NCBI GenBank assembly: GCA_963514005.1
Contig: OY740787.1
Coordinates: 84,940,001-85,004,000, forward strand
DNA: 64,000 bases
Reading direction: 5' to 3'
Source of the DNA: Raja brachyura
Taxonomy: Eukaryota
Of this stretch, positions 1-64,000 are shown piece after piece. The stretch's first letter is position 1, and each line of letters starts with the position of its first letter. The position numbers and the translations under genes were made by a program. Under the pieces are notes generated by a model, which saw only the letters and a program-made list of their open reading frames with translations, did no database searches and was not told the DNA's origin.

Positions 1-60
1 TAATTAGTCCAGTATAAGCAAGTCTAAATCAGTAGCTCATTTACATTAAAAAAAACGCGT

Positions 61-2350
61 GAGGCAGCATCTCTGGAGAACATGGATAGATAACATTTCA
101 GGTTGGGAAACTGATTATGTGAGAGGGGAAAGAAAGCTGATGAGGTGTGGGGCAGGACAAAGCCTGGTTGGGGTATAAGCAGATGGTTGCACAAAGGTCA
201 GAGATGAAACGACATACCTGTGAGACAAAAGGAGTGAAGAGTAGAAATGTAGGTAGAATGGGAGGGGACAAACAGGTATGAGTCCAGGTGGGGCAGAGGG
301 GAGAGCGGAGGCAGTAAGAATGGGGAGGTGGGTGATGTAGGCTGAGGGGGAGTTTTGTCATAAACTAATATTGGACAGTTCAATGTTCATACCATTGGGT
401 TGCCCGCTAAAATCTGTCCAGGACAGGTCCTTCCAGTTCCAGGTGAGACAGAGGTTCACTTGTACCTCCTCTCACCTTGTCTACTGCATCCAATGCTCCC
501 GATGTGATTTCCTTTACATCGGTGAGACCCAGCATAGACCAGGTGACCAATTAGGCCGAACACTTGCGCTCGATCTGTCAAGGCCTACTGGATCTCCCGG
601 TTGCTAACCATTTTAATTCCTCTTCCCATTCCCTTACTGACCTTTCTGTCTTGGGTTTCAACCACTGCCAGAATGAAGCCACTTGCAAACTGGAGGAACA
701 GCACCCCTTACCCTGCTTGGGTAACTGACAACCCAGTGGTATGAACATTGATTTCTCCAATTTTAGGATCACTACCATTTCTTGACCTCACTATCTCCAT
801 CGCAGGTGATAGACTTCTGACCGACATCCACTACAAACCCACTGACTCCCATGGCGATCTCGACTACTCTTCTTCCCACCCTGCTTCCTGTAAGGACTCC
901 ATCCCCTATTCCCAATTTCTCCGTCTACGCCACATCTGCTCCCAGGTTGAGGTGTTCCACACCAGGGCATCGGAAATGTCCTCATTCTTCAGAGAACAGG
1001 GATTCCCCTCCCCTACTATAGATGAGGCTCGCACCAGGGTCTCCCCCATACCCCGTAACGCTGCTCTCTCTCCCCATCCCCCCCACTCGCAACAAGGGCA
1101 GAGTCCTCTTGGTCCTCACCTTTCACCCCACTAGCCGTCACATACAACAAATAGTCCTCTGTCAGTTTCGCCACCTCCAACGTGACCCCACCACTCGCCC
1201 ATCTCCCCCCCTTGTCTGCTTTCCGCAAAGACCGCTCCCTCCATAAATCCCTTGTCAAATCTTCTCTTCCCTCCCGCACCACCCCTTCCAGGGCGCTTTC
1301 CCTTGCAACCTCAAGAGATGATACACTTGTCACTTTACCTTTCCCCCTCGACTCCATTCAAGGACCCAAGCAGTCTTTCCAGGTGCGACAGAGGTTCACC
1401 TGCATCTCCTCCAACTTCATCTATTGCATCCGCTGCTCAAGTTGTCAGCTGATCTGCATCGGTGAGACTAAGCGTAGACTTGGCGATCGTTTCGCCGAAC
1501 ACCTCCGCTCGGTCCGCATTAACCAACCTGACCTCCCGGTGGCTCAGCACTTCAACTTCCCCTCCCATTCCGTATCCGACCTCTCTGTCCTGGGCCTCCT
1601 CCATGGCCAGAGTGAGCAACACCGCAAATTGGAGGAACAGCACCTCATATTCCGCTTGGGCAGTCTGCACCCTAGTGGCATAAACATTGAATTCTCCCAA
1701 TTCCGTTAGCCCTTGCTGTCTCCTCCCCTTCCTAGCTCTCCCTCAGCACCTCGGGCTTCTCCTCTTCCTTTTACCTTTCTTCTCCCGCCCCAACCCCCAC
1801 CCTCCATCAATCAGAAAAGGGTTTCGGCCCGAAACGTTGCCTATTTCCTTCGCTTCATAGATGCTGCTGCACCCGCTGAGTTTCTCCAGCACTTTTGTCT
1901 ACTTTCGATTTTCTAGCATCTGCAGTTCCTTCTTACACCCTCCCTCCCTCTTCTTCCCTCAGCCTCCCCTCTCTGCCCATGCCACACCTGGACTTGCACC
2001 TATTTCCCCCTCCTCTCTCCACGCACATTTCTCCCTCTAGCTTCAAAAATTGCTAGAAAAATTGCTTCCATCATTTTGTCTCACACCTTCTGTCTTTTTA
2101 TCTCTGTCCTTTGACAAACCATCTGCCTCTCAGCCCCCTCCCCCCCTCACCTCCATCTATTACTTTTCAATCTCTGTCTTGCCCCTCCTCTCTTCCAGCT
2201 TACTTCCCCCAGCCCACTGTTAGTCTGAAGAAGGGCCCTGACCCGAAACATCACCCATCCATGTTTTCCAGCTGACTCACTGATCCATGTTATGCCAGCA
2301 CTTTGTATCTTTTTTTTTGTAAACCAGCATCTGCAGTTCCTTGAGTCTGC
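61..2350 (+). mobile_element. Penelope-like element fragment (outer copy) with inverted 5' pLTR piece, split by a second copy
   Basis: 61-400 is an inverted 3' tail; 407-766 encodes degenerate GIY-YIG (VYCIQCSRCDFLYIGET); the tail resumes at ~1936-2350 with CTGAAGA...GAAA and the gcatctgcagttcc end. Confidence 0.75.
767..1935 (+). mobile_element. Neptune-type Penelope-like element, 5'-truncated (RT C-terminus + GIY-YIG, frameshifted)
   Basis: LPFLDLTI...YKPTDSH..LDYSSSHP..CKDSIPYSQFLRLR.ICS, remnant Cys-rich linker (FPCN..R.YTC), IYCIRCSSCQLICIGETKRRLGDRFAEH...LEEQHLIFRLGSL.P.G.NIEF. Confidence 0.9.
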
Positions 2351-2436
2351 TCATTTGTATCAGTTCTGTGCGTTCGTCCTGGGAACTGCTCTGTTAAAAT
2401 CCAGCCCATGAAACAGCTTGGGCACAGGTCCATCTA

Positions 2437-4051
2437 CAGTGGCTTGCAAATGTATTCATACCCGTTGAACTTTTCCACATTTTGTCACGTTACAACCACA
2501 AACGTAAATGTATTTTATTTGGATTTTATATGATAGACCAACACAAAGTGGCGCATAATTGTGAAGTGGAAGGAAAATGATACATGGTTTTCAAATTTTT
2601 TTACAAATAAAAAACTGAAAAGTGTGGCATGCAAAAGTATTCAGCCCCCTTTACTCTGATACCCCTAAATAAAATCCAGTGCAACCAATTGCCTTCAGAA
2701 GTCACCTAATTAGTAAATAGAGTCCACTTGTGTGTAATCTAATCTCAGTATAAATACAGCTGTTCTGTGAAGGCCTCAGGGGTTTGTTAGAGTACATTAG
2801 TGAAAAAACAGCATCATGAAGCCCAAGGAACACACAGACAGGTCAGGAATAAAGTTGTGGAGAAGTTTAAAGCAGGGTTAGGTTATAAAAAAATATCCCA
2901 AGCTTTGACCATCTCATGGAGCACTGTTCAATCCATCATCCGAAAATGGAAAGAGTATGGCACGCGCAAACCTACCAAGACATGGCCGTCCACCTAAACT
3001 GACAGGCCGGGCAAGGAGAGCATTGATCAGAGAAGCAGCCCAGTGGCCCATGGTAACTCTGGAGGAGCTGCAGAGATCCACAGCTCAGGTGGGAGAATCT
3101 GTCCACATGACAACTATTAGTCGTGCACTCCACAAATCGGTCCTTTATGGAAGAGTGGCAAGAAGAAAGCCATTGTTGAAACAAAGCCATAAGAAGTCCT
3201 GTTTGCAGTTTGCCACAAGTCATGTGGGGAACACAGCAAACATGTGGAGGAAGGTGCTCTGGTCTGATGAGAACAAAATTGAAGTTTTTGGCCTAAATGC
3301 AAAACGCTATGTGTGGCGGAAAACTAACACTGCACATCACCCTGAACACACCATCCCCACTGTGAAACATGGTGGTGGCAGCATCATGCTGTGGGAATGC
3401 TTTTCTTCAGCAGGAACAGGGAAGCTGGTCAGAGTTGATGGGAAGATGGATGGAGCCAAATAGAGGGCAATCTTGGAAGAAAACCTGTTAGAGTCTGCAA
3501 AAGACTTGAGACTGGGGCGGAGGTTCACCTTCCAGCAGGACAACGACCCTAAACATACAGCTAGAGCTACAATGGAATGGTTTAGATCAACGCATATTCA
3601 TGTGTTAAAATGGCCTAGTCAAAGTCCAGACCTAAATCCAATTGAGAATCTCTGGCAAGACTTGAAAATAGCTGTTCACAGATGCTCTCCATCCAATCTG
3701 ACTGAGTTTGAGCTATTTTGCACAGAAGAATGGGCAAAAATTTCAGTCCCTAGATGTGCAAAGCTGGTAGAGACATAACCCCAAAAGACTTGCAGCTGTA
3801 ATTGCAGCGAAAGGTGGTTCTACAAAGTATTGACTCAGGGGGGCTGAATACTTTTGCACGCCACACTTTTCAGTTTTTTATTTGTAATAACATTTGAAAA
3901 CCATGTATCATTTTCCTTCCACTTCACAATTATGCACCACTTTGTGTTGGTCTATCACATAAAATCCCAATAAAATACATTTACGTTTGTGGTTGTAACG
4001 TCACAAAATGTGGAAAAGTTCAAGGGGTATGAATACTTTTGCAAGCCACTG
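2437..4051 (+). mobile_element. Tc1-family DNA transposon, full length, inactivated
   Basis: TA|CAGTGGCTTGCAAA ... TTTGCAAGCCACTG|TA; ~213-bp TIRs (2437-2650 / ~3837-4051); TA target duplication. Confidence 0.97.
2816..3833 (+). pseudogene. Tc1 DD34E transposase pseudogene
   Basis: HTH region, GRPPKL, WSDE, FQQDNDPKH, SPDLNPIENLW (34 residues between D and E), GGSTKY*. Frameshifts near 2837 and 2963; stops at 3461 and 3776. Confidence 0.95.
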
Positions 4052-4371
4052 TACATGGTAATTTCAACATTACATCTCGAACATCTGGATTTAAGAGAGA
4101 AATGCCCCTTTGTCAGTTGAAATTTGTCCTTCCAGATGGAGCAGTTTAAGCCAACACAAATCAAAACTTATACCTACATTTTTCATTTTAGTTTTGATGG
4201 CACAATTTTCATAGCTTATTTGAAAATCTAATATTGAATTTGAATTTATTCTTCAATTGTATTTTGTTCCTCAAATCAAACTGGGGTGGATATTTTAAAG
4301 TGGTTTATCTGAAGATTATGCTTGATAGGTTTAATATAATGTGCAGGGAGGTTTAAATGCTAATTTAAACC

Positions 4372-4925
4372 GGAGACAGACAAAAGGCTGGAATAGTTCA
4401 AGCATCTCTGTAGATAAGGAATAGGTGACGTTTCAGGTCGAGACCCTTCTTCAGACTGAGAATCAGGAGAAAGCGAACGAGAGATACAGTGGGTACTTAG
4501 GAGAAATTAATGGTAGATATGCTAAAAGCAACGATAATCAAAGAAATGTGGGGCACACAATAGGCCATTGCTGGCAGTGGGTTAGGTGATAACGAGTTAG
4601 AGATAGAGGAACTTACCAGGATGACAGTGAAAGTAGTACATCGACTAGGGTGGGAGACGGACGGAGGGAGAGGGGGATTCAAGGCTACTCATAGATAAAT
4701 AAATCAATATTCATACCGCTGGGCTGTAAGCTGCCCAAGCAAAATATGAGATGCTGTTCCTCCAATTTAGGTTTGGCCTCAGTCTGACAATGGAGGAGGC
4801 CCAGGACAGAAAGGCCAGTATGGGAATGGGAGGGGGAGTGAAAGTGTTTGGCAACTGGTAGATCACGTAGGCCGAGGTGGACTGAGTGAAGGTGTTCAGT
4901 GAAGTCTAGGCTTGGTTCAGCCAAT
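4372..4925 (-). mobile_element. Penelope-like 3' fragment
   Basis: ORF 4685-4945 gives EHLHSV...LPVAKHF...LEEQHLIFCLGSLQP.GMNID, followed by the pLTR tail. Confidence 0.85.
4423..4458 (-). ncRNA. minimal hammerhead ribozyme motif in Penelope pLTR
   Basis: agt-CUGAAGA-a-GGGUC-uc-GACCU-GAAA-cg-UC-acc: both catalytic boxes, stem II, palindromic ACGU in place of helix III, GUC cleavage triplet. Confidence 0.7.
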
Positions 4926-5044
4926 CGACGGCTCCATGTAACCACTATATCATCACATGCATTTACTCTAGAATCTTCCCAGATACTTGTCTCTGTCAGA
5001 AAGCTTCTTGTTCAAGTCCTTATCTGGAATTCTACCACCAAAGA

Positions 5045-6170
5045 TCTAGACTGATGTCCAATGTAGCACCGAGGGAAGATTAAACTCTCAGACTGGCTAT
5101 TTTTCAGATGAGTTGCCAAATCAGTGTTCTATCCATGACACCTTAAGTGGCAACGGCTCGACTGCAGTCCGTCCGTCATTTCTTTGTTTTTGTCTCGTGA
5201 GGTGTATGTTTTTGGTTTTATTTTTTTTAGATGTGTATATATGGGAGGGTGGGGACTTTTAAAATGTTTTTATCTCTTCCCTGTACGGGGACCCGACCTT
5301 TTCCCTGTCGGGTCTCCGTTGCCGTTAGGGCCTAACATCGTGGAGCTGGCGGCCTCCAACGGGAACCAACCTGAGGGCTCCAGTCGCAGAGTCTGCGGAC
5401 TCACCATCGCGGAGCTGGCCGACTTTGGGTGCGGAGCGCTGTGATGGCACGCGGCTGCGACCCGACTTTGGAGCTTCGGAGGCTCCAGCCGCAGGCCTGG
5501 TGGACGGTAACACCGGGAGCTCGCGGGTCCCTGGTGGGAGACGGCTTTCCGCAGCTCCCGCAACGGCAACCTCTCACGCCCGAATAGCGGGGTTAAAAAC
5601 GACCCGGAGCGGGGCCTTACGGCGCGGCTTTAACGGCCGCGGGAATTACCATTGCCGCCGGGGGCTCCAACATCGAGACCCGGAGCAGGTCCTTTCATCG
5701 ACCGGGACTTACCATCGCCCGCCAGGGGCTTTAACATCGGGAGAAGAATAAAGAACAGGGGAGAGACAAGACTTTGCCATCCATCACAGTGAGGAGGTGT
5801 TTGGAGATTCACTGTGATGGATGTTGGTATAAATTGTGTTAATTGGGTGTCTTGGTTTTTTTCTTGTTCGTATGACTGCAGAAACAAAATTTTGTTTGAC
5901 CTTGGGTTCAAATGACAAAAAAAGGTATTCTGATTCTGATGAGGAATAGAGTATCTTTGCCAACTTTTCCAATGTTTATCCCTCAACCAACGTCGCAAAG
6001 ACAGATGACTATATTGCAAGAATTACATTGTTATTTAGGAGAGGTTGTTATGTTTGAAAGAACAGTGTTTAAAACTGGCCGCTGCCTTAACTATCTCACC
6101 AGCTGTAAAGTTGTATTGGAACGGCCAGAAAGGAATGTGATTGGAATTAAATTAAAGCAAGCTTTTATTT
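5045..6170 (+). mobile_element. old Deu-domain SINE relic split by the insertion at ~5150-5940
   Basis: Degenerate Deu-like motifs: gcaccgagggaag...tttcagatgag (5070-5112) and ccaatgtttatccctcaaccaac...acagat (5969-6006). Confidence 0.5.
5150..5940 (+). mobile_element. unclassified GC-rich non-autonomous retroposon, copy 1
   Basis: CpG-rich body; 15-bp perfect hairpin at 5778-5823; LINE-like tail aaatgacaaaaaaaggtattctgattctgat; shares motifs with 49405-50080. Confidence 0.6.
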
Positions 6171-6454
6171 ATTTTGCTTCAGTGGGTCCAACACTAATAA
6201 TTTAAAGGGGATTGTCACAATTAAAGCATGGGCCTACTTTTAAAAAAAAGATATTGTTTGCAGATTTTAGAACAAGCTCCAAAGTACACATTGGAATTTA
6301 CGCTGCTGATGTGCTGAACTCAGAACACCATGACAATGATGAAGTTACTCAAATCAATTCACACAGTGGAATATGAGTGGGATAGCTGCGTGGTGGTGCT
6401 ACTGCCTCACAGATCCAGTGACCTGGGTTCGATCCTAACCTAAGGTTACGATTA

Positions 6455-6625
6455 GCCACAAAAAAGCTGGTGTAACTCAGCGGGTCAGACAGCACCCTGA
6501 GACCCTTCTTCAGACCCGAAACGTTATATATCATTTTTCTACAGAGATACTGTCTGACCCGCTGAGTTACTCCAGCATTTTGTGTCTATCTGCGGTTTAA
6601 ACCAGCATCTGCAGTTCGTCCCTAC
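6455..6625. mobile_element. Penelope pLTR fold-back element
   Basis: gctggtgtaactcagcgggtcagacagca ... tgtctgacccgctgagttactccagc inverted arms around a hammerhead remnant. Confidence 0.75.
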
Positions 6626-6728
6626 ACCTAACCTAAGGCTGCTCTTTGTGTGGGCTTTGTATTTTCACTCTGTGATGGTCTCGGTTTACCCCAGCTGGCC
6701 TGGTTTCCCTCCACATTCCAAAGACATG

Positions 6729-7020
6729 TGCGGCATGGTGGCGCAGCGGTAAAGTTGCTGCCTTACAGCGCCAGAGACCTGGGTTTGATCCTGACTACGA
6801 GTGTTGTCTATACGGAGTTTGTATGTTCTCCCCATGACATCCGGAATCCCTGGTTTCCTCCCACATTCCAAAGAAATACAGGTTTGTAGGTTAATTTCAG
6901 CATATAATTGTAAATTGTCCCTAGTGTATATAGATAGCATTATTGTGCGGGGATCGCAGGTCGGCACAGACGCGGTGGGCCGAAGGGCCTGTTTCCACGC
7001 TAAATCTCTAAAGTAAACTA
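6729..7020 (+). mobile_element. HE1-type tRNA-derived V-SINE (inside an older SINE at ~6375-7200)
   Basis: ggtggcgcagcggt A-box, gggtttgatcc B-box, V-domain tttcctcccacattccaaag, CR1-like tail gggccgaagggcctgtttcc. Confidence 0.88.
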
Positions 7021-7322
7021 GACATCTTGATTGGTAGGTTAATTGGTTACTGCAAATAATTCCCAGTGTAGGTAGATGGTAAGAAAACCAGCGCAGAGTT
7101 CATGGACGTATAAGAGAAAATAGGTTACCGAGAGATATGTGGGGAAATGGAAACTCATTAAGAGCTGGAATAGTCTAAGTGGAATGGCCTCCTTCTACAG
7201 CACTTTGATCCAATGATCTAGAGGCATGAGTTGAGATCCAACAACGATACCAAGATGCATTCTATTGAATGAAACTCTGGAATTTGTCTAAAAAAAATGA
7301 TCTGGTACAACTAATGGTGGCT

Positions 7323-7656
7323 GTTTAGTTTAGTTTTTTAGTTTAGTTTAGAGATACAGCGAGGAACCAGGCCCTTCGGCCCACCAAGTCCACACCGACC
7401 AGCGATCCTCACAGATTAACATTACCCTACACACACTAGGGACAATTGTGCATTTATATCAAGTCAATTAACCTACAAACCTGTAGGCCTTTGGAGTGTG
7501 GGAGTAAACCGAAGATCTAGGAGAAAACCCACGCTGGTCACGGTGAGAACGTACAAACTCCTTACGGACAGCACCTGTAGTCAGGATCGAACCCGGGTCT
7601 CAAGTACTGCAAGTGATGTCAGGCAGCAACTCTACCGCTGCGCCACCACGATGCCC
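7323..7656 (-). mobile_element. HE1-type V-SINE
   Basis: Full reverse copy with (ctaaa)n tail. Confidence 0.9.
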
Positions 7657-7916
7657 TACAGCTGTTAATAGGTCATTCAGAACTCAAAAAATTCGCTCTG
7701 TTGTTTTTGGCATAAAATCTGCCATCCTTAGCTGGCCTGTTCTCTGTGCGACACCAGAACCACGCTATAATCTAGCTGACTCTGGGCTGACCTCTGATTG
7801 GCCACCCAACCCTTTCAGTCTAAGGATGATTAGGAACCGGCAGCACGTGGTATTCTTACCAGTGACACTTATGTCTTGCAAATGAATAAAATAATTCCAC
7901 GTTGGGAAATAGATTA

Positions 7917-8222
7917 GGGGGGCACGGTGGCACAGCGGTAGAGTTGCTGCCTTACAGCACTTGCAGTGCCGGAGACCTGGGTTCTATCCTGACTAAAGGT
8001 GCTGTCTCTACGCAGTTTGTACATTCTCCCCGTGACCACGTGGGTTTTCTCCAGGATCTCCAGTTTCCTCCCACACTCCAAAGACGTACCGGTTTGTAGG
8101 TTAATTGGCATGGAAGTGTAAATTATCCCTAATGTGTGCAGGATAGGGTTAATGTGTGGGGATCGCTGACCGGTGCGGACTCGGTGGGCCGAAGGATCTG
8201 TTTCCTCGCTTTCTCCAAACTA
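7917..8222 (+). mobile_element. HE1-type V-SINE
   Basis: ggcacggtggcacagcggtagag head, V-domain and tail. Confidence 0.9.
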
Positions 8223-8239
8223 GATTGGTCATCTAATTA

Positions 8240-8398
8240 CTGAAGATGCAGAAGACTGCCAGTGCGGACAGGACCTCCAGACTATGGAACATCTCCTGAG
8301 CTGTGACATGTTGCAGGACCTTGCAGAGGCCAATGATGTGGCACTAAAATTTGCATGCTGTTGGCAAACAGTTGTGTAATGACACGAGAAAAAAAAAT
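8240..8398 (+). mobile_element. I-group (Ingi/Vingi-like) LINE 3' end
   Basis: Translates DCQCGQDLQTMEHLLSC...DLAEANDVALKFACCW..* (C-terminal CCHC knuckle), then a short UTR and A-run. Confidence 0.55.
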
Positions 8399-8627
8399 CT
8401 AATTATGAAATGAAATGAAATAAAAGCAGACCGTTCAGCAAATACTCTACAAGTCAGGCAGCATCCGTGCAGTCAGAAACAGAAGAAGGGCCCCAACCCA
8501 AAACATGGCCTGTCCACATCCTTCACGGATGCTCCCTGACCTGGTGAGTTGGTGGTCGCTTGAAACAGTTAATGTTCTTTTTCAGTGACCTCACCTGAAT
8601 TTTAATAGTTTTTCTGGTTTTAACCAG

Positions 8628-9875
8628 TCAGCCTGAATTCTCACTATCTGCACTACCACCCACTTTTGTATCAGCTACAAACTTGCTAATTTTGCCATGT
8701 ACATTCTCATCCAAATCATTGACAGAGATGACTAACAGTAACGGACCCAGCACCGAACTTTGAGGCACATCACTAGTCACAGGCCTCCAGTCCGAGAAGC
8801 AACCTTCCACTATCACTCTCTGCTTCCTTCCTTGAAGTCAATTTCCTATCTATTCAGCTATCTCTCCGCTGATCCCATGCAATCTAACTTTCCAGAGCAG
8901 CCTACCATGTGGATCCTTGTCAAATGCTTTGCTGAAGTCCATGTACACAACTTCTACAACTCTTCCCCATCAACTTTTTTTTTTTTTTTTTTAAGTATTT
9001 TTATTAGAAGCAATGCATATTGTCTAAAGTATAACAATTCTTCAAATGCAAATTATACTTGTTACAAAAATTATACAGATGTTACGGAATAATTTATGTA
9101 TGCTTCTGGTTTTTTTTTGGAAAGTAAAGAAGTGGTAAAAGAAGTGAAAGTATAGATCAATAATCAAGAGATGGTGATTATGATTATATAAGATTTTTTT
9201 TTTAAAGAGTAAAAAATAAAAAACAATAAAAAATTATAAAAATAAACATATAAGAAAAAAAACAATTATTACATAATAAAAAAAAAAAAACATCTTAACA
9301 ATGAATGGAGCAATTTCACATAACAATATCTATAGAGACGTGTATACAAATCCCAGAATACATCTTTTCATCTAATCCTACACCAGGGTACTTATTGAGT
9401 TACAATGCTGAGCTCAGCTACCCCTTTAAATAATCAATGAATGGAGACCATATTTGTTCAAAAAGTTCATATTTGTCCATTAGGACAAACCTAATTCTCT
9501 CCAAATGCAACGTCTCCGACATTTCCACTGTCCACATTTTGATTGTGGGGGATAATGTTCCCTTCCAGAATTTTAATATTAATTTTTTTCCAATTATCAA
9601 ACAGTGATCATGAAAATTTCTTTGACTTACTGTTAATATTAAGCTTGAATCAGGAACTCCTAATATTATTAGCTTTAGAACCCATCAATTTTTTTGGTCA
9701 CATCTTCAAAAAATTGTAACACAAAATCCAAGTACAAAACCATGCTAACTATCCCATGTCTATCTAATTGCCTGTAAAACCTATCCCTCAGAATACTCTC
9801 CAGTAACTTTCCAACGACAGATATTAAGCTCACTGGCCTATAGTTCCCAGCATTTTCCCTGCAGCCCTTTTTCAA
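8628..9875 (-). mobile_element. CR1 LINE RT fragment split by an L1/Tx1 insertion
   Basis: NYRPVSLISVVGKLLESI (9675-9887) and SDWRPVTSDVPQSSVLGPLL...ISKFVADTK (8628-8816). Confidence 0.88.
8975..9680 (-). mobile_element. L1/Tx1-like LINE 3' end with poly(A) tail and target-site duplication
   Basis: GKKLILKFWK...PTIKMW...LHLERIRF...IWSPFIDYL* is a typical L1 ORF2 C-terminus. Poly(T) at 8975-8992; cccatcaa(c/t)ttttt duplicated at 8966 and 9681. Confidence 0.8.
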
Positions 9876-10610
9876 CTGAATTGCCAATCATGCTGTCTGC
9901 AAATGGAACCAGTTCAAAGAGACTGATTGTCATAAGATTCACAAGGCACTCTGGAAATATGTTCTTCATTCAAGTTCGCTTTCAACCTTGGAACACCACC
10001 TCACACACATCTCACTTCCAAGTAAAAATCCAGCCCATTGTTGTAGTAATGTTCTCCCAAATAACTGGTCAGCTTTTTCTCGTAATATACCTCTGTTCAA
10101 AAGGAAACAATTTCTCCCCAGAGAATCTTTACTGTTCACTGTCCTAAAATTTAGAACTTTCTTTTGAGCCATGCATTTCAGACAATGAGGTCGTTAAGTA
10201 ATACATCTGATGGTTTATCTGCTCCCCTGGTACACCCAGTGCAGATCATCAATAGTTCCTGTCTATGCTGCCGAACTAATTAGATGGGACTGTACATACT
10301 GAAATGGGTTTTAGAAGCATTCACAAACTTGACACATTGCAAATTGCATCTTGCAGGTGGGATTGGCTTGTATTTAACAAGTGCAAAACATTTCAGGCTG
10401 GAGGCGACTGAGGCAATGAACTGAATCCAACCTTTTCAGGAGCAGGTGGCAGTCAAGATGTGCACTCGTTTTGATTTCAGGTCCAATTTCTCCCCATCAT
10501 ATGTTTTCTCCCTTGCCCTATATCCAAGTACCTTCAAAACACTCTAGCCTGGAAACTGGATAAATTGGATTTTAATTGGCAAGTGTTATTTCAACATAGA
10601 GTATATTATC

Positions 10611-10912
10611 TTAGTTTAGTTTAGTTTAGTTCAGAGATACAGTGTTGAAACAGGCCCTTTGGCCCACCGAGTCCGAGTCGACCAATGATCACCCGCACGC
10701 CTGTTTTATCCCACACACTAAGGATAATTTACAGAAGCTAATGAACCTACAAACCTGCATGTCTTTGGGATATAGGAGGAAACTGGAGCACCTGAAGAAA
10801 ACCCACACGGCCAAAGAACAAATGTACAAACCCTGTACAGATAGCCCCAATAGCCAGAGTCGAACCCGGGCCCATGGCACTGTAATGCAGCAACTACCGC
10901 TGTACCACTGTG
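10611..10912 (-). mobile_element. HE1-type V-SINE
   Basis: Reverse copy with (ctaaa)n tail. Confidence 0.85.
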
Positions 10913-10920
10913 TACTCTAA

Positions 10921-11485
10921 AGGGCCTGTCCCACCAGCATGCAACTCTATGCGATGAGCGCAACCTAACGTGGTCGCTTGAGCCGTCCGGCGTCGCGGGG
11001 CTGGTCCCACTTCGATTGCCGGAGCCGTGCGGAATTGTGCGGAGTTCGTCCCGACATCGCGCAGGGCTCCGAAAAACTGACTATATCCAAAAATTCCGCG
11101 CGGCAACGGCTTGTCGGCTCGCAGTCGCCTTGACGCATTACACACCGCCCCGACATCGTGCCTCCATGAACCTATCTGTAGGTGCCTCCGTGACCCTCTA
11201 TGTGTGTGGTTCCGTGGCCCTCTGTGTGTGTGTGCCTCTGTGCCCCTCTCTGTCCTGGTGAACTTACCTTAGACTTCACTCCAAGTTCGCCTCACTTTGC
11301 GCCGCGTTGCGCCAATCACCCGACCTCCGCGCGGCCCCTACTGCCGGTTTGGTTGCGCTTGCCGCATGCAGGCGCATGCTGGTGGGAACGGCCCTGTACA
11401 GGGGATCACCCGACCTCCGCGCGGCCCCCGCTTCTAGTTTGATTGCGTTCATCGCATAGAGTTGCATGCTTGTAGGACAGGCCCT
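10921..11485. mobile_element. PIF/Harbinger-type MITE
   Basis: TAA|AGGGCCTGTCCCACCAGCATGCAACTCTATGCGATGA ... TCATCGCATAGAGTTGCATGCTTGTAGGACAGGCCCT|TAA; ~45-bp TIR and 3-bp TAA duplication. Confidence 0.88.
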
Positions 11486-11819
11486 TAAGGACAAAATCAT
11501 GCCCTTTGGGAAATTGGACTGGCTACTCTTGTGAACTGTTCAGAATACTTTGCCTGATAATTTCCCCAATGTTAGGGACACAGCTGATGACACTGCCATT
11601 CACGCATTGACCATATCTGCCCTCTCAGCCATAACTTGGAGCCTGCGGAAGGGTCCCGAAACAAAACCTTGTCTGCCATTTCCTTGCACAGATATTGCCT
11701 GGCCCACTGAGTTCCTCCAGCAGTTTGTTTTATGGTTATAATTTAAAGATAAAAGTGTAATCTATAACCAAATGGAACAGTCAGTATGACTTTCAGCACA
11801 TTGTTGACTTTATCTAACA

Positions 11820-12510
11820 TAGACAGAAAATGCTTGAGTAACTCAGCGGGTCAGACAGCATCTCTGGAGAAAAGGAATAGGTGATGTTTCGGGTTAAGAC
11901 CCTTCGTTAGACAGAGTCAGGGGAAAGGGAAACAAGATATATAGACAGTGATGTAGCGAGATATAGAACACATGAATGAAATAAATGCAAAAAGTAACAA
12001 TGATAAAGGAAACAGGACATTGTTAGCTGTGGGCTAGGTGAATATGGGTACAGACAGAGAGACCCAACAAGACAAGCTGGTACAATTTGCGTGGGGGAGG
12101 GAAAGAGAGAGGGAATGCAGGGGTTACCTGAAGTAAGAGAACTCAATATTCATACCATTGGGCAGTCACGGTGGCACAGCGGTAGAGTTGCTGCCTTGCA
12201 GCAAAATGCAGCGCCAGAGACCTGGGTTCGATCCCGACTACGGGTGCTGTCTGTATGGAGTTTGTACGTTCTCCCTGTGATCTGCGTGGGTTTTATAGAC
12301 AATAGGGTTTTGGTATCCCCCCACACTCCAAAGACGTACAGGTTTGTAGGTTAATTGGCTTGATAAAAAAAAAGTAAAATTGTCCAAGTTGGTGATATGC
12401 AGAGTACTGCCCTGCCGACTACAAAATTCAGAAGGTTCAGAAGGATTGTAAGCTGCCGAAGCAAAATATGAGATGCTGTTCCTTCAACTTGCATTTAGCC
12501 TCCACCACGT
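11820..12510 (-). mobile_element. Penelope-like 3' fragment split by a SINE
   Basis: pLTR tail at 11820-12159; GIY-YIG end resumes near 12445. Confidence 0.75.
12160..12385 (+). mobile_element. HE1-type V-SINE, 3'-truncated
   Basis: tRNA head with gggttcgatccc B-box and V-domain. Confidence 0.85.
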
Positions 12511-12830
12511 TTAGCCTATTGCTTTTATTATTGTTTACCGAGACATTTGGTGGACATGGGAACACATGTGGGTTGAGGAACTCAGTGCAGGCTGCTCAGA
12601 CATGTCCAAAGTGAGAACAAACGCAGTGTTTCCAACAGCATTTAGTTATTGAGGTGCTCATTCCACGGGTGTCTGAGCCATGACTTTCCTGGCAGCATTT
12701 CACTGGCAGCTTCCTGGGGTGAGGAATGGCAGACTGAGGGATGCCAACAATCTCTGCAATTTACCCAAAACAAGGATGTTTTCACACAGTGCCGGGGAAG
12801 TCAAAATCACAAACTCCACCGTTACTAAAA

Positions 12831-13463
12831 TCAAAAGGATTTGAGTATAGGAGCAGGGAGGTTCTACTGCAGTTGTACAGGGTTTTGGTGAGGCCACACC
12901 TGGAGTATTGCGTACAGTTTTGGTCTCCAAATCTGAGGAAAGACATTCTTGCCATAGAGGGGGTACAGAGAAGATTCACCAGACTGATTCCTGGGATGTC
13001 AGGACTTTCATATGAGGAAAGACTGGATAGACTCGGCTTGTACTCGCTGGAATTTAAAAGATTGAGGGGGGATCTTATAGAAACTTACAAAATTCTTAAG
13101 GGGTTGGACAAGCTAGATGCTGGGAGATTGTTCCCAATGTTGGGGGAGTCCAGAACAAGGGGTCACAGTCTAAGGATAAGGGGGAATTCCTTTAGGACCA
13201 AGATGAGGAAAACATTCTTTACACAGAGAGTGGTGAGTCTCTGGGATTCTCTGCCACAGAAGGTAGTTGAGGCCAGTTCATTGGCTATATTTAAGAGGGC
13301 GTAAGATGTGGCACTTGTGGCTAAAGAGATCAGAGGGTATGGAGAGAAGGCAGGTACGGGATACTGAGTTGGATGATCAGCCATGATCACATTGAATGGC
13401 GGTGCAGGCTCGAAGGGCCGAATGGCCTACTCCTGCACCTATTTTTCTATGTTCTATGTTTCT
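12831..13463 (+). mobile_element. CR1 LINE 3' end
   Basis: LYRVLVRPHLEYCVQFWSP...QRRFTRLIPG..LSYEERL..LGLYSLE...RTRGH; CR1 3' UTR with ctatgtt tail. Confidence 0.95.
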
Positions 13464-13499
13464 AAAAGCTGTGGTGTGGATGTAACTGCCTGCTGGGGT

Positions 13500-13668
13500 G
13501 AGAACTGCAGGTGCTGGTTTAAATCGAAGGTAGACCCAAATTGCTGGAGTAACTGAGCGGGACAAGGCAGCATCTGGAGTCTAAAGAAGGGTCTCGACTC
13601 GAAACGTCACCCATTCCTTCTCTCCAGAGATGCTGCCTGTCCCGCTGAGTTACTCCAGCATTTTGTGT
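13500..13668. mobile_element. Penelope pLTR fold-back element
   Basis: Inverted arms with central gtctaaagaagggtctcgactcgaaacgtcacc. Confidence 0.8.
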
Positions 13669-13832
13669 CTGCAGGCTGTGATTCTAGCCGTTGGCTGGCG
13701 AAGCCTGGCTCAGTAGGTTCGACAGGTGGCCCTGAACTCTGGGTGGCATCAGAATGTTGCTCTCTTGTGGGGCCAGAACTAGTCTGCGGGTTCGGGCTAC
13801 TGATGTCCCTCCGTGAGGAGATAAATAGTTCT

Positions 13833-14385
13833 AACACGGTGGTGTAGAGGTACAATTGCTGCCTTACAGCGCCTGGGAACCCGGGTTCGTTCCTGACTAT
13901 TTTGATTTGATTTAATGTATTGTCATTGTCTTCAATGAAGAGACAACAAAATTATTTTTCCCTTACAGTCATGCAAAAATTAATTTTAAAAAAATAAAAA
14001 AAACACAAAACACAGAACACAGTAGGCCACAACACAAACATCCCCACAGCAGCACCAAAGTTCCCCACTGTGTGGGAAGGAACCAAAGTCCAGCCAACAT
14101 CCTCGCCGATCTTCCCCAATGTTCACCCGTGGTCGGGCCATCCACTATGGGTGCTTGTCTGTACGGAGTTTGTACGGTCTCCCCATGACCTGCATGGGTT
14201 GGCTCCAAGATCTTCAGTTTCCTCCCACACTCCAAAGACGCACAGGTTTGTGGGTTAATTGGCTAGTGTGTGTTTGGTAGTGTTAATGCGTGGGGTTCAT
14301 TATTGGTCGGTGCGGACTAAGTTGGGCCTGAAGGGCCTGTTTCCGCGCTGTATCTCTAAACTAAACTAAACTGAACTGAACTAAA
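13833..14385 (+). mobile_element. HE1-type V-SINE split by an insertion at 13901-14143
   Basis: Head at 13833-13900; body and tail at 14144-14385. Confidence 0.85.
13901..14143 (-). mobile_element. 5'-truncated retroposon 3' end (related to the 5150-5940 family), TSD ACTAT
   Basis: actat at 13896-13900 and 14144-14148; minus-strand hairpin cccacacagtgg...ctgctgtgggg; aatgacaata...aaatcaaatcaaa tail. Confidence 0.65.
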
Positions 14386-15187
14386 TACGGCAGGTCTCCC
14401 TACTGTTGCAGTGTCACGCTGCAGCCCTGACCATCAAGTGCGTCTGGTTGCTCACTCACCTTGAAGCCGCTGGAGAACGGCAAGGTGCCCAGTATGGACA
14501 GGAGTTACCTTTTTGCCACTCAATGACATTAACCTGCTCCAGCTGGTGACATATCTTGGCTCTGTCAGAGCTTCAAGCTGCTCCCGTGTGACAGAGCTGA
14601 TCAGAGTGAGGCCACATTGAAGCAGAAAGGTCACATGGCCTCCCTCTGAGCCTCCCATCAGCAGCTCTGTGAACCAGGAGGTGTTATGGAATGTGGACGT
14701 CTCGAATCTTCAGCAGAGATGTGCATATTAAATCCAGAGTGGACCTCATGGTCCCCTGGCTCTGCACAACCTTCCATAAGGTGGATTCCCAAATGCTCCT
14801 TATCGTAAGAACATACAGACTTAATGGAACAGGTATTGCAGTAGGATCTGGCCTGGTCTCATCTTGGCCTCAGTACTATTTTCCTGTCTGTTCCTTGGTT
14901 CCCCCGCTGTCCACAAGCCTATTGGTTTCAGCCTTAAATATAATCACTGATTCAGTCTTCATAGCTCTCTGCAGGAGCAAATGACACAAACTCACAGCCC
15001 TGCAGGTAACACACTTCTTCACCTCCATCCTAAATGCCGTTATCATAAAATGATGTCCCCTGAACTAAGTATTTGCCATGAGGGGAACCATATCTAAGTA
15101 TCTACTTTGTCAAGCCCCCTTATAACCTTATGTTTCAATAAGATCACTATTTGTCTACCTTATGTTTCAATAAAATCACTATTTATT

Positions 15188-15385
15188 CTGTAGGAAGGAA
15201 CTGCAGATGCTGGTTTAAACCGAAGATAGACACAAAAAGCTGGAGTAACTCAGCGGGACAGGCAGCAAACATCTCTGGAGAGAAGAAATGGGTGACGTTT
15301 TGGGTTGAGACCCTTCTTCGGACTGGAGAAGGGTCTCGACCCGAAATATCACCCATTCCTTCTCTCCAGAGATGCTGCCTGTCTC
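15188..15385. mobile_element. Penelope pLTR fold-back element
   Basis: Head-to-head arms centred on cttcttcggact|ggagaagggtctcgacccgaaa. Confidence 0.82.
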
Positions 15386-16419
15386 ACTATTTATTCTTCT
15401 AAGTTCCAGCAAGCAAAGGCACAACCTGCTAAATTCTTCCTCGCATGATATTCCCTTCATCCCAGGCATCAACACGGAGGACCTTCCCTGAACTGTCTCC
15501 ATTGAAAGTACACCTCCTCCTAAATAAGGAGACCAAAACTGCGCACGATATTCCAGCTGTGGTACCACAGCTGTCACAAGTCTTCCCCACTCACACACTC
15601 CATTCCCTTTCTAATAAAAGGCAGCATTCCACTTGCCATCTTAATAACTTGCTACACCTGCATGCTAACTTGCTCTGTTTCATGTCAACGGACACCCATA
15701 TCCCTTGGTACAGCAACATCCTGAGGTCTCACTATTAAAGTCATATTCAGGATTTCTATTCTTCCTGATTGAAGTCTCTTCTCCCCATTCGCCATTCCAT
15801 TTTTTACTGTGATTTGGATCGCTTTAGTATTTTCTGCAGTCAAAATATCTTTGGTCAAAATCTTTTGCCACCTCCTTACATACCGTTCTTCATTGCTCAC
15901 ATTCATCCTTCCATCGACCCACATTTGCAAGGGCTACATTCTTCCTTTCTGTACACCTGGTGAAGTGTCTCCAGTGTGCATTGTGTATCCACATCAGCCT
16001 GGTAGTGGTAAAATATCCTCGGCTGAGTCCACTGGAGCATGGGCTAACTAAACCCCAAGCCGCAACACCTCTGCCCTGTGTTCTTTGTAACTGGCTCTGA
16101 TTGCAGTTCTTAAATTGTCCATATAACCACCACCCTCTGACCTAATCTGCACAGCTTTAGTGGTGCCTGTGTCTTAGATGGTGTGTTGTACCCCTTATCA
16201 TTGTTGCCTCCTCCTCTTCTTCCCCTTCCTTCGTTCCCTGCTTTATCTCCACCTCTGTGTCCCCTTCTTCTGGAGTTCAAGACACTCATCAATGTCCTGT
16301 AAAGATAACACAGTAGGTGCATTTATAAGCTGCATTCAAAACATCTGCATGATGATGCATCAGCGCTGATGTTAATGGGGGTATTTGCAATTAATCAAAT
16401 CAAAAGCAATATAATAATT

Positions 16420-17030
16420 GAATGGAATGGAATAATCTATTGTCGCATGTGACAAGTCACAGTGAAAGCCTTTGCTTGCATACCCAAGGTATGTAAATAG
16501 TTGACACATAAATGGCACTGACAGTTAAAACGGACCCCATGCAGGCTCCTCCAAGTTCTACCTCCTCCTCCCCTCACCCTCATCGACTGCCGACCGTGGG
16601 CCGACCCACGAGGCTCCATCAGCTACGAGGCCTCACTGCTGCCGCCACTGCTCGCCGCCGCTGAGGCTCACTACTGCCAAAGCTTCACTGCTGCCGAGGC
16701 TCACCGCTGCTGAAGCTTCACCGCTGCCGAGGCTCACCACTGCCAAAGCTTCACCGCTGCTGAAGCTTCACCGCTGCCGAGGCTCACCACTGCCAAAGCT
16801 TCACCGCTGCCGAGGCTCACCGCTGCCGAGGCTCACCGCTGCCGAGGCTCACCACTGCCAAAGCTTCACCGCTGCCGAGGCTCACCGCTGCTGAAGCTTC
16901 ACCGCTGCCGAGGCTCACCACTGCCAAAGCTTCACCGCTGCCGAGGCTCACCACTGCCGAGGCTCACCGCTGCCGAGGCTTACCACTGCCAAAGCTTCAC
17001 CGCTGTCGAGGCTCACTGCCACTGCCAAGG
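16420..17030 (-). mobile_element. non-autonomous retroposon with GC-rich VNTR and LINE-like tail
   Basis: Minus-strand 3' end tttcactgtgacttgtcacatgcgacaatag..(ttcca)n preceded by a GC-rich segment and the minisatellite. Confidence 0.55.
16626..17030. repeat. 16/17-bp minisatellite
   Basis: Interspersed variants gctgccgaggctcacc, actgccaaagcttcacc and gctgctgaagcttcacc. Confidence 0.95.
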
Positions 17031-17149
17031 TGATGAGAATGAAATGCTGCTAGTGAGCAGATCAGTGGGCAAGTTAGTGGGCAACTTGGGCCGAAGGGCC
17101 TGCTTCCACGCTGTATGATGATGACCTGACAGATTGCTGAGTGCTTTTC

Positions 17150-17640
17150 CTCCTGAAGAGTTTTATAGCTTGGTGGACCATCGGCCTGTGCAGGATGGTC
17201 TCATCAATCTTGGTCATGTATTGCACTCAAGATGTCTTCCCATGATGTCTGAATGGATGCTTGACAGCGTGGTGTGTTGTGATATTTGTCTGACTCAGCA
17301 CGAACAGGGAAGAGCGGTATTTGTAATATACTGGGGGTCACTGTGACATATCCAGTAATGTTCAGGGGTGTTTGCTCCTGGAGGAGCCAACAACAATCAC
17401 CTTCGGCAAGCCTCTTCGACGAGCGAACCTAGAAGACTCCTGGCCCATCTGATGCACAGAATATCTCCCAGGTCTTTATGTGCTGCACATAACTTTGACC
17501 TGTGAAATTGAACTGTTCTCTCCCGCTCTCTGCCGTGACATTATTGTAGCTCGGCCACCATGGGAATGCATCTTCAAGAGATGACTCCATTCTGTCATTG
17601 ATGTGCAGCAACAATCTGGTAGCTACTTTGAGCAGTACAT
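17150..17640 (-). mobile_element. very old RTE-like RT relic
   Basis: Weak fragments VLLKVATRL..., AESGRE..., VQHIKTWEI resemble RTE RT domains 1-3. Confidence 0.3.
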
Positions 17641-17960
17641 GGTCCTGTGGGGAATGTATCAGGGCACTATTATAGGGCCCCTTTGTCTACATCATTGGTG
17701 ATCCTCGGACTATCTTTAATTGGACTTTACTGGCTTTACCTTGCACTAAACGTTATTCTCTCATGTGTAGGAAGGAACTGCAGATGCTGGTTTAAATCGA
17801 AGATAGACAAACAAAATTGGAGTAACTCAGCGGGTCAGGCAGCATCTCCGGAGAGAAGGAATGGGTGATGTTTCGGGTCAAGAGCCTCCTTCAGATCATG
17901 TATCTCTACACTGGAAATGGCTCGATTGTAATCATGTATTGTCTTTCTGCTGACTGGTTA

Positions 17961-18280
17961 TGGCCCTGACCCACTGTACGAGTTCATTCAAGAGCTCTCC
18001 CGAGTTTAAAAAAAAAATCAAACTCGTGGTAAGCATGTAGAATGTACGTAGCAGGTACATCGGAGCTCGGGGACGTCTCTTAGCGGCTCGTAACGCTAAC
18101 GGCAGGTACTCGGGAAACGCGGTAAGCTCGGGAAGACTCGTGAAGATTTTTCAACATGTTGAAAAATGTCCACGAGAGCCCCGAGTACCGACGAGCAGCC
18201 ATTACCGTAAATCTTTGAGTTCGAATCAGGGCAAACACGGGAGAACTCTTTGAATTAACTCGTACAGTGGGACAGGGCTT
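17961..18280. mobile_element. PIF/Harbinger-type MITE, family B copy 1
   Basis: TTA|tGGCCCTGACCCACTGTACGAGTT ... AACTCGTACAGTGGGACAGGGCTT|TTA; central palindrome tttttcaacatgttgaaaaa. Confidence 0.88.
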
Positions 18281-18651
18281 TTAGTACGCAACAAAAGGTT
18301 TTCACTGTACCTCGGTACATGTGACAATAAACTAAACTGTACCTGTTATAGTGTGTCTTTCTGAATGTAAATCAGACTGACACTCTTTCAAATATCACTT
18401 TGGCCAACTTTATGATATTTTTCGTGGCATAAAAACGGCAAAATTCAGGTACCAGGCTCCATGACTTTAGGTGTCCATGGCAATGGCCCCACTCTGGTTA
18501 ATGCTACAAGGTGACTGGAGCATTAGCACCAGCTTATCTCCTACATACTGCAACATTGATCATCAATAAAAAAGGAACATTGCAATATGATTAGCAAATT
18601 GTTGATACAGTACCGTTAGCAAAAGAGATGAAGAGCATTTTCAAAGAAGTA

Positions 18652-18984
18652 TTCACAAGTTCACGTTATAGGAGTAGAATTAGGCCATTCGGCCCATCAA
18701 GTCTACTCTGCCATTCAATCATGGCTGATCACTGCCTCCTAATCTAATTTTCCTGCCTTGTCCTCATAACCCTTGACACCCGGTCTAATCAAGAATGTAA
18801 TACCCACTGACTTGGCCTCCACAGCCCTCTGTGGCAATGAGTTCCACAGATTAACTACACTCTGACTAAAGAAGTTCCTCCTCACCTTTTTAAAAAAGCA
18901 CCCTTTAATTTTGAAGTTATGACCTCTAGTCGTAGACTCTCCCACCAGTGGAAACATCCTTTCCACATCCACTCTATCTATGCC
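18652..18984 (-). mobile_element. CR1 LINE 3' end
   Basis: DVERMFPLVGESTTRGH..KIKG...FFSQSVVNLWNSLP plus 3' UTR. Confidence 0.9.
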
Positions 18985-19754
18985 AATATTGCCAACTCCC
19001 TCTGTATATTGACCAACATATAACTGGTTAATTAACTCTTTTGCCGAAGTTATGCTGAAACTAACTGCACCTGTAGCGGAGTTGAAGCCCGCTTTCTATA
19101 CAACAGTTTTGTTTCAACATACAGTACAACATCAGGGTGTGTGCTCTGGCTGGATCAAATCTGGGGATCTCCATTAAATATGTCCCATAGTTTTGTGCTA
19201 AGATGCTTGCTGCTGTGTGGCACTCAGAAGAAATTATCTGTGCATACAAGGGAAAAAAAGGGAAAAAGTTGTTGTTTCCCGTGGCGAATGAGACAGGAGA
19301 AATTATTGGGCAATATGGAAAAGGAATAATTAATGATTAAATAAATATTTATGGGATATGGAATAATTAAACAAATTTTTCTCGTCTGAAGATTACATTG
19401 AAAAGCTTCTTGCAAACAGTGGAATCTTGTTCTTCATTCTTTTCGAGTCCATCGTGTTACAAATGTTGGCCTCGCTGTCATCGTCCGTCCTGAAAAGGAC
19501 GCAAGCTTCTGGCGACAATCAGTGGGAGCCATCACTTGTCGCAATTGATGATGGTGGTAGCAGAATTAGCTCAGGATACTTCCAGTTTCCAGCCCCGCGA
19601 CATGGATGCTTCTGCTATGGGGCCAATAGTAGAAGAAAGAGTTTAGAGTGATTAAGGAACTGAAAGAAATTAGCACTGGTGGCAAAATAGTCGTGGATAA
19701 ATGGACGCGCCTGAAGGGAAATAAAACCAAGGAGCTGGTGAAGATAGAAGAGAC

Positions 19755-20600
19755 CGGACTCTGGAATCTCGATCAACAAGCCAATCGTTGGAGGAACTCA
19801 GCGGGTCAGGCAGCATCTGTGGAGGGAAATGGAAAGACAACGTTTCGGTTCGGGGCCCTTCTTCAGACGGATGGAGAAAGGGTGGGAGAAAGCTGGAAAA
19901 GAGAAGTTGGGATGGGCAAAGCTTGGAAAATAACAGTTGGATACAGGTGGTGAAGGGGCGATTGGAAGAAGAATGGACATAGTGACAAGGCTAGAGTGAA
20001 GTGGAGCCAAAAGGATGTCGCATAAGGGAAGAAGAGGAGGGGAGTGAAATGTAAATATGGAGGGTGGGATATGGGTGGAAGTCGACGGAGGGAATGGGAA
20101 AGGGGGGCGAAATGGGAGCTCAGAGATGGGAGGAGTGGGAGATGACCCGAAGGTGGGAGGGGGTTGGGGGGGGGGGGGGGGTAGACTGGAGAGACGGGAA
20201 TGATGGGAGAAATGTTTGCAACAGGGAGGAGAGCTGTTGGAGTAGGAGTGGGGAGAAAGAGAAGTACAGGGGTCTGGGAGTATTACTTGACATTGAAGAG
20301 TTTATTGTTCACACCATTGAGTTGTAAGCTGCCCGAACGGAATATGAGGTCCGGTATTTCCAGATTGCGTGTGGCCTCACACTGGCAAGGGAGGAGGTGA
20401 AGGGCAGAAACCTCAGTAAGGGAAGGGGAAATGGGGTAAAAATGGATAGCAACCAGGACGTCCAGTTGACGGACCAAGCTCAAGTGTTGGGCAAAGTCTA
20501 TGCTTGGTCTTGCCGATGAAGAGACGGTCACATCGGGAGCAGCAGCGATAGTAGATGAGGGGGCAAGAGGCACAAGTGACCCTCTATCCCTCCCTCCTGG
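19755..20600 (-). mobile_element. Penelope-like 3' fragment (older)
   Basis: Degenerate GIY-YIG end (LIFRSGSLQLNGVN) and a pLTR with CTGAAGA...GAAACGTT at 19836-19870. Confidence 0.75.
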
Positions 20601-20879
20601 AAGTTGAGGATGTACGTGAATGAGAGTGCACTCCAGCCCAATTGATCTTTGCTCTCATAAGTTATGATTAGCTCGCCTGCCTCTTCAATGCTGTAATTCA
20701 TTGATTATCTGCTCATATACCGCTGAGCCAAGGGGATTTGAAGGAATATTTGTCCCATTCCATTGGCTCCAGTCAGACAGTGCCATCCCCTGTCCTTTAT
20801 TGGAACTCACTCAGAGTTACCTGTTCAAAACCCCAACACGTCCATCTCTGGCACAGATGGTTGTCAGTGCCTGAGTTAG

Positions 20880-21760
20880 AAGGGAGTTAGAGTGGGGTTA
20901 AAGCTGCCCTCAGGTTGACTATCTAATGAAGTCATGGGGGTGTGCTGCAATGTCAGAGGTACTGCCTTATAAAGAGGACAGTTAACCGAGTACCCTGCCC
21001 ACTGCTCAGCTGAACATGAAGATCCTTTGGTACACTTGGTATAACAGCCAGGAAGTCAAGTTGCAGATTTATACGACTTTACTGAGGCTACAGTTGGAGT
21101 GTTGTGTGCGGTTCTCTTTGCCATATCATGGAATGGATGTGAAGGCTTTAGAGAGGGGGCTGATGTTTACCAGAATGCTGCCTAGATTAGATTGTATTAC
21201 CTCTAAGAAGTGGGTAGACAAACATGGATTGTTTCCTCTGGAGCGTTTGAGGCTGAAGGGATACTTGATAGAAGTATATAAAATGATAAGAGTCATAAAT
21301 TTGAGTAAATAGTCACAACTTTTTACCCAGGGTGGAAATATCGAAGACAAGAGAGCACAGCTTTAAGGAAAGGGGCAAATTTTAAAGATGTGTGGGGAAA
21401 ATGGTTTACCCAGAGAGTGACGGCTGCCAAGGTGATCATGGACTCGATACGACAGTGACTTTTAAGACGCTTTTAGAATGGCATGTGGATATGCAGAGAA
21501 TGGACAGATAGGGATCATATGTGGGCATAGGAGATTAATTTAACTTTGGCAGGGCCTGATCTGTGCTGTACTGTTCTGTGTTCTATTGTGAAGAACTGTG
21601 GATTTTTCACTCGGTGCCTTATCTTAACTTGGGGCCGTAGAATCGGCCGACCTGGTCTTTTTCATATGGCTGTTTCTGAAGGTTTGCTGTGGCAATAAGG
21701 CTGCCCTGTTTACATTTCAAACCCCATGAACCCACTTCTAAAGTACTTAAGTTAATGGTA
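20880..21760 (+). mobile_element. old Deu-domain SINE relic split by CR1
   Basis: gtgtgctgcaatgtcagaggtactgcc...gttaaccgag...aagatcc (20940-21025) and tttgctgtg...ggctgcc...cacttctaaagtactt (21682-21748). Confidence 0.55.
21036..21585 (+). mobile_element. CR1 LINE 3' end (diverged)
   Basis: QEVKLQIYTTLLRLQLECCVRF...FTRMLP...LIEVYK; tgtactgttctgtgttcta tail. Confidence 0.85.
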
Positions 21761-21791
21761 ATTGCAATTGCCTAAATAGGGTATAAACGGC

Positions 21792-22762
21792 AGTCTTGAG
21801 CTCACATACAATGGGATAGGTTCTCTGAACTCAGTTCATGCTCCCTCTAATTATTCAGTAGGGCGAAAAGGTGAACATTTTAATGTTCTTATGAAGGGAT
21901 TCAACACTGATAAAATATAGTTTAACAACAAAAACTTGTGTATGATGTACAGTGAATAGACAATAGACAATAGACAATAAACAATAGGTGCAGGAGTAGG
22001 CCATTCGGCCCTTCGAGCCAGCACCACGCCATTCAATGTGATCATGGCTGATCATCCCCAATCGGTACCCCGTTACTGCCTTCTCCCCACATCCCCTGAC
22101 TCAGCTATTTTTAAGAGCCCTATCTAGCTATCTGTTAAAAGCATCCAAAGAACCGGCCTCCACCACCCAAGGCAGAGAATTCCACAGACTCACAACTCTC
22201 TGTGAGAAAAAGTGTTTCCTCGTCTACGTTCTAAATTGCTTACTCCTTATTCTTAAACTGTGGCCCCTGGTTCTGGACTCCCCCCACCCCTCCCCCCCCC
22301 CCCCAACATCGGGAACATGTTTCCTGTATCTAGCGTGTCCAAACCCTTAGCAATCTTATATGTTTCAATGAAATCCCCTCTCATCCTTCTAAACTCCAGA
22401 GTGTACAAGCCCAGCCGCTCCATTCTCTCTGCATATGACAATCCCGCCATCCCGGGAATTAACCTTGTAAACCTACGCTGCACTCCCTCAATAGCAAGAA
22501 TGTCCTTCCACAAATTAGTCTTGAGCTCACCTATTCCTTCATTACAGTGGGATCTGTTCTCTGAACTCAGTTCATACTCGCTCTAATTATTCAGTAGAGA
22601 AAAGGTGAACATTTTAATGTTTTTATGAAGGGATTCAACACTGGTTCCTCAATGATTTATGACATTAAACCACAAAGTGCAAAGCTTGAGAAGTTCTTTG
22701 TGGATTTGGAGAGTGATAAAATATAGTTTAACAACAAATACTCGTGTATGATGTACAGTGAA
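21792..22762. repeat. direct duplication of unique sequence flanking the CR1 (21792-21956 and 22517-22762)
   Basis: agtcttgagctcac...ttctctgaactcagttcat...aagggattcaacactg...ataaaatatagtttaacaacaaa...gtatgatgtacagtgaa occurs on both sides. Confidence 0.92.
21957..22510 (-). mobile_element. CR1 LINE 3' end
   Basis: KDILAIEGVQRRFTRLIPGMAGLSYAER...; (tattgtc)n tail. Confidence 0.93.
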
Positions 22763-23059
22763 GTTTTTTCTGTCCAATTTTCAGACAACCGGCATATTCA
22801 TGATGCAGGCATCCCATTCCCAACAGATGCTGAGTGGCTGAGAGTGTACCGTATAAAGCTTCATGCTTAATTACGACATTTTTTACTGCTTAGCCCCAGC
22901 GCATTATATCTACTTGCACAATCCATTGGGATTATTGAAGGTTTTTTATCTGGAGTGTTGTGAGATGTTTAACGTATACTTTGCACATAACAGGCTATAA
23001 TACAGCCCTTAAACTCCCTGGAAGCACATGAATGTGAGTAAGGCCAGTGTCTCCGCACT

Positions 23060-24100
23060 CTCCAGCTGCATCTGCGATCAATAAGCAACCAAAATGAATA
23101 GTCCAGCTGCCTGGTAGAACAGGTAAGGTTTTGTGGAAGTATGTGTGTACAGCGCAAAGAAACGTCAGATGAGTCGCGTCGACCATCGCTTGTGAGCTTG
23201 CCAGAGCTCTTGCCAGCCAGGAGCAGTGCTCGAGGTGCAGATTGCATGCCAGAGTGCCGTCTCCAGCCCGACTGAAGCTTGGATTGCAGTTCACCTTGAC
23301 CTTTCCCGTTGTTACAGCAGGTGACCATGATGCATGTCAATGTTGTCACCATAGGCTGGCCAGGTTGGCTCGGAACGCCGTGTTTGACTGAACTTGGGCA
23401 GCGGGGAAGGGGGCCCCTCTGACTTTGAGCTCCGGCAGTTAGCAAAGAGAGGGCTTTTCCATACGGTTGTGAATGGCCACTGGAGTGTGAGGTAGAGAAG
23501 GGAGTGCAAACAAAGTGGAAAGTGATTTTCTGGTGACAATGTCCAAGGTTTTGTTTTGTACATTTGAAGGTATTCATAAGTGACAGGAGCAGAATTTAGG
23601 CCATTCGGCCCATCAAGTCTACTCCACCATTCAATCATGGCTGACCTAACTCTCCCCCTCAACCCCATTCTCCTGCCTTCTCCCCATAACCCCTGACACC
23701 CGTACTAATCAATAATATATCTTGTCTCCACCTTAAAAATACCCATTGATATCCCCCACAGCCTGCTATGGCAAAGAAGTCCACAGATTCACCACCCTCT
23801 GACTAAAGAAATGTTTCCTCATCTCCTTTCTAAAGATATGTCCTTAAATTCTGAGACTATGGCCTCTGGTAATAGACTCTCCCATGAGTGGAAACATCCT
23901 CTCTATCGTCCACTCTATCCAAGCCTGAGATAGTTGTCTTCATTACTCATTCAAAGCACAGATGATGCTCGGCTGATGCATAACTCCTGCATCTCCTGTT
24001 GCTGAAGTTAGAGTCACTGTATGACACTCTGGCAAGAGGTGTTACACAGTCTCCACATTCCTTCTGGTTACTTCACGAGTAATTGTAAGTCGGCAGACCA
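23060..24100 (-). mobile_element. probable DIRS tyrosine-recombinase relic, split by CR1
   Basis: Collinear degenerate motifs LTSA..R..EL, LCLHSLLYL...WKSPLF...G.P...AY, ARALASSQA, HFG.LL. Confidence 0.4.
23574..23925 (-). mobile_element. CR1 LINE 3' end
   Basis: Same CR1 3' UTR (gaatggtggagtagacttgatgggccgaatggcct). Confidence 0.9.
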
Positions 24101-26261
24101 CGGCAAAGCTGACCAACCATATCTTCTGTTTATTGGGTAGCTGTGCTTACTAGGGACTGCTGCTTGTCATCCAATTTCTCACATGCTCCAATGACAACTC
24201 CTCACAAACCTGCAGCTTTTCTTTTACTTCTTCTGAAATGTTCCCATGTTCTAGCTGAAAATTAATTGTCCCAAGTTCAGGAGAACTCACATCCTCAAGG
24301 GACACAATAAAATGCTGAAGATAGACACAAAATGCTGGAGTAACTCAGCGGGTCAGGCAGCATCTCAGGAATAGGTGATGCTTAAAGTGGAGAACCTTGT
24401 TCAGAGTGCAGATTGCTCAGCTGTGATAGTAACTAACTCAACTATCTCCATATATCAGCTCGTTCCATATACCTATCTCCTTTGGATGCCCAGGATTAAT
24501 TTCTGATCTCCCAACCTACTTCGTACTTTTTTCAATCTGCACTTTCTCTGCAGCTGTGACACTATATTCTGGCATTCTGTTTCGTTTTCTCTCTTGCACT
24601 ACCTTGGTGTACTTACGCATGGTATGATTTTTCTGGGTTGCATGTAAATCAAAGTTTTTCACTGCACCTCTGTGCATCTGACAATAATAAAACCAATACC
24701 AATCACATTACTCACATATAAGAAAAACCTGTGGCAATATGTATAAACTCTTGGTTGATGCAGCAGGCTAAGGTGATTTTGTTACTTGACAGATGAATTA
24801 ACACTGATGGCTGTTGTTTATCATTCTCAGACATTAAAAGCATGCTTTGGCTAAGACCATTTACCTGCTCCAAAATACCCTGATGTTATATTGACAGCAG
24901 AGAGCTAGAAATGAAGGACTCTGGTGATTTCAACTGTGGCAAGCAAATGGTGTAAACAAACTTGGGCCCTCATTTTAGATTTGAGAGCTCCAGGGCATCA
25001 GGTGACAAGCTGGTGTGACATGGTGTGTGCTCCCAGTTCGCTACAGCAGCATGGCACCCACCTTATTAGTTGAATACTTTGATAGTACGACAAATATTAA
25101 TACAAGTCAGTTAGCTAACGTAGATTTCAGATGCTATGTGAACCATCCACCAAGATGTGTCACAGCAGATAAACAAGCAAACTTTAAAGGAGCGCCTTGT
25201 GTTTTAAGGTTATTACAAACACCTTGTCACAGTACATTCAAGTAGCAATGTTACAACATTTTGAGATTTTAAAAATCAAGTCTGCAATTTATCCCATCAG
25301 ATAAAGCATAAAAAGAAGTTTAATTTGACACCTAATTCACTTTCATATCTTCAGTATTAAGAAAGTTATGACCATTTTCATACTCGGAAATTAGCATCTT
25401 GTTCCCCATTGCCTTTCAATGAACTTAACTCAAAAGCTGTGATCTAGAACCGTTAAAAGCCCATATCTTTCTTAAAAATTAAGAGAACTCAATGAAATTT
25501 TCAGTTATTATAGATTGAAGCATTCTGAAACAAATATGAAACAATCTTACTTGGATGACCTGAAATTAAAGCATATAATTAGTTAGTTATCTAATTGTAG
25601 CTAATTACAAAATTCAATGAGTAGATCTAAACATCTATCCATTTCTTAAGAAAAGATAAACTTTTTTTAAATTGCCTAAAGGCCCTGTCTCACGGTGCGA
25701 GTTGACACACGAGTGACCCAGAGTGACAGACTCGTGGTTGTGTACGATATTCCAAGTTGATGTGCAAGTGTTTGAGGCGAGTTCCCACGGGTATGGTAAT
25801 CTGCGATGTTCCGAGTTTGTCTCCAGAGTTACCAAGTTCCCCTCCCGTTACACTTGAGCCAACCGTGAATGAAGGTATGTTTTAATAAAGCAACAATGTT
25901 AAAGAAAACATCTCCATCCTGCGGCTTTGAGTTAAAGATAGAATTCAGCGCGGCTGCATCTATTTATATAACCTATAAAAGGGAAAATGCGCACCCTCCA
26001 GTGCCAGAGCAGTTATACTTATGATTTGTTAGAAACGCACATCACGTAGTTAGAAGACCAGCTGGCGAAGGTTTGTTATATTTGGAGGGGCAAGTGAAAT
26101 ATAATGATGATAGGTCTGAGGTGTTGCACTTTAGGAGCGCTGAAAAATTCGGACATGTGCAATGAGTGGTAGCAACATTGGGAATATCGTATCAACAAGG
26201 AACGTTGTTGTACAAGTGAAAACAAATTACTTGAAGGCAACATCACAACTGGATAAAAAAT

Positions 26262-26445
26262 AGACACAACGTGCCGGAGTAACTCCGTGGGTCAGGCAGC
26301 ATCTGTGGAGAAAAAGGGTGGGTGTCGTTTCGTTAGACGGGTCCGGATCCAAAACATTTCTCCAGAAATACTGCCTGATCTATGGAGTTACTCGGGCACT
26401 TTGTGTCTATCTTTGGTATAAACCAGCATCTGCAGTTATATGTTT
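26262..26445. mobile_element. Penelope pLTR fold-back element (degenerate)
   Basis: tagacacaacgtgccggagtaactcc ... ggagttactcgggcactttgtgtcta inverted arms. Confidence 0.7.
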
Positions 26446-27234
26446 CTACTTAGCACAGCTAGATGGGGTGGTTAGGAAGTGCGGGAACCAAATCAAGGAG
26501 GGAGTGCGGGAATCAGAAGCAGGTGAGTTTGACGGGAGCGTGGGAGCCGCACACAGCGAGTGGAAAAGTGTTTGGGAAGCCGAACCCAGCCTGAAAGAAC
26601 GAGCACGGGTATTGGGTCCCAACAGGAATAGGTTAAAGGCTTGAAGAGAAGATGGAGACAGAGACACTCACATTCAACAAGGACAGTAATTCTGCTGTAA
26701 CATGATTGTTGCTTTGCGAAGTAACGTAGTTTTTTTAATAGAAAATCATAGCAATGGGGAAAAGGTGTTTCACCCTTGCAGTAATCAAGTTATTTTCCTG
26801 TGGTGTTTTGAATAACTAAGTTTATTTAGGTTACTGCAAGCTAAAATACAAAGGTTGTGTGTTACATTGTTTAATAGAGTTTCGTTGTTCAAATATCAAA
26901 GGAAGCGATTGTTTGTCAATTTCTATGGTAGTTAAACCCATAGTTGGGCTCCGGTGATTGGGTTGATCATGAGATCATGGTGCCTCGTCACTGCTGGAAG
27001 GCTACATGGAAGCATTTTTGTCTGCTTGCTAATTTCCAAACTAACTGTAGTTCCCAACCTGAAGGGCCCGTTTCTGTGCAGTATGAAGCAATAATGAAAA
27101 CAAAACAGTACAGAAGAGCAGGGTGTGTAGGAAGCACAGGCAGAACAGGGGCAGAGGGACAGGAGCAGACGCTGTATGTGTGGGGAACTAGTGGTACTTC
27201 CCCAACTCTACCCCCACTCTACATCTCTGCGTCT

Positions 27235-27672
27235 CATCATACAGATCAAACTCCCCACCATTGACTACAAGTCGATTTCATGCTGCTTCGGGAAAGCAGC
27301 CATCTGAACTAAAGACCTTTCCTACCAGGGCCATTCCTTCCTCTTCCCGCTCCCATCGGAAGAAGAAACAGAAGCTTAAAAGTGCGCATCAGTAGAATCA
27401 GGAATGCATTCTTTCCCTCTGTTATCAGGCTTTTGAATGGTCCTTCCATAAGTTGGGGGACCGTTCGATTCTCCTCTACCCCATTGTGGCCATTGGTCTT
27501 TGTCTCTGGAATTCAGCGCTAAAATATTGAGAACGACAAGATCTGCATTTTGTTTCTGTCTCGATCTATGTACTTGAATTTAGTTTATTTCTATTTATGT
27601 ATAGTATTATCTGATTTGACTGGATAGCATGCAAAACATAACTTTACACATGAAAGTAATAAATCTAAACCT
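27235..27672 (+). mobile_element. Rex1/Babar-like LINE 3' end
   Basis: ...RIRNAFFPSVIRLLN and the same tail as 53930-54300. Confidence 0.7.
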
Positions 27673-29309
27673 AATGTTGTTTGTATCGGGTAGTTGTGCA
27701 TTGTCGTGGTGAGTTTGTCGGTAGCAAGCATCTTTCTGAAAGCAATGAATGCTGAGGGCAAACATTAACAACCTGAATACGGACTTCCAGAAGGGTCTTG
27801 ACAAAGTCACAATACGTGGTGTAAAGTGAATATTGAAAGCATGTACATGAGGTCAACAAAATATTAGACAATCTTGGTAAATGCTTGTGGGAAAGTGAAT
27901 AGTGTGCCCCCCCCCTCCTCCTGGATCACAGTCACAGTCATCGGTAGCCACAGTCACCCGTAAATAAACCCACTACATCCAATATGCGACTTTTTATGAT
28001 CATGGATGACAATCCATTTAACTTCAGTGTAAATTCAAATGAAGGTTCCTGCTCCCGCCTTCTGCTGTCACTTTCAATGCTGCTACTATTGGAGTCTGGC
28101 CTCGGGTAACTCCATTCCCACCTGGGGAATGAAAAGTTTCCATTGACGGTGCCACGGTAGACTCACGAATCAATAAGGTAAACGCACGGGCCACTACGTT
28201 ATGACAACGAGTTTAAATGTTTCAATTTTTAACTTGAACATTACATTTGACTCGTGGAAAATATCAAACATGTTTGATTTTTTTCACGAGTTCACAAGTT
28301 TCACGGGTACCTACCGTTAGCACCACGAGTCGCTAAGTTGCTCGCGCGAATTCCGACGTTTCCGCTACGTTGATTGTACGGGATTACCGCGAGTGAAAAC
28401 TCGGGGTACCTCGTGGGACAACTCGCACCGTGAGACAGGGGTTTTAGTGTCCAAATAACATTCACACAATAATCCACAATATAACATAATTTTTAAATCT
28501 CATTTTCATGAATTTCTGGGCCAAATGGAAGGAATTTAGTGTTTAATGCCTGTAAATTAATGGCCATTTAAATCAACTAGCGAGTGGGTTTTAGTGGAAT
28601 GCGGTGGATTGGAACGTTGCGGTTTGCGGTGAAGTCGGGAGGAAAAATACTGTTGGTTCATACATTTTTTTGGACCCCATTTCGCAACATGAAAACATGA
28701 TTAAAGCCTTCATAAAAACCAACTTTTAATATAAAAATAAACTGTGAACCTTTTTTTCTCCCCTACGCAAAATCCTTCCCGTTGTCGGCGCTCACGACTT
28801 TTGAAGGTGATTTTTAAATTACTCTAGTTAATAAATAATCTAGCGTAATTTAAAAATACCTTCATGAATGAAATGTCGGAGCGATTTTTCTTCCGCAACG
28901 AAATCGCCCGACATGGATCGATTTTCCCAGTCTGCAGAAAAACGGCACTTTAAGCCCGCCCCCCCCCCTGACAGGCGCCAAAGTCACGCACACGGGGAGC
29001 GGCAGAACTGCAGCGCTGCTCAAGGTAAGTTTTGTAACATACCTAATTCAAGTCATTTCATCAATTTTCCTAAGGCTAGATGTAAACTGCTCTCTATTCA
29101 CATTGGGAAAGAGTGAATCTGCTCTTCATGGCCTTGCTTTTGACAGGTGCGTCAAAAGTCAGACAAACAGACTCAAGAACAGTTTTTTTCCCTGGGCTAT
29201 CAGAACTCTAAATTCCTCAAATATCCACATGACATGAAGAGATGCTGTCATCCATTCCACTATAAAACAGACTACTCAGCTAATATTTCTTTTTTTTAAA
29301 TTATTTTAA

Positions 29310-29985
29310 AGTCTATCACTGGCCTCTCCATCAAAGGGCATCCACGCGAGACACTGCTACAAGAAGGAGGCGTCTATCATTAAGGATCCCCACCATCCAG
29401 GTCATGATCTTTTCTCGCTGCTACCATCAAGCAGGAATACAGGAGCCCGAGGTCGCACACCACCATGTTCAGAAACAGCTACCTTCCGAAAACCGAAGTC
29501 GGACACAAAATGCTGGAGTAACTCAGCAGGTGAGGCAGCATCAAAGGAGAGAAAGAATGGGCGACGTTTCGGCCTGAAACGTCTCGACCTGAAACGTCGC
29601 CCATTCCTTCTATCCGGAGATGCTGTCTCACCCACTGAGTTACTCCAGCATTTTGTGTCTACCTTTGATTATATCTAGGATTTGCAGTTCTTTCTTACAC
29701 ACCTTCATATAACCCTCAGGTTCCTAAACCAACCTGCACCTCCATAATCCTACCTCAACAACAGAACACAACAGTCCATTTCTTGCACTATCATGGAATT
29801 ATATTTTTCGATTTATGTTTTTGAACTAATGCCTTGTTTTATGCACAATTTTCTTTCTTTTTGAAATTCCATGTGTAATTTATGTTGGGTGTTTGTCCGA
29901 ATCGATGTGCATGTGCATCAAGCTTTTCCTTGTACCTGTACCTTGTCATACATGTGCATCTAATAAACTCCACTTGACTTGACAT
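29310..29985 (+). mobile_element. Rex1/Babar-like 3' fragment split by a Penelope fold-back (29500-29700)
   Basis: SIIKDPHHPGHDLFSLLPSSR.Y...FRNSY; (cttga)n tail; inverted pLTR arms inside. Confidence 0.75.
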
Positions 29986-30414
29986 CAAACCCTATCATTT
30001 AATTGTGAAACAACCCCATCTTATTTACCCCCCTTGAATTCACATCCCCTTCCTTTGATCTAGCATTTGGCCCAAATATCATTTTCTTTGCTCAGACTTT
30101 CTCTGGTCAATTTGGGGACATTGTTCTGTGTGAGAAGTAATAACAGCATAATTACTAGTCATTTTCTTCTGGGATGCCATTCCATAAAACCAAGGAACTT
30201 GAACTTTTGAACCATGGTCTAACAAAGAGCTTGCAGATCGCAGCATAGCAATTGTTAAATGTATGAGGGAGGACAAAAAAACAACCTAGTTGACCGCTGG
30301 TCAATAACTGGTGCAGCAAATATATGCAACAGGGGTAAGAAGATTAAGTTTGCTTGGTATGGCCACTATCTGATACTAACATTGCAAGTCAAGGCCTTTA
30401 TGTGAAGATGGTTA

Positions 30415-31280
30415 TGAATGATTGCAGCACGATTTTGATCGATTGTCCAGGTGGCCGGAGGAATGGCCGATGGAATTTAATACAGAGAAGTGTGAGGTGT
30501 TGTATTTTGAGACGTCGAACAAGGGTCAACCTACACAGTGAATGGTAGGCCTCGGGGTAGTGTTGTAGATCAGAGGGATCTCGGAGTACAAGTGCATGGT
30601 TCCTTGAAGGTCGAGTCGCAGGTAGATAAGGTGGTCAAAAAGGCTTTTGGCACTTTGGCCTTCATCAGTCAGAGTACTGTGTATAGAAGTTGGGAGGTCA
30701 TGTTGCAGTTGTATAAGACGTTGGTGAGACTGCATATGGAATATTGTGTTCATTTCAGGGCACCATGTTATAGGAAAGATATTGTCAAGCTTGAAAGGGT
30801 TCAGAAAAGATTTATGAGGATGTTGTCAAGACTAGAGGGTGTAAGCTTTAGGGAGAGGTTGAGGAAGCAGGGTCTCTATTCCATGGAGTGCAGGAGGATG
30901 AGGGGGCATCTAATAGAGGTGTGCAAAATCATGAAAGGAATAGATCAGGTAGATGCAGAGTCTGTTGCCCAGAGTAGGGGAATCGAGGACCAGAGGACAT
31001 AGGTTCAAGGTGAAGGGGAAAAGATTTAATAGGAATCCAAGGAGTAACTTTTTCACAGAAAGGGCGGTGGGTGTATGGAACAAGCTGCCAGAGGAGGTGG
31101 TTGAGGCTGGGACTATCCCATCATTTAAAAAACAGTTAGACAGGTACATGGATAGGACAGGTTTGGAGGGATATGGACCAAACGTGGGCAAGTGGGACTA
31201 GTGTAGCTGGGACATTGTTGGCCAGTGTGGGCACGTTGGGCCGAAGGGCCTGTTTCTACACTGTATGACTCTATGACTCT
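30415..31280 (+). mobile_element. CR1 LINE 3' region
   Basis: QRDLGVQVH.SLK...LYKTLVRLHMEYCVHF...RTRGHRFK...; (tatgactc)n tail. Confidence 0.95.
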
Positions 31281-32332
31281 AATCCGGAGCTAAATGACAT
31301 GTTGCCATGGAACAGGACTCTAGCAGAGTCAGCATCTTTGGGAGTATGAGGGAGAGATGTGAGTGTACATAAGTAGAGCCACAGCCGAGAAATCTCAGAA
31401 CAAAGAACAGATACCTCAGAACAAAGACATGGCCTGGGGCAAGATGGATTTGTTCTGCTCTCTTGCATGCTCCATGCTAGGCGTTAGAAGTCTGTGCAGT
31501 GATGTACTCGACAACAGGCTGGATTGCCTTAAAACAACTAGCAGATCAGACATAGCACAACTTGTTCTTGCCATCTGGTGCTCCAGCCTAGCGAGCAGGA
31601 ATTGAGGGTCTCTTCAAAGGGCTTAATATCGCAATAATTGAAAACAATATATATGGTAACGTCGTATTTATTGAAGGAATGAATTGTAGGCAACCACTGA
31701 ATGGTTTTAGTTACTCCGATACCTTAATTTCATAATGCAACAAAGGAACACTTTCAATGCAGAATATGAAAATATTTTATACTGTATAATATCCTAAATT
31801 CTAGTGTAAGAACCACATTTGGAACTATTTTAGTGTAATAAACTGCATCTAAAATAGCAATGAACTACAAATGCCAACTTAATTTCCTAGCAATTAGGAT
31901 GAATTACATTGTAACTACTGATCTCAGCTGTTGGTACCACAGAGCAGTGTCTATTCATAGGCCAGAGTCCCACTGCCGTACTTCCTGTCCATTCAGCTGC
32001 TTTCTATGTGTCCACATTAAATCTTACCAGCCATTATACAACATGTCCTTCACACAAATGCTGAGATTCTCTGCCACCTCCCAGGAAGATAGCAGGAAAT
32101 CTTCGGGTGCTGTTTTGTTAAAATCCCGCTGATTCATGCAACTTGCAACATCTTCGGCAGAAAGGAAAGTGGTGCCCATTGTGCTTCTACCAAATGTAGG
32201 TGTTCCATATGGATCAACGCAAGACTTGGCCTTTTGTTAACTGCATTAGCAGCTTTTAATCATTCAGCTCCCAATGCCAATACCCAGCTTCTGAGCATCC
32301 ATTTATTTTAGCAATCAATAATCAATCTGAAG

Positions 32333-32520
32333 TGTGTAGGAAGGAACTGCAGTTGCTGGTTTACACTGAAGATAGACACAAACTGCTGGAGTACCTCAGC
32401 GGGACAGGCAGCATCTCTGGAGAGTAGGAATGGGTGAAGAAGTGTCTCGACCCAAAACGTCATGCATTCCTTCTCTCCAGAGATGCTGCCTGTCCCGCTG
32501 AGATACTCCAACATTTTCTT
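32333..32520. mobile_element. Penelope pLTR fold-back element
   Basis: ctcagcgggacaggcagcatctctggagag ... ctctccagagatgctgcctgtcccgctgag. Confidence 0.82.
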
Positions 32521-33107
32521 TCTTTCTTCCATAATAAATCTGATATTGCCTGCACAATAATAGTTGCATATAATCAGCAATTAGCATGTGTTATTATGAG
32601 GAATATTTATCGCTTTGGTGCAAACTATTAACTATTGATTTCATACCTTTCAGCATTTTACAATTGAATTCAGTACTGATCTGTATGACTCCTTATATTC
32701 ACTACTTAAGCTTTGCCATGAATAGGTAGATGGGTGCAAAGGAATTAACAGGTAACTGAATCCTCATCCCTCCTGTAACATTACTGGTAGTTGACCTTAG
32801 TCATAGAGCGCCATACATATGTTATCTTTACTTTGCTGCCTTGATGCAGTCTCTTTACCAAACTACATTGTTGGAAGTGAGTTACAGTTATTCATCTGTG
32901 GCTGGCAAAACATGGAGAGCATTTGGCTGATGGACACCCTTTCCGAGGCAATGTGAATCTGGCCAAGAGTATATTTTTGCCCAGGAGGATGGTCACTAGC
33001 TGGGTGGCCTGTGGGTATCCCAAATTCGCAATTGCCAAATCAATTTGCCAATCTGTGATGGTGCAACAGAATGGCATGGCAGGCAAGATGTACCATATTT
33101 CCATTAA

Positions 33108-33110
<3 letters not shown>

Positions 33111-33177
<67 letters not shown>
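33111..33177. repeat. (GT)n microsatellite
   Basis: Perfect GT run. Confidence 0.99.
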
Positions 33178-33182
<5 letters not shown>

Positions 33183-33210
33183 TCTTCCTGATCCCAGTGT
33201 GGGATATGTA

Positions 33211-34238
33211 GGTATGTTACAAAACCTACCTTTAGCATCGCTGCACTTCTGTCACTGCCCATGTGCGCGACTTTGGCGCCTTTGAGAGGGGGGGCGGGTT
33301 TAAAATACGTTTTTTCTCCAGCCTGTTCAAATCAATTTTTGTCAGGCTGTTTAGCTGTTGAAGAATAATCGTGCCGACATCGGTTTTATTTTTTATTTTT
33401 TAAATTGCACTGGATAATTTAATAGCAGGAGTAAATTAAAAAGCATCTTCTAAAGCCATCAACGGGGACGGATTCCACGTACGGGACAGGTAAAAGGAAG
33501 CCGTTTATTTTACATATAAACGTGCTACTTAGGATGCCTCTAATCAAAATTTCACGTTGCGAAAATGTGATTATGTAAATATACGAACCGGCAATATTTT
33601 TCCTGCCGATACGGGGTTTAAATTCACCGCAAATGCAACGTTCCAAACGATCGCGTTCCACAAAAATCCCACTCGCAAGATGATTAAAATGGCCATTATT
33701 TTACGGGAATTAAACATTAAATTCCTTCCATTTGGCCTATAAATTCATGACAATGAGATTTAAAAATCATGTTATATTGTGAATTCTTGTGTGAATGTTA
33801 TTTGGACACAGGCTATTTAAAAATGTTAACCTTTTCTTAAGAAATGGATAGATGTTTAGATCTAGTAATTGAATTTTGTAATTAGCTACAATTAAGTAAC
33901 TAACTAATTATATGCTTTAATTTCAGGTCATCCAAGTAAGATTGTTTCAATTTTTTTTCAGAATGCTTCAATCTATAATAACTGAAAATTTCATTCAGTT
34001 CTCTTAATTTTTAAGAATGTTATGGGCTTTTGACTGTCCTTGATCACAGCTTTTGTGTTAAGTCAATGGAAAAGCAATGGGGAAGATGCTAATTTCCGAG
34101 TATGAAAATGGCCATAACTTTTTTAATACTGAAGATATGAAAGTGAATTAGGTGTCAAATTAAACTTATTTTTATGCTTTATCTGATGGGATAAATTGCA
34201 GACTTGATTTTTAAAATCTCAAAATTTTGTAACATTGC
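33211..34238 (-). mobile_element. ~1-kb non-autonomous DNA transposon, copy 2 (uninterrupted)
   Basis: TA|GGTATGTTACAAAA ... TTTTGTAACATTGC|TT; reverse complement of the host element at 25245-29043. Confidence 0.85.
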
Positions 34239-34494
34239 TTGGAGGCATGAATGGCTGCCTCGTGGCTTAAGAATGTTCATTTATACTAAGAATTCTAGAA
34301 ATTAAAATCATTCAGCAGTAAACATGTCTGTACAGTTGTTGTGACAAATAAAATGCTTCATTCATCTCCTTAAGGGAAGGAAACCTGCCTTTCTGACCTA
34401 ATCTAGCCCATGTTCACCTTCAGTTGCCATAGAAGTTGTTGACTGCCACTTGCCCTCTGTGCCGTCATCTCAAACCTCTACAGCCTCAGACTGC

Positions 34495-34778
34495 ACAGGT
34501 GGAAGGTGACACAGCCGGTAGAGCTACTGCCTTACAGCACCAGAGACCCGGGTTCCAGCCCGACGACGGATGGTGTCTGTACAGAGTTTGCACGTGGGTT
34601 TTCTCTGGGATCTCCGGTTTACAACCACACTCCAAAGACATACAGGTTTATAGGTTAATTGGCCTGGTATAATTGTAAATTGTCGCTAGTGTGTGTAGGA
34701 TAACGTTAGCATGCGGGGATCACTGGTCATTGTGGACTCGGTGGCCTATTTCCGCGCTGTATCTCTAACCTAAACTGA
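34495..34778 (+). mobile_element. HE1-type V-SINE
   Basis: Head, V-domain and tail recognisable. Confidence 0.85.
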
Positions 34779-34984
34779 AAGTAGAGGATCACTCCAGCAC
34801 CTTCTTGGGGCAACTGCAAATGGATGGGTCAATGCACAAGCGACCATATGAATTTAAAACAGCAGCAGTGTGGCCTTATGGTTTCTGCAATCAGAATCCC
34901 GGACCTTCTGCAGCAAGTAACCATCTCTTGGCAGTCTAACTGCACTCATTATGCCCTTGGTCTGAGCCGGGGCCCCAATGCTCA

Positions 34985-35192
34985 GTGGTAGACCAAAAAT
35001 GCTGGAATAACTCAGCAGGTGAGGCAGCATCTATAGAGAGAAGGAATTGGCGACGTTTCTGGTTGTGACCCTTCTTCAGACTAATCAGGGGAGGTGGCGG
35101 GACAAAGAAAGAATGTAGGCGGAGACAGTAAGACTGGCGGGAGGACTGGGAAGTGGGAGGAGATGGAGAGAGAAAGCATGGGCTATCTGAAG
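34985..35192 (-). mobile_element. Penelope pLTR fragment
   Basis: Minus strand gtCTGAAGAagggtcacaaccaGAAAcgTCgcc and the standard tail. Confidence 0.75.
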
Positions 35193-35429
35193 TGTCAGTG
35201 TCCAGTGAACATTCTCCAGCAGTTGCCATTACAATCTCACGGTTTTCCTATCCAGTTATGCACTGGAGACCTGCCTGGTACAATCTGGTACAAACATCTG
35301 CTTTGTAGTCTCATCAACATGTTCACAATAATAGAGACACAAGACACTGCAAATGCCAGAGTCTGATTTCAGTTAAATGCCCCAGATTCTTTGCTTCTCA
35401 TCACTGATGAGCACATCTTTCTCCCATTC

Positions 35430-35850
35430 CCCTCATTACTCTGTTCCTTGCATCTCCTGTTTCCACTCATCTCCCACCTGTCCCTACTTTAAGTCCCTCG
35501 TTTTGCTTTTATCGCCGCTTTTTCAGCTCCCTTCGATCCCCTTCTACTCACTATCCTTCCCACCAGCTTTACATTTCACTGCTCTTCTTCCTTACCTGGC
35601 ACCTTTTTGCTCCATTTCACATCTAGCCTCGGTTACTGTGTCCATCCATCTACGCCTCACCCCTCCTCATCTTCACCCACATATCATTTGCCAGTTTTTG
35701 CCCCACTCCGTCCCTTCATCTCTCTTTCCCAACTTCTCCCCTTTACTTCATTGGTCTGAAGAAGGTTCCTGGCCCGAAATGTTGCCTGTCTATTTCCCAC
35801 CACAAATGCTGCCTGGCCCGCTCAGTCCCTCCGGCATCATGTTTATTGCT
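35430..35850 (+). mobile_element. Penelope pLTR fragment (older)
   Basis: Pyrimidine-rich body ending ggtCTGAAGAaggttcctggcccGAAAtgttgcc. Confidence 0.6.
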
Positions 35851-36110
35851 CGAGTTCAGAATGATATTGCCACTGGCAAACTGAGAATTTCATCCTGAGA
35901 ATCTCAAGGGCAAACATAACATTGAAAATCAGTGCAAATAATCGAGATCCAAAGAACATGAAGAACTAATGCCATGTCCATATCTTGTGTTTTTCAGATA
36001 CCTCTGGACTTATCGCAGGAGGAATGTCACTTTCAGACACTGAATACCGAGAAATTACAGGTAAATCACCAAGTAAATCTCATGATATTCCAAGAGACCA
36101 AGGGGTGAAA

Positions 36111-36203
36111 TTATTGGGATGTACAAGTCCATGAGGGGCGTGGATAAAGTAGACTCTGTGTTTGCTTTATCCATGACCCTCATGGTCTTGTACACCTCAA
36201 TAA
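36111..36203. repeat. 93-nt inverted repeat (CR1-derived hairpin)
   Basis: ttattgggatgtacaagtccatgaggggcgtggataaagta / tgctttatccatgaccctcatggtcttgtacacctcaataa. Confidence 0.85.
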
Positions 36204-36336
36204 AGTAATTACGGTAGAAGATTCTAAAACTAACTAGAGTGGATGTGGAGAGGATGTTTCCAGTAATGGGAGAGCCCAGGGCCAGAGGGAACAGCCTTAG
36301 GATAAAAGGACGTACCTTTAGAATGGAGATGAGGAC

Positions 36337-38075
36337 CCGTTACGCCATCGGTAGTGGTCTGCAGGCACGCTGCGCCTAGCCCGTACTGGGATGCATCACA
36401 GGTGAGCGTTACTGGTAACTCCAATGCAAAGTAGGCGAGAGTAGGTGCGCCAGCCAGCTGCAATTTGAGAGTGTCAAAAACTCTTTGGTGCTGCGGATAC
36501 CAGGATGTCAGTGTATGTCAGTTCTTGCAAGGGGGCAGATATGTCGCTGAGGTTAGGAATAAATTTTCCCAGGTAGTTGACCATTCCGAGGAACCTTTGT
36601 AAGCTCACAACGTCAATAGGAACCGGCATTTCGTTGATAGCTGCAGCTTTCAACGGGTCTGGTCTGAGACCATCACTTGTGAAAACATGTCCGACGTAAA
36701 TAACCTTTGGAAATCGGAACCTGCACTTCAGGGGTTTGAGTTTGAGCTGAATGTCTTTGGCATGGTCAAGTACTTTCTTTAGATTGGCGTCGTGTTCAGC
36801 CAGATCGCGTCCATAGACGAGAATATCATCAACCATGATGGCGCGTTGGTACTCTGCAGACAATTGTTCCATAGAGCGCTGGAAAACTTCACTGGTGGAG
36901 TTGATGCCAAAGGGCATTCTCAGAAATTTGTACCCGCCAAAGGGGGTGCCGAACATAGTGAGATTGGATGAGTCTGGGTCCAGTGGAATCTGCCAAAACG
37001 AGCTTTTGTCATCCAGAACTGAGAATACTGCTGCGTTGCCTATCTGGGCAGCAACTCCTTCTGTCATTCGCATTGGGTAATTCAGGCATTTGATGGCAGT
37101 GTTAAGATCTCTGGGGTTGATGCAGATACGGATCTCCTCCATGTTTTTCTTTGTTGCAACCACCATGGTGGAAACCCAGTCAGACGGGTCAGTAACTTCA
37201 GCAAGAACACCCATGGAGACCATGCGCTTGAGTTCATTGTGTATTCGGTCACGTATGGCATACGGACAACAATGTGGCACTCGGAATGCAGGAGTAACTT
37301 TGGGATCAACAGCAAAGTGGTATTTGATAGGCAACTTGTCAAGCTCATTGTTAAACAGTTCTTTGTATTGAGAGAGTAGCTGTTGAGTGGGCCCAGTCAG
37401 CGAGACGGAGTTTATGGACAGCGTGACCAAAGTAAACCAAGCCTAGATCGTGACATGCATTGATACCGAGCAAAGTCTCTGAATCTCCCTTAACAATATA
37501 AAACTGTAAGGTATAGGTCTGTTTGTCTATGGTGCACTTTAAATTTGCTTGTCCAAGTGGATGTAGAACTTCTCCCCCACAGCCCGAAGCATTGTGGAGG
37601 CCTTATCAATACGTTCAGCATTACAGATGTTTTTAAACTCTCTTAATGAGATGACGTTGCATTTGGCGCCAGTATCTACCTTAGCGATCAAAGGCCTGTT
37701 ATTCACAACAGGGTTAAGTTGCTTGTTAGACAAATGGAGGAAAGAGTGGATGTCAGAATTGGTATCTGTACTCTCTGCGAGCGGTGCGGGGGATGGCAAG
37801 TCAGGCTCTTGGAAGTCATTATCAGTAAGCTCATGTTGAAGCAGGTGCAGGCTCGTCCTTGAAGCTACAGGAGTCACACGGGAACGGCAGCACCGAGCAA
37901 AGTGGTTTAATTTTTATGCATAAATTACAGGCTTTCCCATAGGCAGCACAGAATTGTCGACCCGTAGCATAGAAATAGTTGCAATTTTGACAACGAACAG
38001 CAGACCCGGTGCGGGGATTGCGAGAGGAGAAGTCTGTAAGATTAACACTATGCGGCGAACAGTTACCGAGGGGCA
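36337..38075 (-). mobile_element. Gypsy LTR-retrotransposon gag-pol remnant
   Basis: Gag zinc knuckles (CQNCN...CAAYGKACNLC..INHFA), protease KVDTGAKCN, RT (IRICINPRDLN, LDDKSSFWQI, RMPFGI, MVDDIL, LQRFLGMVNYL) and RNase H start CDASQYGLGA. No LTR or integrase seen. Confidence 0.95.
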
Positions 38076-38399
38076 CAGAGTCAGTGTGTGGAGTTACTCC
38101 AGCATTTTGTGTCAATCAACAGGGGTATTGTGCCACTCCAACTTGTGCAACCCAGTTTAAATCCCACTATTTTTTCAGGAGGCAGTGATCAGCGAACATA
38201 AGCAGTGGGGCACAAACAAGAGGTCTTTCTCCTACCAAAGGGACCAGGTTGGACACTCTTGTCTTGCCCAGGCATACCAACACATTGCCCCATCTGCAGC
38301 TAGACATTTTGTGCCACTTCAATGGGAACTTTTGAGGTGGTGCCATCTGTGCAGTCAGCTCTGCCAGGTCATCCAGCCCCATCCATCAGATAGTTGAAG

Positions 38400-38615
38400 T
38401 CGAAGATTGACACAAAATGCTGGAGTAATTCAGCGGGACAGGCAGCATCTCTGGAGTGAAGGAATGGGTCATGTTTCGGGTCAGACTGAAGAAGGGTCTT
38501 GACCTGAAACGTCTCCCATTCCTTCTCTCTAGAGATGCTGCCTGTCCCGCTGAGTTACTCCAGCTTTTTGTATCTATCTTCGGTTTAAACCAGCATCTGC
38601 AGTTCCTTCCTACAC
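38400..38615. mobile_element. Penelope pLTR fold-back element with TSD-like cagatagttgaagtc
   Basis: Inverted arms; cagatagttgaagtc at 38387-38401 and 38616-38630. Confidence 0.85.
38483..38516 (+). ncRNA. minimal hammerhead ribozyme motif
   Basis: aga-CUGAAGA-a-GGGUC-uu-GACCU-GAAA-cg-UC-ucc. Confidence 0.6.
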
Positions 38616-38794
38616 AGATAGTTGAAGTCACTGCCCAGAATGGTTGAGTGGGATGTGCTCCACAGTGGAGGGAGTTGCTGGAATTGTTCATGCAGTATCT
38701 GGCCATACACACTGATGCACTGGGTAGAACATTTTTGAGGAGACATTTGGTTCTATGGTTCTATTTTGGGTTTGCTTCGGTAGCGAGTCAAAGA

Positions 38795-38920
38795 AACATA
38801 GAAAGTAGGTGCAGGAGGCCATTCGGCCCTTCGAGCTAGCACCGCCATCCATTGTGATCATGGCTGATCGTCCCCAATCAATAATCCGTGTCTGCCTTCT
38901 CCCATATCCCTTGATTCCTT
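38795..38920 (-). mobile_element. CR1 3' UTR fragment
   Basis: ggccattcggcccttcgagc...tgatcatggctgatc. Confidence 0.8.
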
Positions 38921-40264
38921 GTTTCATGGCCAAATGTTGGCCATGGAGTAGCTACCATTGATTTAATTATCCAAGCAAGAATCAATCTTCAAACCATTTA
39001 CAAATGTAACTTACATGCAGGAATCAATGTTGAGATTACAAGAATGGTACAATAATAGCGTTGCCTGTGAAGGGAGCAAGCTATCTTCTCACAACAGGAT
39101 GGCACTTTAGACCTATGCTAGGGAAACAGAAAGGAGTTGTATCTCAAGCACCTGCATGGGAAGATGAAGTGGGGGGGGGGGGGGGGGGGGGTGGTATAGT
39201 TAGTGAAGAGGAAGGAGTGAGCTCGGTGTCACCAGAGGAGCAGGATCTGTTACAGAGGACGCAGGGGAACCACTGATTGTGGAAGGTTGAGAGCAGAAAT
39301 TCAGGAAATCGAAGAAAGGGCGAGGCACATCATAGACCTTCATTCCGAATAACAGTGGAATGAGTGGATCTCTGGTATGCACGCCATAACAATGTGAAGA
39401 GGAGAAGAAATAACACCTTTTATCTTTTGAGTCTGAAGAAGGGTCCTGACCCAAAATGTCACTTATCCATGTTCTCCAGAGATGCTGCTTGAGTTCCCCC
39501 AGCAGTCTGTTTGTTGTTCCACATTCCAGCATCTGCAGTCTCTTATGGCTCCATGACAATAACTTAGTGATATTCCTGGGTAATTTCTTCTCTCCTACGG
39601 AGCAATACACTGTGGAATGCTGCGTTTTCAGACCTCGGACAAAATCCCTGCTACCTGCTCCAAGGTAAATCTGTGCTTCCTGGTAGCCTCCAAAATCAGC
39701 TCAGACCAATTTTTAGACACCATTCTTGCCTGTCGCTCTATCATTAGGTGAGCGGACCAGTGTGGTTCAAAACATCTCTCGAAAAAAATATCCGACAAGA
39801 AGCCTGAAGCGTCAAGCAACATCTGCTTTGCTCAGCTGGACACAGCATGCCAGGGTAGAGGCCACATACTCAATTCATTTTAAGCCCTTAGGTGTTACAT
39901 GGCTGTGTGTGAAGACATTCCTTTGATTCAATCTTTGCACGTGGAGAAATTCTCAATCTGGAGAGGAAATATAACAGACGGCGAGAGTCAGATCATGTTT
40001 TCCTATCCGCTGAGAGATTCTGAGTTCAATTTCCCCTCTTTCCACCCGAAGCATCGGAACAGAAATGACCACGTAACCTACATTCACTTAAATATGGTCA
40101 TTACTTCTCTGTGTATAATTCACCCTGGTGCAGTAATACCTGAAGTGTAACCTCCGCCAACACATACTTATAAAAGTAATTGAACATAACTCAAATTGGT
40201 TTGATTTCTACTTCATTTATTTTCATGTAAATGTAAAAGTGCATTGTTGAGATAAATCACCAAT

Positions 40265-40500
40265 TGTGTGTCTATGCATGTGTGCTTGTGTGTGTCGACA
40301 TATCCATATGCATATCTGTGCGTGTATGTCTGCGTGTGTTTATATGTGTCTGTGAGCGCGTGTGTGTCTGCATGTGATTGTGCATGTGTGTGTCAGGACT
40401 TGAATGCTTGCACACACTTACATCTGCATGTGCTATGTGTGTGTGCGCATGTGTGTCTGTGTCTGTGCCTGTGCAAGTGTATTTGCATGTGCAAGTATAT
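40265..40500. repeat. degenerate (TG)-rich simple repeat
   Basis: Imperfect tgtg/tgca/tgtc run. Confidence 0.9.
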
Positions 40501-40519
40501 GGATTTGTAGGGAATTCTC

Positions 40520-41010
40520 CACGCTCCAGTCAAGAATGATCCCAGGAATTAATAGGTTAACCCATGACAAGTGTTGTCAGCACTGGGCCTGTACTCGCTG
40601 GAGTTTAGAAGAATGAAGTGGACCCCATTGGAACCTACAGAATAGTGAAAGGCTTGGATAGAGTGGATGTGGAGAGGAAGTTTCCACTAGTGGGAGAGTT
40701 GAAGACTAGCCTTAGAATTAAAGGACATTCTTTTAGGAAGGAGAGGAGACATTTCTTTAGTCAGAGGGTGGTGAATCTGTGGAATTCTTTGCCACAGAAG
40801 GCTGTAGAGACCAAGTCAGTGGATATTTTTAAGGCAGAGATAGATAGATTTTTGATTAGAATGGGTATCAGAGGTTATGTGGAGAAGGCGGGAGAATGGG
40901 GTTAGGAAGGGGAGATTGATCAGCCATGATTGAGTAGACTTATGTGTGTACGCGTAGACATGATGAGCCAAATGGCCTAATTCTATTCCTATCACCTTTG
41001 ACCTTATGAT
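40520..41010 (+). mobile_element. CR1 LINE 3' end
   Basis: TYRIVKGLDRVDVERKFPLVGE...FFSQRVVNLWNSLPQKAVE. Confidence 0.92.
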
Positions 41011-41457
41011 CTATAACATGGATAACTCAATTATGTTTTTCATCTTTTATTTTGATTTAAAGGGATAATTTACCTGGTATATTCATATTAAAGTGTCTTC
41101 CAATTAAATATAATGATGGATCCAATAGAAACAAAGGTAATGCGCAACATTTTATATTGTGTAGACTGCTGAATACGAGCCATTTTAGGATATCCCATTT
41201 TCATCACATGATGGCAAGATGGTGAGACAAAAGTGAATGAAAATGGGTTTACTTTCCAGCTGGATAATGTTCACAAGTTCACAAGTTACAGGAGTAGACT
41301 TAGGCCATTCAGCCCGTCGAGTTTACTCCGCCATTCAATCATGGCTGATTTCTTCCTCCTAATCCCATTTCCCTGCCTTCTCCCCAATACCCTTGACACC
41401 TGTTCCAAGCTATAAGGTTGCTCTGATAATGATCAGCGATGCTGCCAACTGGCGGGT

Positions 41458-41830
41458 CACACAGCTTGGGCAGCTTACAACCCAGCGGTATGAACATTGA
41501 TTGCTCTAGCTTCAAGTAACCCTTGCTTTCCCTCTCTCTCTCGTCCCTCCCCCACCCTAGTTCTCCAACTAGTTTCACTGTCCTCCTGATTAATTTTATT
41601 GTTTGTATGCCTCGTTGTCAGCCAACATTCTACATTTCCTTGATCATCGTCTGCTTTGATCTGTCGTTTTCACACCTTACATTCTCTGTGTTCCCTTCCA
41701 CATCTCTCGTTTTACTCTACCCTAACTTTCAGTCTGAAGAAGGGTCTCAAACTGAAACGTCACCCATCCCTTCTCTCCAGAGATGCTGCCTGTCCCGCTG
41801 AGTTCCTCCAGCACTTTGTGTCTATCTTTG
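41458..41830 (+). mobile_element. Penelope-like 3' fragment
   Basis: LGSLQPSGMNID followed by pLTR with CTGAAGA...GAAACGTC. Confidence 0.82.
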
Positions 41831-42124
41831 GTTTTGGTTTTCACGAGTCAGGTGGGACAACTTCCCTGGTGATTTGGAGCCATTATAATTACTTCTCACC
41901 ACGCCCACAAAACAATATCAATCCACAAATAAATTTGCCTGAGCTCATTCTAAAATAATACTCTCATTTTATTAGAGTATTCGGATTCTTGTTGATTTGT
42001 TTTAAATACTAAATTTTGGTTTTGATACAGATCCTGTAGCAGTCTCCAAAGGATTAACATTGGGTTAGTGAGGATGGGAATTTGTTTCAGATTTCACAAG
42101 ATAATTTCTGCCATACAGCTTCCT

Positions 42125-42426
42125 GTTTAGTTTAGCTTAATTTAGAGATACAGTGTGGAAACAGGCTCTTCGGCCCACCGAGACTGCACCAACCAGCGAT
42201 CCCTGCACATTAACACTATCCTACACACACTGGGGACAATTTATAACTATACCAAGCCAATTAGCCTACAAACCTGTGTCTTTTGAGTGTGGGAGGAAAC
42301 CGGAAATCCCATGCAGGTCACAGGGAGAAAGTACAAACTCTGTATAGACAGCACCCTGAGTCACGGTCAAACAGGGTCTTTGGCGCTGAAAGGCAGTAAC
42401 TCCACAGTTGTGTCACCGTACCGCCC
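42125..42426 (-). mobile_element. HE1-type V-SINE
   Basis: Reverse copy with tail. Confidence 0.85.
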
Positions 42427-43469
42427 TGTTATAAAGCATTAATGTAATATTTCATGCACACTTGATAGGAATATAATAATACCTCTAATCAGACAATTGA
42501 TTTCCTTTGCTCTCCATCCTGCTCATGCAGGGAGCCAAAGACCAACACATCTGCGCCAACTTTAACTTACTGAGATTAATACATCCTGAAGTCTACCCTC
42601 TTCAGAGACTGTGCAACAATTCTCTCTTCAAAGTCTAGAAAAAAAACCTCATCCCTTATTTCAATTCCCCATTAAATAACTGATATTACCTCCATGTTTG
42701 GAGATTCTTGTGGAACTGTCGTGTGTAGCAGTGAAGTCCAATTCACAATTATCCATTTTCAGATATGTTATTGTTTCCTTTGGAAATCTAAACCAACACA
42801 ATTAAATGTTCATCTCAAGAAGAAAAAAATAAATATTTGTAAATCTTTGCAAAAATAGGAAAAGCTGGAATTGCTAAAGCAGATTTGTAAAGATCTGAAG
42901 AAAGACGAATTAATGTGCCAGGTGCAGGCTTTTCAATCATTTTTGATGAAAGGTCCGAGTCTGAAATATTAACTTATTTTGTTACTGTACAGATGCTGAC
43001 ATGTGTGTTGTGTATTTCCAGCACTTTCTGCTATTTCATTCTGGGTGCAATTCAATCATTTCTGTATTTCTTTTTGACGTGAACAAATGTTATTAACACA
43101 CAATGTGTGCCTACCAGAGCTAATTTCTTCAACATGAGGCGAGGAAGAGACATAAGGAATAGTTTTGGTTTCTGTTTTATCATGTATTGGAAATGTACTT
43201 CCATCTTTTGAAATCGCTCATAATACAAACAAAATGTCTCACTACATGAAGGCAAACCAATCTAAGCCTAGTGGGATTAGTAATAGGTCACACTAGCAAA
43301 AAACCTACACAGCCTCCATCAATTGAATAATCCCTGGTTCTGCAAAAAACTATGGCTCTTTAGTCTTAATTCAATACAATGTGCTACCTCAATTAAGTAA
43401 CTAATGTGGGATGGTCAGCATTAATGTGACGATATGTATATAATGGTAGGTATATCAAATTATTTATTT

Positions 43470-43945
43470 AGATGTCAGTTGATCTATATCGGTGAGACCA
43501 AGCGTAGGCTTGGCGATCATTTCACCGAACACCTCAGCTCGGTCTGCATTAACCAACCTGATCGCCCCGTGGCTCAGCACTTCAACTCCCCCTCCCATTC
43601 CGAATCTGACCTTTCTGTCCTGGGCCTCCTCCATGGCCAGAGTGAGCACCAGTGGAAATTGGAGAAGCAGCACCTCATATTCCGCTTGAGCAATCCCACT
43701 AGATCCGCTTGAGCAATCTGCACCCTAGCGGCATAAACATTGACTTCTACAATTTCCGGTAGCCCTTGCTGTCTCCTCCCCTTCTCAGCTCTCCCTCAGC
43801 CCTCTGGCTCCTCCTCTTCCTTTCTTCTTCTCGCCTCCCCCAACCCCCACTCTACATCAGTCTGAAGAAGGGTTTCAGCCCAAAACGTTGCCTATTTCCT
43901 TCGCTCCATAGATGCTGAGTTTCTCCAGTACTTTTGTCCATCTTC
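43470..43945 (+). mobile_element. Neptune-type Penelope 3' fragment (same subfamily as 767-1935)
   Basis: CQLIYIGETKRRLGDHFTEH...LEKQHLIFRL; near-identical to 1440-1910. Confidence 0.9.
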
Positions 43946-44216
43946 AAATTATTTATCTCTTTCATCTGATCAATTAAGATGACTGCATCGAGTTAAAAAA
44001 TATAACAACAAACAGACCAATATTGTCTCCTGTAAACAGACAGAATCAGATCCACTCAGACTAGTGACTGTAATAAATAGGTATGGTCATTGGTATCTGA
44101 ATCTCCAATTGCAAATGAACCTGTCACTGGATTGAAATAAAACAAGAAAACTTGTTTCAGCATTAATGGTTGATAGAGGTACTAATGTGATAATGGTATG
44201 AATGAATAGAAGGATA

Positions 44217-44495
44217 TGGCAACACGGTGGCACTGCGGTAGAGTTGCTGCTTTATAGCACCAGAGACCGGGGTACGATCCTGACTACGAGTGCTGTCTGT
44301 GTGGAATTTGTACGTTCTCCCCATGACCTGCGTGGGTTTTCTCTGGGTGCTTCAGTTTCTTCCCACACTCCAAAGACATGCAGGCTTGTAGGTTAATTGC
44401 CTTTGGTAAAATTGTAAATTGTCCCTTGTGTGTTTTTGGTCAGCATGGACTCAGTGGGGCGAAGGGCCTGTTTCCGACCGGTATCTATAAAACTA
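44217..44495 (+). mobile_element. HE1-type V-SINE
   Basis: Head, V-domain and tail. Confidence 0.85.
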
Positions 44496-45664
44496 AAAAA
44501 AAACAAAATAAAAATCATGTTCCCATCCCAGCCTTAAATACATATCCGAATGGATAATTACCTAACACCTCCAGGAACAGAACCTCCCTAACACATAGGA
44601 TCTATTGAATGTGCACCCCGAACCAGTATCTAAAACTATAGTGAACACTTTAGAAATGATAAAACGTTGATCTAATTTCTAGTTTTAAACTGAACTATTC
44701 CACTGCCGTTGTACACCGTGAATATCAACCACACAATCTGATTATCATTTTGTTGGGATTTTTATGGGGCTTAATTAGAGAATGTTATTTTTGTAAGTGG
44801 GTAGGATCTGAGAAGGACACAAAACATTGCTGGATGTATATTTTTCAACCAAAATAAAAAGCAAGCACCAGTGGAAAAATAATAGGATGCAGCACATATT
44901 AATTTGCATACCTAAATCTGGGATGAAAATTATAACCTTGGATGGAAATAAATACATTTCCTTGACCGTATATTCGTGGTAGGCTACATTTGTGTCCGTC
45001 AAAACATTATTTAAAAAGTAAGAAGTATGTTACTGACCAAAAAAAAAAAAATTTAATTGTGCATTGTGCTTGCAGATCTTTTCTGGTTAACCAAACATGT
45101 AGTTAGTGGCAAAGAGGAGGATAATGGTCTAACTAACCAACATATAGCATTCTGATGAAAGGTCGTCAACTTGATGCATCAACTCTACTTTTCTCTCGAA
45201 GATAGATAGATACAAAATGCTGGAGTAACAGCGGGACAGGCAGAATCTCTGGAGGGAAGGAATGGATGGCGTTTCAGGTCAAGACCCTTCTTCGGACTGA
45301 GAGTCAGGGGAGAAGGAGACTGTGGGATATCGATGAGACCCTTGTGAGGGCCTCATCTATGATGGAAGAGAGGAACCCCCATTCCCTAAAGAATGAGGAC
45401 ATCTCCACTTCTCTCCACTGATACTACCTGAAAAGCTGCATATTTCCAGCACCTATTTCAAATTTCTGGCATTTTGCAGTTGTTGTCATCAATATAAATT
45501 TTGTTTTGCCAGGAGCAGCATTAATAGGACAAAGGAAAGGAGACCTTCCTCCAGCATCAGTCATCTCCACTCCTATGACAGTATCTTCAGTCAATTAGTA
45601 GGTCAACACAATAATCATACCACTACCTCAATCTGTCATTAAATGACTTCAGCACAACAGCAGC

Positions 45665-45977
45665 ATGGAGTCATAGAGTGATACAGTGTGGAAACAGCCC
45701 TCTTGCCCACACCGGCAAACATATCCCAGCTACACTAGTCCCACCTGCCTGCGTTTGGTCCATATCCATCCAAACCCGTCCTATCCAAGTACCTGTCTAA
45801 CTGTTAAATGTTGGGACAGACCCAGCCTCAACTACCACCTCTGGCAGCTTGTTCCAGCTTTGTGTGAAAAAGTTACCCCTCAGATGCCTATTAAATCTTT
45901 CCTGCTTGACCTGAAACCTATGTCCTCTGGCCCTCGATTCACTTACTCTGGGCAAGAGACTCTGTGCATCTACCCGA
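45665..45977 (-). mobile_element. CR1 LINE 3' end
   Basis: Reverse complement of the 30950-31280 subfamily. Confidence 0.88.
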
Positions 45978-46429
45978 TCCTCTCAGCGGCAATAGATCTT
46001 TGGACTTGAGTTGATATTCTGACTCCAACTGCACTAAAGATAATAAGTGTAAAACCATCAGCAAGAGATCATTTTTATACCTGTTGGATTCTTCACAGGA
46101 TATGCTCACTTCAGTTTAATCAGTGGGGAACTTGTTGCTGGGTTTTACCAGTGCTAACAGCGAGACCACATATACTAGACTAAGTGGCACCCCAACGCAA
46201 TATTCCACCTCTCTACCAATTCCAATATTGGTGGCCAGTGGGGCGGGGCTTTCAGGAGCGCTAATATGGGTGTTGTAGGCTTAAGGGACTGGTTTCCAGA
46301 GGACTAGCATAGACATTGTGGGGCAAATGGATTCTTGGGGTGGCAACTCAGTCACTCAAGCCTGATGTGCTGGCAGCTCACTCACGGCTGGTGGGTTGGC
46401 AGTTGATTCACGGCTATTCCTTGAAATTC

Positions 46430-47060
46430 CATCTCAAGCAGGGTGCAAGGCCACCAAATTCAAGTGCTATTTCAAACCACTTTCAGCAGGGTGCAAGGCC
46501 AACAAATTCAAGTGCAGTTTCATACCACTTCAAGCAGGGTCCAAGGCCACCAAATTCAAGTTCAGTTTCATACCACGTCAAGCAGGGTGCAAGGCAACCA
46601 AATTCAAGTGCCACTTCAAGCAGTGTCCAAGGCCACCCAAATCTAGTGCAGTTTCATATCACTTCAAGCAGGGTGCAAGGCCACCAAATTCAAGTGCTAT
46701 TTCATGCTACTTCAAGCAGGGTGCAAGGCCACAAAATTCAAATGCTGTTTCATACCACTTCAAGCAGGGTCCAAGGCCACCAAAGTCAAGTTCATTTTCA
46801 TACCACTTCAAGCAGGGTGCAAGGCCACCAAATTCAAATGCTGTTTCATACCACTTCAAGCAGGGTGCAAGGTCATCAAATTCAAGTGCAGTTTCATACC
46901 ATTTCAAGCTGGGTGCAAGGCCACCAAATTAAAATGCAGTTTCATACCATTTCATGCAGGGTGCAAGGCCACCAAATTCAAATGCAGTTTCATACCATTT
47001 CATGCAGGGTGCAAGGCCACCACATCTTAATGCAGTTTCATACCATTTCAAGCAGGGTGT
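46430..47060. repeat. 48-bp minisatellite inside Helitron H1
   Basis: Unit cttcaagcagggtgcaaggccaccaaattcaagtgcagtttcatacca, about 13 copies. Confidence 0.95.
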
Positions 47061-47449
47061 AACCACCATAAAACACAAAACACCACTAAACACCACACTC
47101 ACAGTTCAGTAGACATTCAGTGTGTTCAGTTGATTCACAGCTCAGACAGTCGTGACCTCTCCCTCCCCCATCTTGCAGAGACTGAGCCACACCCACACTT
47201 CCAGGTTTTATAATCCCTCCCCTCCCACTGGAAGGGGCGTGGCCTTCATGGCATGATTGACAGGAGATAGATTCTCAACATTTTTTAAACACTAATAACA
47301 CTTTTATTTTTCATTGATGGGAAGAATCCTCTGCACCTGATGATCGGAGGGGGACTGAGTAAGATGGCCAAAAATCACAGCCGTAAGTGGTAGCGTTTTT
47401 TCTAAAATCAATATACTGTGCAAACAGGAAGTTGTCAAGTTTAGACTTC

Positions 47450-47640
47450 CAACCATTTGCTGTGCTTCATTTCTAACCAACCACCACCAATCATTGGCTG
47501 TGCTTTATTTCAAAACCAACCACCACCAACCATTTGCTGTGCATTATTTCAAACCAACCACCACGAACCATTTGCTGTGCTTTATTTCAAACCAACCACC
47601 ACCAACCATTTGCTGTGCTTTATTTCAAACCAACCATATT
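47450..47640. repeat. ~38-bp tandem repeat inside Helitron H1
   Basis: Unit aaccatttgctgtgctttatttcaaaccaaccaccacc, about 5 copies. Confidence 0.9.
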
Positions 47641-48031
47641 TTCATTTTCAAAACAAATAAAGGGCAATCAAGGTCAGTAAAACCACACTCACAGTTTAGT
47701 AGATGTGTGTTCAGTGTTATTCACAGCTCAGACTGAGAGACGTGAACCTCTCGCTTCCTTGCTTGCAGAGACTGACTGAGGCACTCAATACTTCCAGCTT
47801 TTATAGTCCCTCCGGAAGGGGCGTGGCCTTCAGGAGAGAGAATCTCAACATTTTTTAAACACTAATAACTCTTTTATTTTTCATCAATGGAAAAAACCCT
47901 CTTGACCTGCATAGCTCTGAGTAAGATGGCCAAAATCACAGCCATAAGTGGCAGCGTTCTTTCTAAAACCAATATACAGAACAACAGGAAGTGGTCAAGA
48001 TCAGACTTTTAGTTTTATATATATATATATA

Positions 48032-48653
48032 TTAGACCAAGTGGGACCCGTTGGGTCCTATCCCCCCAAAGCGCGGTTGCGGGGTGTGGGCTGCATGCGG
48101 CGACGCACACACACTAACCACCCCCCACACACACAGGGGGGGGAGGGGAGAGAGGAGAGAGGAGGGAGGGGGGGAGGGGGGAAGAGGGGGGTGGGTGGAG
48201 GGGGAGGGTAGAGGGGAGGAGGAGGGTGGGTGGAGGGGCAGAGGGGGGAAGGGGAAGGAGAGAGCGGAGGGGGAGAGAGGAGCGGAGGTGGGGAGGGAGA
48301 AGAGGCGGAGGGAGGCGGGAGAGGAATGGGGAGAGGAGGAGGGGAGCCGGGCGAGCGAGCGGGCTGCAAAAAGCGAGCGGGCTGCGAAAAAAGAGCGGGC
48401 TGCGAGCGAGCGGGCGACGTCACTCGCAGCGCGTGAACACATGTTCAGCCAAATTTCTAAGTTCTTTGACATTTTTGAACATTTTGATTAATAACTGGAG
48501 AAATAATGCATCCATTTTTCAGTTAAGGCAATTTTTGACCACGGGATAAATCTCTACAGGAATATGGAATTTTTTTACCGTTAGACGTCATTTTTCCAAG
48601 CAGTATGATTATACCCACACACATCCAAGATCAGAGTTTTATAAGTGCATAGA
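48032..48653 (-). mobile_element. non-autonomous Helitron H2 (both ends present)
   Basis: Minus strand A|TCtatgcacttataaaactctgatcttgg ... GGACCCaacGGGTCCcacttggtCTAA|T: 5'-TC, 3'-CTRR, subterminal hairpin, A|T insertion, no TSD. Confidence 0.85.
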
Positions 48654-48825
48654 TACACACAACTGCACACACACAAAAAGATATATGTATATGAAATATC
48701 TATCGCCATATATGTGTTTGCCTTTACATTTTACATATTACTATGATAGATTCAACAGACATCCAACTCTATATGTATAAAACAGCAATGGGAAATGAAT
48801 AAGGAGATCTGATTATAGGTCATAC

Positions 48826-49402
48826 GGTCATAAGTGATTATAGGTCATACGGCCATCATGTCTAGTCGCCATTCAATCATGGCTGATCTATCTCTCCTTC
48901 CTAACCCCATTCTCCTGCCTTCTCCCCATGACATATGACACCTGTACTAATCAAAAATCTATCTATCTCTGCCTTAAAAAATATCCACTGACTTGGCCTC
49001 TACAACCGTCTGTTGCAAAGAATTCCGCAGTTTCACCACCCTCTAACGAAATACATTTTGCCTCATCTCCTTCCTTAACAAACATCCTTTAATTCTGAGG
49101 CTATGACCTCCAGTCCTGGGCTCTCCCACAAGGGAACACATTCTCTCCACATCCACTCTATCCAAGCCTTTCACTATTCTGTACGTTTCAATGAGGTCCC
49201 TCCCCTTATTATTCTAAACTCCAGGGAGTAGAGGGTGCCCAAAATTGCGACAGTAATCCAAATGCAGCCTCAGCAGCATCTTATAGAGCCTCAGCATTAC
49301 ATCCCTGTTTTTCTATACAAGCCCTCTTGAAATAGATACTAGCATTGAGGTTGCTTTCTCTACTACCAATTTGACTTTCAGATTAACGTTTTGGGAATCC
49401 TG
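48826..49402 (-). mobile_element. CR1 LINE 3' fragment with internal deletion
   Basis: CR1 3' UTR and ORF2 C-terminal sequence in reverse. Confidence 0.85.
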
Positions 49403-49404
49403 AA

Positions 49405-50080
49405 CGTTATTTTTCCATATCGTATCTCCGTCTCCACCGAGGCCTAACCTCGTGGAGTTGGCGGCCTTTCCTGGAGACCGACCCGGCGTTTCAACCGCGG
49501 GCGCGGCGCGGACTTGCCATCATGGAGCTTGCAATCCCATTGCCGGGGGATCGACTGTGGAGAGCTCCAACCATGGGCCTGTGGACTTTAACATCGTGGA
49601 GATCACGTTCCCTGATTAGAGACCAATTCTGGAGCTCCAACGCGCGGAGAGTTTCAACCATCCCGACGCGGGGGTTTCGATCACCACAACACGAGGGCTT
49701 CAGATCGCCGGCTGCGGGCGCTTTGATCGCCCTGACTGCGGATGGTTTGACAGTCCCGACCGTGGGAGAAGAAAAAGGGAGAAGATTGGACTTTATTCAC
49801 TTCCATCACAGTGAGGAATGTGGGGACCCACTGTGGTGGATGTTTATGGTAACTTTTATTTTATGTGGCTGTGTGTCTTGCTTTTCACTTAGTATGGCTG
49901 TATGGTAACTCATATTATTAATGTTTAATGTTTTATGTGTCATTCCTAACTGTCACTGTATGTCATGTTGTCACTTGCGGGCGGAGCACCAAGGCAAATT
50001 CCTTGTATGTGAATTCATTCAAATTTCACTGTACCTTAGTGGTACATGTGACAATAAACTGACCTTGAAACCCTTGAAAC
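49405..50080 (+). mobile_element. unclassified GC-rich retroposon, copy 2
   Basis: ggcctaacctcgtggagttggcggcct (cf. 5328-5355); hairpin ccatcacagtg...cactgtggtgg at 49803-49840; tail tgtgacaataaactgaccttgaaacccttgaaac. Confidence 0.6.
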
Positions 50081-50499
50081 CATGATACAGTGAAAGTGTT
50101 TGTTATGCATACTATCCAGGCAAATCATATCAAACATGAGTACAACAAATATTGTAAAAAGTAAAAGGAAACAGTACAGAATATATTGTTACAGCTACAA
50201 AGAAAGTGCAGATAAAAGGAGAGCAAGGTCTGCAACAATGTAGATTGGGAGATAAGTAATAGATCCTTAGCATATGAGAGGTCCGGTTAGGTGTCTTATC
50301 ACAGCAGGGAAAAAGCTCTTCTTCAATCTGGCATGCTTTAAAAAAGCAGCTTCATCCTTGTAACAGCAATGAAATAATAATCAGATCATCTTCTGGTGAA
50401 GGAACCAGAACATTGAAGGAGAGCAAGGTTTTCCCCCCCCCCCCTAATTAATAGCTAGAAATTGTTTGCACATCACCAATACAAAACATTGCAGAGTTG

Positions 50500-50722
50500 G
50501 CACAAAAAGATGGAGTAACTCGGAGGGTCAGACAGCATCTCTGGAGAAAAGGAATATGTAACGTTTCGGGTCGAGACCTTTCTTCAGGTCTGAACCCAAA
50601 GCGGGTCTGAAGAAGGGTCTCAACCCGAAATGTCATCCTTTTCTCCGGAGATGTTCTCTGACCCGCTGAGTTACTCCAGCTTTTTGTGTCTATCTTCTGT
50701 TTAAACCAGCATCAGCAGTTCC
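50500..50722. mobile_element. Penelope pLTR fold-back with a hammerhead motif on each strand
   Basis: Minus 50557-50590 CTGAAGAaaggtctcgacccGAAAcgTT; plus 50603-50638 CTGAAGAagggtctcaacccGAAAtgTC. Confidence 0.82.
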
Positions 50723-50723
50723 T

Positions 50724-51287
50724 TCAAGTTTCAAGTTTCAAGATTCAAGAGAGTTTATTGTCATGTGTTCCAGATAGGACAATGAAATTCGTGCTTTGCT
50801 TCAGCACATTGCAGAATATTGTAGGCATAAATACAGAACAGATCAGTGTGTCCATATACCATTGAATATATATATACACACATAAATAAATAAACTGATA
50901 AAGTGCAATAGGCTATTAATGTTCAGAGTTTTGTTTGAGTTGAGTTTAATAGTCTGATGGCTGTGGGGAATAAGCTATTCCTGAACCTGGATGTTGTAGA
51001 TTTCAGGCTCCTGTACCTTCTACCTGAAGGTAGTGGGGAGATGAGTGTGTGGCCAGGATGGTGTGGGTCCTTGATGATGCTGCCAGCCTTTTTGAGGCAG
51101 CGACTGCGATAGATCCCCTCGATGATAGGGAGGTCAGAGCCGATGATGGACTGGGCAGTGTTTACAACTTCTTGTAGTCTTTTCCGCTCCTGGGCGCTAA
51201 AGTTGCCGAACCAAGCCACGATGCAACCGGTCAGCATGCTCTCCACTGTGCACCTGTAGAAGTTCGAGAGAGTCCTCGTTGACATTC
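50724..51287 (-). mobile_element. Rex1/Babar LINE 3' end
   Basis: TLSNFYRCTVESMLTGCIVAWFGN...IIKDPHHPGH...FRNSLFPTAIRLLN; (cttgaa)n tail; same family as 60154-61632. Confidence 0.92.
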
Positions 51288-51877
51288 CTGCAAATTGCCG
51301 AGTTGATGCTTTTTTCCCCACACATTTCCAATGGCTAATTGGTCCCATTTGGACAATATATTTGTGTTCACCAGTACAGTTTTTCCACCATCAGAGGATG
51401 TCAACAGTAGCTCTATGTCATTGAGAGTGAAAGCTTTCAACCACGTTGGCCTAAATAAGGATAGTTGCCGAACACCTGCAAACACATCAGCTTTAATCAA
51501 CACTGAGGCTTGAAGGGGAATAGTATTTAAATATCCAATCACAGCAGACTTCATCCACAGCTGAACTATTGCCTCCGACTGCACAAATATACAGTTCACT
51601 GCTCATGCAGCAGGTTGGCCTTTGCTAGACAAGGGACAACTACAGTAGACATTACCCTACCAAGTGAGCTGGCAACCATGTATGCATCTGCTGTTACTCA
51701 TTTGCTGCTATATTTTTCCCATGTATTCTGATTGTAAATATTTGAAAGATTAGGAAATTGAGGGTTATGGGCTACTGGCACTTAAGAGGATCTGTGGGCA
51801 GCATAGACCAGCCAGGATTACATTGAATGGCAGGACAACCTTGAGGGACCTGGTGCCTACTCCTGCTCCTATGTTGT

Positions 51878-52025
51878 TTAAGAAGGAACTGCAGATGCTG
51901 GAAAATCGAAGTTAGAAACACTGCGGGTGAGGCAGCATCTATAGAACAAAGGAAATAGGCAACATTTCTGGTCAAAACCGTTCTTCAGACTATATCCTTC
52001 GCTCCATAGATGCTGCCTCACCTGC
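51878..52025. mobile_element. Penelope pLTR fold-back element
   Basis: ggtgaggcagcatctat ... atagatgctgcctcacc. Confidence 0.75.
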
Positions 52026-53151
52026 TCCTATATTCTTGTGTTGTGGCTGTTGATAGAGTTGTCATGTGACTAAATTCCAAGAGAAATACCAAACAAAGCT
52101 AAAACAAGGGAAGATTAACACAGTTCTTTAAAACAATGCCCTTGTTTAAGGAAGGTTACAGATCGAAGATAGATATGAACCACCTGATGGTCACACACAC
52201 CATAAATTCAGTTAATTATTATTAGCTTCAAGGAAGTACTGTTAAACTTGCTTTAACCCAGGATGTACCCTATGCATCTAATAATGAGTTCAACAGGTAC
52301 TGTTTTTTTTTTAATTACAATCATATATAACTTTACAGCACAGAAATATGCAATAGAATTTCAGTAAGTAGTCCTGCAGATCGATGGAATTAGGGGACCA
52401 TTATACTTCAGTGATCAGATTTGGACCAGAACTTGCAAAGAATAAAGTAAGATTTCAAGGTCTTATGTATATATTACAACTCTGCTCACTGCAGGTAGAA
52501 ACATGCATGTTTAAGCAGAGTTCTTCTCAACAACATGTACATTTGCGCAGCAGCCTTCTTCTGCCACTATTCTGCTCATATTAAAATATTTTGCAATGGC
52601 ACTGCAAACTAAAATAAGTTTGCAATGACACTGCAGTGAATGTTAGTTTTAATCATGCAAGGAGACTGTCAAAACATCCAACCTCTCTAAAATGGGCAAC
52701 ATTGGATCGGCCATCAGTAACATAACAAATCCTAGCGAGGTAAGGGAGGAAAAGACTGGTACGGTGTATAGTGGACAACCACTCCATGCTTGGCCACCTC
52801 ACACACTTTTTTAAAAGTTGATTTTTAGCCCGAAAGTAATGTAATCTGGGCAGCAAGAATACAGTGCAAAAAAGGTTTCAGCATCAAATATTAATATCAC
52901 TAAATCTTAAATATCCTACAGCCATTTCAGTGAGTATTTATAACTTGTTTTTATTCAATGACTCAAGAGTAACAAATATTTATCATGAAAATACAGATCA
53001 ATATAAAATGGCTTTGGTTGCCAACGAGAGTCGTTACAGCAACTCCTCAGTTCAAAGATATTCTGGTGTAAGTATCTATGCTCGTCCACATTCAAACATT
53101 TATAAGAATGAAGTTGAACATCACTAAGCATATGAGTTCCTTCATGTGTAT

Positions 53152-53482
53152 TAGCCCTGTCCCATGGTACGAGTTCATTCCAAGAGCTCCCCTGAGCTTA
53201 AAAAAAAATCAAACTAGCGGTAAGCACGGAGAATGAACGTAGCGGGTACGTCGGAGTTCGGGGACATCTCTTAGCGGCTCGTAACGCTAAAGGCAGGTAC
53301 TCGGGAAGACTCGCTAACGGCAAGTAAGCACAGGAAGACCCGTGAAGATTTTTCAACATGTTGAAAAATGTCCACGAGAACCCCGAGTACCGCCGAGTGG
53401 CCATTGTCGTAAATCTCCAAGTTGGAATCTGGGCAAACTCAGGAGACCTCCTAGAGTGAACTCGTACCGTGGGACAGGGCTT
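53152..53482. mobile_element. PIF/Harbinger-type MITE, family B copy 2
   Basis: AGCCCTGTCCCATGGTACGAGTTCA ... TGAACTCGTACCGTGGGACAGGGCT; collinear with 17961-18280. Confidence 0.88.
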
Positions 53483-53929
53483 CATGTCAAATGCACCAGG
53501 AAGTTAAATTTCAGCTGTATCATTCAAAGTTAAATCCCCATTTTGTTATGTTTCAGTTTTCTGAAAGAACTGAACCACATTAATCACAAAACATTCCTTT
53601 TCACAAAATCAAGTTTCTTGGTTACCTTATCACCTTCTGCCATTGATGTCCTAGTTATTCAGCAGAGAGCCCTCTGAGTCTGTGACAACCATCAGGCATT
53701 TACACTAGCCCTGTGTATCCTTTATACTCACTCCATTCCCCAGAATTCACCCCCAGATTCTACCACTCAACTACACCCTCGGGCCAATATTTAGTGGTCT
53801 ATTAACTTATCAACCAATATGTATTTGGGATGTAGGAGTGAACCCATGGGGATCACAGGGAGAATGTACACAGTCCACACAGACAGCACTGAAAGCCAGG
53901 ATTGAACCAGGGCAGCTGGAGCTGTTTCG

Positions 53930-54876
53930 GTTAAGGTTTAGACTCATTGTAACGTGTACCAAGATATAGTCAAAAGCTTTGTTTTGCATGCTATCCAACC
54001 AGATCAGATAAAACAATCCATAAATACAATTGTGTCAAAGTCAAATAAGTAGGGCAAAGGGGAAGAATGCGGAATATAGTTCTCAGCACTATTGTAGTGC
54101 AGTAGTTCCTGGCACAAAGTACAATGTCTGCAATAGGGTTGAGGTGAATCAAACAGTATCTTAGCGTATGGAAGGACCATTCAGAAGCCTGATAACAGAG
54201 GGGAAGAAGCTGTTTCTGAGTCTGGTCATGTGCGCTTTCAAACTTCTGTACTTTTTGCCCAATGAGTGCAAGGAGAAGGAGAAATGACTGAGGTGGGACA
54301 ATTCTTTGATTATGGTGGCTGCTTTCTCTTGGTAGAGTAAAGCAGTCAGTGATGGGGAGTCTGTGATGGACTGGACTACATCCACAACTCTGCAATTTCT
54401 TAGGGTCTTGGGCAGAGTTGTTTCCAAACCAAGCAGCGATGCAACCTGGGAGTTTGCTTTCAATGGTGCATCTGTAGAAGTTTGTAAGAATCATTGGAGA
54501 CATGCCGAATTTCCTTAGCCTCCAGTGGAAGTAGAGACATTGGTTTGCCTTGGATGCCACATCAATGTGGTTGGTCAACGATAGATCGTTGGGAGCATTA
54601 ACACCAAGGAACTTGAAGATCTCAACCCTTTCTGCTTCAGCACCATTAACGTTGTTTATGGCTTGTACTCCACCACCCTTCCTGAGGTCGATAACTAGCT
54701 CCTTCGTCTTGCTGACATTGAGGGAAAGGCTGTTGTCCTGACACCACGTTACTAAGTTTTCTATCTGCTTGCTGAACATCATCTCGTCATTGTTCGTAAT
54801 TTGGCAAACCGCAGTGGTGTCAGCTGCAAACCTATAGATGGAATTAAGAGCCAAATTTAGCTGCACAGTCGTGAGT
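53930..54876 (-). mobile_element. Rex1/Babar LINE 3' region (older subfamily)
   Basis: SIYRFAADT...WCQDNSLSLNVSKTKELVID...FKFLGV...TNFYRCTIES...LRNSFFPSVIRLLN. Confidence 0.9.
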
Positions 54877-54877
54877 T

Positions 54878-55145
54878 AAACTCACCAGGAAGGCCGGCTC
54901 CGACCTGGGGACAGAGTTGGATTCATGGCAGGTGGTCCTGGAGGGGAGGGTGCTCCTCAAACTGCGGACCATCCTGGACAATACAGCTCACCCACTCCAT
55001 GACACACTGAGGAGCACCTTCAGCAACAGACCCAATGTTTGCACATCCCAATCCTTTCCACTCGTCACTTTAATTTCATGTTTCATGTATTTTGTGTTTT
55101 ATGACTGTTGGCAATTTCCCTCCTGGGTTAAATAAAGTTCTATCA
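54878..55145 (+). mobile_element. Rex1-like LINE 3' fragment
   Basis: KLTRKAGS.LG.ELD...LLKLRTILDNTAHPLHDTL; aataaagttctatc tail. Confidence 0.65.
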
Positions 55146-55497
55146 TATTGTGTAGTATCATATATATGCAGTATATTAGGATACTGAGAACGCATCCTTG
55201 CAGGGGACTGGTGCCAAGAATTATTGTGCAGGAGGTATTGTCAGCTATCCTCACAGAATATGCTCTGTGGGTCAGAAAGTCAAGGATCCAGTGTCAGAGG
55301 GGGGTGCTGACTCCGATGCCCAGCACCACAGTGCCTGTAATGGCAATTTCAAACTTTTCCAATGTCCAATTTTCCATTGCCATTACAACATGGGTAGGTG
55401 GGAGTGATCTGATGCAGACAAGAAAAAAACTGATGTTCCATCGTTATTTCCAGCTTAATTGGTTCTTTATTGAAGTAGTAGAGCTTTTAAAGATAGC

Positions 55498-55620
55498 AGT
55501 CAGGGGATATGGGGAGAAGGCAGGAATGGGGTACTGATTGGGGATGATCAGCCACCACATTGAATAGCGGTGCTGGCTCGAAGGGCCTAATGGCCTACTC
55601 CTGCACCTATTGTCTATTGT
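55498..55620 (+). mobile_element. CR1 3' UTR fragment
   Basis: gatatggggagaaggcagg...aatggcctactcctgcacctattgtctattgt. Confidence 0.85.
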
Positions 55621-55830
55621 TGTACAGACAAAAAAATGAATATACCAGATCCTCTTCATTCTTTAACAAATTGTAGCTTTCCGTTCTTACTCTCTGTTAA
55701 GAACTGTTTTCTCTCCAATTCCCGTGGCTGGTCAGATCTGGTCAGTCCCTCGCCCCCTATAATATAATCACGCCCATCTACCTTCCAGTTACAAGGTCTC
55801 AAACAGCAGGCAGTCCACCAATATTAATTA

Positions 55831-57445
55831 CTAGACTAAGTGGGACCCGTTGGGCTGGTCCCCCAACGCAATATTCCACCTCTCCACCAATTCCAATATT
55901 GGTGGCCAGTGGGGGGGGCTTTCTGGAGCACTAGTATGGGTGTTGTGGGCTGAAGGGACTGGGTTCCAGAGGGCTAGTATGGACATTGTGGGCCAAATGG
56001 ATTATTAGGATTGCAGCTCAGTCACTCAAGCCTGATGTGCTGGCAGCTCACTCACGGCTGGTGGGCTAGCAGTTGAAAATCCATTTCAAGCAGGATGCAA
56101 GGCAACCAAATTCAAATGCAGTTTCCTACCATTTCAAGCAGGGTACAAGGCCACCAAATTCAGGTGCAGTTTCCTACCACTTCAAGCACGGTGCAAGGCC
56201 ACTGAATTCATGTGCAGTTCCCTACCACTTCAAGCAGGGTGCAAAGCCACCGAATTCAAGTGCAATTTCCAACCACTTCAAGCAGGGTGCAAGGCCACTG
56301 AATTAAAGTGCAGTTTCATACCACTTCAAGCAGGATGCAGGGCCATCAAATTCAAGTGCAGTTTCATGCGACGTCAAGCAGGGTGTAATGCCACCAAATT
56401 CAAATGCAGTTTCATGCCATTTCAAGCACGGTCCAAGGCACCAAATTCAAGTGCAGTTTCATGCCATTTCAAGCAGGGTGCAAGGCCACTAAATTCAAGT
56501 GCAGTTTCATGCCACCAAGCAGGATGCAAGGCCACTAAATTCAAGTGCAGTTTCATACCATTTCATGCAGGGTGCAAGGCCACCACATTCAATTGCAGTT
56601 TCATACCATTTCAAGCTGGGTGAAACCACCATCAAACCACTATAAAACCATAAAAAAACACACACTCACAGTTCAGTAGATATTCCGTGCGTTCGGTTGA
56701 TTCACAGCTCAGAGTCGTGACCTCTTCCTCCCCCATCTTGCAGAGACTGAGCCACATTCACCCTTCTGTTTTTTATAATCCCTCCCCCCTCCAACCAGAA
56801 GGGGCATGGCCTTCATGGCATGATTGACTGGAGAGAGATTCTCAACATTTTTTGAAACACTAATAACACTTTTATTTTTCATTGATGGGAAGAATCCTCT
56901 GCACATGATGAGCGGAGGGGGACTAAGTAAGATGGCCAAAAATCCCAGCCGTAAGTGGTAGCGTTTTATCAAAAATCGATATACAGTGCAAACGGGAAGT
57001 TGTCAAGTTTCCACCAACAACCATTTTTGCAGTGCAGCATTTCAAAGCAGTTACCACCACCAACAACAACCATTTTTGCAGTGCAGCATTTCAAAGCAAC
57101 CACATTTTCATTTTCAAACCACATTAAGGGCACTCACAGTTGAGTAGACATGTGTTCAGTGTTATTCACAGCTCAGAGAGACGTGACCCTCTCGCTTCCT
57201 CCATCTTGCAGAGACTGAGTGAGGCACAATACTTCCGGGTTGTCTAGTCGTCCCTCCTCCCACCAGCAGGGGCAGCAGAGAGAACATCAACATGTTTAAA
57301 ACATTAATAACTTTTTTATTTTTAATCAATGGGAAAACCCCTCTTGTCCTGCGCAGCGGAGGGGGAGTCTGAGTAAGATGGCCAAAAATCACAGCCGTAA
57401 GTGGCAGCGTTTTTTCAAAAATCATGAAACAGAAAACAGGAAGAG
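55831..57445 (-). mobile_element. non-autonomous Helitron H3 (5' end lost)
   Basis: + A|CTAGactaagtgggacccgttgggctggtcccc is the minus-strand hairpin plus CTAG|T; collinear with H1, including the 48-bp array and duplicated ~330-bp block. Confidence 0.8.
56080..56622. repeat. 48-bp minisatellite inside Helitron H3
   Basis: Same unit as 46430-47060, about 11 copies. Confidence 0.95.
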
Positions 57446-57684
57446 GGTTGATTTGATGGTATTTTTTGTTCAGGCAGTTGCAATTATTTAATATTGGAGT
57501 TGTGGAATTTTGATAAAACAGGGCTTGTTTAACTCTGTAATAGAACATCATTTAAACAAAGCAGTTTCAAATTAAGCACATGTCTAATTAACCACAGGCT
57601 GGTCGGGCACAGGTTTTTAATCCTAATTCCCCTCAGCAATTCCTTGACCCAACCATAATCCCAGTGAGGAGTGCCACAGACAAG

Positions 57685-58014
57685 ATACAGAGTTTCTTGC
57701 CCAGAGTAGGTGAATCGAGGACCAGAGGACACAGGTTGAAGGTGAAGGGGAAAAGATTTAATAGAAATCTGAGGGGGGGGGGGGGACTTATTCACACAAA
57801 GGGTGATGGGTGTATGAAACAAGCTGCCAGAGGAGGTAGTTGAGGCTGGGACTATCCCAACATAAAAGAAGCAGTTAGACAGGTACATGGGTAGGGCGGG
57901 TTTGGAGGGGTATGGACCAAACGCAGGCAGGTGGGACTAGTGTAGCTGGGACATGTTGGCCAGTGTGGGCAGTTGAGCGAAAGGGCCCGTTTCCACAATG
58001 TATGACTCTATGAC
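57685..58014 (+). mobile_element. CR1 LINE 3' end
   Basis: Same subfamily as 30950-31280; (tatgactc) tail. Confidence 0.9.
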
Positions 58015-59225
58015 TGGACTTAGTGCAAAAGTACAACTGGTGAAGATCATTAGTTTAACCTCCAACCTGAGCAGGTGTGCCTGGTGTGTTGGTGAGTAGC
58101 AGAATTTAAGGCCGGGTATGGAGGCTGAATACAATAGGTTAAGAAAAGATTAGTGTACACACGGGTGCTTGATGTAGAAACAAAAAACTGCAGATGCTGG
58201 ATAATACACGAAAGGTCACCAAGTGCTGCAGTAACTCAGCAGGTCAGGCAGCATCTCTGGAGAACATGGATACGTAACATTTCAGTTTGAGACTCCTCTT
58301 CAGATCCTGTGTCCTTATGGGTGTTTGCCGTTTGGTGTGCACGCAGTATATAGCACGCAGTGCTATAGTTCTCTACGAATCTTATGACCTGTAGAACGGC
58401 AAATTAGCACGTCAGTCTTCAGAGAGAGAGAGGAAGTATTTTCCAAGGTGCAGAATCGGTGAGTCAGTGGTGAAGCAATGGTGCTTGGCACTGATCTCAA
58501 AGAAAGCTTCCTACAAAATTAATCAAGAGACCCGAGGCAAGAACTCCCTCTGTTCACGTGTTGGGTCCTGCCAGTCGTACATTCAAGGAGAACGCTGGAG
58601 TTCAGCAGTTACGTCATCAGATTAGGTGAAGAGTCAACAACACATTTACAGAAAGGAAATCAGGAGTAAAATGATGCGCACTTTAAGAAACTGTTTGAAA
58701 TGCTTAACAGAGTGTAAAAATAAGTCAGACCATACTCAAGATGAAAGCAGTTGAAATACTTTTAAAGATTTATTTTTGAAAGGAATCCATGACATTTAAA
58801 AATCCATGATATTTATGTGAGGAAATAATATAATTCTAATATGATTTTTTTTTAGGCAAAATAACATGCTCAATAGTTACCCAAGGCAGAGTATATTATT
58901 AAAATTTGATTTAGTCCTCAAAGCATAACATTCGCAGGGTATTTAACAGGAAGATTGATTTGTACATAGCTTATGTCAGGTGATTCCCCTCGATTCAGTT
59001 GGAGAAGACTGCAACAACCTAGCTTGTGGGCACAGACAGAATCCCGGATAGTATCTTCACATTTCTGTGTAGGAAGGAACTGCGGATGCTGGTTTACACC
59101 AATGATAGAGACAAAATGCTGGAGTAACTCAGCGGAACAGGCAGTATCCATGGAGAGAAGGAATGGGTGATGTTTCATTGTCACCTTTCCCCCCCAGCTA
59201 ACAATGAACTATTCACATTTGTGTT

Positions 59226-59231
59226 TTTATT
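59226..59231 (-). terminator. candidate polyadenylation signal of FTCDNL1
   Basis: AATAAA on the minus strand (+ tttatt) about 360 nt past the stop codon; not confirmed by transcript data. Confidence 0.4.
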
Positions 59232-59588
59232 AAAATGGACACAGAAATCTCAACGTGGTTGTTTCAAGAAATTCTTGATAATCCCATCGTCATTACTAAT
59301 GCCAAATCTGGGTCAACTATCAGGCACACCTCCCCGGCAATGTTGAGAGGCGTCAAGAGTAATACAGGCATTGATTTAGAAATCCCATCCACCATCTCAG
59401 GGCAACTTTTTTTCTTCTCCTGATGTCCATTCTGGCAGACATAAGTATTTCATCCCACTCATTGAACGTCTCATCTTATTAATTGTCCCCAAGATCATAA
59501 TTAGCAGACTGATAAACAAACCCCCATATAGTGCAATCAACACAATGTGATAAACACAACAGCATTAATCATGCCAACAAACCCTCAC

Positions 59589-60028
59589 TTACATTGTAAG
59601 GGGCTTGCGCTTCTTCCAAAACTCTCCATTTCCTTCCCCTATGGCCGTTTCTGCCAAATTCCTGCAACGTTCAGGTGTAAAACCAACTAAAGCAGTGCCC
59701 ACTGTAGCAACTCCAAAGTTATTAGCCAGTTTTTTAATATGCTTCTCGATAGAACTTGGAGAAAAGTACACATATTCTTCACCCTGAATGCAATAAGAAA
59801 TGTGTTTCTCCTTCTCTTTTGTCAGAGGTGACGAAGTTTCATCTTTACAGCTCTCCACGTTGCAGGCAATCTCCACAGTCCCCTCATGAGGAAAGGCCAT
59901 CGCCTGGATACCCGCGAGGCCACCAACATTTGCTCCGCGGACGGCGCAGGCAATCTGTTGGCCGATGCTCAGATCTTGTGTGTCTATGGTTACGTTGCAG
60001 TTCATAACATAGGGGCTGGCACCAATAC
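59589..60028 (-). CDS. FTCDNL1: FTCDNL1 terminal coding exon (formiminotransferase N-terminal subdomain-containing protein)
   Basis: Acceptor ttttttttgcattttAG (AG at 60030-60029). The phase-1 join gives G-IGASPYVMNCNVTIDTQDL...GLAGIQAMAFPHEGTVEIACNVES...VGTALVGFTPE...EFWKKRKPLTM*. Uninterrupted frame. Confidence 0.9.
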
Positions 60029-60153
60029 CTAAAATGCAAAAAAAATTACATTTTCGATAGATGCTACTTTTCAGAAACAGTGTTTGCTTTCAATGCAAAG
60101 TTTGGTTTCAAAAATACATCTTGATCTTTCCCTGATTCACAGTAGTGCACAGT

Positions 60154-61632
60154 CATTTTCAACCTGTCACTTCTAAGGTCTGAGGCTCCCACCTGCTTCA
60201 AAAGGGCATCAATTATACCAGTGTCCAAGAAGAGCAAGGTGACATGCCTCAATGACTATCGGCCAGTGGCACTAACGCCTGTGGTGATGAAGTGCTTTGA
60301 GAGGTTGATCATGGCGCAAATCAACTCCTACCTCGACAAAAACCTGGACCCACTGCAGTTCGCTTACCGCCACAACAGATCAACGGTGGACGCGATCTCG
60401 CTAGCCCTCCACTCCGCTCTGGACCACTTGGACAACAAAACTCATATGTCAGGCTATTATTCATAGATTACAGCTTGGCATTTAACACAATCATCCCCTC
60501 GAAGCTGGTTACCAAACTCGCAGAACTGGGTCTCTGCGCATCCCTCTGCAATTGGATCCTCGACTTCCTCATCCACAGACCACAGTCTGTTCGTATTGGT
60601 GGAAATGTGTCAGACTTGACAACAATCAGCACGGGAGCACCTCAAGGCTGCGTGCACAGCAGCCCCCTGCTGTACTCACTCTATACTCATGACTGCGTAG
60701 CCGGTCATAGTGCGAACTCCATCATCAAGTTCACTGATGACACCACTGTTGTGGGACGTATCACTGATGGGGAAGAGTCCGAGTATAGAAGAGAGATCGA
60801 GTGACTGTCCATATGGTGCCAGCATAATAACCTGGCCTCAACACCAGCAAAACCAAGGAACTGATTCCAAGGACTTTGGAAGGAGTAGGATGGGGACCCA
60901 CAGTCCTATTTATATCAATGGGTCAATGGTTGAATGGGTCAAGAGCTTCAAATTCCTGGGCATGCACATCTCTGAAGATCTTTCCCGGTCCGAGAACACA
61001 GATGCAATCATTAAGAAAGGTCATCAGCGCCTCTACTTCCTGAAAAGATTACAGAGAGTCGGTCTGTCAAGGAGGACTCTCTCTAACATCTACAGGTGCA
61101 CAGTAGAGAGCATGCTGACCGGTTGCATTGTGGCTTGGTTCGGCAACTTGAGTGCCCTGGAGAAGAAAAGACTACAAAAAGTAGTAAACATTGCCCAGTC
61201 CATCATCGGCTTTGACCTCCCTTCCATCGAGGGGATCTATCGGAGTCGCTGCCTCAAAAAGGCTGGCAGCATCATCAAGGACCCACACCATCCTGGCCAC
61301 ACACGCATCTCCCTGCTACCTTCAGGTAGAAAGTACAGGAGCTTGAAGACTGCAATGACCAGGTTCAGGAATAGCTACTTCCCCACAGCCATCAGGCTAT
61401 TAAACTCAACTCAAACAAAACTCTGAACATTAATAACCCATTATCTGTTTATTTGCACTTTAATCTGTATATTTATTCATGTGTGTATATATTTATATAA
61501 TGGTATATGGACACACTGATTTGTTCTGTATTCATGCCTGCCATATTCTGTTGTGCTGAAGCAAAGAAAGAATTTAATTGTCCTATCTGGGACACATGAC
61601 AGTAAACTCTCTTGAATCTCTTGAATCTTGAA
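60154..61632 (+). mobile_element. Rex1/Babar LINE, 5'-truncated RT, antisense in the FTCDNL1 intron
   Basis: IFNLSL...[12 protein letters not shown]...[17 protein letters not shown]...QFAYR.NRST.DAI...AFNTIIP...GAPQGCV...IIKFTDDT; frameshifted; (cttgaat)n tail. Confidence 0.95.
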
Positions 61633-61849
61633 GGCAGCATGCACCCAATGGGTATCTGTGTTATAAAATTAAAAACTTGAAAAGGGTTTTTACAAATGCT
61701 CATCAATCTGAAATATTAAAACAGCTCATTTTTCTATAAATGTTGCCTGTCCTGCTGAGTACCTCGAGCATTTTCTGTTTTTGTTTGCTTATCATTATCA
61801 TTATAACTCAACAATAGACAGCTTTATCATTATAACTCAACAATAGACA

Positions 61850-62270
61850 TTTCACAAACTATTATCCAAATCTTCGTCAAAGAAGAATATCCAAAATTTT
61901 GGAAAGGCCCTATAACCCCCACAATTAAAATGTGGATTATGGAAATGTCGGAGACCCTACACCTGGAAAGAATCAGATTTGTCTTAATGGACAAACAAGA
62001 ACTTTTTGTTAGAATATGGTCTTCATTCATCGATTATTTGAAGGGGTAGATTGATTTGGCACAGGAACCTAACTGAAACTTGAACTAAGGATTAGATGAA
62101 AAGTTTTACTTTATAATCTTCGAACCTATCCCTAATTATTTATTATTATAAATCATTCCATTCTTTTTTTTAAATCTTGACATTTGTGGGGTTTTTTCTT
62201 TCTTTCTTACTTTCTATCTATTTAAAAAAAATTAGAATCAGAATTAATCCACAATTGATAATATTAATAA
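61850..62270 (+). mobile_element. L1/Tx1-like 3' fragment (same family as 8975-9680)
   Basis: KFWKGPITPTIKMWIMEMSETLHLERIRFVLMDK...IWSSFIDYLKG*. Confidence 0.8.
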
Positions 62271-63874
62271 AGTAAGATCCTAAGAAGCGTTTTTTTTTTA
62301 AATGAGAGAGATGTAGAGTGGTGGCAAGAGAAGGAAAATTGGGGACTAAAGATTAGGCCGCAATAAATGCAATGGAAGCCGGGAATATTCAAGATGACAG
62401 AAACAGGAATTTCTGAGGAGATTGCAGAGATAGGGAGAGTGAAAGCCTCAAATCTGAATATTAAAACACATGCATTTCAGTCAGTAAGTCAAGATGGAAT
62501 ATAAACCATGTGCTGAATGAGCTCAGAATTAACCCGTGTTGCAAAGTGGCGATCAGGCAGGAATGCAAAGTATAATGGTCACGTCTAAAATTGGCAAAGA
62601 CATGGTGGTGAATTTGCTCAGCAAACAGTGTGCAACCAGGAAGGAGGAAATGGCAGGTGACATTTTGAAATGGACAGTGTGGACCATAGGGTCTGTTCCT
62701 GTGCTGAACTGTTCCAAATGACGGAGCAAATAGTGGCTGTGAAACTCATCAGATGCAAATGGTCAGATTCAGCAGCTGAACAAAGGGAGAAAGACAAACT
62801 TTGAGAGAAGGCGTATACAGTATGCTACTCCTTAAATTCCCCTTTCCCCCTTAAAGTAAGTATTCCAGACTATGACCAAATGAGAGTGGCCTAAATATAA
62901 CCAAAAAACTCAATTTCCTTGTTTATTCAACTTTATTTCGGGAGAGTTTTGCTTGGGATTCAAGACAGTCTCAACTGTCCTCCACTTAACCAAGTCTGCA
63001 GAGCATCACCTTTTCCTTGATTAAATGCTACCAGTAACTTCATATGAAACTATAAACCCACTACAAATATACCTTTTCAATTGACAAACCACTGATAAAA
63101 GCCCCAGAAAGGGTGCAGGTGAAGAACCTTTCTATTCTTTGGAATAAGTTCTGTCGAACTTGCTGCAAAAATGTTGCTCTTAAAGGTTGAATTCGATGTT
63201 CAATTATTCATCAAAATATATCATTATCACTTTTGTGCCAACAAGATGGGTCTCGGCCTGAAACATCACCCATGCCTTCTCTCCAGAGGTGCTGCCTGGC
63301 CCGATGTTACTCCAGCATTTTGTGTCTCTCTTAAGTGTAAACTAGCATCTGCAGTTCCTTCCTACACATATATAGATTCTCACACAGTTTCTGCTTTGGA
63401 ATTAAGAGGACTTGAAGTCCTGTACATAAACATTTAGTCTTAATTCATTTTGTAGGACTAAGTGGGCCTTTGGCTAGGTGACGAGATAACATACATAATA
63501 TATGACCTGGCATATTTCAAGTGAAAATAGTATTTGAATCAAACAATATTCCTGGAATCCCCTAAATCTCCTGATGAAAATTGAGCTCTGAAGTATTATG
63601 TAACACTTCATAATCAACATCTAAAAGCTGCAAACCTACCTGACGAAGATACAGAAGCATTAATAACTACGTAATTCAATTCAATTAAGGAAAATGGAGG
63701 GAATTGGGGCAATTTCCTCGGACTAAGTAAGAACAGATGTCACATTAATGGTATGAATGGATTATGGAGATGAAGGCAGTGGTGGTACACTTGGAAACCT
63801 AAATTTTCTGAGTGTAATTCTGACACTCACTTATTTCAATCACACAATCATAGATTCCAATGCAGGATACCAAC

Positions 63875-64000
63875 CTGTTAAACCGCGTCTGGAGGAAATC
63901 GCAGCTCCCACATCTGCCTTCCTTTCCGTGCCCTTCAAACTGCTCCGGTTAAACCAGTTCAGTTCTTTTCGGCGTTGGACCAGGGTTCGTTTGAGAGGTT
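63875..64000 (-). CDS. FTCDNL1: FTCDNL1 penultimate coding exon (truncated by window edge)
   Basis: Minus strand translates PLKRTLVQRRKELNWFNRSSLKGTERKADVGAAISSRRGLT-G, matching the FTCDNL1 motif KRxLVQRRKxLxWF...DxGA...GLTG. GT donor at 63874-63873 after ACAG (phase 1). Confidence 0.88.

What the first reader, a model, noticed from the sequence alone, without database searches (positions are those of the whole stretch)
61..63370. Window-wide family of short Penelope-derived repeats built around a minimal hammerhead ribozyme
Seen: about twenty intact or decayed copies of consensus GT-CTGAAGA-A-GGGTC-TC-GACCC-GAAA-CG-TC-ACC (e.g. 2225, 4423-, 13577, 15290, 19836-, 35050-, 35755, 38486, 39431, 41734, 43861, 50557-, 50603), all in the same ~120-bp pLTR. 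Known: CUGANGA/GAAA/UH is the hammerhead core; Penelope pLTRs carry minimal type-I hammerheads with a palindromic tetranucleotide replacing helix III and are thought to cleave as dimers; the extra A after CUGANGA also occurs in the newt satellite hammerhead. Inference: most copies have no coding sequence, so they may be an abundant non-autonomous ribozyme-bearing family in this genome.
Basis: partly seen in the sequence, partly recalled or inferred. Interest (0 to 1): 0.72.

Follow-up and report, generated by a model that had tools for sequence, protein, structure and literature searches.

The report
Penelope retrotransposon stubs with hammerhead motif
These short repeats are the hammerhead-bearing end pieces of a known kind of protein-coding jumping gene that has roughly a million such pieces in this genome; they are likely dead by-products rather than a separate ribozyme family, but their ends likely record where the element's RNA starts and how it is copied.

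Summary
The repeat is real: 40 arms at about 31 sites in the window, about 1.16 million genome-wide by extrapolation. It is the hammerhead-plus-tail segment of Neptune-type Penelope retrotransposons; 4 window arms follow a GIY-YIG remnant, and a 3980-bp tandem unit was found. The motif fits the published minimal hammerhead, yet none of 26 scorable window copies is fully intact, and cleavage is untested. A separate non-autonomous family is not supported: all 8 subfamilies include UTR- or ORF-linked members, and same-strand tandems are barely enriched. The ends are the informative part. 201 of 397 stubs start within -5..+4 of the core, only 10 near the cut site. Arms pair head-to-head, and 65 of 74 pairs have one long and one short arm. 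16 of 30 ORF-start loci read start..X, oligo-A, extra G, start..tail. Best reading: a capped RNA begins at helix I, is primed internally at two sites and is copied uncut to its 5' end; the cDNA then integrates, anneals to its twin or jumps template. This scan noted the same family, start point and jump before on other pieces of this genome.

The parts
56..108 (-). partial arm (no core start)
404..764 (+). older GIY-YIG remnant; probably the parent of the arm at 2222, split from it by the younger insertion (inferred)
745..1709 (+). broken Penelope ORF 3' part (RT C-terminus, cysteine linker, GIY-YIG)
1811..1936 (+). arm about 100 nt after the ORF stop
2222..2343 (+). arm with pyrimidine-rich UTR upstream, older subfamily
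4345..4457 (-). arm linked to GIY-YIG remnant at 4700-5029
4700..5029 (-). GIY-YIG remnant
6452..6624 (.). head-to-head inverted pair; 12-bp direct repeat in the flanks
8434..8551 (.). decayed inverted pair
11642..11737 (+). decayed solo arm
11794..11912 (-). arm with about 230 nt of element UTR upstream
13501..13672 (.). head-to-head inverted pair
15191..15388 (.). head-to-head inverted pair; 13-bp direct repeat at the ends
17768..17896 (-). solo long stub starting at the core
19772..19868 (-). arm of a diverged subfamily linked to GIY-YIG remnant at 20307-20583
20307..20583 (-). GIY-YIG remnant
24304..24407 (-). solo stub
26251..26442 (.). head-to-head inverted pair
29486..29698 (.). head-to-head inverted pair
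32337..32536 (.). head-to-head inverted pair
34984..35082 (-). arm with element UTR upstream
35754..35873 (+). arm of the diverged subfamily with UTR upstream
38091..38143 (+). tail fragment
38385..38612 (.). head-to-head inverted pair; 15-bp direct repeat at the ends
39430..39546 (+). solo long stub starting at the core
41731..41839 (+). arm with about 270 nt of element sequence upstream
42944..43031 (+). weak, old arm
43473..43951 (+). GIY-YIG remnant, UTR and arm (43858-43951)
45199..45298 (-). arm with a short piece of UTR
50494..50725 (.). head-to-head inverted pair
51880..52026 (.). head-to-head inverted pair; 11-bp direct repeat at the ends
58180..58304 (-). solo long stub starting at the core
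59070..59189 (-). solo stub, core partly lost
61733..61787 (+). weak fragment
63243..63365 (+). solo long stub

Best explanation
The repeats are the hammerhead-plus-tail end of Neptune-type Penelope retrotransposons, and the short ones are likely dead insertions copied from the uncut 5' end of the autonomous element's RNA. Shown: the block sits between the ORF stop of one unit and the ATG of the next; copies end 3' at two points (about +93 and +128, counting the C of CUGA as 0) and begin mostly at -5..+4; they occur solo, as inverted pairs with one long and one short arm, or as start..X joined to a second start..tail. Inferred: a capped transcript starts at about -4, so helix I is the RNA's first bases; the protein nicks both target strands and primes internally at +93 and +128; copying to the 5' end gives a strong-stop cDNA, which is joined to the target (solo stub), anneals to the cDNA on the other strand through the self-complementary CAG-N-CTG end (palindrome), or jumps onto the oligo-adenylated 3' end of an element RNA (direct repeat). 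The hammerhead is probably under constraint only in source elements and probably cuts rarely or late; in the stubs it decays.
For: ORF link: 35 of 48 GIY-YIG ends in 1.38 Mb have an arm within 600 nt, across proteins 37-95% identical to the query; 3980-bp tandem unit and ATG about 166 nt after the core; RT and GIY-YIG Pfam hits, below gathering score. 5' ends: 201 of 397 arms without UTR start at -5..+4, 10 at +26..+30 around the cut site; exact genome counts for the young subfamily are 21,300 for 0..+45 against 8,618 for -11..+37. Pairs: 99 minus/plus neighbours within -60..+59 against about 5 expected from background; 65 of 74 classifiable pairs are long/short against 37 expected, p 5e-12; direct repeats of 8 bp or more flank 16 of 72 pairs against 1 control and 16 of 109 solo stubs against 2; 12 of the 13 pairs at the modal spacing join on CAG-T/A-CTG. 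Jumps: 16 of 30 ORF-start loci plus L109; 13 of 17 junctions end in a non-templated G (p 1e-5) and 11 of 17 hold an A run, in the order body, A, G, start; G before -4 occurs 773 times against 428 for A. In vitro, the anole Poseidon protein cuts and extends both strands, starts at two internal sites and uses uncut RNA (PMC11167929, parts 1-2 of 4 read).
Against: No raw RNA reads were available, so neither the start site, the cap nor expression is shown (searches gave contigs only). Starts are spread over about 10 nt and about half of the stubs begin further inside. The genome-wide G excess is only 1.8-fold and T and C were not counted. The 30 ORF-start loci were the best hits to one query and 4 lie in one array. 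Only a minority of old copies show a flanking direct repeat. The anole element is of another clade and its start sites lie in the ORF, here they lie before the ATG.
Confidence: 0.68

Rival explanations
1. The stubs are a self-propagating non-autonomous family (SINE- or retrozyme-like) with an active dimer-cleaving hammerhead, transcribed from an internal promoter and mobilised by the Penelope protein.
For: Very high copy number, 568 arms in 1.32 Mb; 397 of 509 scored arms lack UTR; sharp 5' start; 45 of 324 random arms have a fully intact motif; non-LTR retrozymes derive from pLTRs (bioRxiv 10.64898/2026.07.22.740005, parts 1-3 of 5 read).
Against: All 8 clusters have UTR/ORF-linked members; young stubs match the autonomous element at 98-100%; same-strand neighbours at 100-299 nt number 29 against about 18-22 background; pair junctions vary from site to site; no pile-up at the cut site; inverted pairs fold as hairpins of -115 to -153 kcal/mol.
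Confidence: 0.1
2. The stubs are ordinary 5'-truncated copies primed at the 3' tail of long or multimeric RNA; reverse transcription stalls or folds back at the CAG-N-CTG palindrome or at RNA structure, so -4 is a pause site and not the RNA's start.
For: About 40% of intact young arms continue upstream; the near-palindrome lies exactly at the pile-up; 5' truncation with inverted pLTR and one-sided tail is described for PLEs (PMC8557442, passages).
Against: It does not explain the non-templated G, nor copies that begin at -4, run into the ORF and rejoin at -4 through an A run.
Confidence: 0.15
3. The start..X/start..tail copies come from circular or pre-ligated RNA, or the fixed 5' boundary is a 3' splice site, not a capped end with a template jump.
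For: A pyrimidine tract and CAG precede the core in all subfamilies; in Drosophila virilis the intron ends at helix I and circles are proposed (PMC4209133, parts 1-2 of 4 read); L1 chimeras can come from pre-ligated RNA (PMC8857657, passages).
Against: No shared upstream exon: 114 of 134 solo stubs have no in-register upstream homologue; no GT..AG joint among the 15 best joints shown of 75; the join is at -4, not at the cut site; the outer 5' end also stops at -4.
Confidence: 0.07

Closest known systems
Minimal type I hammerheads in pLTRs of metazoan PLEs (Cervera and De la Pena 2014, PMC4209133; parts 1-2 of 4 read, figures and supplements not seen)
   Same: CUGANGA and GAAA core, extra base between 9 and 10.1, G10.1-C11.1 pair, palindromic 15.2-16.2, no helix III, most motifs dispersed as single copies from truncated PLEs, some pairs on opposite strands.
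   Different: Helix II is 4 bp (up to 5) and helix I only 2 bp, against 7-8 and 4-5 bp for the Schistosoma families; the core is nearly invariant across subfamilies here; the RNA start is inferred to lie inside helix I.
Neptune-clade EN+ Penelope-like elements (PMC8557442, passages; PMC3846280, parts 2-3 of 5)
   Same: Single ORF with RT, cysteine-rich linker and C-terminal GIY-YIG; partial tandems; inverted 5'-truncated copies; 30-40 bp tail at one end; target-site duplications.
   Different: About a million stubs; a fixed 5' boundary; palindromes made of two stubs only; direct repeats built from the element's 5' part with A-run and G junctions. Clade assigned by the linker motif, no tree built.
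Poseidon element of Anolis carolinensis, PAc (Frangieh et al. 2024, PMC11167929; parts 1-2 of 4)
   Same: Two adjacent internal start sites that define the tail, both strands cut and extended, hammerhead cleavage not needed for insertion.
   Different: In PAc the ORF starts in stem II and the start sites lie in the ORF; here both lie in the 5' UTR. The read parts describe no strong-stop product, jump or long/short pairing.
Non-LTR retrozymes (bioRxiv 10.64898/2026.07.22.740005, parts 1-3 of 5; PMC7229834, search listing only)
   Same: Short, non-coding, pLTR-related, hammerhead-bearing.
   Different: Defined by tandem units each with a hammerhead; here tandems are rare and inverted pairs common.
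End-to-end template jumping by R2 reverse transcriptase (PMC8857657, passages) and retroviral strong-stop DNA (recalled)
   Same: Run-off to the template's 5' end, extra bases, continuation on a new 3' end.
   Different: Inferred here from genomic junctions only; priming is on target DNA at an internal site.

Membership tests
EN+ Penelope-like element | One ORF with RT and C-terminal GIY-YIG | tested here: met
   963-aa and 863-aa frames with RVT_1 and GIY-YIG hits, E 1e-4 to 2e-3, below gathering score; window remnants match them
EN+ Penelope-like element | Partial-tandem pLTR, inverted copies, tail at one end | tested here: met
Neptune clade | Cysteine-rich linker between RT and endonuclease | tested here: met
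   CxxxxCxxC seen in the translations; feature named in PMC8557442 and PMC3846280
Neptune clade | RT phylogeny groups with Neptune | not tested
   no reference Neptune proteins were fetched
Minimal type I hammerhead | Conserved core bases, H17 not G | tested here: met
   0 of 11 core positions vary among subfamilies against 16 of 53 flank positions, p 0.052; H17 is C or U
Minimal type I hammerhead | Helix II with G10.1-C11.1, extra base at 9/10.1, palindromic 15.2-16.2 | tested here: met
   changes fall in loop II or keep a wobble pair
Minimal type I hammerhead | Helix I of several base pairs and two-sided covariation | tested here: inconclusive
   2 bp only; 1.1 is A or G opposite U; no two-sided change among 8 cluster majorities; the fold is not the minimum-energy one
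Minimal type I hammerhead | Self-cleavage after NUH, as a dimer | not testable with these tools
   needs an assay; 10 of 397 stub ends lie at +26..+30
Non-LTR retrozyme / non-autonomous family | Tandem units each with a hammerhead | tested here: not met
Non-LTR retrozyme / non-autonomous family | Lineages independent of ORF-bearing copies | tested here: not met
   8 of 8 clusters of 5 or more have UTR/ORF-linked members by a generous rule; 241 of 289 near-complete arms fell in these clusters
Non-LTR retrozyme / non-autonomous family | Circular RNA intermediates | not testable with these tools
   only contigs were offered

The most novel reading that the evidence does not exclude
Penelope elements replicate through a retrovirus-like strong-stop step on target DNA: a capped RNA that begins in hammerhead helix I is primed at two internal sites, one per nicked strand, and the run-off cDNAs either anneal head-to-head or jump end-to-end onto another RNA. 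This would explain the one-sided tail, inverted pLTRs and direct pLTRs in one scheme, with the hammerhead acting as a 5'-terminal decapping or promoter-overlapping element instead of a unit-length cutter.
Probability: 0.45. Interest if true: 0.68.

Novelty: new member of a known kind. Interest (0 to 1): 0.42.

Why it matters
The motif itself is published. What could matter is mechanism: PMC8557442 (passages) names the formation of tandem and inverted pLTR structures as unresolved. About 21,000 exact young copies and a million older arms (about 4% of sampled DNA) give a natural record with sharp predictions: start at -4, priming at +93 and +128 on opposite strands, annealing at CAG-N-CTG, and jumps onto oligo-A ends. 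These can be tested with the published in vitro Poseidon assay. The inverted pairs also explain false microRNA-precursor hits.

Tried and rejected
Rfam scan: no hammerhead family; microRNA hits are the inverted pairs. Pfam found nothing on the short window remnants (0 of 4) and the PDB sequence search found 0. DNA searches with the arm alone returned nothing because common words are skipped. Folding gave no support for a special structure: z from -1.3 to +1.8 for 6 arms; the hammerhead fold scores -4.2 against -7.2 kcal/mol as monomer and -6.7 against -21.5 as a modelled dimer, which is weak evidence either way. Laid contigs from 8 runs could not show starts or cuts. My first UTR library missed one older subfamily, which inflated the solo 5' pile-up; one search corrects for it with a generous rule (112 of 509 arms set aside as UTR-linked). 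A splice-acceptor reading and a cleavage-generated 5' end were considered and found little support. Lunse et al. (PMC5785218) was not held; its content is known to me only through a review passage. Searches found no paper describing this family in cartilaginous fish or a strong-stop or jump model for Penelope; subscription journals, Repbase and supplements were not seen, so absence is not shown. The reading of an extra G as a copied cap is recalled, not from a call.
Full report
Observation. A profile built from window copies finds 43 hits; the final profile finds 40 arms at about 31 sites and none on reversed sequence. Of 26 window arms that cover the core, 12 keep the scored core bases and none keeps core, CG palindrome and full helix II together. 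Rfam gives no hammerhead hit. In 132 stretches of 10 kb taken at round positions on large contigs there are 568 arms (4.30 +/- 0.28 per 10 kb, 4.1% of bases), about 1.16 million if scaled to 2.70 Gb. The window is typical of the genome.

Parent element. Window 745-1709 is a broken RT plus GIY-YIG frame, followed about 100 nt later by the arm at 1811. Its relatives are abundant (122,827 first-look candidates) and include frames of 963 and 863 aa with RT and GIY-YIG hits and a CxxxxCxxC linker, the Neptune mark. L127 holds a 3980-bp unit from core to core, with the ATG about 166 nt after the core; a four-unit array of period 3965 lies on contig C18. 35 of 48 GIY-YIG ends in the sample have an arm within 600 nt, across proteins 37-95% identical to the query and spacers of 59-448 nt. 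So the repeat is the non-coding stretch from the hammerhead to the tail.

The hammerhead. The layout matches the minimal type I motif of PMC4209133. A structural descriptor gives 47 hits in 1.38 Mb, all inside arms, and 0 on reversed sequence. Among subfamily majorities none of 11 core positions varies against 16 of 53 flank positions (p 0.052); the changes inside the motif are in loop II, a stem II wobble, H17 (C or U) and 1.1 (A or G opposite U). Against this: no two-sided covariation, helix I is 2 bp, long flank stretches are just as invariant, and the fold is not favoured by energy. Within copies the core decays: non-CpG core 5.2% against 7.4% in invariant flank columns, but G12 31% and C11.1 24% against 21% for flank CpG. 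Constraint, if any, acts on source elements. 45 of 324 random arms are fully intact.

Not a separate family. All 8 clusters of five or more arms contain UTR- or ORF-linked members beside solo stubs and pairs. Young stubs are 98-100% identical to the autonomous unit. Same-strand neighbours at 100-299 nt are 29 against about 18-22 from background, whereas minus/plus neighbours within -60..+59 are 99 against about 5. Five inverted pairs from the window fold as hairpins of -115 to -153 kcal/mol, which would bury both motifs.

5' ends. Counting the C of CUGA as 0, the cut would fall after +27. Of 509 scored arms, 112 were set aside as UTR-linked by a generous rule; of the other 397, 201 start at -5..+4 and 10 at +26..+30. 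Exact genome counts for the young subfamily agree: 21,300 for 0..+45 and 8,618 for -11..+37. The template was therefore mostly uncut, as for the anole element in vitro.

3' ends and pairs. Arms end near +93 or +128. Of 116 pairs, 74 could be classed at both ends: 65 long/short, 7 short/short, 2 long/long, against 37, 21 and 16 expected (p 5e-12). Direct repeats of 8 bp or more flank 16 of 72 pairs (1 in shifted controls) and 16 of 109 solo stubs (2 in controls), so a pair is one insertion. At the modal spacing 12 of 13 pairs join on CAG-T-CTG or CAG-A-CTG, as expected if two cDNA ends anneal across a central mismatch. The anole protein cuts and extends both strands and starts at two internal sites.

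Jump structures. A search with the ORF start gave 30 loci; 16 read start..X followed at once by start..tail, with X from 315 to 1289, and one more (L109, X 2190) came. In 13 of 17 junctions the base before the second start is a G that the element does not have there (p 1e-5), and 11 of 17 hold a run of two or more A between body and G. Most are flanked by direct repeats seen by eye. Genome-wide, G precedes -4 773 times and A 428 times; T and C were not counted. Contigs of another organism show three joints back to the start through one or more A (run X12, RNA status a guess). The order body, A run, G, start is what a cDNA would give if it ran to a capped 5' end and continued on an oligo-adenylated 3' end. 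That an extra G marks a copied cap is recalled; end-to-end jumping is shown for R2.

Mechanism. Shown: position in the element, two 3' ends, the 5' pile-up, pair asymmetry, junction letters. Inferred: capped start at about -4, priming at +93 and +128 on opposite target strands, strong-stop cDNA, and three outcomes (solo stub, palindrome, jump). Not shown: transcription, cap, cleavage. Rivals are a pause site at the near-palindrome (0.15), a self-propagating family (0.10), and circular, ligated or spliced RNA (0.07).

Comparison and verdict. Hammerheads in Penelope pLTRs, dispersed truncated copies, inverted pLTRs and the one-sided tail are published. Seven paper searches found no account of this family or of a strong-stop and jump model, within the limits of the library; supplements and figures were not seen. 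This scan's earlier notes on the same genome reached the same reading on start point and jump (consulted after my own analysis; not independent support). The finding as posed is a new member of a known kind; its value lies in testable mechanistic signatures. Interest 0.42.

Noticed in passing
window 404-2343: A younger Penelope copy (745-1936) seems to have inserted just after the stop of an older one, separating that element's GIY-YIG remnant (404-764) from its UTR and arm (1940-2343).
   Followed up: partly
window 59592-60089 (-): Open frame with a weak formiminotransferase (FTCD) hit, E 0.056; probably an exon of a host gene.
   Followed up: partly
window 2430-4058: Tc1-type transposase remnant between 227-bp inverted repeats, 94% complementary.
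   Followed up: partly
window 36474-37442 (-): 322-aa reverse transcriptase remnant (RVT_1); Gypsy-like by recalled motifs.
   Followed up: no
window 46333-47150 and 55985-56637: Two arrays of the same 48-bp minisatellite, 9 kb apart, each with a related 79-bp flank.
   Followed up: no
window 6734, 7923, 12167, 13835, 34503, 44223: Abundant tRNA-like SINE family; its resemblance to SINEs of cartilaginous fish is recalled, not tested.
   Followed up: no
window 19559-19634 (-): Sub-threshold CPEB3 ribozyme match, 27.7 bits against 35; probably chance.
   Followed up: no
G000:C18:46360022-46377241 (L274-L276): Head-to-tail array of four 3965-bp units of the young element, beginning 5'-truncated and ending at +128.
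   Followed up: partly
L163:41 and L234:445: The same inverted pair with the same junction and flank occurs at two loci, probably copied inside another repeat.
   Followed up: no
arm positions +48..+55 and the matching stretch before the long end: An 8-bp stem, invariant in 7 of 7 cluster majorities, encloses the +93 end; a candidate protein-binding or priming structure, with no covariation to support it.
   Followed up: partly
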